From the sequence record SRR31156797_4650: a stretch of 64,000 nucleotides of DNA, one strand, 5' to 3'. The position numbers and the translations under genes were made by a program. This document shows positions 1 to 64,000 of this stretch, piece after piece; positions within the stretch are counted from its first letter, which is position 1, and every line of letters begins with the position of its first letter. Below the pieces are notes generated by a model. It saw only the letters and a program-made list of their open reading frames with translations, was not told the origin of the DNA and did not search any database.

Positions 1-64
1 TAACTAAAATCACTCACGTTTAACTCCTGCATATTCCATCGCTTCTAAAAACTGTTGCATGCGA

Positions 65-1711
65 TTAGCCACAAAAGAAATGAATGATGTCATCAATATG
101 CCACGCTGCGACAAAGCCGGTCAGGGACATTGTCACTGTGTAAGGCAATGCAAGAACAACCATTCGCCCATAGGACAATCGAATGACCGGTGCCAATGCG
201 GAAGTAAGAAGGAAAAGAAACGCAGCCTGACCGTTAGGTGTAGCCACACTGGGAATATTCGTGCCGGTATTGATCGCCACGGCCAATTTATCAAAATTTT
301 CCATGATGGCACTGACCTGTTGCGCAGCACTTGCCGGCAGACCGGCCAGGACCTCGGCTCTCGACAAAAGCGGGTCCGTCAACATGTCCATGAGCTGACT
401 GCCCGCCATGGCAATACCGGGGACAGCGTCAAGCATCTGCGTAAAGTGCATCTTGGTTTCGGAAATATACACCGTCGCCACAAAGACGTTGTCGGAAATC
501 ATCGAAAGCACACCATTAGCTGCATAATAAGCGGCCATTTGTGTCTGCCCTTCCAATCCCAGTACATAATCAATGACTGGCTTGAAGAGATGTTGATCGT
601 GGATAACTGCAACAATCGAGAAGAAAACCACCAATAGTGCGGTAAAGGGCAAAGCCTCCTCAAAGGCATGACCCAACTGATGTTCATCCGTCACACCGTT
701 GAGCGCCGTCAGCAAAACGATGACGGATAGACCGACGATACCAACAGCCGCCAAATGAAATGCCAAGGCAATGATCAGCCAAATCGCGGCGAGTCCCTGA
801 GTGACAAGTTTGGCCCGACCAGTTTTACCTAGTTCAGCTTCACTCTCCATAGCTGTTTCCAACAAATGGGAACGAATATTTCCAGGAAGTAATGCGCCGT
901 ATCCAAAAAGCTTGAATTTCTCGACCAGCACACATGTCAGCAACCCAACGACGAGCACAGGCATGGAGACTGGGGCGACCTTGATAAAAAAGGTACTGAA
1001 ATGCCAGCCCATCTCGGCTCCGATAAGCAAATTCTGAGGCTCGCCCACCAATGTACAAACGCCGCCAAGGGCCGTACCAACGGCACCATGCATCATCAAA
1101 TTCCGCAGGAAGGTTCTGAATTGATACAACTCTTCGCGAGCAGTCTCCTTAACGAGCTGATCACTGCATAGATCGTGCGTACAAAACCTATCCTTCCCGG
1201 AGGCGAAACGGTGATATACGTTGTAGAATCCATAAGCCACAGCGATAATGACCGCCGTAACAGTCAGGGCATCAAGAAACGCCGATAGAAACGCCCCTGC
1301 CAGACAAAAGAGAACTGAAATAAGAACTTTGGACTGAACCCTGACCAGTATCCGAGTAAAGGTAAATTGGAGCAAATCCTTCATGAAGTAGATACCTGCC
1401 ACCATGAAAATCAGCAGGAGTATCACTTCAAAATTGGCAAGCGTTTCATGATACACGCTCGCGGGATGAGTCAAACCGAGGAAGACCGCTTCAATAGCCA
1501 ACAAACCACCGGCAGGGAGGGGGTAACACTTCAAGGCCATGGCCAGCGTGAATATGAATTCGCCGATGAGCATCCATCCGGCGATGAAAGGCCCCGCGAC
1601 ATAAACCAGAACGGGGTTGAGGAGCAGAAAACCCAAAATGGTCATTTTGTACCATTTGGGCGCATTGCCAAGGAAATTGAGAGCAAAAGCTCTCGAAATT
1701 GAAGTGGTCAC
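65..1711 (-). CDS. nhaB: Na+/H+ antiporter NhaB
   Basis: N-terminal [53 protein letters not shown] and [26 protein letters not shown] motifs characteristic of NhaB; many hydrophobic helices. Confidence 0.93.
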
Positions 1712-1752
1712 AACGGTTCTCCCTGTGTTGCGTTTGGGGTTAAAGGTTCACA

Positions 1753-2181
1753 TCAAATCATGGTCGAATTCTTGAAAAGCTGCGCAATTTCTATTTCATT
1801 ATTCCGAAGTTGTTTTTTCTCCATAGCTCTCTGTACAGTGCTGAGGATTTCCTCCACGGACGCAGGTTTCACGAGATAATCGAAAACCCCACGCTGAAGG
1901 AGTTTTGTCGCGTCATTGATCGAGACATGTCCTGTCAGACAAATGGTTTCGACATCAAAACCCTGTAAACGGATTTCATTATAGGTTTCCTCGCCAGAAA
2001 GTTCCGGCATCTTCAAGTCGAGCAGGACAACGTCAAACCCACCAGTCGCCAGTCTATTCAACGCGTCCATGCCGTCACTAGCTTCATCCACGGCATATCC
2101 CTTAGACCTCAGGATTCGGGCCATGGATTTACGAAACCGTTCCTCATCATCAACAACCAAAATTCGCGCGGTAGTTTCCAT
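1753..2181 (-). CDS. Stand-alone response regulator receiver protein
   Basis: ILVVDDE, VVLLDLKMP, LTGH and YLVKP receiver motifs; no output domain. Confidence 0.9.
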   Translation of the reverse strand: METTARILVVDDEERFRKSMARILRSKGYAVDEASDGMDALNRLATGGFDVVLLDLKMPELSGEETYNEIRLQGFDVETICLTGHVSINDATKLLQRGVFDYLVKPASVEEILSTVQRAMEKKQLRNNEIEIAQLFKNSTMI

Positions 2182-2190
2182 AGATACCTC

Positions 2191-3108
2191 TCATGATGCT
2201 ATAGGGATTCGAACGGTAAAAGACGCACCTTCGCCGGGCTTTGACTTGACGGATATATCGCCCCCAAGCTCATTAACGATGCGCAAACTGACCGAAAGCC
2301 CAAGCCCAGTCCCTTCGCCGGGAGGTTTTGTGGTATAAAACGGATTAAATACCCGCTTCAGGTCTTCCGGAGGCAGGCCAGGGCCAGTGTCCCGCACTTC
2401 GATACACACCATGTTTTTTTCACAAAAGGTCGACACGAAAATGACACCACTTTTCCCCATGGCCTGAACCGCATTGATAAGCAGGTTCAAAAAAACCTGC
2501 CGCAAAAGAGGCGGATCGGTCTTCACCATGGGCATCAGGTCATCAAAAGCCCTGACGATCCAAATACTGTCAGTCCCGGATTCTCGTTCAACCAAAGACA
2601 ACATGTCTTCCATAAGCAAATTAATGTCTGCGAACTGGGAAACTGGACGACGATGTCGAGCGAAATCCAACAGCTTGTGCGTTATCTCAGAACACCGCTC
2701 AATCTGACCGAGAATGGAATCCAGACTGTCCTGAATTTCTCCCATCACCTCGGGAGGCGGCGGGGAATCGAGCTGGAGTCGTAACAACTCGACTTCACGC
2801 AAAATGATATTCAAAGGATTATTGATTTCATGCGCAATACCAGTGGAAATTTCCCCAAGAGCAAGCACCTTCTGCGACTGAATAAGTTCTTTTCCGAGGC
2901 GTGACTGTTCAGCTGTTACTTCATCAAGCCACCGCGCAGAAATCCGAAGTACAATCCACATCCCAACAATGGTTGCAGCAATAATAGCCATGATAAAAGC
3001 ATGCTCAAAAGGCGGGAACTTCCAGACGACAGCCGCGATCAGCAGGCAAGATGCGGGATACGCATACTGCCCCAGACGGGCAATCCTTCTGATCCGCAAC
3101 AATTTCAT
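2191..3108 (-). CDS. Sensor histidine kinase, two TM helices with almost no extracytoplasmic domain
   Basis: H-box [11 protein letters not shown]-box QVFLNLLINAVQA, DTGPG, FYTTK and GTGLGL. Confidence 0.92.
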   Translation of the reverse strand: MKLLRIRRIARLGQYAYPASCLLIAAVVWKFPPFEHAFIMAIIAATIVGMWIVLRISARWLDEVTAEQSRLGKELIQSQKVLALGEISTGIAHEINNPLNIILREVELLRLQLDSPPPPEVMGEIQDSLDSILGQIERCSEITHKLLDFARHRRPVSQFADINLLMEDMLSLVERESGTDSIWIVRAFDDLMPMVKTDPPLLRQVFLNLLINAVQAMGKSGVIFVSTFCEKNMVCIEVRDTGPGLPPEDLKRVFNPFYTTKPPGEGTGLGLSVSLRIVNELGGDISVKSKPGEGASFTVRIPIAS

Positions 3109-3503
3109 GCGTCACCTCGATCCTGCATCTTCAATCGGGAATGCTCACTGGCCGCCCGAATTCGTTCAAGCAGGTCATCAATTGAAAAAGGTTTGAGGAT
3201 ATAATCGTAGGCGCCATGACTCATTCCATCGATGCCCGACTTTACGGACCCATGCCCGGTGAGCATGATGACAGCCAACCCGTCAAACCGTTTACGAATT
3301 TCCTTGAGCGTTTCTATACCGCTCAATCCAGGCATCTTGACGTCAAGAATGACGACGTCCACGGGACTTTTGCGCAGACTATCCAGAGCGGCCTCACCGC
3401 TGGTGGCAACATCAACGTCGATGTTGCGTTTTGACAACCGACGTTTGATCAGCTTCAAAAAATCCGGCTCATCATCGACAACGAGTACCTTTATTCGAGT
3501 CAT
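3105..3503 (-). CDS. Stand-alone response regulator receiver protein
   Basis: VLVVDDE, VILDVKMPG, LTGH, YILKP; ATG at 3503 overlaps the upstream kinase stop codon. Confidence 0.9.
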   Translation of the reverse strand: MTRIKVLVVDDEPDFLKLIKRRLSKRNIDVDVATSGEAALDSLRKSPVDVVILDVKMPGLSGIETLKEIRKRFDGLAVIMLTGHGSVKSGIDGMSHGAYDYILKPFSIDDLLERIRAASEHSRLKMQDRGDA

Positions 3504-5176
3504 GCTTCCTCCTGGCAATCAGGGAAATACGGACAGGTCAACGGTAGGGATATGTTAAAAACAGTTCCCTGACCGCGTTTGCTGTCCACACTGATCTTGC
3601 CACCCAGTTTCTTGAGGGTGGTGTAAACAATGGACAGTCCAAGACCAGTCCCTTCCCCGGTGGCTTTGGTGGTAAAAAACGGATCGAAAACCTTATTGAT
3701 ATGCTCTTCCGGTATCCCTTCCCCACTGTCTTCAATTTCGACAATCACCCTGTCTTTCTCCCCACGGGTGGTCAGCGAAATGGAACCGTTTTCGCCAATG
3801 GCGTCGATGGCGTTTTCAAGCAGATTCAACATGACTTGCTGTACTTGATTCGAGTCGGTCGTTATCAGCGGAAGGTCCTGATCAAAATTCCGCAGCACTT
3901 CGATGTTCCGGTGGCGAGTCTCGTTTTCAAGGAAAGAAAAGGTCTGCATAGCCAGCATATTAAGATCCACGTCTTCATGAAGTGGCTCCATGCGACGGGC
4001 AAATCCAAGCATACGGTGCGTGACTGTTCGTGCTCGTTCCACATGCCGGTCAATATCGTCTGTGGCTTCCTGCAAATCATCAACGGCCTCACCTTCACCC
4101 AGCTCGCCGTCATTGATGATATCCCGTATCCATCCGGCACTTTCCCGAATAATGGACAACGGATTATTGATTTCATGGGCCACCCCTGCGGCCAATTTAC
4201 CAAGCGAGGCCATCTTACTTGATTGCATGACCGCTGCGTCCATGGCCGCTCGATCCCGATCCGATGTTCTGAGTTTGGCAACGACTGAAGACACGGAAAT
4301 GTATGCACCGATAAAAATCATCAACGCACAAATGGAAAGCAAAATGAATATGAGTGATTGTGTCCGCAAAAGAGGAGACAACTCCTCCTCTGGATTCTCA
4401 ATAATAATAAGCCGCCACCCGGCATGGGCCAATGGCGTAATCCCAGCGACAAAGGGGGTACCGTTCTTTTCCCAATTGATTATCTCGACATCATTCTCAC
4501 CACGATATTCCGGGAGCTCTGCCTGAGAGAGCACCTTTCCCCCAAAGCGAGACGGCGTTTGAAGCGCGTAATCCCTGTTAACGAGGTAGGCATCACCCTG
4601 CCTGCCGATACGGACATTGCGAACAAGAGACGTGAACACGTCTGAATCAATGGTGGCTCGAAGTATCCATGTATTATCCCCTTCTCGCCTTTTGACCGCG
4701 ATAATAAAATGAGGGAAATTCCGAAATCCCATGAAGACATCACTGATATACAACCCCTTAAGCATTACTTGGTTGAACCAGGGTTCATCCTTGTAATTGA
4801 CATTCTTGAGGTCAAAGGGACCGCAGTATGCTTCGTGCCGTCCGTCCTGCCCTATAACGCCTATGTCGATAAAAGAATGTGACGCCTGCTGAATGGTATT
4901 AAACACCTCATGCAGGTAGGTCTGATCCGTCATGTCGGCAAAGGAATGCATATCGGCGAGAAGCTGCAACTGGACAACCCGCTCAGTCAAAAACATATCG
5001 ATGGCGTCACGCTTGTTACTTGCTACAAGCCGTAAATTACTCGTCAGCTTTTCTTCATATGACTGACTGAATTCGGCGTGGATGACATACCCCAGCACAA
5101 AGAGAGGAATAAGCGAAAGGCTCAAGGTAATAAGAACAAGTGTCCACCGTAATTTCCTGTATGATGAAGTCGTCAT
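3500..5176 (-). CDS. Sensor histidine kinase with periplasmic Cache-type domain
   Basis: TM / periplasmic region (YKDEPWF...[10 protein letters not shown]) / TM, then [24 protein letters not shown] and GTGLGL. Confidence 0.92.
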
Positions 5177-7764
5177 GCTCCGCACCTCCAACCCTCGGAT
5201 TTTCCGGCAGTTCCCGACAAAAGTGCACCAATATCTGCTGTGAATTTCTGCCCGTATCGACTGATGGAATCCTGATCGGCTGCGACCATATCGACCTGAC
5301 GTGTATGAACGAGCAAATAACCCGCCACGACAAGGGCCTGTTCAACGGCTTCTTTTTCCACGCCCTCAATTCGTGCAAACAGGGCGTCATCCCGAACTTC
5401 AACGATAAATCCGTACCGCTCCAAAATTTCACCAATCATTCTGGCCCGACTGGAACGCCGCCCCATATCGGCACCGCCTCCCTTGAACTGAAAAAGCGCG
5501 TAATTTTCAGTGGGTTCATCTCCAGCGAATCCTTCAATTGTGCAAAAATGAAATCCGAAACGGGACTGAAGATTGCAGTAATGCCGACCAACTGTGAAAT
5601 AATTACGATCGCCCATACTATTGGCCATTCCCGGTGCCAAAGCAGGATTGCATGCGGCCTCGGAAAAAACTGACATAAGCCCACCGGGAGCGACCGGCGG
5701 AGGACCGCCCCACGGTATGGCGGTCATCCCGCGCCACAGGGCCTTCATGGTATTGGACCGGATATCATCCAGACAGACACGTGTGGTATCGTTCGACTCA
5801 GCGGTGCCACCGCCAATGTCGATGAGCCAATATTGCATAGGCATCTTGCCAACCAGCTTTCTCGCATTCGCGGTCAACTGCTCCCCGCCCATGAACATCT
5901 CATTGACGGCCTTCTCATGACAAAAGCGCGTAATATCATGCAAAGAAGTACAGTACTCCGGCGAAAATTCCGACGACTCGGGATCTGTCAGGGAAAGTGG
6001 TATGATAAACGGCATCATTCGCTGTAACGCCAAACGTACTTCATTGCTCGAAGACGATGAAACAGAGCCCACAGACGTATCAATCTGAGACTGTCTCGTA
6101 CCAATATAAATATTCCCGTTGTCAGCGTTCACAGTCACGACGCCAACTCCTGACAACTGCTCGACAGCCCCCGGGCCTGCAATCAAATACGGCTTGCCAA
6201 ATTCTCTGGCGACATTGGCGAGATGCCCGACAGGGCTGCCATATTCGGTTATCACTCCACTCACTTGTGACATCAGAACCGACAAATGAGGCCGTGCACT
6301 TCGTGCCAATAAGATACCATTCTCAGGGAATCGGGACATATCTTCATCCGATGTCACGAGAGCCAAACGGCCTGCTGCAACGCCGGGACTGGCGACAACG
6401 CAGGAATGCAGAAGGATGGAAGCAACGTCTTCATCGTTGTGCGTATGCGACAAAACTTTCTCACACGGCACAACGGACAAGGGGCGGCATTGAAGAATAA
6501 CGATACGACCACCGCGAGCCAGTGCCCATTCTATATCCTGCGGAGAACCGAAATGACTTTCAATACGAAGTGCCAACCAGACAAGCTGTTGAATAACCGC
6601 GTCCGATACGGACGGGGCCACACTCCTGTCGCCATAGAGTTTTTCCTTGTTGATACGACCGCCGGAAGTCTTCACATAACAGACTTCCTTTGCCGCAATG
6701 TCCTTGCTCCGAATTGCCAAGGAAGCACGATCAACCACCCAGGAATCGACCAGAGAGCATCCATCGACGACGGTGCGGGGAAGTCCCGGCACCGCGTTGA
6801 CGACAACACGCCCATCGTCATGGCCCAGAGGTGACTGGGTATAAATGACACCACCGGCCTTTGCATCGATCATTTCCATACAGGCCACACACATAACCAC
6901 GGCGTCATCACGCAATCCGCGATTAAGCCGATACGCCATGGCCGTGGCCGAATATGCACTGGCGACAACGTTTCTGTAGGCTTCAAGCACGTCACAGCCC
7001 TTGACCCCAAGCTTCGATACGAACTGTCCGGCAAAACTGGCCTCTTCAGAATCTTCTCCCACAGCACTGCTGCGGACGGCCATTCTGACATTACCAAGAT
7101 TCCTGCAACTTCTGATGACAGCTTGCTCGATATCCTGCGGGATCACCGTCATGTCGACGGCATGCCGGATGCTCTCTTCAAGAAGACGCAATCCCTCCAA
7201 CGTCTCACTGTCATGTATTTGGATCAACCGGTTGATTTCATCACCAAGCCCGGATTGCTCCATAAATAAATGGTACGACGAAGCAGTAATGGAAAAACCA
7301 CGGGGAACCGCCACCCCAAGAGCGGCCCGCACTTCGCCAAGCATGGCCATCTTGGACCCAGTCTGCGGCAAGGAATCAGCCCTGATGTCTTCCATCTGCA
7401 AAACCAGTGGCCCGCTGTTTTGTGTTGTCCCTTGATCCATGGCCTTTTCCATGGATAAAACAATGCTATTGAAGACATCCCTAAGCTCCTCATATTTCCC
7501 TGGAGCCATGAGACACAGTCGTTCGATCATCTGACGAACGCCGGAAGCAACCGTGAGGCATTGAGCCCTGACATGGGCCATGCTGAAAATGCTTTCTGAC
7601 TGCGCATCTTCAGTTATCTGGGCCATGATTTCGAGAGCCTTGTTGTTGGCGGCCAACAACAGGCGAAAATTCTCGGTCTTAGCCAGAAAGCGTTCCTTGT
7701 CAGCATCATGGCTGGCAGAGGATTTACGGATGCAATTGAACAGGGTCTTGAAGATGGTCTGCAT
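5173..7764 (-). CDS. PEP synthase/PPDK-like protein: ATP-grasp domain, phospho-His swivel domain, atypical C-terminus
   Basis: GSKMAMLGE, VPRGF, AVRSSAVGEDS..ASFAGQF, PQDIEWA, ILQCRP; swivel motif GSPVGHLANVAREFG. Confidence 0.85.
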   Translation of the reverse strand: MQTIFKTLFNCIRKSSASHDADKERFLAKTENFRLLLAANNKALEIMAQITEDAQSESIFSMAHVRAQCLTVASGVRQMIERLCLMAPGKYEELRDVFNSIVLSMEKAMDQGTTQNSGPLVLQMEDIRADSLPQTGSKMAMLGEVRAALGVAVPRGFSITASSYHLFMEQSGLGDEINRLIQIHDSETLEGLRLLEESIRHAVDMTVIPQDIEQAVIRSCRNLGNVRMAVRSSAVGEDSEEASFAGQFVSKLGVKGCDVLEAYRNVVASAYSATAMAYRLNRGLRDDAVVMCVACMEMIDAKAGGVIYTQSPLGHDDGRVVVNAVPGLPRTVVDGCSLVDSWVVDRASLAIRSKDIAAKEVCYVKTSGGRINKEKLYGDRSVAPSVSDAVIQQLVWLALRIESHFGSPQDIEWALARGGRIVILQCRPLSVVPCEKVLSHTHNDEDVASILLHSCVVASPGVAAGRLALVTSDEDMSRFPENGILLARSARPHLSVLMSQVSGVITEYGSPVGHLANVAREFGKPYLIAGPGAVEQLSGVGVVTVNADNGNIYIGTRQSQIDTSVGSVSSSSSNEVRLALQRMMPFIIPLSLTDPESSEFSPEYCTSLHDITRFCHEKAVNEMFMGGEQLTANARKLVGKMPMQYWLIDIGGGTAESNDTTRVCLDDIRSNTMKALWRGMTAIPWGGPPPVAPGGLMSVFSEAACNPALAPGMANSMGDRNYFTVGRHYCNLQSRFGFHFCTIEGFAGDEPTENYALFQFKGGGADMGRRSSRARMIGEILERYGFIVEVRDDALFARIEGVEKEAVEQALVVAGYLLVHTRQVDMVAADQDSISRYGQKFTADIGALLSGTAGKSEGWRCGA

Positions 7765-7782
7765 ATGTTCATCCTCCAGCCA

Positions 7783-8166
7783 CTACACCTGTGTACGACG
7801 TCTTGATCTGACGGCGTCCAGCACCTTGAAATACAACTCATCAGTCCCTACCGGCTTGAGAAGAAAATCAAAGGCTCCAATATCCATCCCTTCAATCATG
7901 GTTTGAGAATTGGCATGTCCCGTCAGGATGATCACCGGAAGATGCGGCTTAATGGCCTTGATACGGCGCAGCGTTTCAATGCCGTTCATTTCCGGCATCA
8001 TGACATCGAGAATAACCACGTCGAAATCAATGACACGGATTTTGTCTATGGCCTCCTGCCCACTGGACGCGATAGTAATATCGGCGTTTCTGCGAACAAA
8101 ACGTCGGGCGTATACTGTAAGAAAATCCTTTTCATCATCAACGAGAAGCAATTTTATCTTCTGCAT
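7783..8166 (-). CDS. Stand-alone response regulator receiver protein
   Basis: LLLVDDE, VILDVMMP, LTGH, FLLKP. Confidence 0.9.
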   Translation of the reverse strand: MQKIKLLLVDDEKDFLTVYARRFVRRNADITIASSGQEAIDKIRVIDFDVVILDVMMPEMNGIETLRRIKAIKPHLPVIILTGHANSQTMIEGMDIGAFDFLLKPVGTDELYFKVLDAVRSRRRTQV

Positions 8167-8282
8167 GGGAATCTCCGATCAACATTTTCCACGCCTGGGC
8201 CGGGGGCGGGGCAAGCCCCCGGCCTGACTGGGGAGGGTAAGGAATGCATGCACCAATCGTTTGCGCCGAATCGGTCACATCC

Positions 8283-8831
8283 TCACAGAAACACTGTCCG
8301 CAATTCGAGAACCAAAGGGGCTGCGGCCCAGAAAAACACCAACAGCAAGAATGCCGTCGAAATAACGATGAGAGCAGCCTTGATTTTGCTGACTTGTGCC
8401 ACCTTGAACAGTCCAACACCCACGAGCACGGCCCGAACAGGCTCCATCACAATGGCGAGTCCCGGAATCCAGGAAATGACCATGACCGCACCGCTGGCAT
8501 AGGCGTACACGTTAAAAACTTTGCCATAGGGGACTTTCCCCTGACCTGTCATGCCAAGAAGAATAAAACTGAAAGCCGCTCCTAGCGCAGGCATCAGCAC
8601 CGCGTTAACCATCATGACGACACCCATGAACAATGAGTTTTCAAAAAAATACGTCATGCTCACGGAACAATAAAAAATCCCTGAAATCATGAGAAAGAAC
8701 AGGGCACGACGCGACCCGGACTCCAACGCGACCTGCTCAAAATGCCGGGCCGGCGAACGCATGACATGAAAAATGACGTCGAAGTATTCCCTGATGCCCA
8801 TTCTGGCGTCTGCTGCACATGTTGCTTTCAT
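8283..8831 (-). CDS. YIP1-like integral membrane protein
   Basis: N-terminal VMRSPARHFEQV followed by about five hydrophobic helices and VYAYAS, the usual YIP1 layout. Confidence 0.65.
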   Translation of the reverse strand: MKATCAADARMGIREYFDVIFHVMRSPARHFEQVALESGSRRALFFLMISGIFYCSVSMTYFFENSLFMGVVMMVNAVLMPALGAAFSFILLGMTGQGKVPYGKVFNVYAYASGAVMVISWIPGLAIVMEPVRAVLVGVGLFKVAQVSKIKAALIVISTAFLLLVFFWAAAPLVLELRTVFL

Positions 8832-8843
8832 TGTCCCTGCTCC

Positions 8844-8993
8844 CTAGAAAAAATCTCGTGAATATTCGACCACGCCCCAAATGAGCATGACCATGGTCAT
8901 GACAAACAGCACTCGCCGTTCAGTCCGCTTCGAAAAATACGTCACACCCTTTTCATGAACGAAAAGCTTTTCTTGTTTCTTTTCCTGTTTCAT
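8844..8993 (-). CDS. Small 49-aa single-TM protein, not in the ORF track
   Basis: Read by hand: MKQEKKQEKLFVHEKGVTYFSKRTERRVLFVMTMVMLIWGVVEYSRDFF-TAG; AGGAG SD 7 nt upstream; fills the operon gap, ending 12 nt before the next start. Confidence 0.7.
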   Translation of the reverse strand: MKQEKKQEKLFVHEKGVTYFSKRTERRVLFVMTMVMLIWGVVEYSRDFF

Positions 8994-9066
8994 TGCCATC
9001 CTCCTGTTAAAATCGGCGACCCGCCCGAGGACGGGCCGCCGGAGTATTACGGTTGTTTGAACATCG

Positions 9067-10917
9067 TCAGAACGATGGGAGATTGTTGAATCCGATACCG
9101 GTCCAATAAATCGCTGTCAGAAGCACAATCACGATATTCGCAATGAACCACATGGGAATACCGACCCGCACATAATCCTTGGGTTCCAGATAACCGGACG
9201 CATAAACAATGGCGTTCGGCGGAGTTCCAATAATCAGGCAGTAAGCGAAGGATGACGCCACAGCGGTGGACATTGCCATGAACGGCAGGAATGTGGTGCC
9301 GGGATGGACAATACTTGCCAAGTTAAGGGTGATGGGACCGACTGCGGCGGCTGCCGGACCATCGGCCATCAGGTTGGTCAAAACCGCTGTCAGTCCGTTG
9401 GAAGTGAGCATCAGCGGGATGCCTTCGCTCATACCCAGCGGGGCCAGCATGTCGATAACGGACTGAGCCAGCCAGTAGGCAGCACCGGTCTTGTCGAGAG
9501 TACGACCAAAGATAATCGCGCCCGCGTACAACCAGACAACACCCCAGTCGACCTTTTCCTGATAATCACGCCAGTTGACAACGCCTGCCAACAGATAGGC
9601 TACGGCACCACCAACCGCGATGACACCGATGCCAAGGCGAATGGGATAAATACCCATGTTGTAAAAGGCCTTCTCGGTGAACCATCCGAAAACCATGACA
9701 AGGAAGATAACCATGGCCCAGATCTGATGCTTGTTCCACTTGCCCATCTTGCCAATTTCCCCTTCCAAATGGCGCATGGCCGGGGCAAGGGAAGTGATGC
9801 GGGGCTTGAAGATCATGTTGGTGATGAGCCATGTGCATGGAATCATAACAATGACGAACGGCATACAATAGCCGATCCACTGGGCATATCCGATATCCAT
9901 ACCGAACATATCACTCAAGTATGTCATCATGATAACGTTACGGGCACCGCCGGACGGAGCACCAGGACCACCGATATTACATGCCATGGCAATGGCAATC
10001 ATCAGCATTTTGGCGAGTTCCTTGTCCTCTGGAATCTCATCAGTCAGGCTGTTCTGATAGAGCAACATACCAATAGGAAGGAACATGGCTGCCAATGCAT
10101 GATCGGAAATGAATGCCGCAAGCGGGCTGATTACGATAAAGAATATCAACGTAATCCAGCGCACATTCGGCACGGCAAGTTTACGAAACATCATCAAGCA
10201 CATGCGCTTGTCCACACCTGTCTTTACAAAAGCCGCCGCAAACATGAGTGAACCCATGATAAACCAACATGCGTCAGACCAATATAAACCGGCTACCTGG
10301 CTTCGCGAAACGACTCCAGAAAAGACAAGAATCAATCCGATACAAAAGGCCACGCCCGGAAGCGGCATGCACTCGGTCATGAAACAAAAGACAACAAAGA
10401 CGACCAGAGCAATAGCGACCTTGATCTTCCATGCCCCCTTGTCCGCGTTTGCCTTGTCCCTGTCCGAAAGGTTGTCATACTTAAGTCCCTTCGTCCTCAT
10501 CTTGAACGCGCTCTGCATGACAGCCAGATAGGCTTCGGAGGGCACGGAATCCACAATATACTTCATGGACCGCTGGAAGTTGGTCGAATCAACCGGAATC
10601 TTGTACTTCTTCGCCCACTTTACATCGCGCTTGACAAACCGATCCTTGGACAGGGCGCCCATGCGCATGTTCTGCTCCATCATACGAGCGGTAAGAACTT
10701 GCCATTGCTCACAATCTGCACTGGTTTTCCCAAAGAGTTCCTGAGCTATGAACTGGGTTACGACCTTGGGGCCGACCGAATACTGCATTCCAACGTTCTT
10801 CATCCCATCGGGAGTAGGAAGAAGAATAATGACAGCAAAAATAATCACCGGAATTATGAGTAGCTTCCAATTGACGAACTTGTCGTAACCGGTCGCCTTT
10901 TTCTTTTCTTGAGCCAT
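9067..10917 (-). CDS. SLC13/DASS family Na+-coupled anion (sulfate/dicarboxylate) transporter
   Basis: FISDHALAAMFLPI, ACNIGGPGAPSGGARN, VDWGVVWLYAG and IGTPPNAIVYASG motifs; extra soluble loop near the N-terminus. Confidence 0.88.
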   Translation of the reverse strand: MAQEKKKATGYDKFVNWKLLIIPVIIFAVIILLPTPDGMKNVGMQYSVGPKVVTQFIAQELFGKTSADCEQWQVLTARMMEQNMRMGALSKDRFVKRDVKWAKKYKIPVDSTNFQRSMKYIVDSVPSEAYLAVMQSAFKMRTKGLKYDNLSDRDKANADKGAWKIKVAIALVVFVVFCFMTECMPLPGVAFCIGLILVFSGVVSRSQVAGLYWSDACWFIMGSLMFAAAFVKTGVDKRMCLMMFRKLAVPNVRWITLIFFIVISPLAAFISDHALAAMFLPIGMLLYQNSLTDEIPEDKELAKMLMIAIAMACNIGGPGAPSGGARNVIMMTYLSDMFGMDIGYAQWIGYCMPFVIVMIPCTWLITNMIFKPRITSLAPAMRHLEGEIGKMGKWNKHQIWAMVIFLVMVFGWFTEKAFYNMGIYPIRLGIGVIAVGGAVAYLLAGVVNWRDYQEKVDWGVVWLYAGAIIFGRTLDKTGAAYWLAQSVIDMLAPLGMSEGIPLMLTSNGLTAVLTNLMADGPAAAAVGPITLNLASIVHPGTTFLPFMAMSTAVASSFAYCLIIGTPPNAIVYASGYLEPKDYVRVGIPMWFIANIVIVLLTAIYWTGIGFNNLPSF

Positions 10918-10950
10918 TTTTAACCTCTGTGTGTTGAACTTCAATCAAAG

Positions 10951-11850
10951 TCAGCTGGATGAAATTATCTTCGCGACCTCGTAGAACAGCTCCTGCTCTC
11001 GAACGATACCGACATCCTTGCCATGAGCCTGAACCAACATGCGTCGCGCGGGGAGAGTCACCATGGTATCGGCAACTTCCATAAGGTTAGCCTCTGCATC
11101 AATGACGGGGAGAGAATCGGACATGAAAATCCGAACTGGCTTGTCCACAATTTCCTTGACTCTGGAAGTGAAAAGTCCCTGCCAAAACATGGCGGAATAT
11201 TGAAGAGTATCGGCCATCGACGGTTTCGGGGCTGAGAGATATTCGGGCCTGACTGCATCAATAAGATCCAGCGGGCTGAGAAGACCAACAACACTATTAT
11301 TAGGACCGGTCACCACGACCGAACGATGCCCAGTGTCCATAAGTCTATCTGTGGCCATGAATTCGCGCATAGCGGTTTCAAGAGCGGCGATAGCGTCACG
11401 GACAGTGCTGTTAATGTCGATTCGCGTATATCTTTCAAGGGGAATCATGATGTCCCCTGCCATTTTTTCGATATAAGCAACCTTGGTTGCGTACTCGTGA
11501 GCGTCTTGGATCTTGGCACTCAACAAGTCCACGTCACAGGGTTTTGCAAGGTAATCGAACGCACCGGTTTCATAGGCTTTCCGTGCTCCCGGAACATCAC
11601 CGTGTCCGGTCAACATGATAACGGGGGTATCCGGCTGCCGCTCCTTGATGATCTTCAGAGTGGCATGTCCGTCCAATCCGCTCATTTTTACGTCCAGAAT
11701 GACCACGTCGGGACTCTGGGTCATTTTTTCCAAAGCCTCTTCACCACTTTCTGCAAGTATTGTTTCAAACCCTTTGCGGGCCAATATCTTAGCCGTCGTG
11801 GTACGGAAGCGTTCCTCATCATCAACCATGAGGACCTTGATCTTAACCAT
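10951..11850 (-). CDS. Response regulator with receiver and CBS-pair output
   Basis: Receiver motifs (VDDE, LDVKM, LTGH, LAKP), then AGDIMIP...VGLLSPLDL...VGIVREQEL CBS-like repeats. Confidence 0.85.
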   Translation of the reverse strand: MVKIKVLMVDDEERFRTTTAKILARKGFETILAESGEEALEKMTQSPDVVILDVKMSGLDGHATLKIIKERQPDTPVIMLTGHGDVPGARKAYETGAFDYLAKPCDVDLLSAKIQDAHEYATKVAYIEKMAGDIMIPLERYTRIDINSTVRDAIAALETAMREFMATDRLMDTGHRSVVVTGPNNSVVGLLSPLDLIDAVRPEYLSAPKPSMADTLQYSAMFWQGLFTSRVKEIVDKPVRIFMSDSLPVIDAEANLMEVADTMVTLPARRMLVQAHGKDVGIVREQELFYEVAKIISSS

Positions 11851-11869
11851 TTCAACCTCCTAGTGTTAT

Positions 11870-12307
11870 CTAACGCAGGCCACCCTGCCCACTGGTCGCT
11901 TCAACCATGCGGGCGGAATGGATTTTCTGTTTCTGAAGCGTTACCTTCTCAAAAGCCTCCTCTGCCTTTCCAAGAAAATCCTTCATACTCACAGGCTTGA
12001 TGAGATAATCCAGCGCACCGAGCTTGAGACATTCCACGGCGGTTTCCATCGTGGCATGTCCAGTCAGAATGATGACTTCCATGAGTGGGTAGTTCTTCTT
12101 AATGCGCTGTAGTGTTTCCATGCCGTCCATGCCGGGCATCTTGATGTCGAGAAAGACGACATCAACAGCTTGATCTTCCAAGAGAGTCAGAGCATCCTTG
12201 CCGGACGAGGCTGTCAGGGCATAGATGCCCATTTTCTCGAAAAGTTTTTTTGTCGTGCTCAACAGACGTTCTTCATCGTCTACAAGCAAAATTTTTAATT
12301 GTTCCAT
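11870..12307 (-). CDS. Stand-alone response regulator receiver protein
   Basis: [29 protein letters not shown]; the longer ORF-track start runs into the sigma54 promoter. Confidence 0.88.
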   Translation of the reverse strand: MEQLKILLVDDEERLLSTTKKLFEKMGIYALTASSGKDALTLLEDQAVDVVFLDIKMPGMDGMETLQRIKKNYPLMEVIILTGHATMETAVECLKLGALDYLIKPVSMKDFLGKAEEAFEKVTLQKQKIHSARMVEATSGQGGLR

Positions 12308-12361
12308 GGTGTCACCATCTATTTGACCTGCTTGATAATTCGTGAACAATGGTCTCTCTTT

Positions 12362-12377
12362 AGCAACCGGTGTGCCA
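12362..12377 (-). promoter_or_regulatory. Sigma54 -24/-12 promoter of the leftward signalling/transport operon
   Basis: Minus strand TGGCACACCGGTTGCT matches TGGCAC-N5-TTGCW exactly, 55 nt before the ATG. Confidence 0.85.
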
Positions 12378-12580
12378 TTTACAATCATTTGATTTTAATG
12401 ACTATTTAATGGCAATATCTATTGCAAAATCCAATTGCCAGATTCGGATTCACGCAATAAAGAGAAATAAAAAAATTAATAATGGAATAAAAACTGAGAC
12501 AAAGAATTGTTGTTCATCAAAAACTGCAGACAAAAAACACTGAACAAAAGCAGACTTCATAATATGGCAAGGCATGGTTG

Positions 12581-15500
12581 ATGCACGGCACAGAACACAT
12601 ATTACCTACAGAAATTACGGAGAATGCCTTGCTTACAGATCTTTTTCATTACGACAAGAATGACTACAAGCTCCTCGAGATTCTTGATGATCTTTTGACA
12701 AGAGAAGTCGATAGGTCCAATTTCAAGACGCTTTTGGAACCATATCTCAAGCCGCATGGGATCAAGGAACTCGCAGCAGAACGAGGACTCAGGATTGCCT
12801 ATGCGATCATGCACCTCCTCCAATCCTTAAAATCGGATCAGGCATCAGACAGAACCAAAGCCCTTATCGCACTTCGCGACGAGACAATGTCTGCAGCTGG
12901 CGGCGGCATGCGTAACAATAGAGCCAGAGTGCTCCTTCAAATAGGCAAGGAACTGATTCGAGCCAGAGGGGATAAGGATAAACAACTCACACTAGCGCAT
13001 GAATTCAGAAAGGCAGCAATTGGCAAGACCCGTTTCATTCGCCAACAATTAAAAAAATACCACCTGCTCGAAATGCCGGAGGAGTGGAATCAGGTCACTT
13101 TCGACGACAGGGTGCATGATGCCAACAGCAAAGGCAGAAAATCAGCAACCCATCTCATTATGGATGCGTGGATCAAAGGTATCCGCCGCTTGACGGTTGT
13201 TTATTACGATTTCATGGAACCGTCCGTTGCCAGAGAGCTCTTCGCTTCGGCCCAAATCCTCGGCATTACGGTTTCCGTGGGTATTGAATACAAAGCTCGA
13301 TTCGGTGACCGATTTGTCAAAATAGTCTGGGGTCCTGAAGGGTTACGGAACAATGCTGACATTGAAGGCTTTTTCAAACGAGAATCTGTTCAGGAATTGA
13401 TGCAGCAGGGACGCGAAGTTCAGGCATACAGGACATGGTATGTTCAATCTGCCACCGAAGCATTCAACGACGTTCACAGGAAATCGATCCGCCAAGAATT
13501 TGGTATTGACCTTCCTCGCATCGATTACAAGGATGTCGCCAAAACCATCGGCACAGGCCAGCCGTCCATTTTTCACCTCGGTAACCACATCCATGAGATA
13601 GCGCTGCCCTTATTCGCTGACCGTGTCATTGAATTGAAGGCGGAATATGCAAATGCGGATTATGACACACGAGCTTCCATTGCCATGCATCTGGAATCAC
13701 TCGATTCTCTCGACGCAGATACTATTATTGCGCGGTACCTCGTACCAGAGGAAAATCCAGAAATATCTGATCCCGACACTCCTTCTGCTGACGGTTCCGG
13801 CCCGAAGTTGTTGCAGCTCTCTCCTGCAGAACTGACAACCCGACTCCGCCGCGTCAGTTACACGAGCCAATTAACGCTGATTCTTTCGGAACTCGATCTG
13901 TCCGATGCAATTGAATTACTGTACGATTGCAAAGGCCGAATTTCTCACTTTGAAGTCTTTAATATCAAAAGCCTGACCGAATTCATTGTCCGTCAACGCA
14001 AACCCTTTAGTTTGTTGCAGCGGTCCTTGAGTGAACAAAACGCTGTCACGCTCAAACGTACAATTCGTCAATGTATCGAGCAAGTTCAAGAAGAAGACTC
14101 AACCAAAGCCAAAGAAAAGGCCGAACGCCTTTTGGCCATCCTTTCCGATTTCAGTGCACTTCTTGATTACTACAAACGTTCACCGCTCAGAGCCAAAATT
14201 GGCAGTGGGTCCACAGGCCGTTCTACTCGATCCCACGGCATGGGATTCGCTGTAATAGACACACTTCCGCTCAGGTCGCAGCAGGAGATCCGCAACAGGA
14301 CAACATCAAATTGCATTCCTGTATCAGGCATCACAACCCAATCCATAGAATTCATCCCGCCACGCAATAAAATCATCCGCTCCGGGGGCATTGCCAAAGC
14401 CCTTTGCCATATGCCGGGTTTGCGAAGCCTGATGTGCAAAACCAAACATAGTTGGCACATTGCCGGATATCATGTTGACGACGCAGGGTGCGGCAATGTC
14501 GTGTCTCTGGGGGGCATGAATCAGGAAGGAAACGGATTGAGTCTTTATGACGATGAAAAATCCCCACACAGGCCGTCAGCAGGAACACTCAACACCGTAT
14601 TGAAAAATGCGGCAAAAATAGTCATCGGCTTCATCCCTGCATTTCTGACCTTTTCTTTGACCAAGGACTGGTGGGTACTGGCATATCTTGGCGGTGTGAT
14701 CTGGTTTTCCATCACAGGCTTGCGAAACGTTATTCAATCCATCCTCGGTGGAGGAGGATTGCGACGTTCACCCTATCTGACCTGGAACGACTATATCGAT
14801 TGGGAGCGTATCTCTGATTCTTTACTGTATACCGGCTTTTCCGTGCCGCTGTTGGATTGGCTCTGTAAGACCGTAGTCCTTGATCAGACCTTCGGTATCA
14901 CGACCATGACCAGCCCGCTTCTATTGTATACCATCATGGCCATTACCAATGGGATATACATTTCCAGCCATAATATCATCAGAGGATTACCACGCAAGGC
15001 CGCCATCGGGAACTTCTTCAGAAGTGTTCTTTCCATTCCCGTGGCCATGCTCTTCAACTGGGGCATTGGCCTTATTCTCGTCGCCTCCGGGACCCCGGAC
15101 GCTGCTGCGGTTCTTCAACTTTGGGCTGCTGTTATATCCAAACTGGCTTCAGACTGCGCGGCAGGTGTTATTGAGGGGCTTGCTGACCGTGGGCGAAATA
15201 TTGCCATGAGGCATTGGGACTATTCTGAAAAAATTAAACAAATCATCGAGATATTCTCACGGTTGGAAATTGAATTCCCGACACGAGATATGCTCAAGAC
15301 ATTAAATTCTCCAGAAGAATTTATTCAACTGTCCAAGGAGACCACACCGAACCATGTCCCTGAAGTCATCGCCAACGCGCTGGACCTCCTCTATATCCGC
15401 ACCTATAAACCTCGTGCGAGAGAAGCTCTTCGGCAGGCATTGGAAAGCATGAACCACGATGAACTCGAAGTGTTCATGGCGTCCCAACAGGTCCTCTCTC

Positions 15501-15649
15501 AGGAAAAGACTATTGCACGCCTGTTTGTTGATGGACTGGTTGGTCGAAACTTCCCCAAAGCGCTGGCATTCTATCTCCTCAGATATCCGGACTATTTACA
15601 TGAACTCGATTCTCTGGCGACACATTACAGAAGGCAGCCGGACATTTAA
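12581..15649 (+). CDS. Large protein with a degenerate PHP-like domain and C-terminal membrane region
   Basis: 1022-aa ORF; FDDRVHDANSKG...AWIKGIRRLTVVYYD...LGITVSVGIEY resembles the PHP N-terminus; several hydrophobic helices at about aa 680-860. Confidence 0.7.
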   Translation: MHGTEHILPTEITENALLTDLFHYDKNDYKLLEILDDLLTREVDRSNFKTLLEPYLKPHGIKELAAERGLRIAYAIMHLLQSLKSDQASDRTKALIALRDETMSAAGGGMRNNRARVLLQIGKELIRARGDKDKQLTLAHEFRKAAIGKTRFIRQQLKKYHLLEMPEEWNQVTFDDRVHDANSKGRKSATHLIMDAWIKGIRRLTVVYYDFMEPSVARELFASAQILGITVSVGIEYKARFGDRFVKIVWGPEGLRNNADIEGFFKRESVQELMQQGREVQAYRTWYVQSATEAFNDVHRKSIRQEFGIDLPRIDYKDVAKTIGTGQPSIFHLGNHIHEIALPLFADRVIELKAEYANADYDTRASIAMHLESLDSLDADTIIARYLVPEENPEISDPDTPSADGSGPKLLQLSPAELTTRLRRVSYTSQLTLILSELDLSDAIELLYDCKGRISHFEVFNIKSLTEFIVRQRKPFSLLQRSLSEQNAVTLKRTIRQCIEQVQEEDSTKAKEKAERLLAILSDFSALLDYYKRSPLRAKIGSGSTGRSTRSHGMGFAVIDTLPLRSQQEIRNRTTSNCIPVSGITTQSIEFIPPRNKIIRSGGIAKALCHMPGLRSLMCKTKHSWHIAGYHVDDAGCGNVVSLGGMNQEGNGLSLYDDEKSPHRPSAGTLNTVLKNAAKIVIGFIPAFLTFSLTKDWWVLAYLGGVIWFSITGLRNVIQSILGGGGLRRSPYLTWNDYIDWERISDSLLYTGFSVPLLDWLCKTVVLDQTFGITTMTSPLLLYTIMAITNGIYISSHNIIRGLPRKAAIGNFFRSVLSIPVAMLFNWGIGLILVASGTPDAAAVLQLWAAVISKLASDCAAGVIEGLADRGRNIAMRHWDYSEKIKQIIEIFSRLEIEFPTRDMLKTLNSPEEFIQLSKETTPNHVPEVIANALDLLYIRTYKPRAREALRQALESMNHDELEVFMASQQVLSQEKTIARLFVDGLVGRNFPKALAFYLLRYPDYLHELDSLATHYRRQPDI

Positions 15650-15662
15650 AACTTGCGTCCCA

Positions 15663-17342
15663 CTATCGCCCATGGGGTAGGCCAGGCAGTGTAATACTAA
15701 ATGTGGTTCCTTCGCCCCGAATGCTTTCAACGTTCAATTCGCCACCAAGTGAATCGATAATGGTATGGCAAACAGGAAGCCCCATACCAGTACCTTGCCC
15801 GGGAGGCTTTGTGGTATAAAACGGCAGAAAGATCTTATTCAAAACGTCCTGTGACATGCCGGTCCCGTTATCAGCGACTCGAATGACCGCACTTCCTTGG
15901 ATATTCTTCACCGTGACAGAAATTTCACCGCCTTCCGTCCCATGCCTGTCCACAACTGCATAAATGGCGTTGTTCAGCAAATTGATCATGACTTGCTGTA
16001 GTTGTCCGGGGTCGGCAGCAATGGTCGGAGATTTTTCATCCACTTCAAATTGCAGATGAATGCCATGGACCTCGGCCTTGGCCTGCACCATTGCCCCCAC
16101 TTTGGGAATATATGTTGCCAAAATGACAGGTTGCAATTCTGGGGCATCGTGCCTGCCGAAACGGAGAATCTCACGGGTTATTGCTGCGCAACGCGCAATC
16201 TGAATAGAGAACTGATCGACAACCTCCTGTGCTTCTGCACACAAATCTGCATCAGTCCCCTTCTCCACTAAATCGTTCAAGGTAATTTCCAACAAGGCGG
16301 TATCCGTCTTCATGACCTGCAATGGGTTGTTGATTTCATGGGCGAACCCTGCAGCCATTTCTCCCAGTTCTGCCAAACGGGCTGCTTGAAGCAGTTGATT
16401 TTCCAGGATATCGACTTCTTCTGCCTGCCGTTGCAATGCATCCAAAACCCGACGACTGACGACCACAGCCAAAAAAATGATAACGGCCCCGCCGCATACA
16501 AGTATCAACAGAACCGTATACCCCGCCGCCATGGTGGATTGAAATGCTTCTTCCTTCTTTTGACGAACAATCAGACGCCACTTCCCATCATTCATGGAGG
16601 CAGAAGCGAATAAAAAATCCACATTATGATCTTTACCTGTGAATGCCATGACCGATTCACCTTGTGTTGGATAACTAAAGGCATCACGTTCCAATAATTC
16701 ACCGTGAGATCGGCGGTCTGTCTGGAAGATTCCATCCCTGTTCAAAATATATGCTTCACCGGAATCTCCGATACTCACCTGTTCAACAAGTCTACCAAAC
16801 TGATTGGAATCAATGGTGGCCCGTAATACCCATACTTGTCCTTGAATACGACGCGCAATCGCAACGACAAAATGTGGAACATTCCGATATCCGAGAAACA
16901 CATCGCTGACGTAGTATCCTCGTTTGATTGTTTCTCGATACCATGCCGTGTCCGTGTATATTTTACCGACCAACGCATACGGCCCACTGTAAGCTGTTTG
17001 CTCACCACTGGGATCAATAACACCCATATCCTGAAATACATCACTCGAGGCATGCAAGATTCGGCTGATTTCAGTCTGTCCGGCAACACCAGACAAAGCG
17101 TCTACAGGGGTTAGTGCCAGAATCGTTTCAAGATCTGCCCGTCGTTCATCCAGAAACCCCGCAATCATATTTCTATGATCGATTGCAACTTGTTCAATGG
17201 CACTGGTCGCAAAATCCTTTGTGGTATCGACATATGAATAAAATCCGATGATGGCGGCCAAGAACAAAGGAACAGCCGGAACAATTATCATGGAAATAAA
17301 AAGCAGCCTGTGAACTCCGGTAAACATTTCATTCTTATTCAT
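15663..17342 (-). CDS. Sensor histidine kinase with Cache-type domain, paralogue of 3500-5176
   Basis: YVSDVFLGYRNVPHFVVAI...WVLRATIDS shared with the paralogue; [25 protein letters not shown]. Confidence 0.92.
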   Translation of the reverse strand: MNKNEMFTGVHRLLFISMIIVPAVPLFLAAIIGFYSYVDTTKDFATSAIEQVAIDHRNMIAGFLDERRADLETILALTPVDALSGVAGQTEISRILHASSDVFQDMGVIDPSGEQTAYSGPYALVGKIYTDTAWYRETIKRGYYVSDVFLGYRNVPHFVVAIARRIQGQVWVLRATIDSNQFGRLVEQVSIGDSGEAYILNRDGIFQTDRRSHGELLERDAFSYPTQGESVMAFTGKDHNVDFLFASASMNDGKWRLIVRQKKEEAFQSTMAAGYTVLLILVCGGAVIIFLAVVVSRRVLDALQRQAEEVDILENQLLQAARLAELGEMAAGFAHEINNPLQVMKTDTALLEITLNDLVEKGTDADLCAEAQEVVDQFSIQIARCAAITREILRFGRHDAPELQPVILATYIPKVGAMVQAKAEVHGIHLQFEVDEKSPTIAADPGQLQQVMINLLNNAIYAVVDRHGTEGGEISVTVKNIQGSAVIRVADNGTGMSQDVLNKIFLPFYTTKPPGQGTGMGLPVCHTIIDSLGGELNVESIRGEGTTFSITLPGLPHGR

Positions 17343-17459
17343 AATATTCCGCTGCCTGATTTTGCGCAAAACACTGCAAGTTAATTCTCAAATTATTATA
17401 AATATTTAACAAATCACGCAAACAGATATAGCGCGATAAAAAAACCTCACACTTAATTA

Positions 17460-17475
17460 AGCAACCGTTATGCCA
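17460..17475 (-). promoter_or_regulatory. Sigma54 -24/-12 promoter upstream of the kinase gene
   Basis: Minus strand TGGCATAACGGTTGCT. Confidence 0.75.
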
Positions 17476-17573
17476 AAAATGATTGACACGAACGAAAGAG
17501 AAGAATAACCGCAAAATTAGAAACTAAAATTCCGCCTCATAAAATTACTGTTTTTTCATACCGGGAGGATGTC

Positions 17574-20081
17574 ATGACCGAGCCCCATACGACCGATCAA
17601 TCCACTCAATCGCGCCGGACCAGAATTGGGTCCTCCATCGCACACAGGCTGGGATTGCGAGGAAAACTTCTCCTTGCCTTACTCCCTCCCATAGTCGCCA
17701 TTCTTCTTGTGACCGGATATGCTTCGTATACCGTTTCCGAAGATTTCATTGATATTGCCCTTGAACGGTCCGTCAAAATGCACACCTTGGCCATGGCGCA
17801 TGAAGTCGAGGAACTCCTCGAACAGTGTCGAATCGATCTTCTCTTCTTTGCGCAAGGCAAAATGGAACCAGAGGCCCTTCGGTCTATGCTGGAAAAACGC
17901 TTGCGTTCAGGGGGCAACCAATATTTCGAACTCTCTTTTATTCCAGCATCAGGCGGCCAACCTTTTACTCTTATTCAACAGAATGGTGTAATCCAAGAAT
18001 TCTCCGCTGATGATTTCGACACAATTCACCCGAACCCTTTTGAAGAACTGGGCAAAATAGGTTCACTCCAAAAGGGACAGGTTTTACCCTCGGATATAAT
18101 TGAAACTGTTTACCCCATGCCCAATGAAACGGTCTCAAACAGACATATCAAAACACGCATTTTGCGTTTTTACACATACCTTCCCGGCGATGACATCTCG
18201 CCTCGTGGTATTCTCTTCCTCTCCATAAAAGCCACGGACATTCGTAACATCCTCTCCTGGTACAATTCCGAAAAATCTCCGTTGTGGGCGTTCCCTCGCA
18301 GTGATGAGCTTCGTTTCAGCTACTTCCTCAACAATGATGGGTGGATGCTCTTTCAATCCGAAGCATTCAACGAAACTGACAAGGACTTGACCACCTATCT
18401 TGCCCGAGAAAACTTCAGCGGCACACTGGGCAAAGACGGTCACGCTGCAGCATTCCGTCCCAATGAAAACCATGTCCGATACTGGGCAGCAGTGAACGAC
18501 ATCAACAAAGGGAAAAACGGCCTTACACAAGTAGCAGAGGAGCGCATCGGCAATTCAGCCGTAAATTCATTCTATTTCAGTTATGCTCCGGTCCGTTTTT
18601 GGGGCAAAGATGACGACCATCCGACATTCTTCGGCGGTGTGGTTTTTGTTGATAGAAGCCAACTTCCCATTATCGCAGGCTACAAAAATCTGGATGTGAT
18701 GCTCTTTGTCACAGCCGGGGCAATACTCTTGATATCCTGCCTCGTCTTCTGGTTTGGCCGCATCCTCACACGACCAATTCATGCCTTGGCATCGAGACTT
18801 GATTCATTGAATTCACTGGAAGAAATGGAAGAAATCGACCTGCCATATAGCGGAGCAGACATCACACGCCTGCAAAAAGCGATCAATGTCATCATTCGCA
18901 AAGTAAAGCAGCAGGTGGTCGAAATTCAGGTCAAAGATGAGGCCATTCTCAACGTGAATAAACGGGAACGCGCTCCGCTGAAACGGGAACGGGAAACCCT
19001 TGCGGAAGCTGAACTGAGTCGGATACCGGAAATCATCGGCATTGGCCCTGTCATTTCAAATATGAAAGTAAACATCCTGAAAGCCGCGCAGGTGGAAGTC
19101 GACGTACTCATCTCCGGAGAAACAGGCACCGGCAAGCAATTGGTTGCCGAAGCCATTCACTCGCACAGCAATCGCGCGGACAATCCGTTCATCTCCATCA
19201 ACTGCGGCGCGTTGGATGAGAACCTTCTGCTCGATGCCCTGTTCGGCCATATCAAAGGCGCATTTTCGGAGGCCAAGGAAGACCGAAACGGCGCATTCAT
19301 CGAAGCTGATGGCGGCACACTGTTTCTGGACGAAATCCAGTCAGCCTCACCCAAAGTACAACAGTCTTTGCTCAGAGCCATTGCTTCACGCAAAATCAAA
19401 CCGTTGGGAAGCGATAAGGAATTTGCAGTAAATGTGCGCATAGTCGCCGCAACCAATGTGGATATTCCTGGGTTGATTGAACAAAAAACGTTCAGAGAAG
19501 ACCTGTATTACCGACTCAAGGTTGTTTCCATCGCGACCCCGGCTCTCCGTGAACACCGAGAAAACATTCCGATGCTTGCAGTCTATTACCTCAATCAGGC
19601 AGAACAGCTCGCCGGACGTGAAAGCCTCGATTTGAGTAAGGGAGCGCTTTCAAAACTCGTCAATTACCAATGGCCCGGCAATGTTCGCGAACTGGTCAAC
19701 TGCATCACCAGAGCCGCTGTCATGGCGGAGAACGACATCATTCAGGCCGAAGAAATCCGCTTGGAAAATGAAACGAATCAGCCTGTGACAGAGTCAAAAG
19801 ACACTTCCACAATCCCACCAAACGAAGAAATGAATCATCCGGTAAGTCGAACGGAACCAACTCCTACACCGGCAATGACTTCACCGCTAAATGCTCGTCA
19901 AAAAGAAGCATGGCCGCATATACAAAAAAAGAAATCAGTAACGCGCAAGGAGTATCAGGAACTGGTGAGCGGCACACTGCCCACACGGACAGCTATTTAT
20001 GACTTACAGGACTTCGTCAAACGAGGGCTCCTCATCAAACAAGGAAAGGGACCTTCCACGAGGTATGAAGTCGTCAAATAA
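17574..20081 (+). CDS. Membrane-anchored sigma54 enhancer-binding protein (TM / periplasmic sensor / TM / HAMP / AAA+ / winged HTH)
   Basis: Two TM helices, HAMP-like LTRPIHAL, Walker A GETGTGKQ, GAFSEA, LFLDEI, FREDLYYRL, WPGNVREL; C-terminal wHTH-like segment. Confidence 0.88.
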   Translation: MTEPHTTDQSTQSRRTRIGSSIAHRLGLRGKLLLALLPPIVAILLVTGYASYTVSEDFIDIALERSVKMHTLAMAHEVEELLEQCRIDLLFFAQGKMEPEALRSMLEKRLRSGGNQYFELSFIPASGGQPFTLIQQNGVIQEFSADDFDTIHPNPFEELGKIGSLQKGQVLPSDIIETVYPMPNETVSNRHIKTRILRFYTYLPGDDISPRGILFLSIKATDIRNILSWYNSEKSPLWAFPRSDELRFSYFLNNDGWMLFQSEAFNETDKDLTTYLARENFSGTLGKDGHAAAFRPNENHVRYWAAVNDINKGKNGLTQVAEERIGNSAVNSFYFSYAPVRFWGKDDDHPTFFGGVVFVDRSQLPIIAGYKNLDVMLFVTAGAILLISCLVFWFGRILTRPIHALASRLDSLNSLEEMEEIDLPYSGADITRLQKAINVIIRKVKQQVVEIQVKDEAILNVNKRERAPLKRERETLAEAELSRIPEIIGIGPVISNMKVNILKAAQVEVDVLISGETGTGKQLVAEAIHSHSNRADNPFISINCGALDENLLLDALFGHIKGAFSEAKEDRNGAFIEADGGTLFLDEIQSASPKVQQSLLRAIASRKIKPLGSDKEFAVNVRIVAATNVDIPGLIEQKTFREDLYYRLKVVSIATPALREHRENIPMLAVYYLNQAEQLAGRESLDLSKGALSKLVNYQWPGNVRELVNCITRAAVMAENDIIQAEEIRLENETNQPVTESKDTSTIPPNEEMNHPVSRTEPTPTPAMTSPLNARQKEAWPHIQKKKSVTRKEYQELVSGTLPTRTAIYDLQDFVKRGLLIKQGKGPSTRYEVVK

Positions 20082-20184
20082 CGATTCAAGAGTATCAGGG
20101 ATACGCTCTGACAGAGGTGAAACATACGGGAAATGACACGCGTTAATGATGACAAATGACGCCATTCTAAGGTATTCATACCCG

Positions 20185-22122
20185 ATGAAAGTGACCTTCC
20201 TGCATCGTATTCATTTGTTGCTCTTTATTGTCCTCGCAGCATCTCCTGCCCTTGCAGGAGAACCCTTGCGCATAAGTATTTTCCCTTTCTCGCCGCCGTT
20301 CTCATTTTATGCTGTTCAAGACGGCAATAAACACTTGCAGGGATACACGATCGACGAATGTTTAGCCGTAGGAAAAGAGCTTAAGCGAGACATTGAATTC
20401 ATTACGGTAGGCGCCATCGACAGACAGGTCGGAATTCTCAAGAAAGGCGACATTGCACTCATTGCTCATGATTCCGCTTCCTACGCAAAAACACATGGGC
20501 TAATTTTTCTCCCTGTGGGTGTCAGTCTACAACATCACTTGTACATCCATGAAACCTGCACGCCTTGTATTGACCTGCACAACCCTGAAACTTTTCGAGA
20601 CAAACGCGTCGTCACGGTTAAGGGTGCACCCTACGTCATGGACATTTCAATGGTGCCCAACATCATTGAAGCTCCTTCGGCCCTCGAAGCCCTGAACCTC
20701 CTCAATCAGGGGATTGCTGATATTTATATAGCCCCCTCCGAACGGGTGGCGGACTATCTCATCACAGCCAATGACTTTGATGCAATCCTTAAAGACGGTG
20801 ACTTTATCGGAGAAGCTCCATTAGGATTCGTCGTCAACCCCGAAGACACGGAACTTATGAAGCGACTCAAAACCGCTATCAAAACGCTAGAAAGACAAGG
20901 CACCCTCGCCAGCATCCGAGATAAATGGTTCGACCAGCCACATGAGTTCTCACTCTCAAAATACTCCAGACAGATCGCCCTGACCGCATTGGGTATAGCG
21001 GCCCTGTTTGTCATGTTCGGCGTGTGGAATCTTTCCCTGAAGCGACGGGTAGCTCAAGTGGCGCGAGACTTGCGCCAGACTGAACAACGATATCGAGATC
21101 TCATCGAGTCATCACCCGATATGATTTTTTTGGTGACTGAGGACGGCGAAATCCTCCACGCCAATGAACGAGCATGCACCAATCTCCGCTTGAAGACACC
21201 GTTTAAAGGATTAAATCTGCAGAAGCTGATCGCACCGGAAGACAAAGAAGAAGTCGCCCCCTTTCTGGACAAGGTGTTCAACGACGGATGCGATAAATTC
21301 GAATTCAGGATGGACGAAAAAACCGGGCAGGACATGGAGGTCGAAATCGCAGGCCGAATCCTGCAAGGCCCCATTCAACCGGGACTGCTAGCCTGTCTGT
21401 TTGCACGTAATGTCACGGACAGAAATCGCATGGAAGAAGAACTCATCCAATCAGAACGACTCGGCATCATAGGCAAAATGGCCGCTGGCGTTGCCCATGA
21501 GATCAATAACCCGCTGGGAATCATCCAGTTCAACGCCGAAGATCTGCTCTATGCTGAAGAAATGAGCACCGAGGCCAAAGAAGGACTGACAGCCATCTCC
21601 CGCAATGCGGCCAGAGCCGCGGATACAATCACTCACATGTTGGACTTGGCCTCCCCAAAACCAATGGTGAACGACATTTTTCATCTTGAAGATGCGGTCA
21701 AGGATAGTCTGGCTCTGTTGGGACCCAAGATCAAAAAAACAGCACTCACACTGGATATTCAAAACGAACCACTAAGCATGCGAGGAGACTCCCGCGCTAT
21801 CCAACAAGTACTGGTCAACCTCCTTCTCAATGCCCTGAGCAGTATGCAAGGTAAGGGAAGCATTTCCATTTTCGGAGACAGGTCCCACGAAAGCATCCGC
21901 CTTGTTATCGAAGACAAAGGGAAAGGCATTGCGCGAAAAGATCTCCCTCATATTTTCGATCCATTCTTTACATCAAGAAAAAATGGATTCGGGCTGGGAC
22001 TATTTATCACTCGCCGCATAGTGGAACGCCATGAAGGCATCATTTTTGCTGAGTCCGAACCAGATGAAGGAACGCGAATGATTTTGGAATTTCCCCTGCA
22101 CGAAGATGAAGAGAGCGCATAA
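20185..22122 (+). CDS. Sensor kinase: periplasmic substrate-binding (PBP2) domain, TM, PAS, HK
   Basis: Signal peptide, PPFSF...GYTID...IRDKWF PBP pattern, RYRDLIESSPD PAS start, [16 protein letters not shown]. Confidence 0.9.
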   Translation: MKVTFLHRIHLLLFIVLAASPALAGEPLRISIFPFSPPFSFYAVQDGNKHLQGYTIDECLAVGKELKRDIEFITVGAIDRQVGILKKGDIALIAHDSASYAKTHGLIFLPVGVSLQHHLYIHETCTPCIDLHNPETFRDKRVVTVKGAPYVMDISMVPNIIEAPSALEALNLLNQGIADIYIAPSERVADYLITANDFDAILKDGDFIGEAPLGFVVNPEDTELMKRLKTAIKTLERQGTLASIRDKWFDQPHEFSLSKYSRQIALTALGIAALFVMFGVWNLSLKRRVAQVARDLRQTEQRYRDLIESSPDMIFLVTEDGEILHANERACTNLRLKTPFKGLNLQKLIAPEDKEEVAPFLDKVFNDGCDKFEFRMDEKTGQDMEVEIAGRILQGPIQPGLLACLFARNVTDRNRMEEELIQSERLGIIGKMAAGVAHEINNPLGIIQFNAEDLLYAEEMSTEAKEGLTAISRNAARAADTITHMLDLASPKPMVNDIFHLEDAVKDSLALLGPKIKKTALTLDIQNEPLSMRGDSRAIQQVLVNLLLNALSSMQGKGSISIFGDRSHESIRLVIEDKGKGIARKDLPHIFDPFFTSRKNGFGLGLFITRRIVERHEGIIFAESEPDEGTRMILEFPLHEDEESA

Positions 22123-23474
22123 TGCCCGACAAGATACTATTGGTCGATGATGAGCTGGACCTCCTGTCTACTGTTTCACGAGCCTTGAAACGGCAAGGAT
22201 ACACTGTCCACACAGCCATATCAGGTGCGGAAGCTCTAGAGGCCCTATCAGAAACCATATATGACCTCGTCATCAGTGACCTCGCCATGGAGCCCATTGA
22301 CGGCATGGAGTTACTCAAACGAATCCGCTCCATTGATACCCTCTTGCCTGTAATAATGATGACCGGCGTCGGGACCATCGAGACCGCTGTGGAATCCATC
22401 AAACTCGGTGCCTATCATTATATCACCAAACCATTCACTCCACAGGATTTGCTGCTCCTCGTCCACCGGGCCATCGAGCATGGACAACTCAATCGCAAGC
22501 TCGAATCCATTCAGGCTCGTGACGACAATAAAGAAAGTGATTCCATGGTCATCGGCAACAACGCCATGATCCAGCAAATGATGACAACCATGGACAAAGT
22601 GTCTGAATCGGATGCTCCCATTCTCATTCAGGGGGAAACCGGCACTGGTAAGTCCCTATTTGCCAAGCGCATTCACACGATCAGTTCACGATCGAACAAA
22701 CCTTTTTTCACCATTGATTGTGGCGCACTCACCGAAACCTTGCTGGAAAGTGAACTCTTCGGCCACGTTAAAGGAGCATTCACTGGGGCTACACGCGCCA
22801 AGCGCGGCCTGCTTGAAGAAGCGCAGGGGGGCACGATTTTTCTGGACGAAATCGGCGATTTATCGCCCTCAACGCAGGTAAAACTCCTTCGGGCCATTCA
22901 GGAAAAAGAAATCAAGCCTGTGGGCAGCAATACATCAAGCCTCATTGATGTCCGATTTCTCGCCGCCACCAGTCGCGACCTTGAATCAGGGGTGGAGACC
23001 GGCGAATTCCGCAAGGACCTCTATTACCGCCTTGCAGTCATTCCCGTTCGTCTGCCGCCATTGCGTGAACGTCAGGATGACATCGTCCTGTTCGTCGATT
23101 TCTTTGTGCGCAAATTCAACAAGCGCTATAACAAAGCCGTGACAGCCATTGACCCCAGTGCCATGCAGGTCATTCTCGATTCTCCATGGCCGGGAAATAT
23201 CCGAGAACTGGAAAATGTCATTGAACGCGCCGTCCTTCTCGCAAATGGTGAAACCATTGCCCTAAACAGCCTCAACACCTGCCCACAGTCCTTTGCTACA
23301 ATGCAAACTCATGATGCCCCTCTCCCACTCAAAACAGCGGTCTCGAAAGCTGAAGCAACCGCTATTCGCACAGCCTTGAAAGCGACCAATGGCAACAGGT
23401 CAAAAGCAGCGCAAATTTTGGGCATCGGCAGAACGACCCTGTATGAAAAGATTGATACTTATCGCATAGACTGA
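22122..23474 (+). CDS. NtrC-family sigma54 response regulator
   Basis: Receiver, [23 protein letters not shown] and Fis-type HTH ([20 protein letters not shown]); start overlaps the kinase stop. Confidence 0.95.
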
Positions 23475-23505
23475 CGATTCGAATCACCACCAAGACAGCC
23501 GAAAA

Positions 23506-23538
23506 GGGGCGCCCAACACCCGATGTGTTGAACGCCCC
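23506..23538. terminator. Hairpin between convergent genes, probable intrinsic terminator
   Basis: GGGGCG..CAACAC/GTGTTG..CGCCCC stem with an A-run on the left (U-tract for the minus strand). Confidence 0.6.
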
Positions 23539-23563
23539 ATATCTATTGAGGAGGTAAAACTCT

Positions 23564-25087
23564 TTAGTAAACCGGCATGGTGTTAGGACCATCGTCGGTA
23601 TCAACTTCGACCTCTTCTCCCTCATCAGTCATGGAAACATTGGAGAGAAGACCGCCGCCGGTCATTTCTCCGACTCTGGGCTTTTGTCCCTTGACATTCG
23701 GAAGCTGAAAACTGTTGTTTTCCGGGGGCACAACAGCCACTTCTTCAGCATGCTTGCCCTGCGGTGCCCACTCGTAGGGGACACGATAGGCGCGGTATAC
23801 GTAATTCGTACCGGGGATGTTTCCGGGATATGGGGAGATGTATTCCCAGACGACTTCGCCTTCATGAGTCACTTCAATGAAACGACCATTGGACCCTTCA
23901 CAGATCAAGGTGTTGCCGTTGGGCAAACGCTGCGCGGAGCTGATAAAGGGGCTAAACTCTTCATAACCAAAGAGCTTCCAAGGCTTCTTGCGGGACTTGA
24001 TGGAATATTCCCACACGACTTCCTTGGTCACAGGATCGATTTCCAATACGCGGGAGTAGAAACGATGGATTGTTGCCAGTCCGTTGGGAGACATGGAGTT
24101 GGGTGCGCCGTAGCCAGCCTGACCACCGTTGTCATAGACCATCACGTTGCTGCCACCCGGCAAACCATTGGGAATCATATGTGTATGGTGGGGTCCAAGA
24201 ATCTGACCAATCTTTGCTTCTGCACCCTGAGTATAGTCCGGGCCGAGACGCCAGACGACCTTGCCGGTCTCGTGGCTGATAATACACAGGATATTGGCTT
24301 CACGAGAGTCAAAAATGATGTTGTCAGGATGAAAACGCTTGTCGCCTGCATCGTACCATTTGTTGGGTCCGAGGTAGGATGCGCAGTTCTGATGCCACCA
24401 GTCAAAGCCGTTCTTTTCGGCACCGGCCTTGGGGCTCCAGCCCTTGATGGCCTTGATGGCGTCTTTATCAAAACCATATTCCTTGAAATGCTCAGAAGCG
24501 ACCCATTCCCAAATGACCTTACCGTTTGCATCCACTTCGTACACGGTGTCGTCCATCAGCACATGGTCGCTGACATCCTTGTTCACGTGCCACTTATGCC
24601 CCAGAATCAAGGTCTTGCCCTTCATCTTGTAGTCATGGCCCGGCACATAATAAACAGGGTTACCGGCATGTTGCAGGTCATGATGCTGTGTGGAAATCCA
24701 CATATCGCCTGCAGCGGGATTTTTGGGGTCTTTGACGACCTTGGCATACTTGCCGAATTCCCAGACTGTCTTGCCATTCCAGTCGAGCTGCTTCACGGTT
24801 ATGGCATCATCAATGTACCCCTTCCAACGTTCACCGGTGGAAAGAATCTGGCCGCCGGGCAACATCTTTGCGGGAAATCCGTTCACCCCTTCCCATTCAT
24901 TGACGAGATTACCATTCATATCCACAAGGCGGGCTTTACCACCTGCAATCAGCGTGTAGCCATTAAACGTCTTGTCCGGGGAATACTTTACCGTACCAGT
25001 CGGAAACACCGAGGTGGTAGCATAGGCTGCTGTAGCGACAAGAACCATCGCAAAAGCCAGCAAGGCCTGTCGTGTTACTCTTTTCAT
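23564..25087 (-). CDS. Periplasmic aryl-sulfate sulfotransferase (ASST) paralogue 1
   Basis: Sec-pathway signal peptide; beta-propeller repeats (G.V.WE[FWY]); QHHD, DWWHQN, DSRE and GPHH match the catalytic His/His-Asn/Arg/His pattern; SSAQRLPNGNTLI, YRAYR. Confidence 0.88.
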   Translation of the reverse strand: MKRVTRQALLAFAMVLVATAAYATTSVFPTGTVKYSPDKTFNGYTLIAGGKARLVDMNGNLVNEWEGVNGFPAKMLPGGQILSTGERWKGYIDDAITVKQLDWNGKTVWEFGKYAKVVKDPKNPAAGDMWISTQHHDLQHAGNPVYYVPGHDYKMKGKTLILGHKWHVNKDVSDHVLMDDTVYEVDANGKVIWEWVASEHFKEYGFDKDAIKAIKGWSPKAGAEKNGFDWWHQNCASYLGPNKWYDAGDKRFHPDNIIFDSREANILCIISHETGKVVWRLGPDYTQGAEAKIGQILGPHHTHMIPNGLPGGSNVMVYDNGGQAGYGAPNSMSPNGLATIHRFYSRVLEIDPVTKEVVWEYSIKSRKKPWKLFGYEEFSPFISSAQRLPNGNTLICEGSNGRFIEVTHEGEVVWEYISPYPGNIPGTNYVYRAYRVPYEWAPQGKHAEEVAVVPPENNSFQLPNVKGQKPRVGEMTGGGLLSNVSMTDEGEEVEVDTDDGPNTMPVY

Positions 25088-25168
25088 TCAATCACTCCAT
25101 TCTGCTATGAGTCATCCGATTATTAAAGCAATCCGAATGGATCGCTCTCCTCTTCTTCTGACCAACAT

Positions 25169-25184
25169 TTCAAGGAGCGTTCCA
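25169..25184 (-). promoter_or_regulatory. Sigma54-like promoter of ASST1
   Basis: Minus strand TGGAACGCTCCTTGAA; correct GG-N10-G spacing, variant -12. Confidence 0.55.
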
Positions 25185-25332
25185 AACATGACTTCATGGA
25201 ACAACAAGGTGATACAAAATTCACATTCAACTTAAAGCCTTAAATTACAAGCTAATAGAACTTCTCAAGCTTGTTATCAATCGCTCAGATTTCCACCCAA
25301 GACAACATGGTGTTATTTTCGTCACAGCTGGT

Positions 25333-25370
25333 TGTCCGGCTGACCGAACACTTGTGCGCGGCATCGGACG
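25333..25370. promoter_or_regulatory. Enhancer-like sites upstream of ASST1
   Basis: TGTCCGGCTGACCGAACA and TGTGCGCGGCATCGGACG, degenerate TGTGC-N8-GCACA. Confidence 0.5.
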
Positions 25371-25409
25371 AAACGACTGAACGCACTGTTGTCTCAACCT
25401 ACAAGACAC

Positions 25410-25444
25410 AAAAAGGGCTCCAAGCTATTCGCTTGAAGCCCTTT
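25410..25444 (-). terminator. Intrinsic terminator after the ASST2-HhH operon
   Basis: AAAGGGCT.CAAGC/GCTTG.AGCCCTTT stem with an A-run on the left. Confidence 0.65.
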
Positions 25445-25472
25445 GCCTTTTCTCGCTAACAGGAGAAATCTT

Positions 25473-25802
25473 CTAACACTTGGATGGAGCCAATGCAGGC
25501 TCTGCATCCGGGTCAAAAACCACGTCGCCGTCGTCTGTAACCTGCGGATTCAATTCTTCCAGAAAGTCCTGGGTCATGCCGGGAACCTTGACCATATCGT
25601 CAGCTTTTTTGAACGGTCCGTTGACTGTACGGTATTCAACAATGGCCTTGGCAATGTCCTCGGGGACATCCACATCTTCGATGGCCATAAGCTCTTCCAC
25701 GCTGGCCTTATTGAAGCTGACGATGTCATCCTGAGCAAAAGCTGCTGTGGCAAACAACATGCACAGTGCGGCCACACAGATGGTTATGATAAATTTGTTC
25801 AT
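25473..25802 (-). CDS. Exported acidic ComEA-like helix-hairpin-helix protein with C-terminal Cys
   Basis: Signal peptide; VSFNKASVEEL...AKAIVEYRTVNGPFKKADDMVKVPGM HhH pattern; ends PALAPSKC. Confidence 0.8.
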   Translation of the reverse strand: MNKFIITICVAALCMLFATAAFAQDDIVSFNKASVEELMAIEDVDVPEDIAKAIVEYRTVNGPFKKADDMVKVPGMTQDFLEELNPQVTDDGDVVFDPDAEPALAPSKC

Positions 25803-25829
25803 ACTATTTCCTTATACTTTTTATAAAGC

Positions 25830-25864
25830 GGACAGGGCGACGCGGAGGGGGCATCGCCCTGTCC
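25830..25864. other. GC-rich intercistronic hairpin
   Basis: GGACAGGGCGA/TCGCCCTGTCC 11-bp inverted repeat between ASST2 and the HhH gene. Confidence 0.6.
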
Positions 25865-25881
25865 AGAGAGAGGTTCTGTTA

Positions 25882-27321
25882 TTAATCAGCCTTGATACGG
25901 AATGTGGTGTTTTCCGGCGGAGTGACGGCCTTCTCCTTGGGCTGCTTCAACTGGGGAACATAGTCATACGGTACACGCATGGCGCGATAAACCAGATTGT
26001 AATTACCCTTTTTGGTGTAATACGGGCTGATGTATTCCCAAACGATTTCGTGATCTGGGGTCACTTCCTGGAACTGACCGACTGCGCCGTTAGTAATCAT
26101 CGTGTTACCATTGGGCAAACGCTGTGCAGAGGACACGTAATCGGAGTAGAACTGGTACTTGTTACGCATACCCATCTGCTTGGCGGAATGTTCCCACACG
26201 ATTTTCAGAGTACGAGGATCGAACTCGATAACGCGGGAATAATCACGACGAGCATTTGACCAGCCATAAGGTGCACCGGGGTTGCGCGGGCCATAACCAG
26301 CATAACCGCCATTGTCGTAAACCATGATATTGCCTTCACCCGGCAGCCCCTTGGGGATCATGTGGGTGTGGTGCTGACCGATGATCTGGCCGAGCTTCTT
26401 GTAGGCCTTCTTGTACTTCTTGCCGTTGAATTCCCAGACGGAATCCTTGTAGTAATAGGGACCAATCTGCCAAACGAGCTTGCCCGTCTTCTTGTCGATG
26501 ATGCAGGACGTGTTGGTCTGCCGGTTGGAAATAATGATATTATCCGGGTTGAACATGGAATATGTCTTCGGATCTTCATCGTACCACTTGTTGGGGCCGA
26601 GATAAGAAGCCGCATTGACATGAATCCAGTCGCCACCCTTCTTGCCCGGAGTACGAGTCATGGAGAAAGTGGGGTACTTACGCAGAGTCTTCTTGAATTC
26701 CGGGGGGAAATTCATTTCGTCAAAATGGTCAGAAGCGAGCCATTCCCAAATGATCTTGCCGTTCTTGTCCACTTCCACGATGTAATCATCGTACAACTCT
26801 TTTTTAGTGATCTTATCGTTGTGTACGAACTTGTGAGACAGAATCAACATCTTGCCCTTGCGGTTGTCTACAGGCATGCCGGGAGCGTGGTAGCCAACAG
26901 GGTTGCCTTCGAACTGGTAATCATGGTGCATACCTGCACGGGGAATCTTGCGAACGACCTTTTCGTTCCAGTCAACAACCACAAGGTCAGTCGAAGACTC
27001 GTCGCCCCAGGCCCGGCCCTTTTTCTCAGGCGAAGGACGCTTGGCACCAGCCAGATAACCACCCTTCAACAATTTGGGCGGATGCTCGGCCTGACAAATG
27101 TCCTTCCATTGCTTTACCACGTTACCATTCATGTCGATGAGCACGGTGCCTTCGGATTCAACCTCGGTACCGAACACGGTAAAGCCGTTCCAGCACTTCG
27201 AAGGCTTATAAATGGTCGTTCCATGAGGAAATACGGTGGGAAAGCTCATGGCCTCCATGGGATTGACCAACGCGGTGGCGGCAAGGGCTGCGCACCCGGT
27301 CAAAAACTGACGTCTTTTCAT
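25882..27321 (-). CDS. Tat-exported aryl-sulfate sulfotransferase paralogue 2
   Basis: Twin-arginine signal MKRRQFL; MHHD, DWIHVN, SNRQ, GQHH; SSAQRLPNGNTMI. Confidence 0.88.
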   Translation of the reverse strand: MKRRQFLTGCAALAATALVNPMEAMSFPTVFPHGTTIYKPSKCWNGFTVFGTEVESEGTVLIDMNGNVVKQWKDICQAEHPPKLLKGGYLAGAKRPSPEKKGRAWGDESSTDLVVVDWNEKVVRKIPRAGMHHDYQFEGNPVGYHAPGMPVDNRKGKMLILSHKFVHNDKITKKELYDDYIVEVDKNGKIIWEWLASDHFDEMNFPPEFKKTLRKYPTFSMTRTPGKKGGDWIHVNAASYLGPNKWYDEDPKTYSMFNPDNIIISNRQTNTSCIIDKKTGKLVWQIGPYYYKDSVWEFNGKKYKKAYKKLGQIIGQHHTHMIPKGLPGEGNIMVYDNGGYAGYGPRNPGAPYGWSNARRDYSRVIEFDPRTLKIVWEHSAKQMGMRNKYQFYSDYVSSAQRLPNGNTMITNGAVGQFQEVTPDHEIVWEYISPYYTKKGNYNLVYRAMRVPYDYVPQLKQPKEKAVTPPENTTFRIKAD

Positions 27322-27393
27322 GTCCTCTCCTTAAAGTTCACTTCCAAGGCATTGACTGCCACGGATAAGATTATGCAATTTCACTTCACATAA

Positions 27394-27409
27394 AGCACAG
27401 ACCGTGCCG
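27394..27409 (-). promoter_or_regulatory. Sigma54 promoter of ASST2
   Basis: Minus strand CGGCACGGTCTGTGCT (GG-N10-GC). Confidence 0.7.
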
Positions 27410-27462
27410 AAAAGAATACTCACAGTATTTTAGATAGATAGACCACAAAGCAACATCTTTTA

Positions 27463-27511
27463 AGTGCGTCATCATGCACACTCGCCCGAACAGTGTACGG
27501 ACCGACGCACA
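27463..27511. promoter_or_regulatory. Paired enhancer-like sites upstream of ASST2
   Basis: AGTGCGTCATCATGCACA (27463-27480) and TGTACGGACCGACGCACA (27494-27511), offset 31 bp. Confidence 0.65.
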
Positions 27512-27530
27512 CCCTGAATTTCAAAGGGAA

Positions 27531-27560
27531 GGCCCCCTGCACACGGATGTGCAGGGGGCC
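27531..27560 (-). terminator. Terminator after ASST3
   Basis: GGCCCCCTGCACA/TGTGCAGGGGGCC perfect 13-bp stem, 25 nt after the stop. Confidence 0.7.
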
Positions 27561-27585
27561 TGTTATGATCTATGGTTAAACAGGC

Positions 27586-29067
27586 CTAGTAGGCGTGCAT
27601 GGCAGGGCCATCCTCTTCTTCTGTGTCATCGGCCTCTTCGGCGAATCCATCGCTTATTCCACCATCAAGAGTTGCACCACGCTTATAGACTTTGTAGAAA
27701 CGCGGGCAGTCATCACCACAAACATATCCCTGCGGAGTCATGTCTTTACCCTTAAAGGCGGGATAATCCTTTCCATAACGGTAGGCACGATGGATATAAT
27801 TATTTGCAATGTCGTACGGGGTCATACCCTTCTTGGCCGCATACTTTTTCCCTTCATCAAAAACGCACTGCGCCTCATCACCGAATATGGGGTTCACAAA
27901 CTCCCAAACGACCTTGGGATTCTTGCCACCAGTCACCTCTATCAGATGTCCTTGGCCGGTCGAAGTAATGAATGTATTACCATTCTCCAGACGCTGAGCA
28001 CCACCTTGGTACATCGAATAGAAACTATTAGTCAGCTTACTCGCATATTCCCATACGACTTTGCCTGTCTTAGGATTCATTTCCACTGCACGAGAACGGT
28101 TCCCTTCGGGACGATACCAACCGTTATCAAAAATCAGGAAATTTCCATTTTTCAGCCAAGTAACATGGTGATTACCAAACAATTGCTGGTCGCCATTATC
28201 GATAAAGGCAGGGGCCTTTCCGGCATCATGTGTACTCGGATTACCCCATCGGTATTCGATTTTTCCAGTCTTACGATCAATTACGTAAAATTCACCAAAG
28301 TTACGAGAATTCAGGACGATTTTTTTACCGTCTGGAGATACATCAACGGAGTTGCAATGCGTCCAATCAACGACATCCATTAATTCGACGATGTTACGGT
28401 CACCTCGGAGATACCAATTGATATCGATTTTATCTGGTCCGGTTCCAATGTGATCCCAGACATGCCATTCCCAAACAACCTTGCCATTCTTATCAACCTC
28501 TTGGACATAATCAGCCCAAGTATACTTGAATTGCATTCCCCACAGTTTCAAGCCACCCTTGGGCATGGCTTTGGGATCACGACCCTTTGCAATGGCTTCT
28601 TCGTTTGTTTTTCTTTCCCAACACAATACAAGTGTATTGCCATTTGGAAGCCTGCGAAAAGAATGATGCTGAAGAGAAGTGTCACTAAAATTCTTATACT
28701 TCCATACGAGTTTGCCATCCCAGTCAAACTCTTCCAAAAGTCCACCCTCACCACCAAACCCGACGGTGGCGGGCTTATCCAAGTGGCTAGCTCGAAGCAA
28801 ATGCCCATTGGGAAGCAGTTGAGAATGGGCACCGGGTTTATGAGCATGTTTCCATGTATGTACAACATTACCTTCCATATCGATCAAATAAGTTGCCTTT
28901 CCCATACCCGGATCGAACAATGTATACCCATCAAAAGCTTTGCTCTTGTTGTATTTCAAAACCCCGGTCGGTCCGGTCAATGCTTCATAAGCCTGTGCTG
29001 GCACAGCCAACACAACTGCCAACAGCGCGGCCAGTGCAAATGTGTAAAAATTGGATTGCTTGCGCAT
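27586..29067 (-). CDS. Periplasmic aryl-sulfate sulfotransferase paralogue 3
   Basis: Signal peptide; QHHS, DWTHCNS, NSRN, GNHH; GAQRLENGNTFI; C-terminal CGDDC and acidic tail. Confidence 0.88.
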   Translation of the reverse strand: MRKQSNFYTFALAALLAVVLAVPAQAYEALTGPTGVLKYNKSKAFDGYTLFDPGMGKATYLIDMEGNVVHTWKHAHKPGAHSQLLPNGHLLRASHLDKPATVGFGGEGGLLEEFDWDGKLVWKYKNFSDTSLQHHSFRRLPNGNTLVLCWERKTNEEAIAKGRDPKAMPKGGLKLWGMQFKYTWADYVQEVDKNGKVVWEWHVWDHIGTGPDKIDINWYLRGDRNIVELMDVVDWTHCNSVDVSPDGKKIVLNSRNFGEFYVIDRKTGKIEYRWGNPSTHDAGKAPAFIDNGDQQLFGNHHVTWLKNGNFLIFDNGWYRPEGNRSRAVEMNPKTGKVVWEYASKLTNSFYSMYQGGAQRLENGNTFITSTGQGHLIEVTGGKNPKVVWEFVNPIFGDEAQCVFDEGKKYAAKKGMTPYDIANNYIHRAYRYGKDYPAFKGKDMTPQGYVCGDDCPRFYKVYKRGATLDGGISDGFAEEADDTEEEDGPAMHAY

Positions 29068-29109
29068 TCGTCCTCCTCAAAATGATTGTTACAATAGATA
29101 CACCTACAT

Positions 29110-29125
29110 TCCAACTTTCGTGCCA
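29110..29125 (-). promoter_or_regulatory. Sigma54 promoter of ASST3
   Basis: Minus strand TGGCACGAAAGTTGGA. Confidence 0.7.
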
Positions 29126-29184
29126 TTATTTTGTTTTTAATTATTCAATATATTCGAATACTTAAAGTCAATTAAAAATACCTT

Positions 29185-29234
29185 CATGCCAAGTTCCGCA
29201 CACCATCCCAGACGACTGTGTTAACGTCCGCACA
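29185..29234. promoter_or_regulatory. Paired enhancer-like sites upstream of ASST3
   Basis: CATGCCAAGTTCCGCACA (29185-29202) and TGTGTTAACGTCCGCACA (29217-29234), offset 32 bp. Confidence 0.65.
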
Positions 29235-29243
29235 GGAGTCCAT

Positions 29244-29270
29244 AAAAAAAGACGACCCCGAAGGGCCGTC
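29244..29270 (-). terminator. Intrinsic terminator after ASST4
   Basis: Minus strand GACGGCCC-TTCG-GGGTCGTC-TTTTTTT: UUCG tetraloop plus U-tract. Confidence 0.85.
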
Positions 29271-29300
29271 CTGTTTGAATTCATATAATATCGTAAGGAC

Positions 29301-30821
29301 CTAGTATGCATGCATGGCGGGGCCATCTTCTTCCATGCTGTCGTCTTCCTCATCAGCGTATTCGTCAGTATCGCCGCCCAAGGTTGCACCCTTTTTAAAG
29401 TCACGGAAGAAACGCGGACAGTCATCGCCACAAACGTATTCTTGTGGAGTAAGATCTCTCCCTTTCAGACCAGGGTAGTCCGGGCCGTAACGAAACGCAC
29501 GATGGATCATGCCCCACATGCTGTCGTCATGGGAAGAGGTGCTCGGGATGGCATCCTCGTCACCCAACACACACTTGGGCTTGCCAAACACAAACGGATT
29601 GACGAATTCCCACACGATTTTCTTGTCCTTGGTCACCTCCATGACGTGTCCACCATGAGTGGAACAAATCAGAGTATTGCCGTTGGGCAAACGCTGTACA
29701 CCGCCCTGACGGTGGGAGGAGAAACTGTTAGTGTGATTAGTGGCGAATTCCCAAACAATCTTACCGGTCTTGGGATTCATTTCCACGGCACGGGAATGAC
29801 GCTTCTCGGGAGCCTCGGAGCCGTTATCGAACATCAGGACATTACCGTTTTCTAATGGAACCGCGCAATGCTGACCCCAAATTTTCTGATCGCCATTGTT
29901 GTACCAACCCGGCTTTTGAGCTTTGGGGTTCCAAGCCGTATCGTTGCCCCAGCGGTATTCAATTTCACCGGTCTTATGATTGATGAAGTAAAATTCGGAC
30001 AGATTACGAGAATTCAACACGATGGTATCGGTATTGGGAATGTAATCGACCGAGTTGAAATGAGACCAGTCAAAAGAGGCATAGATATCACCAACCGGTT
30101 TCGGAAGGACGTAGTTAAAATCCATTTTTTTTGGCCCTTTGCCCAAATGGTCAGTAACGTGCCATTCCCAAACAGTCTTGCCTTTGGAATCAACCTCACG
30201 CACGAAGTCATTCCAAAAGCCTTCATGAGCTGCTCCTTGATGAACCACAGGCTTGGAAGGAATGGTTTTGGGATCTCGTCCTTTCTTGATGGCCTCTTCC
30301 TTGGTCATATATTCCCAACCAAGAATCAAAGTATTGCCGTTAGGCATACGATGAAAGGCATGATGATGCATTTCCTTGTATGGCTTGGCCATTTCGTATT
30401 CCCACACGACATTGCCATCCCAGTCGATTTCCTGAACGATGCCGCACGTACCGCCAATGGCGACATATTTCTTCAAATCTTTTTTGCCCAGTTTCTTGCC
30501 AGTCTTGGCTTCCAACTGTTTTTTCTGATCTATCCGTCCACCACGAAGAAGGTTGCCGTTGGGCAACAATTCGGCATACAGACCAGGAGCATACTCACAG
30601 TCCCAAGTATGAACAATATTTCCTTCCATATCGATGAGATAAGTTGTCTTATTACCGATCATAGGTGAAAAAAGAGTATACCCATCAAAAACCTTGTCAG
30701 CATCATATTTCAAGACGCCAGTGGGTCCTGTAGCAGCCTCATAAGCCTGTGCCGGTACAGCGAGCACAACCGCCAGCATAGCGGCCAGTGCAAATGTGTA
30801 AAAATAGGATTGCTTGCGCAT
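29301..30821 (-). CDS. Periplasmic aryl-sulfate sulfotransferase paralogue 4
   Basis: Signal peptide nearly identical to ASST3; HHHA, DWSHFNS, NSRN, GQHC; GVQRLPNGNTLI; CGDDC and acidic tail. Confidence 0.88.
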   Translation of the reverse strand: MRKQSYFYTFALAAMLAVVLAVPAQAYEAATGPTGVLKYDADKVFDGYTLFSPMIGNKTTYLIDMEGNIVHTWDCEYAPGLYAELLPNGNLLRGGRIDQKKQLEAKTGKKLGKKDLKKYVAIGGTCGIVQEIDWDGNVVWEYEMAKPYKEMHHHAFHRMPNGNTLILGWEYMTKEEAIKKGRDPKTIPSKPVVHQGAAHEGFWNDFVREVDSKGKTVWEWHVTDHLGKGPKKMDFNYVLPKPVGDIYASFDWSHFNSVDYIPNTDTIVLNSRNLSEFYFINHKTGEIEYRWGNDTAWNPKAQKPGWYNNGDQKIWGQHCAVPLENGNVLMFDNGSEAPEKRHSRAVEMNPKTGKIVWEFATNHTNSFSSHRQGGVQRLPNGNTLICSTHGGHVMEVTKDKKIVWEFVNPFVFGKPKCVLGDEDAIPSTSSHDDSMWGMIHRAFRYGPDYPGLKGRDLTPQEYVCGDDCPRFFRDFKKGATLGGDTDEYADEEDDSMEEDGPAMHAY

Positions 30822-30862
30822 TTGTCCTCCTCAAATATTTGTTACAATAGATGCGCTTCTAA

Positions 30863-30878
30863 TCCAACAATCATGCCA
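30863..30878 (-). promoter_or_regulatory. Sigma54 promoter of ASST4
   Basis: Minus strand TGGCATGATTGTTGGA, same distance from the start as in ASST3. Confidence 0.68.
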
Positions 30879-30938
30879 GCACACAAAATGAAAAATTTCA
30901 CAATATTACAAGGTATTACAGCACCGAAAAAGATCACT

Positions 30939-30988
30939 TGTGCAAAATGTCGCGCGGTTTTACCGCACACTGTATAGAGCACCGCACA
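30939..30988. promoter_or_regulatory. Paired enhancer-like sites upstream of ASST4
   Basis: TGTGCAAAATGTCGCGCG (30939-30956) and TGTATAGAGCACCGCACA (30971-30988), offset 32 bp; an extra CCGCACA half-site lies between them. Confidence 0.6.
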
Positions 30989-31000
30989 GGTTGAAAAATA

Positions 31001-32356
31001 TCAAAGATTATAGGTATCGATTTTATCGTAGAGCGTCCGCCGACCAATGCCGAGGATCTTGGCAGCCTTGGAACGATTGCCTTCTGCAACGGCAAGAGCC
31101 TGCCGAATAGCGGAAATTTCAGCCTTTTCAACGGCACTTTTCAACTCAACTGCCTGACTAGGATTTTCGTACTTGTTTTGAGCACAAGGTCTCGCATTGG
31201 TACACAAGGAATCAAGCGTGATACTGTTATCGTCTGAAAGTAGCACTGCGCGCTCAATGACATTTTCCAGTTCGCGAATATTCCCCTTCCAAGGCGAATC
31301 CATAAGCATCTGCATTGCACTCGGGGACAGCTCGGTAACATCCTTGTTGTACCGAGTGTTAAACTTGCGCACAAAGTGATCGACAAACAACAGAAGATCA
31401 TCCTGCCGCTCACGCAAAGGAGGCAACCGTAACGGAATTACCGCCAACCGATAGAAAAGGTCCTTACGAAAATCGCCCGTCTCTACTCCCTCGTCCAAAT
31501 TCCTGCTCGTGGCAGAAAGAAAACGAACGTCGATATTAATAGGAGTGTTGCCACCCACGGGCTTAATCTCCAGTTCCTGAATTGCCCGAAGGAGTTTCAC
31601 CTGCGTCGATGGTGACAATTCACCTATTTCATCCAGAAAGATCGTGCCACCTTGCGCTTCTTCAAGCAGGCCACGTTTGGCACGCGTGGCCCCGGTGAAG
31701 GCTCCCTTAACATGACCAAACAACTCACTTTCCAACAGGTTTTCAGTGAGCGCACCACAATCAATGGTAAAAAAAGGTTTATCTGCACGAGAACTTGCCA
31801 AATGAATCCGCTTGGCAAACATGGACTTGCCAGTTCCGGTCTCGCCCTGAATGAGTATAGGGGCATCTGAACCGGACACCTTATCCACAGTGTTCATCAT
31901 CTGCTGGATAACCGCGTTGTTACCAACGACCATGGCACCTGTCTGATCGTCTTCTTCCTGGGCATTGAAAGATTCCAGCTTACGATGCAACTCACCGTGT
32001 TCGATGGCCCGGCGGGCGAGTAAAGCCAACTCCTGAGTCTTAAACGGCTTGGTAATATAATGGTAGGCACCAAGCTTGATAGCATCGACCGCAGTCTCAA
32101 TGGACCCCGCCCCGGTCATAATGATAAAGGGCAAAATACTATCAATAGTCCGCACCTGCTTGAGCAACTCAAGTCCGCCCATAGGCTCCATGGCAAGATC
32201 ACTGACAATCAGATCGTACATGGTTTCAGAAAGCGCTTTCCACGCCTCCTCGCCGGACGTTGCTGTGTGGACAGTGTATCCTTGACGACTCAAAGACCGT
32301 TTCAAAATGGAAAGCAATTCCTGTTCATCATCCACGAGTAATATTTTATGCAGCAT
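31001..32356 (-). CDS. NtrC-family sigma54 response regulator, paralogue of 22122-23474
   Basis: Receiver, [14 protein letters not shown], Fis HTH; long stretches identical to the paralogue. Confidence 0.95.
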   Translation of the reverse strand: MLHKILLVDDEQELLSILKRSLSRQGYTVHTATSGEEAWKALSETMYDLIVSDLAMEPMGGLELLKQVRTIDSILPFIIMTGAGSIETAVDAIKLGAYHYITKPFKTQELALLARRAIEHGELHRKLESFNAQEEDDQTGAMVVGNNAVIQQMMNTVDKVSGSDAPILIQGETGTGKSMFAKRIHLASSRADKPFFTIDCGALTENLLESELFGHVKGAFTGATRAKRGLLEEAQGGTIFLDEIGELSPSTQVKLLRAIQELEIKPVGGNTPINIDVRFLSATSRNLDEGVETGDFRKDLFYRLAVIPLRLPPLRERQDDLLLFVDHFVRKFNTRYNKDVTELSPSAMQMLMDSPWKGNIRELENVIERAVLLSDDNSITLDSLCTNARPCAQNKYENPSQAVELKSAVEKAEISAIRQALAVAEGNRSKAAKILGIGRRTLYDKIDTYNL

Positions 32357-34298
32357 TGATGTCTTCCTTGTGTCCATATGCGGGAAATTCCAAAATCATA
32401 CGAGTACCTTCCCCAACTTCCGACTCAGCGAAAATCAAACCATCATGGCGCTCAATCATACGACGGGTAATGAACAGGCCCAGACCGAACCCACCCTTGC
32501 GAGATGTAAAAAACGGTTCAAAAATACGTGGCAAATTCTCGCGAGGAATACCCTTTCCCTCGTCCTTGACCTCCAGTCGCACAGTTTGAAGATCGTTCTC
32601 TCCCTGCCGCCAAACCAGAATCTCGATAGAACCAGTCCCGTCCATGCTCGCTAATGAATTGAACAACAAATTCACAATGACCTGTTGTAAAACACGGCTA
32701 TCGCCTCGAATAAAGAGAGGGCCGTCCTCTACGCGAACTTCAATTCTGCTCTTTTTCACTTTGGGACCAAGCAGGGAAAGCGACTCATGAATCATATCGC
32801 CTACATCTATTCTTTTTAAAGAAATGGGTTGGGGAGAGGCTGCTTCAAGCAGTCCCTTGGTTATCTCGCCGGCACGGATAGCGTTCCGTTGAATAGCGGA
32901 CAGCCCTTCTTTCACGCCATCATCCACATCAGCTTCATACAGCAGGTCCTCGGCATTAGCCTGAATAATACCCAAAGGATTATTGACTTCATGCGCCACG
33001 CTTGCCGCCATTTTTCCTATAATTCCAAGCCGCTCAGACTGGATAAGTTCCTCTTCCATACGATTGCGTTCTGTCACATTCCGCGCAAAAAGACATGCAA
33101 GGAGTTCAGTATGCAGCGGCCCTTGAATAACGCGACCAGCAATCTCCACTTCCATTGGATTGCCCGACACACTTTGCATGCTGAATTCGTGCTTGTCGCA
33201 CCCGTCATTAAAAACCTTGGTCAAGAACACCGCTATTTCATCAACATCATCAGGAACCATAATCTGACCAAGATTTACAACGTCATCCTGATCTGGAAAC
33301 AAAAGGAATGATTGAGCACGCTCATTGGCGTGTAAAATATCACCAGCTTCGTTAACCAAAAAAATTACATCAGGAGAAGATTCGATTAAATCACGATACC
33401 GTTGTTCTGTCCGGCGCAAATCGCTGGCGGCCTTGTCCACTCGACGTTTGAGCGAAACATTCCACAAAACAATACCTATAAAAATCAAACCGACTATCGC
33501 CACAGCGATGGCAATATGTTTGGCATAATAAGCAAGGCCGTCCCTTCGCGAATGCTCACCAAACCATTTATCTCGCAACTGAGCCAAATGTCCGGTTTCC
33601 CGCAAGTGCCGCACGGCAGACATCAGGTCAGCAGCAAACTGCCTGTCGTGCCGTGATACAGACAGCCCAAGAGGCACTTCGCCCAAGACCTTCCCTTTTT
33701 TCTCGATATTCGAAAAACCATTCTGATCAATCAGGTAATCCGCCACCCTCTCGGACGGCGCCACAAAAATTTCAACAACACCCTGATCAAGCATACTCAA
33801 GGCTTCAAGCGGAGAGGTCACTTTAATCACATCATTGCCGAACTCGACTTCCGGGCTATAGGGAGCCCCGGTAATCGCCACCACACGCTTGCCAACGAGT
33901 TTATTTGAATTATTAACCACTGGACTCTTCGTGTTGACGAAAAGGTGATTACGTAGGCTGTATCCAAGCGGAATAAAAACAAATGAAGAACGGGAAGACG
34001 GGCGTGATCCGTGTGCCATGAGGTCAAGTTGCCCGTCTGCATACATGCGAGGGTAATCAACCAGACTATCTACAAGAACAAATTCGATATCCGCATCAAG
34101 CAGTTCACCAAGCAAAACCCATTCATCGATGGAATAACCACGAACCCCTTGTTCACCATCCTGCATGGCAAGAAATGAAAATGGTGGAGATATAGCCCGA
34201 ATACCAACCTTGCAAGTCTCACGACACCATGCATTGCCAGCTGAAAAAAACAGAACAAACGCCATAAGGATCAGGCTGAGGTAAACAAAGCGTCGCAT
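32346..34298 (-). CDS. Sensor kinase PBP2-TM-PAS-HK, paralogue of 20185-22122
   Basis: Signal peptide MRRFVYLSLIL; PPFSF, APSERVADYLI, RYRDLIESSPD, SVAHEVNNPL, GFGLGL; start placed at ATG 34298. Confidence 0.9.
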   Translation of the reverse strand: MRRFVYLSLILMAFVLFFSAGNAWCRETCKVGIRAISPPFSFLAMQDGEQGVRGYSIDEWVLLGELLDADIEFVLVDSLVDYPRMYADGQLDLMAHGSRPSSRSSFVFIPLGYSLRNHLFVNTKSPVVNNSNKLVGKRVVAITGAPYSPEVEFGNDVIKVTSPLEALSMLDQGVVEIFVAPSERVADYLIDQNGFSNIEKKGKVLGEVPLGLSVSRHDRQFAADLMSAVRHLRETGHLAQLRDKWFGEHSRRDGLAYYAKHIAIAVAIVGLIFIGIVLWNVSLKRRVDKAASDLRRTEQRYRDLIESSPDVIFLVNEAGDILHANERAQSFLLFPDQDDVVNLGQIMVPDDVDEIAVFLTKVFNDGCDKHEFSMQSVSGNPMEVEIAGRVIQGPLHTELLACLFARNVTERNRMEEELIQSERLGIIGKMAASVAHEVNNPLGIIQANAEDLLYEADVDDGVKEGLSAIQRNAIRAGEITKGLLEAASPQPISLKRIDVGDMIHESLSLLGPKVKKSRIEVRVEDGPLFIRGDSRVLQQVIVNLLFNSLASMDGTGSIEILVWRQGENDLQTVRLEVKDEGKGIPRENLPRIFEPFFTSRKGGFGLGLFITRRMIERHDGLIFAESEVGEGTRMILEFPAYGHKEDINAA

Positions 34299-34367
34299 GC
34301 CGGTCCCATAACGCAAAGAGCCACTATGCACCAGTCCGTACAACGCCCATTTCCCGAAGACAGGGAT

Positions 34368-34395
34368 TTCCCCCGGCATGTCCATACCGGGGGAA
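34368..34395. terminator. Hairpin after the selenoprotein operon
   Basis: TTCCCCCGG/CCGGGGGAA stem; no strong U-tract, so read-through into the kinase gene is possible. Confidence 0.45.
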
Positions 34396-34446
34396 GTCTC
34401 AGGGAGGAGGTATGATGAATCAATATTATTCATCTGGTTATGGTGA

Positions 34447-35145
34447 CTACTTTGCCTGACCAATCAACACGGCCTTATACCCTTTGCCTATGTCATTTCT
34501 GGCATCGGAATAGACCATGATGATATCCATGAACCGACCGGGCTTATTCGGTGTGACTAAGAACTCGACGGGTGCGATCTGCCCGGCTTCGAGTTTCAGA
34601 GAGCCCTGCCAGTACGTTGTTTTAAACTTGCGCGACTTGATTGCCGTCACAATCATGGGCGCGTCTCCAGCATTCTTGATCATGATTTTAGCAGGAGTCG
34701 CCTTACCGTTGCTCAAACCATCTACTGAGGTCTTGCGTGGGGTTACTTCCATAACCCCCATGGGGATCGGCTCAACATAACCAACGATATGAATTATCTG
34801 CTGGTTCGCTTTACTTTCGCCTGTGCTGACCGTCACCGTCTTATCGAATTTTCCCGGATACTTGAACGTGTTATAGCTGATGACCATTCCAACAGATTCG
34901 CCAGGGTTGATGTTGCTCTGTCCCAGAGCAGTTGTGGTGCAACTTCACGACGTCGTCACGTTCTTGATCGTGACAACCTCCTTGCTGACATTGGTGAGCA
35001 TCACCGTTTTGCTGGCAACAGGCCCTTCGATCATGGAACCGAAATCAACCTTCATATCACTGATGGAAACGGGCTGGGCCGCCATTGCCGAAGAGGCAAA
35101 CAGCAAACCGAGCACCAGAGCCATAAGCTGAATTTTCTTGAACAT
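34447..35145 (-). CDS. Predicted periplasmic selenoprotein, DUF1573-like plus second Ig-like domain, 232 aa, Sec at TGA 34945-34947
   Basis: ORF-track pieces 34945-35145 and 34447-34887 are in one frame with no other stop: ...VTIKNVTTS-TGA-SCTTTALGQSNINPGESVGMVISYNTFKYPGKFDKTVTV...; the TGA aligns with the first Cys of the DUF1573 SCGCT motif; SECIS-like hairpin follows; signal peptide. Confidence 0.82.
34912..34944 (-). other. Candidate bacterial SECIS element
   Basis: After the UGA: AGUUGCACCACAAC-UGCUCUG-GGA-CAGAGCA-AC; 7-bp stem with a G-initiated apical loop 21 nt downstream of the UGA. Confidence 0.7.
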
Positions 35146-35154
35146 AGTGAGTCC

Positions 35155-35613
35155 TTACTTTTTCCCGTGAACGAACCGGGATTTCAAACTGTAATCAAAG
35201 TTCTTGTCCTGCCCTTCGGTATGACAGGTGCGGCAATTATCCTCACCGGGCTTCCCGATAATATCCTTGGGGTCCTCGGACTCGGTATGAGCCAACCCCG
35301 GACCATGGCAGGATTCACACTGAACATCCTTGAGTTCAGGGGTCAGTTCCATGTCAATGAAGCCGCCGTCCGCATCCATTGCCACCACGTGACACTGGAC
35401 ACATCCCTGCACCTGTTGCTTTTCCTCGCCCTGCTCCTTGAGGGTCTCGAAAGCGTGCGCATGCGGGGTCGCCTTCCACCCCTCCACGATCTCCGCGTGG
35501 CAGTCCGCACACGCTGTGTACCCCACGTAATCGCCAAAAAGTTCGGCATTGGCAGCCGAAACCAGCGACAAGACAAAGAAAATGGCAACGATGCTGAGCA
35601 CAAGGCGATTCAT
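35155..35613 (-). CDS. Periplasmic tetraheme cytochrome c, c554-like
   Basis: Signal peptide; four CxxCH (CADCH, CVQCH, CESCH, CRTCH); YVG..C..CH......W..T.HA.A and VQCESCHGPG patterns. Confidence 0.9.
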   Translation of the reverse strand: MNRLVLSIVAIFFVLSLVSAANAELFGDYVGYTACADCHAEIVEGWKATPHAHAFETLKEQGEEKQQVQGCVQCHVVAMDADGGFIDMELTPELKDVQCESCHGPGLAHTESEDPKDIIGKPGEDNCRTCHTEGQDKNFDYSLKSRFVHGKK

Positions 35614-35622
35614 GATATATCC

Positions 35623-35925
35623 CTAACAGTTACAAGATGATGCAGGTTCCAAAAACAAGAACTTGCTCAGTTTACGCAATAAGGTGGAATCAATGCCGTC
35701 CACATCAAGCAATTCATCCATATCCACGAACTCTTCATTTTCAGTACGCAACTCGATAATTGCCTCGGCCATGGGCTGATCAATGCCGTCGATGGCAACC
35801 AACTGCTCCACGGTTGCGGTATTAAGATTAAGCTTGCCATCATTGTCACCGGCAAAAGCGGGAACAGAGGCTATGGCAATGGTCAACATAAGGGTCAATG
35901 CGATGATGATATTTTTCATTTTCAT
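35623..35925 (-). CDS. Exported acidic ComEA-like HhH protein with C-terminal CxC
   Basis: Signal peptide; LNLNTATVEQLVAIDGID...AEAIIELR...LLDVDGID; ends EPASSCNC. Confidence 0.8.
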   Translation of the reverse strand: MKMKNIIIALTLMLTIAIASVPAFAGDNDGKLNLNTATVEQLVAIDGIDQPMAEAIIELRTENEEFVDMDELLDVDGIDSTLLRKLSKFLFLEPASSCNC

Positions 35926-35936
35926 ACTCCTAAAGA

Positions 35937-36140
35937 TTACCAGCCGAGATAGTGATGGCTGTACAAAACGGACCAGACCAGACAGGAAACAGTTCCGCTG
36001 GCTATTCCGGAAAACACTTTTTTTGCGAATGATGTGGTGCCCCTATGAGCCTTAAACGCGCCCATATACAAGGCTGCGGAAGACATAAGGACCAACAAAA
36101 CAGCGACCAATGGCAGAATGACGTAGTAGATGCCATGCAT
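35937..36140 (-). CDS. Small two-TM membrane protein, 67 aa
   Basis: GGAGG SD upstream, two hydrophobic segments, 11-12 nt gaps to both neighbours. Confidence 0.65.
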   Translation of the reverse strand: MHGIYYVILPLVAVLLVLMSSAALYMGAFKAHRGTTSFAKKVFSGIASGTVSCLVWSVLYSHHYLGW

Positions 36141-36152
36141 TGTGAAGCCCTC

Positions 36153-36305
36153 CTAGAGCATACCCATGTATTGGCTGATGGTGATAATGGCCATAATTGC
36201 CAAGGCAAAGATCACGCCGAGGCTATCCCGGTCCTGTTCTTCCTGTCCTTTATTGTCCATATAATTGAACCCGGTTTCATCCGTGGTGTGCATATGTCTC
36301 TTCAT
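36153..36305 (-). CDS. Small single-TM protein, 50 aa
   Basis: AAGGAG SD before ATG 36305; MKRHMHTTDETG...LGVIFALAIMAIITISQYMGML; tight operon spacing. Confidence 0.6.
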   Translation of the reverse strand: MKRHMHTTDETGFNYMDNKGQEEQDRDSLGVIFALAIMAIITISQYMGML

Positions 36306-36316
36306 TGTCAGACTCC

Positions 36317-37489
36317 TTAGGCCGGAAGCAGGCCAGTTTTGACGCAAAGCAGGATCACTGCCAACAACAGCGCGATACGAATGAATCCGGCAATACAGGT
36401 GACCAGAAATCCTTTGAAGCCATGCTCACCTATGTCACGGAAGGAAAGGGAAAGCCCAAGAGCACCCGCTGCCAGCGAGAAATCCCACTTGACCATTTCA
36501 AAAATGGCATGATGTGCAGGCTCCTTAAAGACATGCAGGCAGGCCAGCACCCAGAAGAAAATGAACACGCCAAGCCACAACGGGAAAGTCTTGATGCCAC
36601 GGGTGGCACGGACTTCCTCATTATTCCTGTTCCGCAATTTGCGAATGAACATGACGATGAACACATACAGAAAACCAGCGGGCATAATCACATGGCGGCC
36701 AACATCAAACCAGCTTGCCCAACGCCCGGCCTCGTAACTGTTGCCAAAGGCGGCATAAAGGCCTTGTGTGCCGTTACCGACACCGACAACGGATGCCAGC
36801 CCAAAATACTTGGCCGGAATACCGATCAGATCACCCAGAACTGGCAGAAGCTGCATGGCAATTAGGCCAAAGACAATGACACAGACAAAGGCATTGACGA
36901 CCTGACCGCCCTTGGCTTTGATCAGCGGCATGAGAATGGCGCAGACATGAGGATCACCTGTAGACAGGCCACCCGCGATGATAGAGCCATGCCGGTCGTC
37001 CAACTTGAGCAGTCGGGATACCCCCAATGTCACAGAGGCTGTGACAAACAAGGAGCCGGTGCAAATCAAGATGGGGATCAGGCCTATCTTGAAAGCATGA
37101 CCGATCATGAAATGCGGGGCCAGCATGATGATACCTAACGGCATCAACATATGAATGTAGGACAGTCCACGCTTCCAGCTATCCGGCACACCGAAGATGT
37201 TCCCAATAAGCAAACCGAGCAGCAGCGGATTCCAGACAAAGTTAGAGTTCAATATCTGAAAGAAAGGCTGATGGTTCAGCGGACCGATAACTCCGTCAAG
37301 CCATGCAAACAGATTCTGGAGCGTGAACGGATTCGGCACGCCCGCCAAATTGTTACTGAAGATGGCGACAAAGAACATTGCCAGCAGACCGGGCAGCACT
37401 TCCTTGAGGCTGTAAAGCGAACTGAACCAGGATTTCCTGTTCAGATCGTAGTTCAATGTTGCACTCGAAGTATTCATTATATTCCTCAT
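36317..37489 (-). CDS. YeiH/UPF0324 (putative sulfate exporter family) membrane transporter
   Basis: About ten TM helices; VLPGLL, LLLGLLIGN, GIIML, IIAGGLS and AAGALGLSLSFRDIGEHGFKGF resemble YeiH; divergent member. Confidence 0.7.
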   Translation of the reverse strand: MRNIMNTSSATLNYDLNRKSWFSSLYSLKEVLPGLLAMFFVAIFSNNLAGVPNPFTLQNLFAWLDGVIGPLNHQPFFQILNSNFVWNPLLLGLLIGNIFGVPDSWKRGLSYIHMLMPLGIIMLAPHFMIGHAFKIGLIPILICTGSLFVTASVTLGVSRLLKLDDRHGSIIAGGLSTGDPHVCAILMPLIKAKGGQVVNAFVCVIVFGLIAMQLLPVLGDLIGIPAKYFGLASVVGVGNGTQGLYAAFGNSYEAGRWASWFDVGRHVIMPAGFLYVFIVMFIRKLRNRNNEEVRATRGIKTFPLWLGVFIFFWVLACLHVFKEPAHHAIFEMVKWDFSLAAGALGLSLSFRDIGEHGFKGFLVTCIAGFIRIALLLAVILLCVKTGLLPA

Positions 37490-37508
37490 TATTTCTTATA
37501 AATGGCCG

Positions 37509-40415
37509 CTAGCGACGGATATGGGCAGAACCGCCGGTATTCACAGAACCACTCAACTTTTCGTGCGGAGCGTGTTGCCCGATACGCCAGTAATCCTTGA
37601 AAGCGAGACGGGGCAGCATTGAAAGGCGCAGGAAGCCTTCGATAGTCCCGTTAACTCCCACCAGCACGTCGACATTGTTCCTCGGGCGGAAGGCTAGATT
37701 CTCGGTGGAATAATGCTTTTTCCTGTACTCGGTCTCAATGTGCCATGCGTGGACCATTTCACCATCAAAGCTATCCACCACGATCGTGAACAACGGCTTG
37801 CCGCTCTCATCACGAGGCCCTTCATAGACAGGATGTTCCTTATCCAGAATGATGGTCTCAGGGTTGTCCAAAAGGACTTCGTTGAGCTGATAGCAGTGTC
37901 CGCAAACGTCAGGGCGAACCATGAAACGCGGATCATGCTCAAACGGTGTATCTCGCTCCAATTCCTGAATGTCGGTGAAGAAGTAGAGATTGACCTTGCC
38001 GTCCTTGAAGGGCTTTTTCACATCCAGTTCAGCCATCACTGAACCATACTTGAACTGCATGGTCTGGGCGACATCCTGATGCTGTGGCAGCAATTCTTTG
38101 GCGGCGGCGTTCAGCGGACCAAGAATCTTGGAATCAACATGGTTACCTTTGGCATCCAACAAGGTCAGGTCAACGGTTCCGGCTGCGGCATCAAAACCAT
38201 TCAGTTTCAATGTAAACTCACCGAGCTTTGCCGTTTCCTCGACAGCTAAAGAATGTCCCTTTGGCTTGTTGAAGGTATAGCTGATGGCTTGAATAGATGG
38301 GGTACCGAATTCCTTGATCTTCACGTAATTGGAACCGATGTATTCCGGTACAATGTAAGTAGCCCCTTCCGAAAAGACTTCTGGCATATAGTAACGATTG
38401 CCCGCTTTTTCATCTTCATTGAAGCCTTGCGCAAGATAAAAATGTGCGCCCCAACGGTTACCGGAATATTTCATGAGAGAAAGCGAGGCCACAGGACGGT
38501 CATCCAGATACGTGTGGCCGGTATACCGAAGTGCCTTGTTACGCACGCCGAGCATCTCATCCTGCCAGTACATCAAGTTGCCATCGCCCATGGGCTGATT
38601 TTTCCAGAAATCCAAATCCAAGTTTTTGCGAACAAACGTACCAGAAGTGAATGTTGCCAAATAAGCACGTTTGCCAAGCATGAAGAAGGACTCGCCTGCC
38701 AGCGTGCGGATATTTCGCGCATTGCGGGAGGTGTAGCAGAGGCCGGCAGGCGGAATGACGATACGATTATTTTTGTAATCGACATAACTACCGCGAATAA
38801 CGATGGCCTCGGCGGACAACAGTTTTTCCCGTTTACGATTACGCGAAGTTTTGCGCATCAATCCTTTGAGACGAGGCACAAAAGGCGCGGTGTGATCCGG
38901 CTCGTAAAAAGATGAATTGGGGACAATCTTGGGATAGGAAGTAAAACGGGATTCCTCAACCACGGTGCCGTATGAAGAATCGGCAAGACGTGTAAGGAAA
39001 CTGCCTTCGATCATCGGCTCAAGAACCGGTGAAGAACCAAGAAAGAAATCAAGGTTTGTCCGACCTTCGTCGGCCCACATAACCATATTATCCGTCCGCA
39101 TCATATAATAATCGCGAACGTACAAATTACGAACCACGTCGCCTTCAAATTTGTTGGCAACCACTTTAAACGCGGGACGATTCCAAATTTCGGAATATTT
39201 CACAGGCCCGTCAAAACTGTCATTCTCATTGTCGAAAACCAACACGTCATTGTTCTCAATAAGGAGACGCTGCAACATCCCTGTCTTGAGGTTCGGCTCA
39301 AGCACAACAGAATACCGAGAATCCAAGGGCCAGTCCTGACCATTTTTCACGGTGACGAGGTCGCGATAGACAACAAAGGAAAAATGACCGGTTGAATATC
39401 CATGGGACTTGCTGGTGGCCCAAGGAACAAAATCAGAATCCTTGAGGAAACTCGGATCCATGACAATCTCAACACGCATATCCAACTCGGGAATCGTCAG
39501 GTTGTACTTGTCCTTTTCCCCCATCCGTGACTTGTACTCCTGCGCAGATGTCGGCTTGACCAATTTCTCGGCCAGCACTTCGCTTCCAGTAAAGTTGGTG
39601 ACCTTCACCATAAAACCATCAGGCTGGCGGTAAGCATAGATGCGCTTGTCACCATAGAAACGATAGTCTTCCTGGCGTACTTCCAGAATTATTGGACGCT
39701 GCATGGAAAAAGTCGCATCCGTGATTTCTGGAAATTCAATGGACTCAAACACTGCATCGTCAAAATCGATCTTGCTGGCCACATACTTGCTGGCACCGAA
39801 ATAATAGGTGTTGTCCAGATAGAAATTCTCCAACTGGGAATTCAATCCTTCCTTGAGAGAAAGCTGACGGACCTCTTCACGCTTGGGAAACACGGTTGAA
39901 ATAGGAAATTCAAGCGGCCATCCACCAGACGGAGACATCACAGCCAGTTCGGCATACGGCTTTTCATAATGGTCCGTGGAATAATCGAACCAGAGGCGGT
40001 ACCCGGTGTCACCCAGCGGTTTCCGGTCACCCTTCTTGAGAGCGAAATCCTTAAAGACTCGCTTGGTAGAATTAAGGTCTACAAGATACGCGTGTTCGCC
40101 CAACACAAGAAATGGATCGCGCATGAAAGGTCGAGCATCGTGGGATGTTTCGGAAAGGTAGAACAACCCGCCGGGTTGAACTGTGGCTTTGCCATCCTTG
40201 ATCTCGCTGCCGCGCATGATAATGGCTTCGGACAAATGCTTTTTCTGTCCGTACTGGTTCTTGTAAACCTTGTTTCGCAAGCCTGCCAGATGCGGCAAAA
40301 AAGTCATATCCGCTGCCGGGGACAACCCATGCGGATCATTGGCGGCCAAACCTACTGTAGGTATGGCAAAAAGGATCGCCAACGCGATGGCCAGAAGTCG
40401 TACTGTGTTTTTCAT
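37509..40415 (-). CDS. Large exported protein with two-fold internal duplication and a CGHC motif
   Basis: 968 aa; signal peptide; FLPHLAGL...EAIIMRGS...PGGLFY...FLVLGEHAYL repeats as FVPRLKGL...EAIVIRGS...PAGLCY...FFMLGKRAYL; DVCGHCY at 37893-37904. Confidence 0.85.
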   Translation of the reverse strand: MKNTVRLLAIALAILFAIPTVGLAANDPHGLSPAADMTFLPHLAGLRNKVYKNQYGQKKHLSEAIIMRGSEIKDGKATVQPGGLFYLSETSHDARPFMRDPFLVLGEHAYLVDLNSTKRVFKDFALKKGDRKPLGDTGYRLWFDYSTDHYEKPYAELAVMSPSGGWPLEFPISTVFPKREEVRQLSLKEGLNSQLENFYLDNTYYFGASKYVASKIDFDDAVFESIEFPEITDATFSMQRPIILEVRQEDYRFYGDKRIYAYRQPDGFMVKVTNFTGSEVLAEKLVKPTSAQEYKSRMGEKDKYNLTIPELDMRVEIVMDPSFLKDSDFVPWATSKSHGYSTGHFSFVVYRDLVTVKNGQDWPLDSRYSVVLEPNLKTGMLQRLLIENNDVLVFDNENDSFDGPVKYSEIWNRPAFKVVANKFEGDVVRNLYVRDYYMMRTDNMVMWADEGRTNLDFFLGSSPVLEPMIEGSFLTRLADSSYGTVVEESRFTSYPKIVPNSSFYEPDHTAPFVPRLKGLMRKTSRNRKREKLLSAEAIVIRGSYVDYKNNRIVIPPAGLCYTSRNARNIRTLAGESFFMLGKRAYLATFTSGTFVRKNLDLDFWKNQPMGDGNLMYWQDEMLGVRNKALRYTGHTYLDDRPVASLSLMKYSGNRWGAHFYLAQGFNEDEKAGNRYYMPEVFSEGATYIVPEYIGSNYVKIKEFGTPSIQAISYTFNKPKGHSLAVEETAKLGEFTLKLNGFDAAAGTVDLTLLDAKGNHVDSKILGPLNAAAKELLPQHQDVAQTMQFKYGSVMAELDVKKPFKDGKVNLYFFTDIQELERDTPFEHDPRFMVRPDVCGHCYQLNEVLLDNPETIILDKEHPVYEGPRDESGKPLFTIVVDSFDGEMVHAWHIETEYRKKHYSTENLAFRPRNNVDVLVGVNGTIEGFLRLSMLPRLAFKDYWRIGQHAPHEKLSGSVNTGGSAHIRR

Positions 40416-40472
40416 TCTCTTGTTCCTGAGTGTCTGAATTCAATGTCCATGGACAAATGTCTTCAAACATAG

Positions 40473-40488
40473 AACAAGAAGCGTACCA
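40473..40488 (-). promoter_or_regulatory. Sigma54-like promoter of the seven-gene selenoprotein operon
   Basis: Minus strand TGGTACGCTTCTTGTT, 57 nt before the ATG, with an AT-rich tract upstream. Confidence 0.6.
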
Positions 40489-40562
40489 CTTCATAAAAAA
40501 ATAATTAAAACCTGTTTTTACAGTAACTTAAAAAACAAAATCTCAAATCAACTTTTCAAGAC

Positions 40563-40611
40563 TGTGCAGATGGCCGCACACTCATTTCTCGAGTGTCCCT
40601 CAATACGCACA
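40563..40611. promoter_or_regulatory. Paired enhancer-like sites upstream of the selenoprotein operon
   Basis: TGTGCAGATGGCCGCACA (40563-40580, perfect TGTGC-N8-GCACA) and TGTCCCTCAATACGCACA (40594-40611), offset 31 bp. Confidence 0.7.
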
Positions 40612-40662
40612 ACACACCCCATTCTCCCAAAGAAGGCTACCAATGAAGCATTCCTTTTATAT

Positions 40663-40701
40663 AAAAAAAGAAAGGCAGCGGTCTTTCAAGACCGCTGCCT
40701 T
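40663..40701 (-). terminator. Intrinsic terminator after the IclR gene
   Basis: AAGGCAGCGGTCT/AGACCGCTGCCTT stem with an A-run on the left. Confidence 0.8.
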
Positions 40702-40764
40702 CAAATTTCAAACATATACGAACAGTTTGCCAAAAAATTATTCGTGCTCAGACTTCAAGCACGA

Positions 40765-41556
40765 TCATGTTCGTTTGGCAGGGGGATAACTGCTTGCACC
40801 CAACCGAATCGACAGCTGTTCTGCGGCCTTGAAAAGTTCAAGGCTAGCCGTTTCACGAACACCTGGAGAAAATCTCACGCTGGGAACAGAAACACCTATG
40901 GTCGCGACCAACTCATCGTTGTAATCAAACACAGGCACTGCGGCGCAACAAACACCATGATATATCTCTTCATTGTCATATGAAATGACATTTTCTCGTA
41001 CGATTTCGATTTCCTTAATAAAATTGGCCATTTCAGCTGGACCAATCTTCCCCTCTGATTCTCTTCGGACAGCTTCCAGTAAAGAACCAGATTTCGCAGC
41101 ATCCATAAAAGCAAGACACACTTTCCCAGAAGCCGATTGATAAATTGGAAATGAACGACCAACAATCGAATCCTGACGCAACACCTGCGTTGTCACTTGC
41201 CTGTCAACAACAACCATTTCAGTCCCGGAAGGAGCACAAAGATTAATTGTCTCACCAAGTACCTCAAGCAGTCGCTTGCAATATGGCCGTGCGGCTTCCT
41301 GAATACTCGTGTGCTCTGTGACTAAACTTCCCATTTGGAAAAGTTTGAATGTCAAGGTATATGCACTTTCCTCCTCACCTTGCGAGACATACCCGAGATC
41401 CTGCAGGGTCAATAAAAAACGGTGAACTGTTGTTTTGGGAAGACCAACCGCTTTACTCAACTCTGCCAGTTCCCACTTATGCCGCGTCGTCATCTGTTCT
41501 ATGACAGAAAACACCTTCACCACAGATCCGATCGTATAATACGCGTCTTTTGCCAT
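40765..41556 (-). CDS. IclR-family transcriptional regulator
   Basis: LAELSKAVGLPKTTVHRFLLTLQDLGYV HTH; ETINL, SASGKV, DNEE...CAAVPVFD effector domain. Confidence 0.92.
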   Translation of the reverse strand: MAKDAYYTIGSVVKVFSVIEQMTTRHKWELAELSKAVGLPKTTVHRFLLTLQDLGYVSQGEEESAYTLTFKLFQMGSLVTEHTSIQEAARPYCKRLLEVLGETINLCAPSGTEMVVVDRQVTTQVLRQDSIVGRSFPIYQSASGKVCLAFMDAAKSGSLLEAVRRESEGKIGPAEMANFIKEIEIVRENVISYDNEEIYHGVCCAAVPVFDYNDELVATIGVSVPSVRFSPGVRETASLELFKAAEQLSIRLGASSYPPAKRT

Positions 41557-41955
41557 ACTTTCTCCACTCACAGCTTCTCAGCCTTGCCTACGGGCGGACT
41601 TACAAATTTAACAAGCGACAGCGTCAATCCAGCAGTCACTTTTGACTTTTACTCTTTAAGACTTCAGCAAAATAGACGATCATACAACGAAACGCCATCC
41701 CTCTTTTTGAGAAATATATGTCATTCACAATTCATTATGCAACAAATTCGGCCACCACTCATGAGAAGAGCCTAATACCCTGTAGGAACACACATCGAGG
41801 CGCCAAAAGTCGAGCCAACAAATCAAAAAAGGATTTACACAGTGCGCAGCGGTGAAAACCTTATTGAGATTTTCCTAAAACGACAAAAAAATATTCATAG
41901 GGGGGATAAAACAAAAAAAGAATTAAACAGCGAAAGCAAGCGATAAATACGGTTT

Positions 41956-42786
41956 TTACGCAGTCGCTGCTGTCGCAAGACGTTCAGCAATCGCATCAAC
42001 CTCTAAATGAAAAGAATGATAAGGTGCTTGAAAAAGTTTTGACGCATCGGCTGCGGCCATAGGTATTTCCTGAAGGAGTTTGCGCGACAAGGATTTGTCC
42101 AAGCGCACTGTGGGGACAGAACAGCTGATTGTTGCGACTATTTTTCCTAAATCATCAAAAATAGGGGCAGCCACGCAACGTATCCCTTTAAACAATTCTT
42201 CAAAATCCAAACCAATGCCTTTTTCTCGCACTGATTCAAGTCGTGTGAAAAGCGCATTTATTTTATCGGTATTCATAGCGGCATCACTGCGCCTTAATTC
42301 CTTGATAAAAACGCGCAACGCATCTTCAGGCAAAAACGCCAAAAAGACCTTTCCCGAGGCGGAAGCATAGGCGGGAAAAGATGTTCCTACAATTGAGTCC
42401 ATTCGCAAAGCATGACGGGATGTTGTTTGATGAACAACCACCATGTCTACACCAGAAAGTATACTCAAATTGACTGTTTCATTTACCTCATCACGCAAAT
42501 TATGAAGAACTGGTTGCACCAGAGATGCTATGTTGCTTAAGGAAAAAACCTGATTGCCCAATTTATGAAATTTCAACGTCAAGGTGTATGCTCCGCCCCG
42601 CTGGACCTGTCGAACATATCCCAGATCTTCCAAAGTACGCAGAATGCGCTGCAACGTCCCTTTGGGAATACAACAAGCCTCATTGAGACTCTTCAGCTTC
42701 CAATTTTTTCTGGTCGCCATGGTCTCTATGACAAAAAGAGCTTTTTCCAAAGAGCGCATCATATAATATTTATCGGCTTGTGGCAT
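41956..42786 (-). CDS. IclR-family transcriptional regulator
   Basis: SLEKAL, IPKGTLQRILRTLEDLGYV, ETVNL, ASASGKVFLA, EELFKGIRCVAAPIFD; alternative start at 42804. Confidence 0.92.
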   Translation of the reverse strand: MPQADKYYMMRSLEKALFVIETMATRKNWKLKSLNEACCIPKGTLQRILRTLEDLGYVRQVQRGGAYTLTLKFHKLGNQVFSLSNIASLVQPVLHNLRDEVNETVNLSILSGVDMVVVHQTTSRHALRMDSIVGTSFPAYASASGKVFLAFLPEDALRVFIKELRRSDAAMNTDKINALFTRLESVREKGIGLDFEELFKGIRCVAAPIFDDLGKIVATISCSVPTVRLDKSLSRKLLQEIPMAAADASKLFQAPYHSFHLEVDAIAERLATAATA

Positions 42787-42833
42787 TCTTTCCTCGGAAA
42801 ACATGATCTTTTAGCTAAACATGCTCAAATCCA

Positions 42834-42873
42834 ATTTCAAAGGCCTTTCACATATTTGAAAGGCCTTTGAAAT
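42834..42873. terminator. 17-bp perfect inverted repeat between the BCCT and IclR genes
   Basis: ATTTCAAAGGCCTTTCA-CATATT-TGAAAGGCCTTTGAAAT. Confidence 0.6.
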
Positions 42874-42881
42874 TATCGCTT

Positions 42882-44438
42882 TTACGTATCGTTGTCCATC
42901 CAATTGGGCTTATCTAGTAAATATATCCCTTCTTTTACTAGAGAAATACACATGCCGAAGGTAAATATCATCATGGGGAATGCGGCGAGTGATATTAACC
43001 CTCGGACAGGTTCAATTCCGCCACATATACACAAGACATAGGCGATCAATCCGGTAACGACACCCCAGATAATTTTCAACTTCTTGGGTGGCTCTTCACT
43101 TGCACGGACACCTTTGGTCGATATAATTGCTAGAGTTGCGACCAGTGAATCTGTCATTGTGGCAAATGAAAAGACGATGGTAACAACAAACAATCCCATC
43201 AAAATCTTGCTGAAAGGGAATTGGGAAAGGAGGATGTACACCATCGATTCCATCCCATGCTGTTGTATACCTGCCCAAACATCGACCAAACCGGCCCATT
43301 GGAAATACACAGCGGTTCCACCAAACGTCGCGATCCAAAAATGACAAAAGATGGTCGGAGGAATGATATTAACCAAAATAAACTGACGAACCGTTCTCCC
43401 CTTGGCCATACGAGCCAGGAAATGTCCCAATAATGGAGCAAAAATAAAGAAAATCTCCATATATGGAACAAGCCATTGCATAGGCCATTTATCACTTATC
43501 TGCATGGTGTTGAGCAAAGTGCTATTGCGGAAAAAGTTATTCGCAAAATACCCAAAAGATTCAACGCCCATTCCCAAGATAAATAACGTCGGTCCCACGA
43601 AAAGGACGACAGCCATCAGCAGAAAAAAAGCCCTCGTCGTTCCGGTAGAAAGGATACGCATGCCCTTCTTCAAACCTGAATATGACGATAAAACATAAAT
43701 GGGAATAATGATCCCTGCTGCTGCAGCCCAAGTCAAAGGACCTGGAGTATATCCAAAGATAGTACCTGTTCCGCTTCCGATCTGCATAAGCCCGGCGCCC
43801 ATACTGGTTGCAATCGCACAACAAAGGGAAAAAAGACAAAGTGCGTGCACGGTTGAAGCCAAGAGCGGACGCATTTTTACGGGGAAAAGCGCATACATGC
43901 CAGCAGCTATTGAGAGTGGGTAATTACGATTGAAACTGACCAAGGCAATAGCGACTCCGCAGATAGTGTAGAAACAGTACTGCGCGATAGTCCAATGCAA
44001 CGTTGTCTGGGCTATGGCAAAAACGCCGGCATCTTTTGATCCAGGCTCGATGTGCAAACTCAACGGCGGTTGCATCATATGAAAAATCGGCTCACCCATT
44101 GCCCAAAAGAGAATTCCGATCCCGATACACCCACAAAGAGATAAAGCAAACCACTGCCAGAAAGAGAACTCAGGTTTGGCGTCTTTACCTCCAAACCGAA
44201 TATTGCCGATTGGAGAAAAAGCAATGCCTACAGTAAACATCACAATAATAATGGCCAATGAGACTTCCAGCCACCCAAAATTGATATGAATCCATTCCAT
44301 TGTGGTGCTCAAAATTCCCGCAAGACCTTCCTGATAGGATAACCCTAAAGTAATTCCGGCGAGCAAGAGTATGAATCCGGGCCAAAAAGTATAGTGATTG
44401 AGTTTTCTGTGTTCATCCATTTTCCCTGCCTCTGACAT
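42882..44438 (-). CDS. BCCT family (betaine/carnitine/choline) transporter
   Basis: GNIRFGGKDAKPEFSFWQW, GIGILFWAMGEP, TLHW, FLARMAKGRTVRQF, WIATFGGTA. Confidence 0.92.
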   Translation of the reverse strand: MSEAGKMDEHRKLNHYTFWPGFILLLAGITLGLSYQEGLAGILSTTMEWIHINFGWLEVSLAIIIVMFTVGIAFSPIGNIRFGGKDAKPEFSFWQWFALSLCGCIGIGILFWAMGEPIFHMMQPPLSLHIEPGSKDAGVFAIAQTTLHWTIAQYCFYTICGVAIALVSFNRNYPLSIAAGMYALFPVKMRPLLASTVHALCLFSLCCAIATSMGAGLMQIGSGTGTIFGYTPGPLTWAAAAGIIIPIYVLSSYSGLKKGMRILSTGTTRAFFLLMAVVLFVGPTLFILGMGVESFGYFANNFFRNSTLLNTMQISDKWPMQWLVPYMEIFFIFAPLLGHFLARMAKGRTVRQFILVNIIPPTIFCHFWIATFGGTAVYFQWAGLVDVWAGIQQHGMESMVYILLSQFPFSKILMGLFVVTIVFSFATMTDSLVATLAIISTKGVRASEEPPKKLKIIWGVVTGLIAYVLCICGGIEPVRGLISLAAFPMMIFTFGMCISLVKEGIYLLDKPNWMDNDT

Positions 44439-44583
44439 AATGCCTCTCTCGCTGGTTTGTCCTCAGGTTGTTTCTCGTCATTGAGTCAGCTACCGCGACG
44501 CAATATTGATCAATTCTTTGATTGGAGCAACACCCCTGGTGGAACGTTTTGGGTATAACAGCATCCGATGAAAAGCGCTTTTT

Positions 44584-44637
44584 CGGTACGGTGTACCGTT
44601 TGGTGGTAAGATTAAAAAAACTACAAATTCATGTCAA
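44584..44637 (-). promoter_or_regulatory. Sigma70 promoter of the BCCT gene with a downstream palindromic operator
   Basis: Minus strand TTGACA (44637-44632), 17 nt, TAATCT (44614-44609); operator CGGTAC-GGT-GTACCG at 44584-44598. Confidence 0.7.
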
Positions 44638-44830
44638 TAAGCGTTTTATTTTTTTTAGACATCTGCAAAAATTCAATAATAGCTTCATTTTCTGAAGAAA
44701 AAGAATTTTACACACACAACCGATAAGGGATGATGTTATCTTTTATTACACCCAAAACCAAAATATTGGGATAGAGTACCACTATGTGGCATCAATGCTT
44801 TGACGTAGAAATGAAACTTTTCTACATAGA

Positions 44831-44847
44831 TTGGTACGTCGTACCAA
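44831..44847. promoter_or_regulatory. Second copy of the GGTAC-N3-GTACC operator, upstream of proC
   Basis: TTGGTAC-GTC-GTACCAA; TTGACG at 44800-44805. Confidence 0.7.
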
Positions 44848-45001
44848 AATGAACCACGATGGCATCGCTAATAATTATTTCGTTAGACTCAAGGGGTAAA
44901 TTGTGTCCGAGATAAAGACTCTCAAATTTGTTTTTATGGTCTAACAGGACGGCTAAACATAACGATACTCAATAAAAAAACACAAACAAAGGAGACTTTA
45001 A

Positions 45002-45793
45002 ATGAATATCGGTTTTATCGGGACAGGCAACATGGGAGGAGCCATTATCAGAACACTTTCTGGAGTGGAGAATCTTACAGTGTACGGTCTGAACCGGACC
45101 AGAAAGAAATTGGAAGAATTAGCAAACGAGACTGGCCTTATTCCATGCGACAGCATTAAAGAGTTGACCACAAAATCTGATTTCATTGTCCTGGCAGTCA
45201 AACCACAGCAGGCACATGGGATATGGTCTGAAATGATCCCAGCTTTAACGAAAGACAAATGTGTGGTGTCCATCGCTGCTGGCTTGACGTTGGATTCACT
45301 GAAAAATTGCATTGACAACATTTGCCCTGTCATCCGGGTCATGCCGAACACTCCGGTTTTGATTAAAGAAGGAGTCACCGCCATTTGTCTGGATGATGAA
45401 ACTATTTCAGAACCACAAAAAACTTTTATTCAAACCCTTTTCCAAAAATCAGGCGACGTGCATGTTTTGTCTGAGGATCAATTTGACGTGTTTACAGCAC
45501 TCATTGGATCAGGGCCGGCTTTTATTTTTTATCTTATCGAAACAATGATTGAATCGGGAGTGGAATTAGGGTTGCATCGAGACGTCTCAACCCGGATGGT
45601 CAAGAAACTCTTCAGTGGAGCCAGCCTCATGGCAGAACACTCAAATGAACACGTCAGCATGCTCAAAGAAATGTCGATTGCTCCCGCCGGAACCACAATT
45701 GCCGCTTTAACTCACTTTGAAAGGACTGCCCTGCGCGGAAATATCATGGATGCAATCCGCATGGCCTACAACCGCAGTATAGAACTCGGTTAA
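45002..45793 (+). CDS. proC: Pyrroline-5-carboxylate reductase
   Basis: IGFIGTGNMG, LAVKPQ, VSIAAG, IRVMPNTP, GSGPAF, PAGTT; AAGGAG SD. Confidence 0.93.
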   Translation: MNIGFIGTGNMGGAIIRTLSGVENLTVYGLNRTRKKLEELANETGLIPCDSIKELTTKSDFIVLAVKPQQAHGIWSEMIPALTKDKCVVSIAAGLTLDSLKNCIDNICPVIRVMPNTPVLIKEGVTAICLDDETISEPQKTFIQTLFQKSGDVHVLSEDQFDVFTALIGSGPAFIFYLIETMIESGVELGLHRDVSTRMVKKLFSGASLMAEHSNEHVSMLKEMSIAPAGTTIAALTHFERTALRGNIMDAIRMAYNRSIELG

Positions 45794-45823
45794 CAGCACT
45801 ATACTTTCAAATCACACGATAAA

Positions 45824-45862
45824 AAAGCACAAGCCTCCTCTGTAAATGGAGGCTTGTGCTTT
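45824..45862 (+). terminator. Intrinsic terminator after proC
   Basis: AAAGCACAAGCCTCC/GGAGGCTTGTGCTTT 15-bp stem. Confidence 0.8.
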
Positions 45863-46040
45863 CTACAAACACTCATGTCCATACCACCCATTTTCTTCTG
45901 CATAAATATTGAAAGCCCCGTCTCAAGTACCCCAATAAATCCTTTCATATAATTTTATCCGTGTTATCAAAGTTATTTTTTCAATCAAAACTGCATAATT
46001 TTAAATAGTTAAGACAGTCTATCTTATCACATAAAAACAG

Positions 46041-46072
46041 TTGACCCAAATAGTTAACCTTGTTTACTATTT
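46041..46072 (+). promoter_or_regulatory. Promoter and operator of the MarR gene
   Basis: TTGACC (46041) ... TACTAT (46065-46070), overlapped by the palindrome AAATAGTTAA-N5-TTTACTATTT. Confidence 0.6.
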
Positions 46073-46076
46073 GAAC

Positions 46077-46547
46077 ATGAACAATCAAGAAAAAAACCAA
46101 CTGAACATATACAATCAGTTGCGTCGGATCATCGAAAAGCACACACAAATGGACGAACAACCGTTTATGCTGGATAAATCCATGTCACTCTCTCCTCGTG
46201 AAGTGAGAACCGTCGACTTCTTAGGCCAAAACGAAGGTATAAATGTGACCAATGTGGCTACGCACTTCAACTTTACCAAGAGTGCTGCCTCACAATTGAT
46301 AAACAGGCTGGTTAAACGCGGTCTTGTTAGCAAAAACATCTCAGAACACAGCGACAAGGAGTTCCACCTATCCCTGTCACCTGAAGGCAAAAAAGCGCAT
46401 CAACTCATTCAAGTCATGACAACACAACGTCTTGAAATGTTTCTAGATATGACGGAAAGCTTTTCCACACAGCAAATAGCTACGACCTCCGAAGTTCTTG
46501 AAAAAGTTGAGGGTATGGTGGACGAACGACTCAAACGATTCAAATAA
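46077..46547 (+). CDS. MarR-family regulator
   Basis: LSPREVRTV...INVTNVATHFNFTKSAASQLINRLVKRGLV...LSLSPEGKK. Confidence 0.88.
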   Translation: MNNQEKNQLNIYNQLRRIIEKHTQMDEQPFMLDKSMSLSPREVRTVDFLGQNEGINVTNVATHFNFTKSAASQLINRLVKRGLVSKNISEHSDKEFHLSLSPEGKKAHQLIQVMTTQRLEMFLDMTESFSTQQIATTSEVLEKVEGMVDERLKRFK

Positions 46548-46562
46548 TTTTTTTATCACAAT

Positions 46563-46579
46563 GGTTAAGCGAGTTAACC
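46563..46579. promoter_or_regulatory. Second MarR-type operator just after the stop codon
   Basis: GGTTAA-GCGAG-TTAACC, same GTTAA-N5-TTAAC core as the upstream site. Confidence 0.6.
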
Positions 46580-46878
46580 TTTTTAGCTCATATTCTTAGA
46601 CTCACGCATCAGATGACAACAAAAGAGCAACACCCCAAGAATATAGAAGGAGTACCTTATGATTAGCCACAAACTCTATAGCAAAACAAACGCAAAACCT
46701 TTTGACCTCCAGCTAAAGAGTGACACATGCCCGCATAATGCTGACATTATGAGGTCGGCAAGAAGACAAAGCGGCTCTTGCCACATCAATAGATTGAGAA
46801 TGATTGCCAATCTCGAAGATGAGCCAACCGTGAACACTTTGAATATTGGGCAGAAAATCTACCGCCAAGGAGACCTCT

Positions 46879-49800
46879 ATGCATAGTCTTGGAATCGACA
46901 TTGGGTACGCATCAATCAAGGCAGCGGTATTGGATACCAAAGGAACAATCATTCATACGGAATACATACTTCACAAGGGGCATGTAACCCAAAAGACAAG
47001 GCAACTCCTCAAACGGCTTATCCAATTACCGGAAGTACCCCATATCGCCTATGGTGCGGTTACAGGCAGTGGTAGTGCCATCTTCACAGGTTCTGGGGTG
47101 ATGCTTGAGGTCAACGAAGTTGCCACTCTGGTTGAAGGGGCATTGCGATTAGACAACACTTGCACTTCCATTATCGAAATGGGGGGGCAGACGGCCAAAT
47201 TTATAACCGGATTCACCGCTGAAGATAAAACCGATGTCAAAGTCTCCATGACCTCAAATTGTTCATCAGGGACAGGGTCATTCCTTGAAGAACAGGTTTC
47301 CCGCCTTGGGTTGAGTATAGAAGAATATTCTGCTTTTGCTGCCCAAGCCACCTTTATACCGCGCATAGCTGGACGGTGCAGTGTCTTCGCCAAAACAGAT
47401 ATCATCCACCACCAGCAGGAAGGAGTTGCAGCTTCAGATATCCTGGCCGGATTAGCCCATGCAGTGGTCAAAAACTACCGCAATGCAGTCATGCGAGGAC
47501 TTCCTCGAACCCCTCCCCTATTGTTTGTAGGCGGCGTTTCCTTGAACAGCGCCATAAATGACGCAATATGTTCGGTTCTCGGGCTGACGGCGAAAACGCT
47601 TCGCGTCCATGAGCACTCAAATGTAGCCGGAGCTATCGGAGCAGCGATTCTTGCAGCCAAGGAAAAACTCCCCGTGGACCTATTGTCTATATCCGAGTCA
47701 ATGCACCAGACTGAACCTTTCAATATTTACATGCAGGACACCGTGAACCTTGAACCGCTGTCTGGGTTCGGCACAAACGATTCCTTTGGCAAACATCAAT
47801 GCCATCAGCTGACGGAAGGCGGCCAAACCCCATGCTGGCTCGGTATAGATGTTGGATCCACCAGTACCAATCTGGTTCTCACCGATGCAGCCAACACAAT
47901 CGTTGCCTTCCGCTACTTGAGAACCGCAGGCGATCCCATTCACGCTGTATGCACAGGGCTGGCCGAATTAAAAAAAGAACTCGGTAACAAAATCCGTGTT
48001 GAGGGTGTCGCCACCACAGGATCAGGCCGTTATATGACGGGCCGTCTCGTCGGTGCAGATGTTGTTCGTGACGAAATCACAGCACAAGCCAGAGCAGCAA
48101 CAGCTCTTGACCCGAAGGTGGACACCATCTTTGAAATCGGAGGGCAGGATTCAAAATTCATCGCCCTGAGAGATGGAGCTGTCACTGACTTTCAAATGAA
48201 CAAAATATGTGCTGCCGGCACGGGATCTTTTATTGAAGAACAAGCCAAAAAACTCGGAATTCCGTTGCATGAAATAGGTCCCAGTGCCTTGGCTGCCGAG
48301 TCTCCAATCAGCTTGGGAGAGCGCTGCACTGTTTTCATGGAAAGCAGTATTGCCGCTCACCTTGCTCATGGCGCGAACACCGAGGACCTCTCAGCCGGAC
48401 TCTGCTATTCCATCATCAAAAACTACATGAATCGTGTTGTATCCCAAAAGACTGTGGGGGAAAAAATATTCCTTCAAGGGGGAGTGGCCCACAATCAGGG
48501 CGTCGTGAATGCCTTCCGTGCCGTAACAGGCAAAGAAATCATCGTCCCGCCATTCTTCAGTGTCACCGGAGCATACGGAGCCGCTATTCTGGCCCGAGAA
48601 GCGTTGGCGACTGAAGAAAAAACAGAAACGAAATTCAAAGGATTTTCTCCAAGTTCAAAAGTAGAGGAAATCTCTGTCCCTTCTCAAAGCCAAACCAAAG
48701 CTCTTGAATTCAACCGCAGGGTACAGGAATTTATTTTTGAAGGGTATGAAACTACGATGAATCCCACAAAAAAGACTGTGGGCATTCCACGCGCACTATT
48801 CACATACGGCATGTTTCCACTTTTCTATCCCTTTTTCCGCGCCTTGGACTGCAACGTCTTATTATCCGAACCGACCTCAGAAGAGACCATCCGTCAGGCA
48901 CAGGAATATTCTCTGGATGAAACATGCTACCCGGTTAAACTAATCAATGGACACGCTGCTGAGTTGGTCGAAAAAGGGGTAGACTTTCTTTTCTTCCCAA
49001 ACCTTCACACTGTCTCCCACCCTGGATCAAAAGCCCGACAAAACTATGGTTGCGCATACATGCAACTGGCCTTTGAAGTCATCAACAAGGCTATGGATCT
49101 GAAAAATAAAGGCATTAAGCTATTATCACCGACCATCGCCTTCAACCAAGGGAAAGAATTCATGAACAAGGTCTTCATGGATCTGGGGTGGGAGGTCGGC
49201 GCAAATCAGGAACAGGTCCAGCACGCCCTGCAAACGGCCATGCAATCTTTCAAGGCTTTTGAAGCCAAAGTTGAAGCGCAAGGAAAGGCCCTCGCAGACA
49301 TCCCACAGGACCAAAAAACTTTTGTACTTATATCCAAAATATATGGCGTGGCCGATCCAGTTCTGAATCTCGGCATCGCGGATACGCTTGCACAAATGGG
49401 ATACCAAACTCTACCCTTTTATGATCTGCCAGAGGTAGATATTTTCCACCAGCATCCGAACATGTACTGGCCTTTTGGACAACACATTCTCGCGGCTGCT
49501 GGATTAATCGCCAAACAGGACAACCTTCATGCGATCTTCCTGACACACCATGGTTGCGGACCGGATACTGTACTCGCCCACTACCTTAAGGAAATCATGG
49601 GGGATAAACCGTATTTGACTATCGAGGTAGATGAGCACTCTTCTTCCGTCGGCGTCATTACTCGAGTGGAAGCGTTTGTAAACAGCTTGGACAAAGGGAA
49701 CAACCGGCACGCATCCCTCCCCAAAGAGCCCCTGAAAAAGCTTGATAAAACCGTAGACATTAACTCGGAATTATCTCTCCCAACAGGCAAAATATTACTA

Positions 49801-50868
49801 CCAAACCTGTATCCCTATTCCAACCTCATGTGCGAAATCATGCGCAAAGGCGGATATGATGCAACCCTGATCAAAGAAACCTGTGCGGCCTCTATTGATC
49901 TCGGCCGACAGCATACAACGACCAATGAATACTTCTCCATGTCTACCTTACTGGGCGACTTGTTACACACTTTAAACGACCCCGACAGTACAACACCAGA
50001 TCATCTCTCCGTCATGCTCCCACAAAATGAAGGGGCTGAAGTCGATGGTCAATATGCTCGTTTCATACGCACGAAACTTGATGAGAACGGCTTTAACAAG
50101 GTCAATATCCTAGCACCATTCATGGAAAACCTGTTGGATATGGGAAAACCTCAAGCACAGGCCCTGTTCCTGTGCCTCCTTGCGGGGGATCTAGTCCGTC
50201 TCGCCCCCAGAGAGCATCGGGACTATCTTATTGAAACACTTCAGACCATGGCACATGACGATGAACTCAACCAACAATCACTGGTCTCCATCGCCCATCA
50301 TGTCCAGATTTGGATTGAAAGGCTCAAATACCAAAAACGCATTTTCGCATTGGGCGAACCGTTAGTCCTCTTTAACGACACCTTGAACAACAACACATTC
50401 AAAAGGTTGGAAGACGACGGACACCATGTCGTATTTGCTCCGTTCAGTGAGTATATATGGGGCTTCATGCGAGATACCCTAAAGCACAGCCCCTATCCCA
50501 GAGCACAGCATAGACGAAGCCTGCTACGAGAATTCCAAAGACTCATCCGGGTCATTAGCGAAGCCCTTGGCAAACAAAGTCACTTTGAATCCGATCTGGA
50601 AGCTCTGATGATCAGGGCCAACCACAATCTCGGATATTACGCAGGAGCCTTTGGCCGCTATCGAAGCGTAAAAACCATGGGCAACCTCCCGCAAGTAGAC
50701 GGTGTAATCTCCGTCGCCTCCATGTACGAAAACACGGGAATTTCCCTCGATATTCTTCAGGGGCACGCCAACGGGAAAAAGAAAACACCGACATTGAACC
50801 TGACTTTTGACGGAAACAAAAACGAAAACGATCGAATCAAAACAGACTCGTTTATCTACTACTTATAA
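46879..50868 (+). CDS. Acyl-CoA dehydratase activase-related protein: two BadF/BcrA ASKHA ATPase domains plus DUF2229-like region
   Basis: LGIDIG...MGGQTAK...NCSSGTGSFLEEQ...GRCSVFA repeated as LGIDVGST...IGGQDSK...ICAAGTGSFIEEQ...ERCTVF; VGIPRAL, CYPVK, HGCGPD, EVDEHS. Confidence 0.9.
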   Translation: MHSLGIDIGYASIKAAVLDTKGTIIHTEYILHKGHVTQKTRQLLKRLIQLPEVPHIAYGAVTGSGSAIFTGSGVMLEVNEVATLVEGALRLDNTCTSIIEMGGQTAKFITGFTAEDKTDVKVSMTSNCSSGTGSFLEEQVSRLGLSIEEYSAFAAQATFIPRIAGRCSVFAKTDIIHHQQEGVAASDILAGLAHAVVKNYRNAVMRGLPRTPPLLFVGGVSLNSAINDAICSVLGLTAKTLRVHEHSNVAGAIGAAILAAKEKLPVDLLSISESMHQTEPFNIYMQDTVNLEPLSGFGTNDSFGKHQCHQLTEGGQTPCWLGIDVGSTSTNLVLTDAANTIVAFRYLRTAGDPIHAVCTGLAELKKELGNKIRVEGVATTGSGRYMTGRLVGADVVRDEITAQARAATALDPKVDTIFEIGGQDSKFIALRDGAVTDFQMNKICAAGTGSFIEEQAKKLGIPLHEIGPSALAAESPISLGERCTVFMESSIAAHLAHGANTEDLSAGLCYSIIKNYMNRVVSQKTVGEKIFLQGGVAHNQGVVNAFRAVTGKEIIVPPFFSVTGAYGAAILAREALATEEKTETKFKGFSPSSKVEEISVPSQSQTKALEFNRRVQEFIFEGYETTMNPTKKTVGIPRALFTYGMFPLFYPFFRALDCNVLLSEPTSEETIRQAQEYSLDETCYPVKLINGHAAELVEKGVDFLFFPNLHTVSHPGSKARQNYGCAYMQLAFEVINKAMDLKNKGIKLLSPTIAFNQGKEFMNKVFMDLGWEVGANQEQVQHALQTAMQSFKAFEAKVEAQGKALADIPQDQKTFVLISKIYGVADPVLNLGIADTLAQMGYQTLPFYDLPEVDIFHQHPNMYWPFGQHILAAAGLIAKQDNLHAIFLTHHGCGPDTVLAHYLKEIMGDKPYLTIEVDEHSSSVGVITRVEAFVNSLDKGNNRHASLPKEPLKKLDKTVDINSELSLPTGKILLPNLYPYSNLMCEIMRKGGYDATLIKETCAASIDLGRQHTTTNEYFSMSTLLGDLLHTLNDPDSTTPDHLSVMLPQNEGAEVDGQYARFIRTKLDENGFNKVNILAPFMENLLDMGKPQAQALFLCLLAGDLVRLAPREHRDYLIETLQTMAHDDELNQQSLVSIAHHVQIWIERLKYQKRIFALGEPLVLFNDTLNNNTFKRLEDDGHHVVFAPFSEYIWGFMRDTLKHSPYPRAQHRRSLLREFQRLIRVISEALGKQSHFESDLEALMIRANHNLGYYAGAFGRYRSVKTMGNLPQVDGVISVASMYENTGISLDILQGHANGKKKTPTLNLTFDGNKNENDRIKTDSFIYYL

Positions 50869-50977
50869 GGCAACAAGCCTCCTCTCCAACTCAGGCGGTT
50901 GTTGGCCACAGACAATTTTGGACAACAACCGCCGCTTTGAGGACGCCCTTATCAACCATACAAATCGAGGAAAAATC

Positions 50978-51538
50978 ATGCCCCATGTACTCAACGTATA
51001 TTCTTCTCTCAACGGACAAACTGAAAAGGTAAGCCGTGAGATCGAACGCGCCTGCACAGATAAAGGATGTTCCGTGGATTCGATCAACATTCACAACAAT
51101 GAAAAGGTCCTCTCATTGTTGGAACCGGACATCACGTTCATAGGTTCAGGAATATACACATGGCTACCAAGCAAGAAAATGCTCAAATGGATCGAACGAC
51201 AATTAGACCACGCTCGTACAAAAGGGCTTATCCTTCCCGGATCGCCACGTCTTTCAGGCAAATTTGCCTGCGTTTACTGCACATATGCAGGCCCACACAC
51301 AGGTGAGGCAGAGGCTATTCCTGCTCTGAAATACATGGGCCAGTTGTTCGACCATCTAGGTATCTCCGTTGCCGCCGAATGGAGCATCCCCGGCGCTTTC
51401 GTCCCTGAAAAAATGCAGGGAATGAATACATCAGGACGACTCGGCGACATAACGGGCCGCCCCAACAAGAACGATTTGAAGACAGTGTATGAAGGGACTG
51501 TCGGGATGATCAATTCCCTTTTTCCATCAACAACATAA
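50978..51538 (+). CDS. Flavodoxin-fold protein
   Basis: VYSSLNGQTEKV FMN-binding loop, FIGSGIY, YCTYAGPHTG; GAGG SD before ATG 50978. Confidence 0.75.
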   Translation: MPHVLNVYSSLNGQTEKVSREIERACTDKGCSVDSINIHNNEKVLSLLEPDITFIGSGIYTWLPSKKMLKWIERQLDHARTKGLILPGSPRLSGKFACVYCTYAGPHTGEAEAIPALKYMGQLFDHLGISVAAEWSIPGAFVPEKMQGMNTSGRLGDITGRPNKNDLKTVYEGTVGMINSLFPSTT

Positions 51539-51586
51539 CAAATACTCTGGATGACCAGAAATTCCATATTAAGGAGAAAACACACT

Positions 51587-52180
51587 ATGTCTGAAGTGCA
51601 CAAGTCACATTGTCGAGGCGAACAAACAAACGCCAGAGGATATGGTCCGACCAGCCTATGGCTCCATGAGCCGGAAACATTGATCGACCAACTCAATCTT
51701 TATCAGGGCATGGTCCTGTTGGATGCAGGATGCGGGGCCGGAGAATATTCCCTGCTGGCAGCGCCGCAAGTGGGAGACAAAGGGCAAGTCATCGCTTTGG
51801 ACACCACACCACTTTCAATAGAAAAACTCGCTATGACATCCAAAAGAGAAGGTATAACCAACGTACGAGGTCATGTCTGCGATATCACTGGGCACCTCCC
51901 CTTAGCTTCCAGAAGTGTGGACCTGATATTGTTGAGCACCGTGCTTCATATCCGTGCCGTACGCGATCGAGCTTCGAACATGTTCCATGAGTTTCGACGA
52001 GTGCTACGCCCCGAAGGGAAAGTTGCCGTCATCGAGTGCAAAAAAGAAGAAACTAATTTCGGCCCCCCTCTTCACTCTCGACTTGCCCCAAAGGAGGTCG
52101 AAGCCTTGGCGGCCTCAAGCGGCTTGCAAAAAACATCATTGGTCCTTTTCGACCACACTTACTTGCTCAATCTCGCATAG
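51587..52180 (+). CDS. Class I SAM-dependent methyltransferase
   Basis: LLDAGCGAG, VIALD, SVDLI, RVLRPEG; AAGGAG SD. Confidence 0.88.
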   Translation: MSEVHKSHCRGEQTNARGYGPTSLWLHEPETLIDQLNLYQGMVLLDAGCGAGEYSLLAAPQVGDKGQVIALDTTPLSIEKLAMTSKREGITNVRGHVCDITGHLPLASRSVDLILLSTVLHIRAVRDRASNMFHEFRRVLRPEGKVAVIECKKEETNFGPPLHSRLAPKEVEALAASSGLQKTSLVLFDHTYLLNLA

Positions 52181-52253
52181 ACACAAAATATTCGACGCTT
52201 ACCCACCCTGCTTCCATTTCAATTCAAGGAAACGTAGGCTTATGGGGAAATAA

Positions 52254-52302
52254 AAAGGAGGAAGACAAGTGGGATCTAGCACCCCACTCGTCTTCCTCCT
52301 TT
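52254..52302. terminator. Bidirectional terminator between convergent operons
   Basis: AAAGGAGGAAGAC.AGTGGG/CCCACT.GTCTTCCTCCTTT long stem. Confidence 0.75.
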
Positions 52303-52325
52303 CATTCTAAATCAAAACGCCCCAT

Positions 52326-53636
52326 CTACCTTCTTGGCACTTCCTCCAAAGGACTCCCAACAACCTTTGCAAAAGCGGCATGTTGCCCCCCTTTCCGCGA
52401 CAGCCAAAGCGCAGTCTCTGCGATGATAAAGCCAACAACCATAAGACCGGTCAACAACGTATAAAGGAAAGGGAATCCGCTGATATCACCTAATTTCCCC
52501 GTCAACGGTGCAGCGGCGAGTGGAACCAGAATAAACAGACTGCTCAGCACAGCAAATCCGGTGCCCGAATTGCGTCCAACGCTGACACGCATCATTAATG
52601 TAAAGCCCCATACATTGATGCCTCCCATAAGGATATTATCAACAGATAAAATAACACCAGCTTCCCAAAGAGTAACAACACCGGCTAAAGACAAACGAAC
52701 AGCGTAAACCGCAAGCAAAATAGTACCGACACAAAACAACCGAAGAAAGGCGCGAGGGCCAAAACGGTTAAGAAACCACGCCGTGGCAACGGTTCCAGCT
52801 ATCCCCAAAGGGACCGCGTAATGCATCATGATTTTGCCCAAAGTGACAGAATTCAATCCGAGATCCACAAACAACGGAGCGCGCATCTGGATGCTGCTAA
52901 AAGCAAAGGCCGTCGGAGCAATGAGGACAGGCAATAGCCAGAGGACATCCCTTCTGCGCAAAAAAGCCCGAACTCCGGCAGGCTGTTCCTTTTGTTTCGA
53001 GTATTTACGATAAACCGGTAAAATTTCCCTATGAAACAATACAGGAAGGCTGAACAAAAACACCACGATAGACAGAACAATGCACAAGGCCTTCCACCCC
53101 AAAGAATGATGTAAGGTAAGCATCAATCCACCACCGAGAAACAACCCAACATACCGCGCTCCTGCCTGAATTGTATTACCCCATGAACGCTCATGTTCTT
53201 CCAGTATATCCGAGGCATAGCCGTCCACGGCAATATCATTTGTTGCCATCACGGTATTCAACAGCAACAACACCAGAAACATTGAATTATAGGCCGTGTC
53301 CGGCGGGGTCTGCGCAGCAACCAACAAAAGAATTGCAGCGAACCATTGCAAAGGGAATATCCACGAGCGCCGACGTCCCAGAATAGGAATGTAATGATGA
53401 TCTACCCAAGAGGCGTAAAGGAACTTGAAAGCCCATGGAAGATGCAGGATAAAAAGCCCACCGATACGGACCAGAGACACATTGTCTTCACGCATGATCA
53501 CCGGCAGGCTGCCAAAGATATACCCCAAGGGGATAGCTTGGCAAAAATACATGGTGGCCAGCAAAAACATCTTGTGGGCCGTATGAAACTTCGGTCCACT
53601 AAACAGCTTAGTCATATTAATTCTATCCCGACTCAC
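52326..53636 (-). CDS. AmpG/RhtX/FptX-like MFS transporter (siderophore permease type)
   Basis: YFCQAIPLG, LPWAFKFLYASWVD, GRRRSWI, ATNDIAVDGY; start uncertain (53636 or 53615). Confidence 0.82.
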   Translation of the reverse strand: MSRDRINMTKLFSGPKFHTAHKMFLLATMYFCQAIPLGYIFGSLPVIMREDNVSLVRIGGLFILHLPWAFKFLYASWVDHHYIPILGRRRSWIFPLQWFAAILLLVAAQTPPDTAYNSMFLVLLLLNTVMATNDIAVDGYASDILEEHERSWGNTIQAGARYVGLFLGGGLMLTLHHSLGWKALCIVLSIVVFLFSLPVLFHREILPVYRKYSKQKEQPAGVRAFLRRRDVLWLLPVLIAPTAFAFSSIQMRAPLFVDLGLNSVTLGKIMMHYAVPLGIAGTVATAWFLNRFGPRAFLRLFCVGTILLAVYAVRLSLAGVVTLWEAGVILSVDNILMGGINVWGFTLMMRVSVGRNSGTGFAVLSSLFILVPLAAAPLTGKLGDISGFPFLYTLLTGLMVVGFIIAETALWLSRKGGQHAAFAKVVGSPLEEVPRR

Positions 53637-53641
53637 GCCCG

Positions 53642-55780
53642 TTAAAAGGTATAATCCACCGAGATTCCGAAAGTCCGAGGCTTACCATCTTCTGCCAAGC
53701 CTGCCGTGGTATTTTCAAACGCCACATACTGACGATCAAGCAGGTTCTTGGCCCATAGGCTGCATTCCAATTGTTTCCACCGGGCACCCAAGCGCATATT
53801 CACCAGTTCATACGCTTCCTGTTTGACGGTATTGGCGTTGTCAAAATACTGAGGTCCGACGCCACTCACTCCGACACGTCCAAACAAATCCCAATCAACA
53901 GCGACCTGTTCACGATAATCCAACGCCACTTCGTAGGAATATTCCGGGACACAAAAAACCCGTTTACCGGCATAGTCCACACCGAGAATTTCATCTTCGT
54001 ACTCATCAAAACGTGCGTCGATCCAAGAAGCATTTCCGCTCAAAGTAAATGATGGGGCTAATTTGAAACGGCTTTCCAATTCAAGCCCAGCCCGATGGGA
54101 CTTACCAGCGTTCGCCAGATATCCCTGTTTGACCGAGACCTCAAATAATGGAAGTTGCTCGTTGTCGATGGTCGTATAAAATGCCGAAAGGTTAACCATC
54201 AATCGCTTATCAAGCGCAAAGGACTTCACACCAATTTCATAGAGCCAGCTTTCTTCTTCGCCGTAAGCTTCATCTCCAGCCGGAGCAGAAGCATCGTTAA
54301 ACCCGCCATTCTTGTGCGCCTTAGCCACAGCAGCATATGTCATGACATCTTCGGAGAAATGCCAGGCAAGAGACAACTTAGGGAGCAAAGCCGTATAATC
54401 TTCCTCCCGATCAAAGGCAGAAACCACTGTTGACGTCCCATCTGCCTGAACATTCGTCCGCGTTGAATCCCCTTCCGCATGCTCGTATTCACCACGCAAG
54501 CCCAAAGTCAGATCCAATTTGGAAAACAACGTATATGTCCCTTCTCCAAACAACGCGCATCCGGTATTCTGGCGATCCGTATCAAATTGCACCATCATTC
54601 CGGGACTTGGCGCGTCAGCGCCAAAGAGGTTGCCAACCCTGGTTTCGGAGTCCAGATGAAAAAGATACAATCCGGCAATCCATTTCAATGGCCCATTCCC
54701 GTCCGGTGATGTCATGCGAAACTCCTGAGAAAAATCCTTGTCCACCTGACGGTAGCTCTTTCGCATGAAATCCAGTGGAGAAAAATCGGCATCAATCCAT
54801 TCGGAACTATCGTAGCCTCTGTATCCAGTGATTGACTGAACCGTGCCAAGGGCCGTTGTCCACTTCGAATCCAAACCGGCACCCCAAAAATCAACATCCT
54901 GACTGCCTTCAAAATCGTGAGAATAGTGATATTCGTCATCAGCAGGGAAAATATTCCCTTGGACATAGGCGTTCCGTTCGGTCCGTCGGCAGGGAAACGC
55001 TCCGTCGTCACGATGCTGGGCATCCAAAGACAACGTCATGTCCCAATCCTCGGAAGGCAAATAACGCAACTTCACACGCCCGGCCTTGCCTTCTTTGCTG
55101 CGGCCATCATCTCCGCCGGTATCGACATCATTTTCCATGAAGCCTTCTTCGACGTCACCTAACCCATAAAGTCCCAGAAAGAGCTTGTCTTCAATCAGGG
55201 GGCCACTGACGTTGGCTCGCAACTCCTTGGCTCCCAAATTGCCAAACGTGGTTCCTATAGTGGACGTAAATTCATTGCCTGGCTGGGCTGTATAAATATT
55301 GATAACGCCGCCGGTTGTATTTCGCCCGTACAAGGTCCCTTGCGCTCCCCTGAGCACCTCGATGCGATCCACATCAAAAAGAGGAAAACCAAACATGTAC
55401 GACTTCGAATAACTGACGCCATCTACATTGAATCCAGTGCCGGGGCCTTCTCCAGGCAGGCTCTTGATACCGCGCAAGAAAAGTAGTCCATGCCTGCTGC
55501 TCCCGAAATCATGAAATTCTAAATTGGGTACATGCTCGGCGAGATCACTCATATCGGCGATGCCCATTTCCCGAATATCATTCTGCTCCAAAACAGTAAT
55601 ACTGGCAGGCACATTCTGAGCTTCTTCGGACCGTTTTTCCGCTTTGACTACAACCGGCTCCAAAAGCAGTTCATTACTGACAGTTTTTTCATCTCCAGAA
55701 GCGGCCCACGCTTCTGGGCAAATCCCCATTATAAAAACAGAAAATACAAAACTCCATATAACTACACGCATTTCATCCAC
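53642..55780 (-). CDS. TonB-dependent receptor, FyuA/FptA-like siderophore type
   Basis: VVVKAEKR, VPASITV, RIEVLRGAQGTLYGRNTTGGVINI; C-terminal PRTFGISVDYTF. Confidence 0.92.
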   Translation of the reverse strand: MDEMRVVIWSFVFSVFIMGICPEAWAASGDEKTVSNELLLEPVVVKAEKRSEEAQNVPASITVLEQNDIREMGIADMSDLAEHVPNLEFHDFGSSRHGLLFLRGIKSLPGEGPGTGFNVDGVSYSKSYMFGFPLFDVDRIEVLRGAQGTLYGRNTTGGVINIYTAQPGNEFTSTIGTTFGNLGAKELRANVSGPLIEDKLFLGLYGLGDVEEGFMENDVDTGGDDGRSKEGKAGRVKLRYLPSEDWDMTLSLDAQHRDDGAFPCRRTERNAYVQGNIFPADDEYHYSHDFEGSQDVDFWGAGLDSKWTTALGTVQSITGYRGYDSSEWIDADFSPLDFMRKSYRQVDKDFSQEFRMTSPDGNGPLKWIAGLYLFHLDSETRVGNLFGADAPSPGMMVQFDTDRQNTGCALFGEGTYTLFSKLDLTLGLRGEYEHAEGDSTRTNVQADGTSTVVSAFDREEDYTALLPKLSLAWHFSEDVMTYAAVAKAHKNGGFNDASAPAGDEAYGEEESWLYEIGVKSFALDKRLMVNLSAFYTTIDNEQLPLFEVSVKQGYLANAGKSHRAGLELESRFKLAPSFTLSGNASWIDARFDEYEDEILGVDYAGKRVFCVPEYSYEVALDYREQVAVDWDLFGRVGVSGVGPQYFDNANTVKQEAYELVNMRLGARWKQLECSLWAKNLLDRQYVAFENTTAGLAEDGKPRTFGISVDYTF

Positions 55781-55969
55781 TCTCTTCTTTCAAAATCCAC
55801 AGGCCGTGTCATGACGGCAGAACTCTTTAGCCACGTTGGGATAGCGACTAAGATTGTAGGAAAGCAGAGCTATGAATTTCTACTCGAAGAACAAGTTTTA
55901 TTGCCCCAACAACAAAACAGATCCAATCGATGCGTAAAGACTTTAAACGAAGGACGGAATTCCCTGCTG

Positions 55970-56980
55970 CTAAAAAGTATGGAGATGTTCACGAAGAGAT
56001 TTAAGATAGGCTTTCGGCAATACGCCAAAACGTTTTTTATATGCTGCGGAAAAATGGCTCAAATTGGTGTATCCGATATCCCAAGCCACCTGACTGACAT
56101 TCATATTTCCTTCGGCAAAAAACAACTTGGCTCTTTGCAGACGATACTCTTTGACAAAGGCAAAGACGGACATACCGAAAAGGGTCTTGAACCCAGCTTG
56201 TACGGTTGCAATGGGCATATGATATTGCGCTGAAATCTCGGAAAGAGTCGGTGGTGATGCGTAATTTTTCTCCAGCTCTTCGCGAACGGCATGCAAGACA
56301 TCCCGCAACCGGGGACACACAGACGGCACCGCGCTCATGCCTGGTGAATCTGTAAGAGCAAGCGCCAACAGTTCGAGGACCTTGCCCTCTATATACATCT
56401 TGATATCGGAACGATTTTTAATGCTATAAAACAACTCATTGGCTACCGCTTGCACAAGAGCTGTCTGTCGACGCTGATGCACAAAAGCACCGTTTCTTTT
56501 GTTTTCCAAGACCTTAAGCAAACAGGGTGAGACTCGCTCCAAATCCCATCCAAGCATCTCTCCAAGAGTGGAAGGCAATACATGCAAATGCATGACACGC
56601 GTTTTCTTCCGGGCAGGCAAATGAAACGAGCCATTCATTTCCGATACGTACCCTACACCGTACTCCCCTGCTCGATTTTCGAATTCAACGGGACCTCGAG
56701 CCAACGAATTCACTGTGTTGACAAATGTTCCTTCCAAAAAAAAACCAAAATCAATCAAGGCATTGTCTTTGCCAAACTCCAATGAAAAATCATGAGACAA
56801 CGATGCGTCAAAGACACTGACAAATAAACCTTCGCTCAATTGTTCTTCCTGCCACAAACGCCCAAACCATGCCTTTTTATCTTCAATATTCAAGGTCGGA
56901 AAATTCCGCACCAACGTGGACGACGCAACGCTGGTTGAAGAACACGAACTGCTGGAAACCTGGTCGGCATTTGAAAACAA
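55970..56980 (-). CDS. AraC-family regulator, PchR/YbtA-like
   Basis: YIEGKVLELL, PPTLSEIS, GFKTLFGMSVF..., NVSQVAWDIGYTNLSHFSAAYKKRFG; TTG start at 56980 chosen from the AGGAG SD. Confidence 0.88.
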   Translation of the reverse strand: MFSNADQVSSSSCSSTSVASSTLVRNFPTLNIEDKKAWFGRLWQEEQLSEGLFVSVFDASLSHDFSLEFGKDNALIDFGFFLEGTFVNTVNSLARGPVEFENRAGEYGVGYVSEMNGSFHLPARKKTRVMHLHVLPSTLGEMLGWDLERVSPCLLKVLENKRNGAFVHQRRQTALVQAVANELFYSIKNRSDIKMYIEGKVLELLALALTDSPGMSAVPSVCPRLRDVLHAVREELEKNYASPPTLSEISAQYHMPIATVQAGFKTLFGMSVFAFVKEYRLQRAKLFFAEGNMNVSQVAWDIGYTNLSHFSAAYKKRFGVLPKAYLKSLREHLHTF

Positions 56981-57001
56981 AAGAAAGGCTCCTGTTGTAA
57001 A

Positions 57002-57021
57002 GATTTTGATTTTCATTATCA
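57002..57021 (-). promoter_or_regulatory. Fur box upstream of the AraC gene
   Basis: Minus strand GATAATGAAAATCAAAATC, 16/19 match to GATAATGATAATCATTATC. Confidence 0.75.
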
Positions 57022-57121
57022 ATTAAGACGTAAATAAAAAAACAGTCATTTTCTGTCAACCAGAAAGAGCTGTTCCCCTGTATGAACGCGCCCTTCTGGT
57101 ACAAGAAGGACGCGTTTGCCA

Positions 57122-58399
57122 TTAAAAGCTATAGCGAAATGAAGTGAATATATTGGTATTTTTTTCAAACTGACCAAAAAAAGTACTTTGAGACTTTCCC
57201 ATAAATATATTCGCGCCCAAGCCTACCACAATTGCATCCGAGACCTTGTAGCTCATGTTTGGTCGCAAATATGCGTCCTTATCGCTCGGCGAATAATAGG
57301 TATCCAATGAAAGAGTAAAATTTTGATTCATCAGGAGCTGCGTCAATTGCAACGTCACTACATGCCGGAATTCATCCCGTGGATCACCAGAAGTCAGTTG
57401 TTCACGATACTCATCGTAATCGAGCATATGCTCTACATAATATTGAGCATTCGCATTGAAATCCTGCCACACTTCCTGTGCATACCCTACAAGATAGCGC
57501 ATTTCTGAATTACGAACGGAAGCGTTCTTCCCTCCTCTGCTTTCCGGCGAATGGTAATAGACAAATTCCACATTACCAATCCCCGGTCCTACTGCACCCC
57601 GAATGCTCCCGCCATACGCGTTCAACTCCGGGAATATTGATTTACCACTGGAACTGACCCCATTGGGGCTTTTCCAGAACCCTCTATAGAGATAGAGAGC
57701 CAATTCATAGTTATCGATATTACGATAGATTCGCGCGGCAAATTCATCATCTTGAAACCACCGGTCCGGCGTGTCAGTCTTGAGTACATGATCGTTACCC
57801 ACCAGAGCTTGGCGTGAAGCATCCCAGTACGATATGTACTCACCATTAATGTATCTGTCCGACTCAAATTTTGGAGTGTACACAAGATCAACATTGGCAA
57901 TATCGTTAAACAATCCAACCTTCACAGAAGAAGTCGGAGCTTTGAGATATTCCGCATCCCTCCCAATAAAAAACGACTGCCAATCCTTGGGGAACAAATC
58001 ATTGAGAAAAACCAACCCGCCCGTACCCCAAGTTAATATTTGCCGGCCGGCCTTAACATCCAAAAAATCATACGGTCTGGCAAAGGCCCATGCTTCCCTC
58101 GTCTCATAGGCCACACACTCCGCAACCAAGTCTCCCCGAATATCCCCCCTGTACTTGAAATCCATGTTTTCCGTGCTGGTAAACGCTTCCAGCTGTAGTC
58201 TGGTTTCACCAATGGAGATATCTTTCTCTTCCGGGTCATTTTGTGTGCGCGCGCCCATACGGGTTTCCCAAAACCCATACAATTCCAGTTGCTCCAACAT
58301 CTCCCCCAAGGGAGAAAGTTCCTCTTCCGCCTGCACTGAGGCCGGTATGGCCAGGGCTGCAAACAGCCCCAGCCATACGGCTACCCAAAATCCTTTCAT
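57122..58399 (-). CDS. Predicted outer-membrane beta-barrel protein (DUF1302-like)
   Basis: Signal peptide, REAW...KAGRQILTWG, alternating beta-strands, C-terminal FRYSF. Confidence 0.7.
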   Translation of the reverse strand: MKGFWVAVWLGLFAALAIPASVQAEEELSPLGEMLEQLELYGFWETRMGARTQNDPEEKDISIGETRLQLEAFTSTENMDFKYRGDIRGDLVAECVAYETREAWAFARPYDFLDVKAGRQILTWGTGGLVFLNDLFPKDWQSFFIGRDAEYLKAPTSSVKVGLFNDIANVDLVYTPKFESDRYINGEYISYWDASRQALVGNDHVLKTDTPDRWFQDDEFAARIYRNIDNYELALYLYRGFWKSPNGVSSSGKSIFPELNAYGGSIRGAVGPGIGNVEFVYYHSPESRGGKNASVRNSEMRYLVGYAQEVWQDFNANAQYYVEHMLDYDEYREQLTSGDPRDEFRHVVTLQLTQLLMNQNFTLSLDTYYSPSDKDAYLRPNMSYKVSDAIVVGLGANIFMGKSQSTFFGQFEKNTNIFTSFRYSF

Positions 58400-59217
58400 C
58401 GCATCACCTCTCTGGGCGGTCTCCTGAGGTAACGTTCTCCGAAGATATTTCCCTTGAGAGGGATATCATAACGAATATTGGTAAACGTCATGATTGTTGA
58501 ACTTCCGGTTTCAAGATTTTTAAATCGAGATTCCGTGACGGTGGGGAACTCTTTTTCTCCGTCACCTGAAGGAATTTTTTCTACCTTGAGGACGTCCATC
58601 ACGCGATACAACATGTCGCCCTTGAAGTACTCCAACTTCATGGGGATAAACGTTTCACGATCAATATACGCCATGTAATGGGAGAACTCGACACTCGACG
58701 GGACCTTGGGCGTATTCTTGATCACCAAATACCCATCCACATTGTCCTGCCGTTCGTGCACATCCTCATGCATGTTGCGCCCGGATATATCCTCATAAAG
58801 GAAATCAGATCCTGCGAAACTTGTACGTTTGTCACCGGCAGCGATTCTTTTCACCAGATCCAGTCCCGGCATATACAGCCAACGGGCATCGTCCTGCCCC
58901 GGTTCCACTGTTTTGTGCACAAGAAACGACATTTTGCGGACATCCGCCGGAGACCTGAAATAGGTCATATACCTCTGAGCCTGATCGCCTCCTGGCATAT
59001 CCTTTCTCAAGATATTCAACTCTCTTTTGCGAACACGATCCTGACTATCAGTAATTGTCAGAGTAACCCTCCCTTTGCAGGTCTCTCCCAAATAAAGAGC
59101 CGCATGGTTGGCCTTCCTGACAATGGTGTCGGCATCCAGAGTATTCGTTGCAAAGGCTGCACTTGTCATCAAAAGCAGTGTCATGATCACCGCCACTCCA
59201 AATAAGACTTTTTTCAT
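58396..59217 (-). CDS. LolA-like outer-membrane lipoprotein-sorting family protein
   Basis: Signal peptide MKKVLF; FRSPADVRKMSFL, DDARWLYMPGL..VKRIA, SFAGSDFLYED. Confidence 0.8.
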   Translation of the reverse strand: MKKVLFGVAVIMTLLLMTSAAFATNTLDADTIVRKANHAALYLGETCKGRVTLTITDSQDRVRKRELNILRKDMPGGDQAQRYMTYFRSPADVRKMSFLVHKTVEPGQDDARWLYMPGLDLVKRIAAGDKRTSFAGSDFLYEDISGRNMHEDVHERQDNVDGYLVIKNTPKVPSSVEFSHYMAYIDRETFIPMKLEYFKGDMLYRVMDVLKVEKIPSGDGEKEFPTVTESRFKNLETGSSTIMTFTNIRYDIPLKGNIFGERYLRRPPREVMR

Positions 59218-59254
59218 TTCCAATCTCTCTTTTTTATAAGGTATATTCATTATT

Positions 59255-61909
59255 TCATGACTGTTGCCGTGCCGGCTCGTCAGGGAAAAACCATCGTGTT
59301 GCAATCGTTATTATGGCGGGCATGGCGACAAGGGTCAGCACACCTGAGAGCATCATTATGGCCGACAAGAGCATGCTTGTTGTCTGATAAGGAACAAGAG
59401 ATGAGATCAACAAAGGTAAGAAACCAATGGCAATGACAAGCACATTTCGACTGATGGCTCTTGCAGGAGCACCAAACATGCGAGGCAATGTTTTTTCCCA
59501 TGAGCCAGTCGTTGAGTGAATGGAACGGCATCGCTCCACAAAATGAATCGCAAAGTCAACGGACATGCCAAGTGTCAGCACACCGAGAACAGCCACGGGC
59601 ATGTCATAATCTTTGCCGATGATGCCGATAAATCCATAAATGAGTGAGATGGTCATGGTCAGCGGAATCATGCACAACAACCCCCACTTCAAAGAACGGA
59701 ATAAAAAGACGGTCATAAGAAGAACAATGCCGAAGCTGCCGACAAATGAACGCAACATACCCTCAACCATCTGGCTCTGCCAGGCGACATTGATGTAGGT
59801 AAGCCCAGCCCATCGGTGGGACAATTCAACTGGCGGTGGATTACTCCTGAAGTACCCGTCAACAAACGTCTCAACGGCCTCCATCACCTTATTGTCACCG
59901 CTTGCGAGTTGGAAAACCGTGCAGGCACTGGAGTAATCAGGCGTTACAAAATGCCACAAATCATGTGGACGATGGCTCTGCTGGTACTGCATGTAGCATT
60001 CACCAACGCTTTGTAATTTTTCCGGGATACGATAATTGGAATTCTTACCGTCGATCATTTCCTGATTAATCTTGCTGACCACGTCTGCGGAAGAAACACT
60101 TTTCCCGACCAATCCTTGACTTTGAAGCTGATCCTGCAAGCGGACAATATAGTCGAGTACCTCCGGCTGTTTAAAAGGCTTCCTCCTTTCTTTTTCAAGG
60201 CTGAAGAAATTGCGGTATTCCTCAAAGGCAAAATAATCGTCATCAGACTCCGCAGCTTCGGCACGCTTTGCAGCAAGCGCGATGGCCGAATCCAAAAAAG
60301 ACTCACCCTGAGCATAGGAAGTTTTCGCCCGCAGTATTTTCATTAACTGGTCCGCCAAACGGCCAGACTGGTTGCCCCCCTCGACCTCGCGAGAGAAAGC
60401 GGTAAAACGACGACTGATTTCATACTGTTCTTTATCAGTGACTGTCTGACCTTTTTCGCCTTCAAGTATGAGATAGGCGGGATAAGTCCCCTCAAAATGC
60501 TTATTCAAAGAGGTGTCCGCTTTACGTATGGGGTGGCTTTCAGCAAACCATTTCACAGGGTTATCATTAATCCTGATTTTACTGATACCCCACACCGAAA
60601 TCACCAAAAGAACTCCAAACAAAAGCATAAGAGGTTTTGCATGTTTGAAAGAGACCTGCCCAGTACGGACAAGCAATTTGGAAAGGGGGGAGGGATTTTG
60701 TTCCAATTTTACGGCAAAGCCAAAATTTGCAAAGGCCCTTTTAGGAAGTGCCATGATAAACGCCGGTACAAACATTATGGTCAACAGCCATGCAATCATA
60801 ATCCCCGCACCCACGAACACACCGAAAACCTGCACCGGTGGTATGGGTGTCAGAGCCAAAGACATAAAGCCGGCGGCCGAAGTAAGTGATGTATAAAGCA
60901 TGGGCATAAAAAGCGTTCCCAACACTTCACGTATTGTCGTATTACGTCCTTTTTCAGCTGTGTATGAGTCAAAAAATTCCGAAAGAATATGAATAGAGTC
61001 CACTACCGCAATCGACATAAGAAAGACCGGTATCATGGAGCTCATAATATGGACTTTAAAACCAAGCCCGATCATAAATCCCATTGTTATGACGACCGAA
61101 AACGTCGCAATAATCATGGGCAAAATAGTCAACGATAGTTTTCTGAAAAAGAAATATAAAAGAAGAAAAATGGTAGCCATGGCCAATGGGGAAGACACCA
61201 TCATTTCCGTGAACATTTCAACGCCAATGGCATCCTGTGCCACGGGAAGGCCCGTGATATGGACCTCATCATCCATACCCATTGTCGCGACTTTTTCATT
61301 CAGCGCATTATAAACTCTGTAACTCAACCGCTTGTCAGTCAGCGGCAAGTACAAGCATATGGCTTCTCCATCAGCAGAGGCCAACCGCCCTGCCAGCATC
61401 GGATTGGACATTATTCGTTCGCGTACACGTAAGGCTTCTTCCCGAGTGTCTGGAGGATGAGGCATGAGCCAATCAAACGATACAGTCCCCGGCTCGGCCT
61501 GACTTATGTGCTCCACAAGTGACGGAGAAATCATGTCAACACTGATGACGCCTTCACTTTTCCCTAAAGCGTCATCAGACTTCCACCGCAGAGTCTTCGC
61601 ATATCGAGCAAGCTCATAAATATTACTTAAGGTTTTCGGATTGAAAACTCCGTCAGGATCCTTTTCATTCACAATTCCGAGGACAACAATTTCAGAGAGA
61701 TTAAACGTTTCTTTGGCCTGATTGTGAAACAATCTGGACGGCTCGTTTTCCGGCAGCATATGCTCCGGGTCCGTATCGATTTGCACCTGAGGGAAAAACG
61801 ATCCTGCAATAACAGCCACAAGGAACGTCATCAGAATTGTTGTTTTGTAATGGCTGACAGCAAAAGCCACCATTGAATTCTTGATTCGTTTCATTTCTTT
61901 CCTCAACAA
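59255..61909 (-). CDS. MMPL/RND-family transporter
   Basis: Two TM-periplasmic-TM5 halves; IAVVDSIH, LYTSLTSAAGF, GMSVDFAIHF; start 61909 or 61894. Confidence 0.9.
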   Translation of the reverse strand: MLRKEMKRIKNSMVAFAVSHYKTTILMTFLVAVIAGSFFPQVQIDTDPEHMLPENEPSRLFHNQAKETFNLSEIVVLGIVNEKDPDGVFNPKTLSNIYELARYAKTLRWKSDDALGKSEGVISVDMISPSLVEHISQAEPGTVSFDWLMPHPPDTREEALRVRERIMSNPMLAGRLASADGEAICLYLPLTDKRLSYRVYNALNEKVATMGMDDEVHITGLPVAQDAIGVEMFTEMMVSSPLAMATIFLLLYFFFRKLSLTILPMIIATFSVVITMGFMIGLGFKVHIMSSMIPVFLMSIAVVDSIHILSEFFDSYTAEKGRNTTIREVLGTLFMPMLYTSLTSAAGFMSLALTPIPPVQVFGVFVGAGIMIAWLLTIMFVPAFIMALPKRAFANFGFAVKLEQNPSPLSKLLVRTGQVSFKHAKPLMLLFGVLLVISVWGISKIRINDNPVKWFAESHPIRKADTSLNKHFEGTYPAYLILEGEKGQTVTDKEQYEISRRFTAFSREVEGGNQSGRLADQLMKILRAKTSYAQGESFLDSAIALAAKRAEAAESDDDYFAFEEYRNFFSLEKERRKPFKQPEVLDYIVRLQDQLQSQGLVGKSVSSADVVSKINQEMIDGKNSNYRIPEKLQSVGECYMQYQQSHRPHDLWHFVTPDYSSACTVFQLASGDNKVMEAVETFVDGYFRSNPPPVELSHRWAGLTYINVAWQSQMVEGMLRSFVGSFGIVLLMTVFLFRSLKWGLLCMIPLTMTISLIYGFIGIIGKDYDMPVAVLGVLTLGMSVDFAIHFVERCRSIHSTTGSWEKTLPRMFGAPARAISRNVLVIAIGFLPLLISSLVPYQTTSMLLSAIMMLSGVLTLVAMPAIITIATRWFFPDEPARQQS

Positions 61910-62026
61910 GATTTAATAGATGGCCCGACTTGACTTTCTCGTCGGGGTTGGCTTCAGAGTACAATGGTAAAGCGACTTAACCATTGTCGTAAAAAAAGAG
62001 ACATTGATCACCAAAGCCCCCTTCAG

Positions 62027-62042
62027 TGATTTTGATTATCAA
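62027..62042 (-). promoter_or_regulatory. Fur-box-like site upstream of the MMPL operon
   Basis: Minus strand TTGATAATCAAAATCA, same TTGATAATnAAAATCA core as at 57007-57022. Confidence 0.6.
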
Positions 62043-62241
62043 TGCTTCTGCAGGGACAGGTATACGGACGCGTTTACTTGAAGTCAAGCAAAAAACACCG
62101 TACTTAAATTCACGCCAAACAATTATATTTTTCCAATATAAACAAACTATTACTGGGATAGTCACGTTAAAATCCATAGAAATATACATTATGTAGCATC
62201 AAGTCTGGACGAATAATACGCCGACCATTATAAGGATTGAT

Positions 62242-62838
62242 ATGAAAACGATGAGCAAAAAACAGTTGGATATTATCCTTGCAGCAAGCATTGAATTCGA
62301 AAGACACGGGTTTTCCGGCACAAGTATGGAAAAAATTGCAACTGAAGCCGAAGTGTCCAAAAGAACACTGTACAAGTATTACGGAAGCAAAGAAGCCGTC
62401 TTTTCAGCTATAATACAATACCTCCAGCAAAGCGCCATATTGGAGCAATGTCCTCAATACCGGCCAGAAGTCCCTCTCAAAGAACAGCTTGTAGAAGTCA
62501 TTTACACCATGCTTCTCCACCTGAACGAAGAAGAACACATTCGGCTTGCCCGAATAATAATTTCGGAAGTGGGCAGAAAACCAGAACTCAGTGACATTCT
62601 TTCCGACACTGTCGATTTTACAAGCAACGCACCATTTGAATGGATACGCTCGGCTATTGATGATGGCAGCCTGCGTCAGGTCGACCCAACAAAAGCACTG
62701 ACACATCTGACCGCCCTGATAAAATCAAGTGGCTTATGGCCACAAATCATCTTCTATGCCCCATCACTGAGCGAAAAAGAAATGCACGACTATTCAATAG
62801 AATACGCCGACTTTTTCTTGAGTTATTACCAGAATTAA
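62242..62838 (+). CDS. TetR-family regulator
   Basis: IILAASIEF...GFSGTSMEKIATEAEVSKRTLYKYYGSKE. Confidence 0.9.
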   Translation: MKTMSKKQLDIILAASIEFERHGFSGTSMEKIATEAEVSKRTLYKYYGSKEAVFSAIIQYLQQSAILEQCPQYRPEVPLKEQLVEVIYTMLLHLNEEEHIRLARIIISEVGRKPELSDILSDTVDFTSNAPFEWIRSAIDDGSLRQVDPTKALTHLTALIKSSGLWPQIIFYAPSLSEKEMHDYSIEYADFFLSYYQN

Positions 62839-62928
62839 GAGCACTGAAATTTCCTACGAAATATCTACAATAAACAATTCATGTTGGTAGCCACTACAAA
62901 AGACCAATGAATAAAAACCATTTTTTTA

Positions 62929-62954
62929 TTGACAACGTATGGAGTCCATACGAT
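62929..62954 (+). promoter_or_regulatory. -35 box and palindromic operator upstream of the second MarR gene
   Basis: TTGACA (62929-62934) followed by CGTATGG-AGT-CCATACG (62936-62952). Confidence 0.75.
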
Positions 62955-62963
62955 GTTTCTTGC

Positions 62964-63401
62964 ATGAATTCCATAATCGAAAAATACATGATGCTGGTTG
63001 AAAAAATTTCAAATACGACAAAAACATTCAAAACCTTTGACACGAATGTGAATATATACCGTAGCGAAATCCATATCATTCAATTAATCGGTGACCGTGA
63101 AGGGATGCACATTTCGGAAATATCCCGACTGATCGGTGTAACCAAGGGGACAGTCTCACAAATAGTAAAACGGCTGGAGAAAAAAGGATTGGCTGAAAAA
63201 CACATAGATAAAGACAATAACACCCGCCAGCTCGTCAACTTAACTGACAAAGGAATTATTGCATATAATGCCCACGTCAATTTCCATATACACCAACACA
63301 AAAAGATGGAAATTTTCTTGCAATCATTAACTCCTGAAAACCGAATAGTTTTGAATAGCTTTCTTGAGAAGGCCTACGATATGATCGAAGATCATTTGTA
63401 A
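62964..63401 (+). CDS. MarR-family regulator
   Basis: IYRSEIHII...HISEISRLIGVTKGTVSQIVKRLEKKGL...VNLTDKG; start moved downstream of the operator. Confidence 0.88.
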   Translation: MNSIIEKYMMLVEKISNTTKTFKTFDTNVNIYRSEIHIIQLIGDREGMHISEISRLIGVTKGTVSQIVKRLEKKGLAEKHIDKDNNTRQLVNLTDKGIIAYNAHVNFHIHQHKKMEIFLQSLTPENRIVLNSFLEKAYDMIEDHL

Positions 63402-63415
63402 TTTTTTTTACCCCA

Positions 63416-63436
63416 AACGTATGGACACCATACGAT
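63416..63436. promoter_or_regulatory. Second copy of the MarR operator, upstream of the MFS gene
   Basis: AACGTATGGACACCATACGAT, 19/21 identical to 62934-62954. Confidence 0.8.
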
Positions 63437-63452
63437 AGTTCAAAGGAAGAAA

Positions 63453-64000
63453 ATGATAAAAAATGAAAAACGAATTATCTGGATTGCGGCACTCATCCAA
63501 CTCGTCAACCTTATTGACTTCATGATGGTTATGCCATTGGGACCGGACATATCAAAAGACTTACCGATAACAAACTCCGACATAGGCCTTATCTGCGGAT
63601 GCTATACTCTGGCCGTTGGCTTATCGGGTATAATCTGCGCAAAATTTCTTGATAAATTTGATCGAAAAAAAGTTGCTCTTGTGACTGTTTTCGGCCTCTC
63701 CATTGCCACACTCAGCACGACTCTTTGCTGGAATTTACCAACAATGATCGGTGCTCGAATTATTGCAGGACTATTCGGTGGGCCTGCTGCGGCTATTGCT
63801 TTTTCCATCGTTTGCGATGTGGTCCCCCCAGAAAGACGGGGCAAGGCAATGGCCATTATTATGGGAACTTTTTCAATATCATCCATCGCCGCCATTCCGT
63901 TTGGATTGGAATTGGCTGAAAAAGGCTCCTGGAGAACACCTTTCTATGCCATTTCCCTCCTCGGCTTCATTGCATTATGGCTTGTTAGTCAATTTACCCC
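63453..64000 (+). CDS. MFS efflux transporter, truncated by the window end and not in the ORF track
   Basis: MIKNEKRIIWIAALIQLVNLIDFMMVMPLGPD...FLDKFDRKK (MFS motif A)...ARIIAGLFGGP...PPERRGKAMA; AAGGAAG SD. Confidence 0.88.
   Translation, partial: MIKNEKRIIWIAALIQLVNLIDFMMVMPLGPDISKDLPITNSDIGLICGCYTLAVGLSGIICAKFLDKFDRKKVALVTVFGLSIATLSTTLCWNLPTMIGARIIAGLFGGPAAAIAFSIVCDVVPPERRGKAMAIIMGTFSISSIAAIPFGLELAEKGSWRTPFYAISLLGFIALWLVSQFT

Follow-up and report, generated by a model that had tools for sequence, protein, structure and literature searches.

The window, a stretch of 64,000 nucleotides, comes from a Pseudodesulfovibrio-like genome. It contains a gene cluster that, judged from its sequences, is conserved in sulfate- and sulfite-reducing anaerobes and combines ASST-like enzymes, secreted small proteins ending in Tyr or Cys, and redox proteins (Table 1). 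No description of this cluster was found in the literature searched. The elements listed in an earlier note on this DNA are all present: i) four exported ASST paralogues with intact catalytic residues, on the minus strand; ii) two pairs of a ligand-binding kinase and an NtrC-type regulator, at 20146..23474 (plus strand) and 34463..31001 (minus strand); iii) a tight minus-strand operon of seven genes (40415 to 34447); iv) a second Cys-ended HhH protein, with an HHH_3 domain, encoded after ASST2; and v) control motifs shared by all five units, consisting of a sigma54-like promoter and an 18-bp palindrome. The gaps between the operon genes, taken from the ORF coordinates, are 19, 11, 12, 11, 9, and 9 nt.

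The kinases are built of SBP_bac_3, PAS, HisKA, and HATPase domains and the regulators of receiver, Sigma54_activat, and HTH_8 domains. A -24/-12-like element (GG-N10-TG) is located 58-100 nt upstream of each unit, with the canonical GC at -12 in the ASST2 copy only. The pattern TGGHAC-N5-KTGNW has four matches in the window, three of them upstream of units. The palindrome TGTNCG-N6-CGNACA was matched five times as compared to 1.4 expected, in every case ahead of ASST1, ASST2, or the operon; looser copies precede ASST3 and ASST4.

Table 1. Features of the cluster, in order of position in the window.
Feature	Coordinates	Strand	Basis
Sensor kinase 1, SBP_bac_3/PAS/HisKA/HATPase	20146..22122	+	Pfam
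NtrC-type sigma54 activator 1	22122..23474	+	Pfam
ASST1, exported ASST-like propeller, tail ...DDGPNTMPVY	23564..25087	-	ORF, Pfam, paralogue alignment
ASST1 control region: TGGAAC-N5-TTGAA (25169-25184); palindromes 25333-25350, 25353-25370	25169..25370	-	Pattern search
Secreted HHH_3 protein ending -APSKC (single-Cys arm)	25473..25802	-	PF12836
ASST2, twin-arginine signal, no tail; most conserved ASST of the cluster	25882..27321	-	ORF, Pfam
ASST2 control region: CGGCAC-N5-GTGCT (27394-27409); palindromes 27463-27480, 27494-27511	27394..27511	-	Pattern search
ASST3, paralogue of ASST4 sharing its tail ...EEDGPAMHAY	27586..29067	-	ORF, Pfam, paralogue alignment
ASST3 control region: TGGCAC-N5-TTGGA (29110-29125); palindrome 29217-29234	29110..29234	-	Pattern search
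ASST4, exported ASST-like propeller, acidic linker, C-terminal tail ...EEDGPAMHAY	29301..30821	-	PF05935, 111 bits
ASST4 control region: TGGCAT-N5-TTGGA (30863-30878); TGTGCGG repeats 30951-30988	30863..30988	-	Pattern search
NtrC-type sigma54 activator 2	31001..32377	-	Pfam
Sensor kinase 2, periplasmic SBP_bac_3 + PAS/HisKA/HATPase; start codon tentative	32346..34298	-	Pfam
DUF1573 selenoprotein candidate, TGA at codon 67 (34945-34947), motif TS-U-S-C-T	34447..35145	-	Translation, PF07610
Tetraheme c-type cytochrome, four CxxCH motifs	35155..35613	-	PF13435; fits tetraheme end of NF041198
Secreted HHH_3 protein ending -SSCNC (CxC arm)	35623..35925	-	PF12836
Small membrane protein 2, 67 aa, two helices	35937..36140	-	ORF
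Small membrane protein 1, 50 aa, one C-terminal helix	36153..36305	-	ORF; start placed from homologues
YeiH-type polytopic membrane protein, putative anion channel/transporter	36317..37489	-	PF03601, 88.3 bits
968-aa exported protein (big968), two tandem DUF1608/S-layer-like modules + CGHC C-terminal domain	37509..40415	-	ORF
Operon control region: TGGTAC-N5-TTGTT (40473-40488); 18-bp palindromes 40563-40580, 40594-40611	40473..40611	-	Pattern search

All four ASSTs match PF05935 with 71-111 bits (gathering score 24.2), and PF14269 is matched as well. Each has an N-terminal signal sequence as judged by eye; the twin-arginine motif in the signal of ASST2 is KRRQFL. The AF2 model of ASST4 (pLDDT 86.6) finds its best PDB folds in Cpz4 of Streptomyces (9kf4) and AssT (3elq/3ets), the periplasmic aryl sulfotransferase of E. 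coli. Tail residues 480-506 are disordered in the model and no docking of the tail is seen in it. By alignment, H254, N256, R272, and H318 of ASST4 correspond to H356, N358, R374, and the sulfo-His H436 of E. coli AssT, and these four residues are identical in the window paralogues and in 29 ASST2-type and 35 ASST4-type sequences. Dh_ASST_6 has the same catalytic residue set, according to section 3.1 of a preprint (bioRxiv 10.64898/2026.10.08.757636).

The big968 protein carries the motif RPDVCGHCY (site C838-G-H840-C841) and has no Pfam or NCBIfam match; PF07752 was found on one homologue. Its AF2 model (pLDDT 85.7) has 3u2g as the sole specific PDB match (probability 1.0), and no catalytic fold beyond the S-layer-like sandwiches was recognisable when the model was compared with the PDB. 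Across 47 sequences C838, H840, and C841 never vary, while all three short paralogues of big968 have Sec (TGA) in place of C838. Before each of these three genes lies one for a secreted small protein with a -GC end, and no ASST is found nearby. The DUF1573 frame requires the TGA at codon 67 to be read as Sec (TS-U-SC) in order to stay open; the 28 homologues divide at this codon into 13 with TGA and 15 with Cys. NF041425 (OS_HP2) scores 49.6 on the protein, below the cut-off of 100. Since Sec/Cys counterparts exist for both CGHC and UxC, the two sites are predicted to be redox-active. On the YeiH-type protein TIGR00698 (the "sulfate exporter" subfamily) scores 40.6 bits, far under its cut-off of 232.6. 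The exporter function of that family is itself putative.

The big968 gene marks the cluster at 80 loci in several phyla. Because these loci were picked through homologues of this gene, the linkage counts hold under that condition, and many loci are incomplete. An ASST lies within 10 kb at 61 of the 80 loci, a YeiH homologue follows at 74, and an HhH gene is present at 69; small membrane proteins 1 and 2 are encoded at 40 and 33. ASST2 is 45-86% identical over the 80 loci (51-86% in 28 aligned sequences), and its orthologues have a PSKC-ended HhH gene directly 3' in 36 of 40 cases. The cytochrome and DUF1573 genes occur at 28/80 loci, always both together. A Mo/FeS(/NrfD) molybdoenzyme takes the place of the pair at 30/80, with an NrfD-type subunit alongside at 19, and one or the other electron-input module is present at 56/80. 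The PhsA model scores 225 bits on the molybdoenzyme, under its cut-off.

Co-occurrence of ASSTs and the big968 gene was examined in a phylum sample of 301 genomes. All six genomes with the big968 gene carry ASSTs, and 17 of the 23 ASST-bearing genomes are without it. No Tyr/Cys tails or HhH neighbours were found at ASSTs in five regions from four of those 17 genomes. In the same sample, ASST2 orthologues of at least 57% identity are confined to genomes with the big968 gene (5/5).

Among 137 HhH ORFs gathered by BLAST, with the C-terminal ends ignored in selection, CxC is the end of 72, PSKC of 51, Y of 10, and C of 1, with 3 of other kinds; i.e., 133 of the 137 have a -PSKC, -CxC, or -Tyr end, and these tails are kept across phyla. 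A terminal Tyr is also found behind a low-complexity linker in 30 of 112 ASSTs, and in 20 of 21 members of a 164-aa family unrelated to the ASSTs and HhH proteins, so that three unrelated scaffolds have it in common. Such an arm would be a tethered phenol, the kind of acceptor that ASST chemistry would use. All three kinds of tail are present together at 28 of 42 loci with full flanks. The CNC tail pairs with the cytochrome (26/39 loci), and where the tail is CTC, the molybdoenzyme is its usual companion (26/31 loci).

AprA (APS reductase) was over the cut-off in none of eight cluster-bearing gut Mailhella/Desulfovibrionaceae genomes. DsrA was over the cut-off in three of these, gave a match cut short by the contig end in one, and was not found in four, completeness not being given. 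Gut hosts in which AprA was not detected carry arrays of up to five ASSTs, and they fit a sulfite-supplying role of the cluster. Both AprA and DsrA are present in genome G001 and in a Desulfomicrobium genome. Of five hosts outside the Desulfobacterota, DsrA is over the cut-off in three; it was not found in a Methylomirabilota genome and a genome labelled Anaerovoracaceae (completeness likewise not given).

The reading that we prefer, at a probability of roughly 0.4, is a periplasmic relay induced through sigma54/NtrC. In this relay the sulfuryl group of an aryl sulfate would pass to a tethered Tyr, then to a tethered Cys, and would be released reductively as sulfite. External aryl sulfate would donate its sulfuryl group to the catalytic His of the variable "collector" ASSTs (here ASST1, 3, and 4), which would hand it on to a phenol belonging to the system, the Tyr at the end of a flexible, acidic C-terminal arm. 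This arm is fused to the ASST here and is carried by an HhH or the 164-aa protein in other genomes. ASST2 would take the sulfuryl group from the sulfated Tyr arm and load it onto the C-terminal Cys (-PSKC) of the HhH protein that is its partner, generating a Cys-S-sulfonate; those parts of the ASST literature that were examined report no thiol acceptor. The redox set would consist of the -CxC arm of the HhH protein, the CGHC site of big968, and the UxC site of the DUF1573 protein. One of its thiols or selenols would attack the Cys-S-sulfonate and sulfite would leave, a chemistry resembling that of assimilatory APS/PAPS reductase. The disulfide or selenosulfide so formed would be re-reduced by the tetraheme cytochrome, or elsewhere by a quinol-linked Mo/FeS/NrfD enzyme, and the anion would cross the membrane via the YeiH-type protein to DsrAB. 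If true, these anaerobes may gain sulfite from sulfate esters without ATP cost.

The earlier note had proposed a selenium-dependent relay of related design. The neighbourhood test that it suggested is positive, with ASSTs accompanying the big968 gene elsewhere (61/80 loci; 6/6 sampled genomes). Its Cys-tailed carrier is favoured by the conserved -PSKC and -CxC ends and by Sec/Cys at both redox sites, and a Tyr-ended arm is now added. Two points are not supported. General selenium dependence does not agree with Cys at the Sec position in 15 of 28 DUF1573 homologues, and the cytochrome and selenoprotein are an optional pair rather than core parts, with the molybdoenzyme in their place at 30/80 loci.

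One rival reading, unlikely though it must be weighed, is that the C-terminal Cys arms carry reduced or intermediate sulfur (for instance polysulfide, thiosulfate, persulfide, or trisulfide), as DsrC and SoxY do, in a redox system of the periplasm. The ASST-like propellers would then not be sulfuryl transferases acting on aryl sulfates but might, for example, bind or process the arms. The Cys- and CxC-ended arms, the Sec/Cys motifs, the multiheme cytochrome, and the Mo/FeS/NrfD enzyme of Psr/Phs type are what is typically seen in sulfur redox systems, and the short Sec paralogues of big968 accompany -GC proteins without an ASST nearby. However, His/Asn/Arg/His invariance in all ASST subfamilies is not expected of a mere binder, and the Tyr arms, which have no obvious sulfane-sulfur role, are natural ASST acceptors.

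The direction of flow along the relay is not readable from sequence, and the same parts might run in reverse, as a sulfite-driven, PAPS-free sulfation, which we consider rather improbable. Oxidative fixation of periplasmic sulfite on the Cys arm as S-sulfonate would be its doubtful first part. The electrons would go, no less doubtfully, to the cytochrome or, via Mo/FeS/NrfD, to quinone. The end of the path, at similarly poor odds, would be transfer by ASST2 to the Tyr arms and sulfation of phenolics by the variable ASSTs, for detoxification or to make sulfated products. Linkage and tail evidence agree equally well with this direction. Many hosts, by label, belong to groups known for the degradation of aromatic compounds, among them Desulfatiglans, NaphS2, Desulfobacula, Desulfosarcina, and Syntrophorhabdales, and the NrfD-type subunit beside the molybdoenzyme is usually quinone-linked. 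Furthermore, ASSTs are reversible, as indicated by the ping-pong transfer from phenol to phenol described in the preprint (bioRxiv 10.64898/2026.10.08.757636). But sulfation of phenols with sulfite would be costly because sulfite is a respiratory substrate of the hosts, the AprA-less gut hosts with their ASST arrays are better explained by obtaining sulfite than by spending it, and a YeiH-type protein would be superfluous if sulfite were used in the periplasm.

Much less probable is the simpler alternative of the earlier note, in which the redox proteins serve just for maturation of ASST disulfides, or for their repair; the tails would then be incidental. DsbL and DsbI, which form or isomerise disulfides of E. 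coli AssT, provide a precedent, and C417 and C468 are nearly invariant in ASST3/4-type proteins. The fit is poor, however: the ASST2-type alignment has no invariant Cys, yet ASST2 is the ASST most tightly linked to the cluster, and Pfam detects no thioredoxin-fold or DsbB-like protein in the window cluster. Also against it are the cross-phylum conservation of the Tyr, PSKC, and CxC ends, the replacement of the cytochrome by a molybdoenzyme at 30 loci, and the -GC partners of the short Sec paralogues, which have no ASST. Two unrelated functions under a common regulator, with ASSTs acting on free phenols and the operon doing something else, would suit the ASST paralogues that stand alone in 17/23 sampled genomes, but can hardly be credited given a linkage that persists through gene rearrangements and across several phyla, the fixed order ASST2, HhH-PSKC, big968 gene in many loci, the Tyr tail common to ASSTs and HhH proteins, and the restriction of close ASST2 orthologues to genomes with the big968 gene.

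Parts of the cluster have counterparts in known systems. The two tandem modules in the big968 model are like those of the Methanosarcina S-layer protein MA0829 (tandem DUF1608, 3u2g); big968 is bacterial and periplasmic, lacks a Pfam match, and has an added C-terminal domain with an invariant C/U-x-x-C. The DUF1573 protein shares its fold family and Sec/Cys-x-Cys motif with the OS_HP2/DUF1573 selenoproteins, but falls under the NF041425 cut-off and always follows a tetraheme cytochrome and a CNC-ended HhH gene. Assimilatory APS/PAPS reductase forms an enzyme Cys-S-sulfonate from which a dithiol releases sulfite. The likeness is confined to the proposed chemistry, a Cys-bound sulfuryl freed as sulfite by a second thiol or selenol: no homologous protein is encoded here, the site is periplasmic, the proposed donor is an aryl sulfate via His and Tyr rather than a nucleotide, and electrons would come from the cytochrome or molybdoenzyme, not thioredoxin. 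SoxYZ and DsrC are sulfur carriers with a C-terminal Cys arm, and the Cys-ended proteins of the cluster are likewise small, with a Cys at or near the end of a flexible arm and a gene beside those of putative loading and unloading enzymes. They are unrelated in sequence, being HHH_3 (ComEA-like) proteins with -PSKC and -C[N/T]C tails, and neither Sox nor Dsr has an equivalent of the Tyr-ended class. With AssT, Cpz4, and other PAPS-independent ASSTs, the cluster ASSTs share the six-bladed propeller, the His/Asn/Arg set with the sulfo-His, export, and PF05935/PF14269. The window ASSTs are only 15-17% identical to the solved enzymes and lack the N-terminal sandwich domain, and DsbL/DsbI-type genes, known for E. 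coli AssT, are absent. Many cluster ASSTs have a flexible C-terminal arm ending in Tyr, and their genes are grouped with those for Cys-armed HhH proteins, the 968-aa CxxC protein, a YeiH-type protein, and an electron-input module.

The genes named in the earlier note are present in the window, as confirmed by open reading frames and Pfam matches, and all genes from 40415 down to 23564 lie on the minus strand. They make up five units, the seven-gene operon and the genes of four exported ASST propellers (ASST1-4), together with their regulators. The flanking genes in the window are unrelated (NhaB, other kinases, DASS and BCCT transporters, a CoA-enzyme activase, a TonB receptor and an MMPL protein). 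For 31000-40700 a search of sequencing runs turned up no RNA run and four DNA runs, all from one study.

Coordinates of features in the window and at related loci (L-numbers, neighbourhoods of 968-aa homologues; G001, the genome nearest to the window among those searched)
Sequence	Feature	Coordinates	Strand	Description
Window	Operon, seven genes	40415-34447	minus	intergenic gaps 19, 11, 12, 11, 9, 9 nt
Window	Operon gene 1		minus	968-aa exported protein; neither Pfam nor NCBIfam match
Window	Operon gene 2		minus	YeiH-type membrane protein, PF03601
Window	Operon genes 3 and 4		minus	two small membrane ORFs
Window	Operon gene 5		minus	HHH_3 protein, C-terminus SSCNC
Window	Operon gene 6	35155-35613	minus	four CxxCH motifs, PF13435
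Window	Operon gene 7		minus	DUF1573 protein, open only with read-through of the TGA at codon 67, which gives TS-U-SC
Window	Regulator pair after operon		minus	kinase with periplasmic SBP_bac_3 domain and NtrC-type activator
Window	Then ASST4, ASST3, ASST2, in order		minus
Window	Then second HHH_3 protein	25802-25473	minus	PSKC end
Window	Then ASST1		minus
Window	Second kinase/NtrC pair		plus	converging on ASST side
Window	1023-aa ORF	12578-15649	plus	no Pfam match
Window	Good sigma54-type site	12362-12377	minus	TGGCAC-N5-TTGCT, on the strand opposite to the 1023-aa ORF
Window	Third sensory set, adjoining the gene set described here	15663-20081	minus, plus	dCache kinase (minus); 835-aa sigma54 activator with long N-terminal sensor region (plus)
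Window	Sigma54-like site of the third sensory set	17460-17475
G001 C1	Fifth, distant ASST-family match	15190-16458		inside an open frame of ~1059 aa
L052	Tat-signal Mo-bisPGD oxidoreductase	5630-9345		with FeS and NrfD subunits
L046	Tat-signal Mo-bisPGD oxidoreductase	5780-9570		with FeS and NrfD subunits
L045	~164-aa family	7314-7808		21 loci in all; no Pfam or NCBIfam match; usually immediately upstream of ASST2-type gene
L036	~164-aa family	7610-8107		as above
L046	~163-aa protein	14531-15022		also at 30 other loci; no signal sequence, Pfam or NCBIfam match; directly downstream of YeiH-type gene in the 31 loci; absent from window
L081	Sec paralogue, ~490 aa	5539-7533
L082	Sec paralogue, ~490 aa	4482-6400
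L083	Sec paralogue, ~490 aa	5726-7507

Both NtrC proteins match PF00158 with 222-226 bits. Of the promoter and enhancer motifs proposed for all five units, a candidate promoter element, GG-N10-TG, is found 58-100 nt 5' of the start codon at each, and a palindrome, looser at two, also recurs; in a strict sigma54 consensus scan the canonical -12 GC was found at the ASST2 promoter only, the other four units deviating at -12. The pattern TGGHAC-N5-KTGNW has four matches in the window, three of which are unit promoter sites. The 18-bp palindrome, TGTNCG-N6-CGNACA, has five matches in the window against 1.4 expected, and all five are upstream of ASST1, ASST2 or the operon, with looser copies upstream of ASST3 and ASST4. 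A GC-rich hairpin lies 3' of each ASST gene, so that these genes appear to be transcribed separately while sharing one control.

Of 8000 candidates scored, 242 are relatives of the 968-aa protein at E <= 0.001; among the 120 matches listed, identity is 48-97% and all those with a name are named hypothetical proteins. With one genome scanned per species there were 116 relatives, and the analysis kept the best 80 loci. The hosts are Desulfovibrionaceae (including gut Mailhella), Desulfobacterales, Desulfatiglandales, Syntrophales, Acidobacteriota, Tectomicrobia, Methylomirabilota and one genome labelled Anaerovoracaceae; the 968-aa gene of G001 is 99% identical to that of the window, and the names of homologues indicate Pseudodesulfovibrio. 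Neighbours counted by tblastn (query cover >40%) were YeiH at 74 of the 80 loci, HhH at 69, ASST at 61, small protein 1 at 40, small protein 2 at 33, and the cytochrome and DUF1573 at 28 each, all of them lower bounds, since the 10-kb flanks are complete at just 42 of the 80 loci. Since the loci were picked through the 968-aa gene, the reverse direction was checked in 301 genomes of the phylum. The gene is full-length in five of these and a fragment in a sixth, and ASST-like genes occur in 23, including all six. ASST2 orthologues of at least 57% identity are confined, within this sample, to five of the six, and the other 17 carry stand-alone ASSTs, with neither a tail nor an HhH neighbour in five regions from four of them. 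The association of operon genes with ASSTs, proposed from the window alone, is thus seen in other genomes. Two of the loci, L034 in the Anaerovoracaceae-labelled genome and L036 in one labelled Desulfatiglandales, have near-identical gene coordinates and protein starts, which suggests either that the locus was transferred recently or that there is an error of labelling or binning.

The main new observation of this analysis is that C-terminal Tyr and Cys tails are conserved in these clusters. A set of 137 HhH ORFs was gathered by BLAST irrespective of their C-terminal residues. Cys is the last residue in 124 of them, as CxC in 72 (mostly CNC or CTC), PSKC in 51 and another Cys ending in one; ten end in Tyr (e.g. 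PGMKSY) and three in something else. The PSKC gene directly follows an ASST2-type gene in 36 of 40 cases, and at least two of the four exceptions are at a locus edge. When 35 PSKC proteins are aligned, no part is better conserved than the tail, an invariance that is partly circular since the members were picked by their tail. A terminal Tyr is found in 30 of 112 ASSTs, among them ASST1, ASST3 and ASST4 of the window; 26 of the 30 have a low-complexity linker and a motif like ...DGP[A/T]M[H/K]xY (or TSMHNY, SAFKRY), and four end in -KY, -QY or -PY with no such motif. An unrelated secreted family of 164 aa also ends in Tyr, in 20 of 21 members (...GFHVY, ...GGLHTY). Of the 42 full loci, 28 have all three kinds of tail, seven have CxC and Tyr, six CxC and PSKC, and one CxC alone. 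The tail is disordered in the predicted ASST4 model, in line with a flexible arm.

The catalytic apparatus of the ASSTs is predicted to be intact because of invariant motifs, the alignment with E. coli AssT, the Dh_ASST_6 residue set and the propeller fold matches. ASST1-4 score 71-111 bits against PF05935 (cut-off 24.2) and also match PF14269, and the motifs HH, DWxHxN, R and (Q/N/P)H are invariant among the four. PDB sequence searches with one or four sequences reached only Cpz4, and a 35-sequence profile of the ASST3/4 type was needed to reach AssT (E 6e-8). In the resulting alignment H254, N256 and R272 of ASST4 correspond to H356, N358 and R374 of AssT, and H318 to H436, the residue mutated in the H436N entries. 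This His/Asn/Arg/sulfo-His set is invariant in the window paralogue, ASST2-type and ASST3/4-type alignments, which bears out the intact catalytic-type motifs read earlier from the four genes. The equivalents in Dh_ASST_6 are His220, His283, Asn285, Arg301 and His350, the sulfo carrier, and are stated to be conserved in section 3.1 of a preprint (bioRxiv 10.64898/2026.10.08.757636). ASST4, the sole ASST modelled (pLDDT 86.6), has as top PDB fold matches Cpz4 (9kf6/9kf4, E 1e-18) and E. coli AssT (4p04/3ets/3elq, E 1e-14). Predicted as a complex, ASST2 (residues 26-479) and the HhH protein with the PSKC end (24-109) scored 0.02 with the supplied alignments unused, a result that weighs neither way on binding.

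Two other ideas about the ASSTs were rejected. Selenocysteine within ASST homologues had been raised by "1 TGA" flags, and the aligned cores of three flagged regions and one unflagged region are without an in-frame stop. The twin-arginine signal of ASST2 was dropped as a hint of a cofactor because more distant ASST2 orthologues carry ordinary signal peptides.

Thiol and selenol sites accompany the tails. At the DUF1573 Sec codon, 28 homologues have TGA (13) or TGT/TGC (15); such an alternation is what a genuine selenoprotein whose site is redox-active usually shows. The proposed dependence on selenium is accordingly qualified, applying to the 13 members with TGA but not to the 15 with a Cys codon. 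Hairpins that may be candidate SECIS elements fold in the 70 nt 3' of the TGA. C838, H840 and C841 of the 968-aa protein are the same in all 47 family sequences compared, and three genomes encode a half-length paralogue in which C838 is replaced by TGA, RPDT-U-STC aligning with RPDV-C-GHC. In front of each of these Sec paralogues (3/3) is a gene for a secreted protein, small and of low complexity, whose C-terminus is ...APD[E/Q]GC. No ASST, HhH or YeiH gene was found near them at their three loci; an NtrC-type gene is close by at two of the three. The 968-aa family seems to act on C-terminal Cys arms through its C/U-x-x-C site, because this site is conserved and -GC proteins are encoded beside the Sec paralogues. 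The 968-aa model (pLDDT 85.7) is nearly all beta, and its sole specific PDB match is the DUF1608 S-layer domain 3u2g, a partial match (Foldseek probability 1.0 over part of the model, target-normalised TM-score 0.32). Neither PF07752 (DUF1608) nor any other Pfam family matched the window protein, one homologue (P0004) has a precomputed PF07752 match, and an ESM Atlas search with residues 790-950 gave no usable match. Against the two models of the YeiH/putative sulfate exporter family, the YeiH-type protein scores 88.3 for PF03601 (cut-off 24.5) and 40.6 for TIGR00698 (cut-off 232.6).

Electrons could enter through either of two modules. The cytochrome and DUF1573 come only as a pair (28 loci), and a Mo-bisPGD oxidoreductase with an FeS subunit is found in the cluster at 30 loci, 19 of which also have an NrfD subunit; one or the other module is present at 56 of the 80 loci and both at only two. 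The tail tracks the module, CNC going with the cytochrome at 26 of 39 loci and CTC with the molybdoenzyme at 26 of 31. Against NCBIfam, no curated equivalog fits the molybdoenzyme, the Fdh-alpha, NasC and PhsA models all scoring below cut-offs. The tetraheme cytochrome of the window matches the C-terminal 117 positions of NF041198, a "UshA-like (seleno)protein", which is another case of this heme domain joined to a Sec/Cys protein.

The acceptor in ASST chemistry has to be a phenol. A C-terminal Tyr borne by an acidic arm offers one in tethered form, and the adjacent terminal Cys is a tethered thiol. The simplest scheme employing every conserved part would be a relay in which the sulfuryl group passes from an aryl sulfate to the ASST His and on to the Tyr arm; ASST2 would then load it onto the PSKC arm at its Cys; thiols or selenols of the CxC, CGHC or UxC sites would release sulfite and be re-reduced by the cytochrome or molybdoenzyme; and the YeiH-type protein would transport the anion. 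We give a probability of roughly one in three (0.35) to such a periplasmic, ATP-free path from aryl sulfate through enzyme-His, Tyr-O-sulfate arm and Cys-S-sulfonate arm to thiol/selenol-dependent reductive release of sulfite. The potential of the sulfate/sulfite couple is about -516 mV and that of APS/sulfite about -60 mV; an ester whose group-transfer potential is intermediate would be expected to offer a couple reachable by periplasmic hydrogen or formate oxidation.

The same parts would also serve the opposite direction, a sulfation driven by sulfite, which we consider unlikely; hosts lacking AprA fit the path from aryl sulfate to sulfite better. In G001 AprA and DsrA are both present. Among eight gut Mailhella/Desulfovibrionaceae genomes with the cluster (completeness not given), AprA is over the cut-off in none, and DsrA is over the cut-off in three, cut off at a contig end in one and not found in four. 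Outside Desulfobacterota, DsrA is over the cut-off in three of five cluster hosts; it was not found in the Anaerovoracaceae-labelled genome. Four gut genomes (G307-G310, those of L020, L027, L029 and L019) each have 16-20 weak matches to the AprA model (~20-110 bits), which look like fumarate-reductase-type flavoproteins and point to large flavoprotein families. The relay from aryl sulfate to sulfite, in outline proposed before, is partly supported as a putative function, and the tails, Sec/Cys sites, alternative redox module and host profile sharpen it.

On the current view, sulfate reducers spend two ATP equivalents to activate sulfate, and organic sulfate esters become available to them only once hydrolysed to sulfate. 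The literature searched, supplementary files apart, gave no description of the cluster or of ASST-linked respiration of sulfate esters. In passages of two papers, organosulfate reduction by such proteins is stated as not established (PMC10932419) and sulfate esters are considered solely via sulfatases (PMC6129605). If the relay is true, the direct conversion of aryl sulfate to sulfite in the periplasm would add a new branch to the sulfur cycle of sediments and gut and be a new, energy-saving mode of respiration, possible also for gut Desulfovibrionaceae without APS reductase. These bacteria, unable to use sulfate, could then make H2S from phenolic sulfates that the host produces, p-cresyl or indoxyl sulfate for example. 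New biochemistry would include flexible arms that carry a sulfuryl group covalently on their terminal Tyr or Cys, and an S-layer-like protein acting on such arms with a Sec/Cys-x-x-Cys site. Whatever the mechanism, a testable role is offered for the 968-aa family, DUF1573/OS_HP2, secreted HHH_3 proteins and the 164-aa family.

Among the closest known systems are carriers of the SoxY and DsrC kind, which the HhH proteins of the cluster resemble in that a flexible arm ends in a conserved Cys. They have no homology to SoxY, SoxZ or DsrC, however, and because their Pfam matches are confined to HHH-type families, the Cys-tailed HhH proteins are, on this sequence evidence, analogues of the SoxY/DsrC carriers rather than members.

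What the first reader, a model, noticed from the sequence alone, without database searches (positions are those of the whole stretch)
34447..35145. Hidden selenoprotein: in-frame UGA at the DUF1573 Cys position with a SECIS-like hairpin
Seen: the 66-aa and 146-aa ORFs are a single frame interrupted only by TGA at 34945-34947, reading KNVTTS-U-SCTTTALGQSNINPGES. A 7-bp stem UGCUCUG/CAGAGCA with a GGA loop follows, the loop starting 21 nt after the UGA. Established: DUF1573 domains carry an S-C-G-C-T motif followed by I.PG; bacterial Sec insertion needs a hairpin directly 3' of the UGA with a G early in the apical loop. Inference: this is a 232-aa exported UxC redox protein on an Ig-like scaffold rather than a thioredoxin fold. 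Automatic annotation would call it two fragments or a pseudogene. I cannot check whether this selenoprotein family is already catalogued.
Basis: partly seen in the sequence, partly recalled or inferred. Interest (0 to 1): 0.88.

Follow-up and report, generated by a model that had tools for sequence, protein, structure and literature searches.

The report
Split gene encodes known-family selenoprotein
Two short neighbouring reading frames are really one gene for an exported protein whose internal TGA is almost certainly read as selenocysteine; the call is right, but this protein family has been listed as a selenoprotein family since 2007-2008, so it is a mis-annotated member, not a new kind of protein.

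Summary
One minus-strand frame, 35145-34447, is broken only by TGA at 34945-34947, and a 7-bp hairpin with a GGA loop follows it.

The selenocysteine reading is strongly supported:
- Among 26 distinct orthologous stretches, 11 have TGA and 15 have a Cys codon at this column.
- All 11 TGA forms keep 7-8 of 8 hairpin pairs with a GGN loop. 6 of 8 pairs show compensatory changes. Cys forms keep 1-5 pairs, with one exception.
- The nearest held genome has tRNA-Sec, SelA, SelB, SelD and the same TGA.

It is not a new family. DUF1573/OS_HP2 is listed as a UxC selenoprotein family (PMC1976440, PMC2398784, PMC9312934). This gene belongs to a two-domain sister branch scoring 43-65 bits against NF041425's 100-bit cut-off. 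Databases hold it as about 146-residue fragments.

New context: a tetrahaem cytochrome c gene directly precedes it in 30 of 30 loci and is fused to it in two. Both sit in a conserved cluster with arylsulfotransferase-like genes. I infer a haem-linked selenol/thiol redox relay; this is untested.

This scan has already reported the same sub-branch on other DNA (e1-3040676).

The parts
34447..35145 (-). Complete selenoprotein gene: 232 codons plus a TAG stop, with a two-domain DUF1573/Ig-like product
   Evidence: The frame is open apart from one TGA. PF07610 scores 83.6 bits. The orthologue in G001 is 98% identical and also has 1 TGA.
34945..34947 (-). UGA read as selenocysteine (residue 67), in the motif S-U-S-C-T
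   Evidence: The same column is TGA in 11 and TGC/TGT in 15 of 26 distinct orthologous stretches. Of 26 long database homologues fetched, 25 have Cys there.
34914..34930 (-). Bacterial SECIS-type hairpin inside the coding sequence: 7-bp stem and GGA loop at 34921-34923. It encodes A-L-G-Q-S.
   Evidence: 90.9% of cells are paired and 6 of 8 pairs show compensatory changes, against 24-44% in slid controls. The hairpin is present in 11 of 11 TGA forms and kept in full (8 of 8 pairs) by only 1 of 15 Cys forms.
35080..35145 (-). Signal peptide, residues 1-22 (MFKKIQLMALVLGLLFASSAMA / AQP)
   Evidence: Read by eye from the translation. The model shows an N-terminal helix at residues 2-17. No signal-peptide predictor was run.
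34780..35064 (-). First Ig-like (DUF1573) domain, residues 28-122, carrying U67-x-C69
   Evidence: Pfam stretch 28-122. S66, C67, C69 and T70 are invariant in 23 aligned homologues.
34450..34767 (-). Second Ig-like domain, about residues 127-232. This is the part databases hold as a 146-aa protein.
   Evidence: Strand pattern of the model. There is a weak second DUF1573 match in G001 (21.3 bits). P0004 and P0007 are 146-aa entries.
35155..35613 (-). Tetrahaem cytochrome c (4 CxxCH) ending 9 nt upstream: the likely redox partner
   Evidence: PF13435, E = 1.2e-19. It is found directly upstream in 30 of 30 related loci. It sits in one frame with the DUF1573 protein, with no stop, in L037 and L039.
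35623..35925 (-). Exported ComEA-like helix-hairpin-helix protein, a conserved cluster member
   Evidence: PF12836, E = 7e-16. Found in 28 of 30 loci.
35937..36140 (-). 67-aa hydrophobic ORF, a conserved cluster member
   Evidence: ORF listed. tblastn matches in 4 of 4 20-kb loci.
36317..37489 (-). YeiH-like membrane protein (PF03601)
   Evidence: Found in 19 of 30 loci with 3-kb flanks and in 4 of 4 20-kb loci.
37509..40415 (-). Exported 968-aa protein with no family match, a conserved cluster member
   Evidence: No Pfam or NCBIfam hit and no PDB sequence hit. It is 65-77% identical over its full length in 4 of 4 20-kb loci.
27586..30821 (-). Two arylsulfotransferase-like (PF05935) genes, at 27586-29067 and 29301-30821
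   Evidence: There are 2-3 such paralogues in 4 of 4 20-kb loci. A match lies within the 3-kb flank in 12 of 30 loci.
31001..34300 (-). Sensor kinase (SBP_bac_3 + PAS + HisKA) and sigma-54 response regulator, directly downstream
   Evidence: Found in 3 of 4 20-kb loci.

Best explanation
Positions 34447-35145 (minus strand) are one gene for an exported 232-residue protein made of two Ig-like DUF1573-type domains.

**Recoding (comparative evidence, plus the textbook mechanism).** The UGA at codon 67 is decoded as selenocysteine. While the ribosome approaches the UGA, the hairpin at 34914-34930 recruits SelB carrying Sec-tRNA(Sec). This is the standard bacterial mechanism.

**Family placement (tested here).** The protein belongs to a two-domain sister branch of the catalogued OS_HP2/DUF1573 selenoproteins, with Sec at the same column of the family's CxC motif.

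**Function (inferred, about 45%).** After signal-peptide cleavage, the U67-x-C69 pair lies in a loop between two strands of domain 1. It cycles between selenol/thiol and selenosulfide forms and exchanges electrons with the tetrahaem cytochrome c encoded 9 nt upstream. Together they act as the dedicated periplasmic redox relay of a conserved gene cluster. That cluster holds 2-3 arylsulfotransferase-like proteins, a 968-residue exported protein, a YeiH-like membrane protein and a ComEA-like protein. The relay may work much as DsbA or DsbL/DsbI serve aryl sulfotransferases in enterobacteria.
For: **Selenocysteine codon**
- The DUF1573 domain spans the TGA.
- In an order-level sample, 5 of 201 genomes carry an orthologue: 3 with one TGA and 2 with none. 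U or C falls at the same column in all five.
- Of 32 sequences (the window plus 31 loci), my motif script failed to parse 2 (L036, L040) and 4 were duplicates. The remaining 26 distinct stretches split into 11 TGA and 15 TGY.
- In a phylum-level sample, 6 of 401 genomes match at E <= 1e-30. Of the 5 strong matches, 4 have one TGA and 1 has none.
- 25 of 26 fetched long database homologues have Cys at the column. The 26th, P0077, reads out of frame there.

**Hairpin**
- 11 of 11 TGA forms keep 7-8 of 8 pairs and a GGN loop. Cys forms keep 1-5 of 8, except L015 with 8 of 8.
- 6 of 8 pairs have compensatory changes. 0 of 500 shuffles reach the covariation score, and slid controls pair in only 24-44% of cells.

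**Machinery in G001 (shares 69% of the window's sampled 31-mers)**
- tRNA-Sec at 81.8 bits, SelA, the SelB wing domain, and a SelD gene that itself carries a TGA.

**TGA is otherwise a stop here**
- It ends 11 of 31 long open frames in the window.

**Cytochrome partner and cluster**
- A tetrahaem cytochrome gene lies directly upstream in 30 of 30 loci.
- It is fused in frame with the DUF1573 protein in L037 (Desulfosarcina variabilis, Sec form) and L039 (Desulfobacter MAG, Cys form).
- The same cytochrome type matches the C-terminal module of the UshA-like selenoprotein model NF041198, at 119 bits against a cut-off of 275.
- The full cluster is present in 4 of 4 20-kb loci.
- Aryl sulfotransferase genes are known to be co-encoded with dedicated disulfide oxidoreductases (PMC13426309, passages read).
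- Two Cys columns are shared by 7 of 13 cluster ASST-like sequences.
Against: - No experiment shows selenium in this protein.
- The window's own assembly is not held, so the Sec machinery is shown only in the nearest genome.
- The hairpin alone is thermodynamically unremarkable (z = -0.10), and no Rfam family matches it.
- The hairpin lies in coding sequence. Part of its conservation could therefore be protein constraint: all Sec forms encode x-L-G-[QK]-x there.
- The redox-relay function is inference from gene order and two fusions. A CxC/UxC pair could equally bind a metal or a chalcogen substrate.
- Only 7 of 13 ASST-like sequences share the two Cys columns.
- The protein fails the NF041425 cut-off (49.6 against 100 bits).
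Confidence: 0.9

Rival explanations
1. It is a real selenoprotein, but the U-x-C pair is a binding site, not an electron relay. It would bind a metal ion or a sulfur/selenium species, and the cytochrome would act on the bound ligand.
For: Residues i and i+2 at a strand edge can chelate soft metals (general knowledge). Earlier notes of this scan place other DUF1573-like Cys/Sec branches in copper operons (not tested here). The cluster holds a YeiH-family 'putative sulfate exporter'-like protein and sulfotransferase-like genes, which gives it a sulfur theme.
Against: No metal-handling gene was seen among the cluster genes scanned. The fusion to, and strict adjacency with, a tetrahaem cytochrome points to electron transfer.
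Confidence: 0.3
2. The TGA is a recent nonsense mutation or an assembly error, and the gene is a pseudogene.
For: Standard gene callers split the gene. The hairpin's folding energy is ordinary.
Against: The same TGA is found in G001 at 98% identity. It is also found in 10 further distinct orthologues from three phylum labels (Thermodesulfobacteriota, Acidobacteriota, Myxococcota), each with the covarying hairpin. Sequence on both sides of the TGA is conserved in frame.
Confidence: 0.02
3. The UGA terminates translation. Two separate polypeptides are made: a 66-aa exported peptide and a 146-aa protein restarted at ATG 34887.
For: An ATG lies 57 nt downstream of the TGA, and databases list the 146-aa product.
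Against: The 146-aa piece would lack a signal peptide and would start inside the first Ig-like domain (Pfam stretch 28-122). Cys forms are continuous proteins. The downstream start position is not conserved among the truncated database calls.
Confidence: 0.03

Closest known systems
OS_HP2 / 'DUF1573 domain-containing protein' selenoprotein family. Sources: Zhang & Gladyshev 2007, PMC1976440; GOS table in PMC2398784 ('OS_HP2, pfam07610, UxC'); tables in reviews PMC9312934 and PMC13188914 ('UGC'); NCBIfam NF041425.
   Same: Same Pfam domain (PF07610). Sec sits at the homologous first-Cys column of the CxC motif; 16 of 19 true OS_HP2 matches that I translated read G-U-G-C there and 3 read Cys. 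Both are exported and both come from Desulfobacterota. In both, the SECIS lies directly 3' of the UGA.
   Different: It scores 49.6 bits against the 100-bit cut-off, and 8 of 8 other members of its branch score 43-65 bits. The motif is U-[SA]-C, not U-G-C. It has a second Ig-like domain. It is strictly paired with, and sometimes fused to, a tetrahaem cytochrome. The branch is rare: 6 of 401 genomes in the phylum sample, against 153 of 401 matching the OS_HP2 model.
UshA-like (seleno)protein, NCBIfam NF041198 (UshA_like_PCGU)
   Same: The neighbouring cytochrome matches that family's C-terminal tetrahaem module (profile positions 403-519, 119 bits). In both cases this haem module is joined to a domain carrying a Cys/Sec pair.
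   Different: The Sec-bearing domain there is nucleotidase-like, here Ig-like. The match is below that family's cut-off of 275 bits. The joining is usually by adjacency here, by fusion there.
DsbA or DsbL/DsbI encoded next to PAPS-independent aryl sulfotransferase genes in enterobacteria (PMC13426309, passages read)
   Same: A dedicated periplasmic thiol-redox protein is encoded in the same cluster as ASST-family genes.
   Different: The fold is not thioredoxin-like, and there is no DsbB/DsbI-like membrane partner. A haem cytochrome would take that role. This is an analogy only, and nothing here tests it.
Bacterial SECIS elements, as a class
   Same: A stem-loop located immediately 3' of the UGA, inside the coding sequence (definition from PMC9312934, passage read), with G residues at the start of the apical loop.
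   Different: No Rfam model matches it. The stem is short (7-8 bp) with a 3-5-nt loop. Whether it meets the bSECISearch criteria was not tested, because that program is not available here.

Membership tests
Bacterial selenoprotein gene | In-frame UGA inside an otherwise intact, conserved coding frame | tested here: met
   Both sides of the UGA are conserved in orthologues.
Bacterial selenoprotein gene | Homologues carry Cys, or UGA again, at the same column | tested here: met
   11 TGA and 15 TGY among 26 distinct stretches. 25 of 26 long database homologues have Cys.
Bacterial selenoprotein gene | Stem-loop (SECIS) directly 3' of the UGA, conserved as a structure | tested here: met
   90.9% of cells paired and 6 of 8 pairs compensatory. 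Present in 11 of 11 TGA forms and kept in full by 1 of 15 Cys forms.
Bacterial selenoprotein gene | Genome encodes tRNA-Sec, SelA, SelB and SelD | tested here: met
   All four are found in G001, the nearest held genome. The window's own assembly is not held.
Bacterial selenoprotein gene | Selenium demonstrated in the protein | not testable with these tools
   Needs 75Se labelling or mass spectrometry.
DUF1573 (Pfam PF07610) | Score above Pfam's gathering threshold | tested here: met
   83.6 bits against 26.1, residues 28-122.
OS_HP2 family (seleno)protein, NCBIfam NF041425 | Score at or above the curated cut-off of 100 bits | tested here: not met
   49.6 bits. Eight other members of the branch score 43-65 bits.
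OS_HP2 family (seleno)protein, NCBIfam NF041425 | Sec at the first Cys of the domain's CxC motif | tested here: met
   The window reads S-U-S-C-T. 16 of 19 translated above-cut-off OS_HP2 matches read G-U-G-C, followed by PPG. The correspondence was judged by eye from the flanking pattern.
OS_HP2 family (seleno)protein, NCBIfam NF041425 | Motif U-G-C as listed in the reviews | tested here: not met
   U-S-C here and U-[SA]-C across the branch. The 2008 table lists the looser motif 'UxC', which this gene does meet.
Thioredoxin-fold thiol:disulfide oxidoreductases | Thioredoxin fold with a CxxC/UxxC motif | tested here: not met
   The model is two beta-sandwich Ig-like domains. The top Foldseek matches are ASH/HYDIN/SPD-2 domains and 2qsv. 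The motif is UxC.

The most novel reading that the evidence does not exclude
The tetrahaem cytochrome and the U/C-x-C Ig-like protein form a previously undescribed kind of periplasmic redox couple. In it, haem groups, not a quinone-linked DsbB-type protein, drive a selenosulfide/disulfide relay built on an Ig-like scaffold. This couple would serve a conserved, horizontally spread cluster of unknown function found in sulfate reducers and Acidobacteriota. The cluster holds arylsulfotransferase-like proteins, a 968-residue exported protein of no known family and a YeiH-like transporter.
Probability: 0.3. Interest if true: 0.6.

Novelty: new member of a known kind. Interest (0 to 1): 0.3.

Why it matters
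**Annotation.** This branch falls below the only curated model for DUF1573 selenoproteins. Public databases therefore hold it as C-terminal fragments: 41 of the 96 clusters found are only 127-176 residues long. Examples are the 146-aa Pseudodesulfovibrio nedwellii entry and the 154-aa Desulfoplanes formicivorans entry. A model for this branch would repair these calls.

**Biology.** No function is known for any DUF1573 selenoprotein; four papers in the library mention DUF1573 and none is a functional study of it. The strict pairing with a tetrahaem cytochrome, including two natural fusions, and the conserved cluster give a concrete hypothesis that can be tested in a cultivable, non-pathogenic sulfate reducer.

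**Selenoprotein evolution.** The tree needs at least four Sec/Cys switches, and one Cys form keeps a fossil hairpin (L015). This makes the family a compact case for studying how Sec is lost.

Tried and rejected
- **Own genome:** searching the window's own genome was not possible because the assembly is not held. I used the nearest genome, G001, instead.
- **Folding energy:** the energy of the UGA-proximal 61 nt showed no signal (z = -0.10). Thermodynamics alone cannot support the hairpin.
- **Rfam:** an E-value scan of 34700-35200 gave no match up to E = 10.
- **Complex prediction:** I stopped that step, so there is no result on the interface.
- **968-aa neighbour:** no Pfam or NCBIfam family, no usable ESM Atlas hit and no PDB sequence match.
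- **Literature on the cluster:** a search for arylsulfotransferase / 'tetraheme cytochrome' / YeiH found 0 papers holding two of the three terms.
- **Cytochrome alignment:** the first attempt failed on a stop codon in one row. It was repeated without that row.
- **Readings rejected:** nonsense mutation, sequencing error, a reassigned TGA (it ends 11 of 31 long frames), two separate polypeptides, and membership of NF041425 as defined by its cut-off.
- **Supplements closed:** supplementary tables of the selenoproteome reviews and of the BSepDB paper (PMC13326102) may already list this sub-branch. Only that paper's search listing and the start of its abstract were seen, and it was not among the four papers holding 'DUF1573'.

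Full report
**1. The observation**

On the minus strand, the 66-aa ORF 35145..34945 and the 146-aa ORF 34887..34447 share one frame. Translating 35145-34447 with TGA read as U gives 232 residues, with one U at position 67 in ...KNVTTS-U-SCTTTALGQSNINPGES....

The stem UGCUCUG/CAGAGCA lies at 34930-34924 and 34920-34914, around a GGA loop at 34923-34921. There are 21 nt between the UGA and the loop.

On its own the hairpin is not special. The 61-nt stretch has z = -0.10, and 82 of 200 shuffles fold at least as well.

**2. It is one gene**

- Pfam DUF1573 (PF07610) matches residues 28-122, across the TGA, at 83.6 bits against a cut-off of 26.1.
- An AlphaFold2 model built on 23 homologues has mean pLDDT 92.8. 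It shows an N-terminal helix (the signal peptide, by eye) followed by two beta-sandwich domains.
- The best Foldseek matches are ASH/HYDIN/SPD-2 Ig-like domains and 2qsv, a Porphyromonas gingivalis protein of unknown function.

**3. Sec/Cys alternation**

The window's own assembly is not held. The nearest genome, G001, shares 69% of the sampled 31-mers. Its orthologue is 98% identical and has the same single TGA.

- *Order sample.* 5 of 201 genomes have an orthologue at E <= 1e-10: 3 with one TGA and 2 with none. The column reads T-S-U-S-C-T or [ST]-S-C-S-C-T.
- *genome-contig scan.* This scan gave 26 loci. Together with the window and the G-handle loci that made 32 sequences. My motif script did not parse 2 (L036, L040) and 4 were duplicates. 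The 26 distinct stretches split into 11 TGA and 15 TGC/TGT.
- *Who carries TGA.* The Sec forms carry the labels Desulfoplanes, Desulfosarcina variabilis, Desulfobacteraceae, Desulfarculaceae, a 'Deltaproteobacteria' MAG, and three Acidobacteriota MAGs.
- *Phylum sample.* 6 of 401 genomes match the family alignment at E <= 1e-30. Of the 5 strong matches, 4 have one TGA and 1 has none.
- *Protein database.* 96 clusters match. Of 26 long forms fetched, 25 have Cys at the column; the 26th, P0077, reads out of frame there.
- *Truncated entries.* 41 of the 96 clusters are only 127-176 residues long. 13 of 13 that I fetched start downstream of the Sec column, several within the ...LG[QK]... stretch.
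- *Direct link.* One of them, the Desulfoplanes formicivorans entry P0064, matches the translation downstream of the TGA in locus L017. So the fragments are mis-called Sec forms.
- *Tree.* A maximum-likelihood tree of 25 distinct rows needs 6 Sec/Cys changes by parsimony. Well-supported branches force at least 4.

**4. The hairpin tracks the TGA**

In an ungapped alignment of the 11 distinct TGA forms, I tested a helix of columns 17-24 with columns 28-35.

- 90.9% of its cells form standard pairs.
- 6 of 8 pairs show changes on both sides.
- 0 of 500 shuffles reach the observed covariation score.
- Sliding the 3' partners by 1-3 columns gives only 24-44% pairing.

The caveat is that these sequences are related and coding, so the shuffle count is not a probability.

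The sharper test is the contrast between the two forms. TGA forms keep 7-8 of 8 pairs and a GGN loop in 11 of 11 cases. Cys forms keep 1-5 of 8 in 14 of 15 cases (mean 3.7 over all 15). The exception is L015, which is sister to the window's protein in the tree (support 98/97). It keeps 8 of 8, which looks like a fossil SECIS after a recent Sec-to-Cys change.

The hairpin forces the peptide x-L-G-[QK]-[SRH] in all Sec forms. Most Cys forms read otherwise, for example KLDKT or SLSKT.

No Rfam family matches the region.

**5. The machinery**

G001 has the following:
- tRNA-Sec at 81.8 bits against a gathering score of 47
- SelA at 538.8 bits
- the SelB winged-helix domain at 72.6 bits, in a 644-aa frame
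- SelD at 341.6 bits, itself with one in-frame TGA

TGA ends 11 of 31 long open frames in the window, so it is not reassigned in general.

I put the probability that this UGA encodes selenocysteine at about 0.93-0.95. No experiment exists.

**6. What is already known**

- Zhang & Gladyshev 2007 (PMC1976440; section 12 and Table 2 read) defined OS_HP2 from two TGA-containing genes of Olavius symbionts.
- The 2008 GOS paper lists 'OS_HP2, pfam07610, UxC' (table passage).
- NCBIfam has NF041425, 'OS_HP2 family (seleno)protein'.
- In the phylum sample, that model matches 153 of 401 genomes at E <= 1e-8 and 31 of 401 above its cut-off. Most top matches carry one TGA.
- Of the 19 above-cut-off matches I translated, 16 read G-U-G-C and 3 read Cys at what is, by eye, the same column.

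The window's protein scores 49.6 bits against the cut-off of 100. Eight other members of its branch score 43-65 bits.

So this is a sister branch, with a U-[SA]-C motif and two domains, inside a catalogued selenoprotein family. It is not a new family.

This scan has reported the same sub-branch before on other DNA (e1-3040676). It has also reported a DUF1573 Sec gene next to a tetrahaem cytochrome (e1-4650352).

**7. Context and likely function**

*The cytochrome partner.* Nine nucleotides upstream lies a 152-aa cytochrome with four CxxCH motifs (PF13435).
- A homologue lies directly upstream of the DUF1573 gene in 30 of 30 related loci.
- In L037 (Desulfosarcina variabilis, Sec form) and L039 (a Desulfobacter MAG, Cys form), the two are one open frame with no stop and no second signal peptide.
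- A third apparent fusion, L044, is only a TGA stop that my script read through.
- The cytochrome also resembles the C-terminal haem module of the UshA-like selenoprotein family NF041198 (119 bits, below the cut-off of 275). This haem module therefore recurs next to Cys/Sec-pair domains.

*The wider cluster.* It is conserved in 4 of 4 20-kb loci, with these members:
- 2-3 arylsulfotransferase-like genes
- a 968-aa exported protein with no family
- a YeiH-like membrane protein
- a 67-aa hydrophobic ORF
- a ComEA-like protein
- the cytochrome and the DUF1573 gene
- in 3 of the 4 loci, a sensor kinase and a sigma-54 regulator

*What I infer.* I infer that U67-x-C69 forms a selenosulfide that exchanges electrons with the cytochrome. 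S66, C67, C69 and T70 are invariant in 23 homologues, and the pair lies between strands 62-65 and 70-74 of the model. The couple would serve this cluster.

Aryl sulfotransferase genes of enterobacteria are co-encoded with dedicated DsbA or DsbL/DsbI oxidoreductases (PMC13426309, passages). Two Cys columns are shared by 7 of 13 cluster ASST-like sequences. That support is weak.

I put this function at about 45%, and a ligand-binding role for the pair at about 30%.

**8. Verdict**

The gene is a mis-annotated selenoprotein of a known family, in a branch that the curated model misses. That makes it a new member of a known kind. The added value here is the cytochrome pairing and fusion and the conserved cluster, which give a testable function.

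Noticed in passing
window 27586-40415 (minus strand); L067-L070: A conserved cluster of about 13 kb. It holds 2-3 arylsulfotransferase-like genes, a 968-aa exported protein with no family match, a YeiH-like membrane protein, a 67-aa hydrophobic ORF, a ComEA-like protein, a tetrahaem cytochrome and the DUF1573 gene. It recurs in 4 of 4 20-kb loci. The 968-aa protein is 65-77% identical between them, and I found no literature on the cluster.
   Followed up: partly
L037:1894-3618 and L039:2479-3675: Natural in-frame fusions of the tetrahaem cytochrome with the two-domain DUF1573 protein: one Sec form (Desulfosarcina variabilis) and one Cys form (a Desulfobacter MAG).
   Followed up: partly
L015:1936-1995 (G082): This Cys-form orthologue, sister to the window's protein in the tree, keeps the full 8-of-8-pair hairpin with a GGA loop. 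It looks like a fossil SECIS left after a recent Sec-to-Cys change.
   Followed up: partly
G001:C1:3423424-3424353 (L012): The SelD gene of the nearest genome itself carries one in-frame TGA, so selenophosphate synthetase is a selenoprotein there.
   Followed up: no
window 35155-35613: The stand-alone tetrahaem cytochrome matches the C-terminal module (profile positions 403-519) of the UshA-like selenoprotein model NF041198. The same haem module is thus linked to two unrelated Sec-bearing domains.
   Followed up: no
L026 and L029: Two nearly identical loci carry very different labels: a Desulfatiglandales MAG and an 'Anaerovoracaceae' (Bacillota) MAG. This may be a binning or labelling oddity, or a recent transfer.
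   Followed up: no
window 34447-34463: The longest ORF of the downstream sensor kinase starts at a TTG (34463) that overlaps the stop of the selenoprotein gene. The real start is probably further downstream, before the hydrophobic segment MRRFVYLSLILMAF.
   Followed up: no
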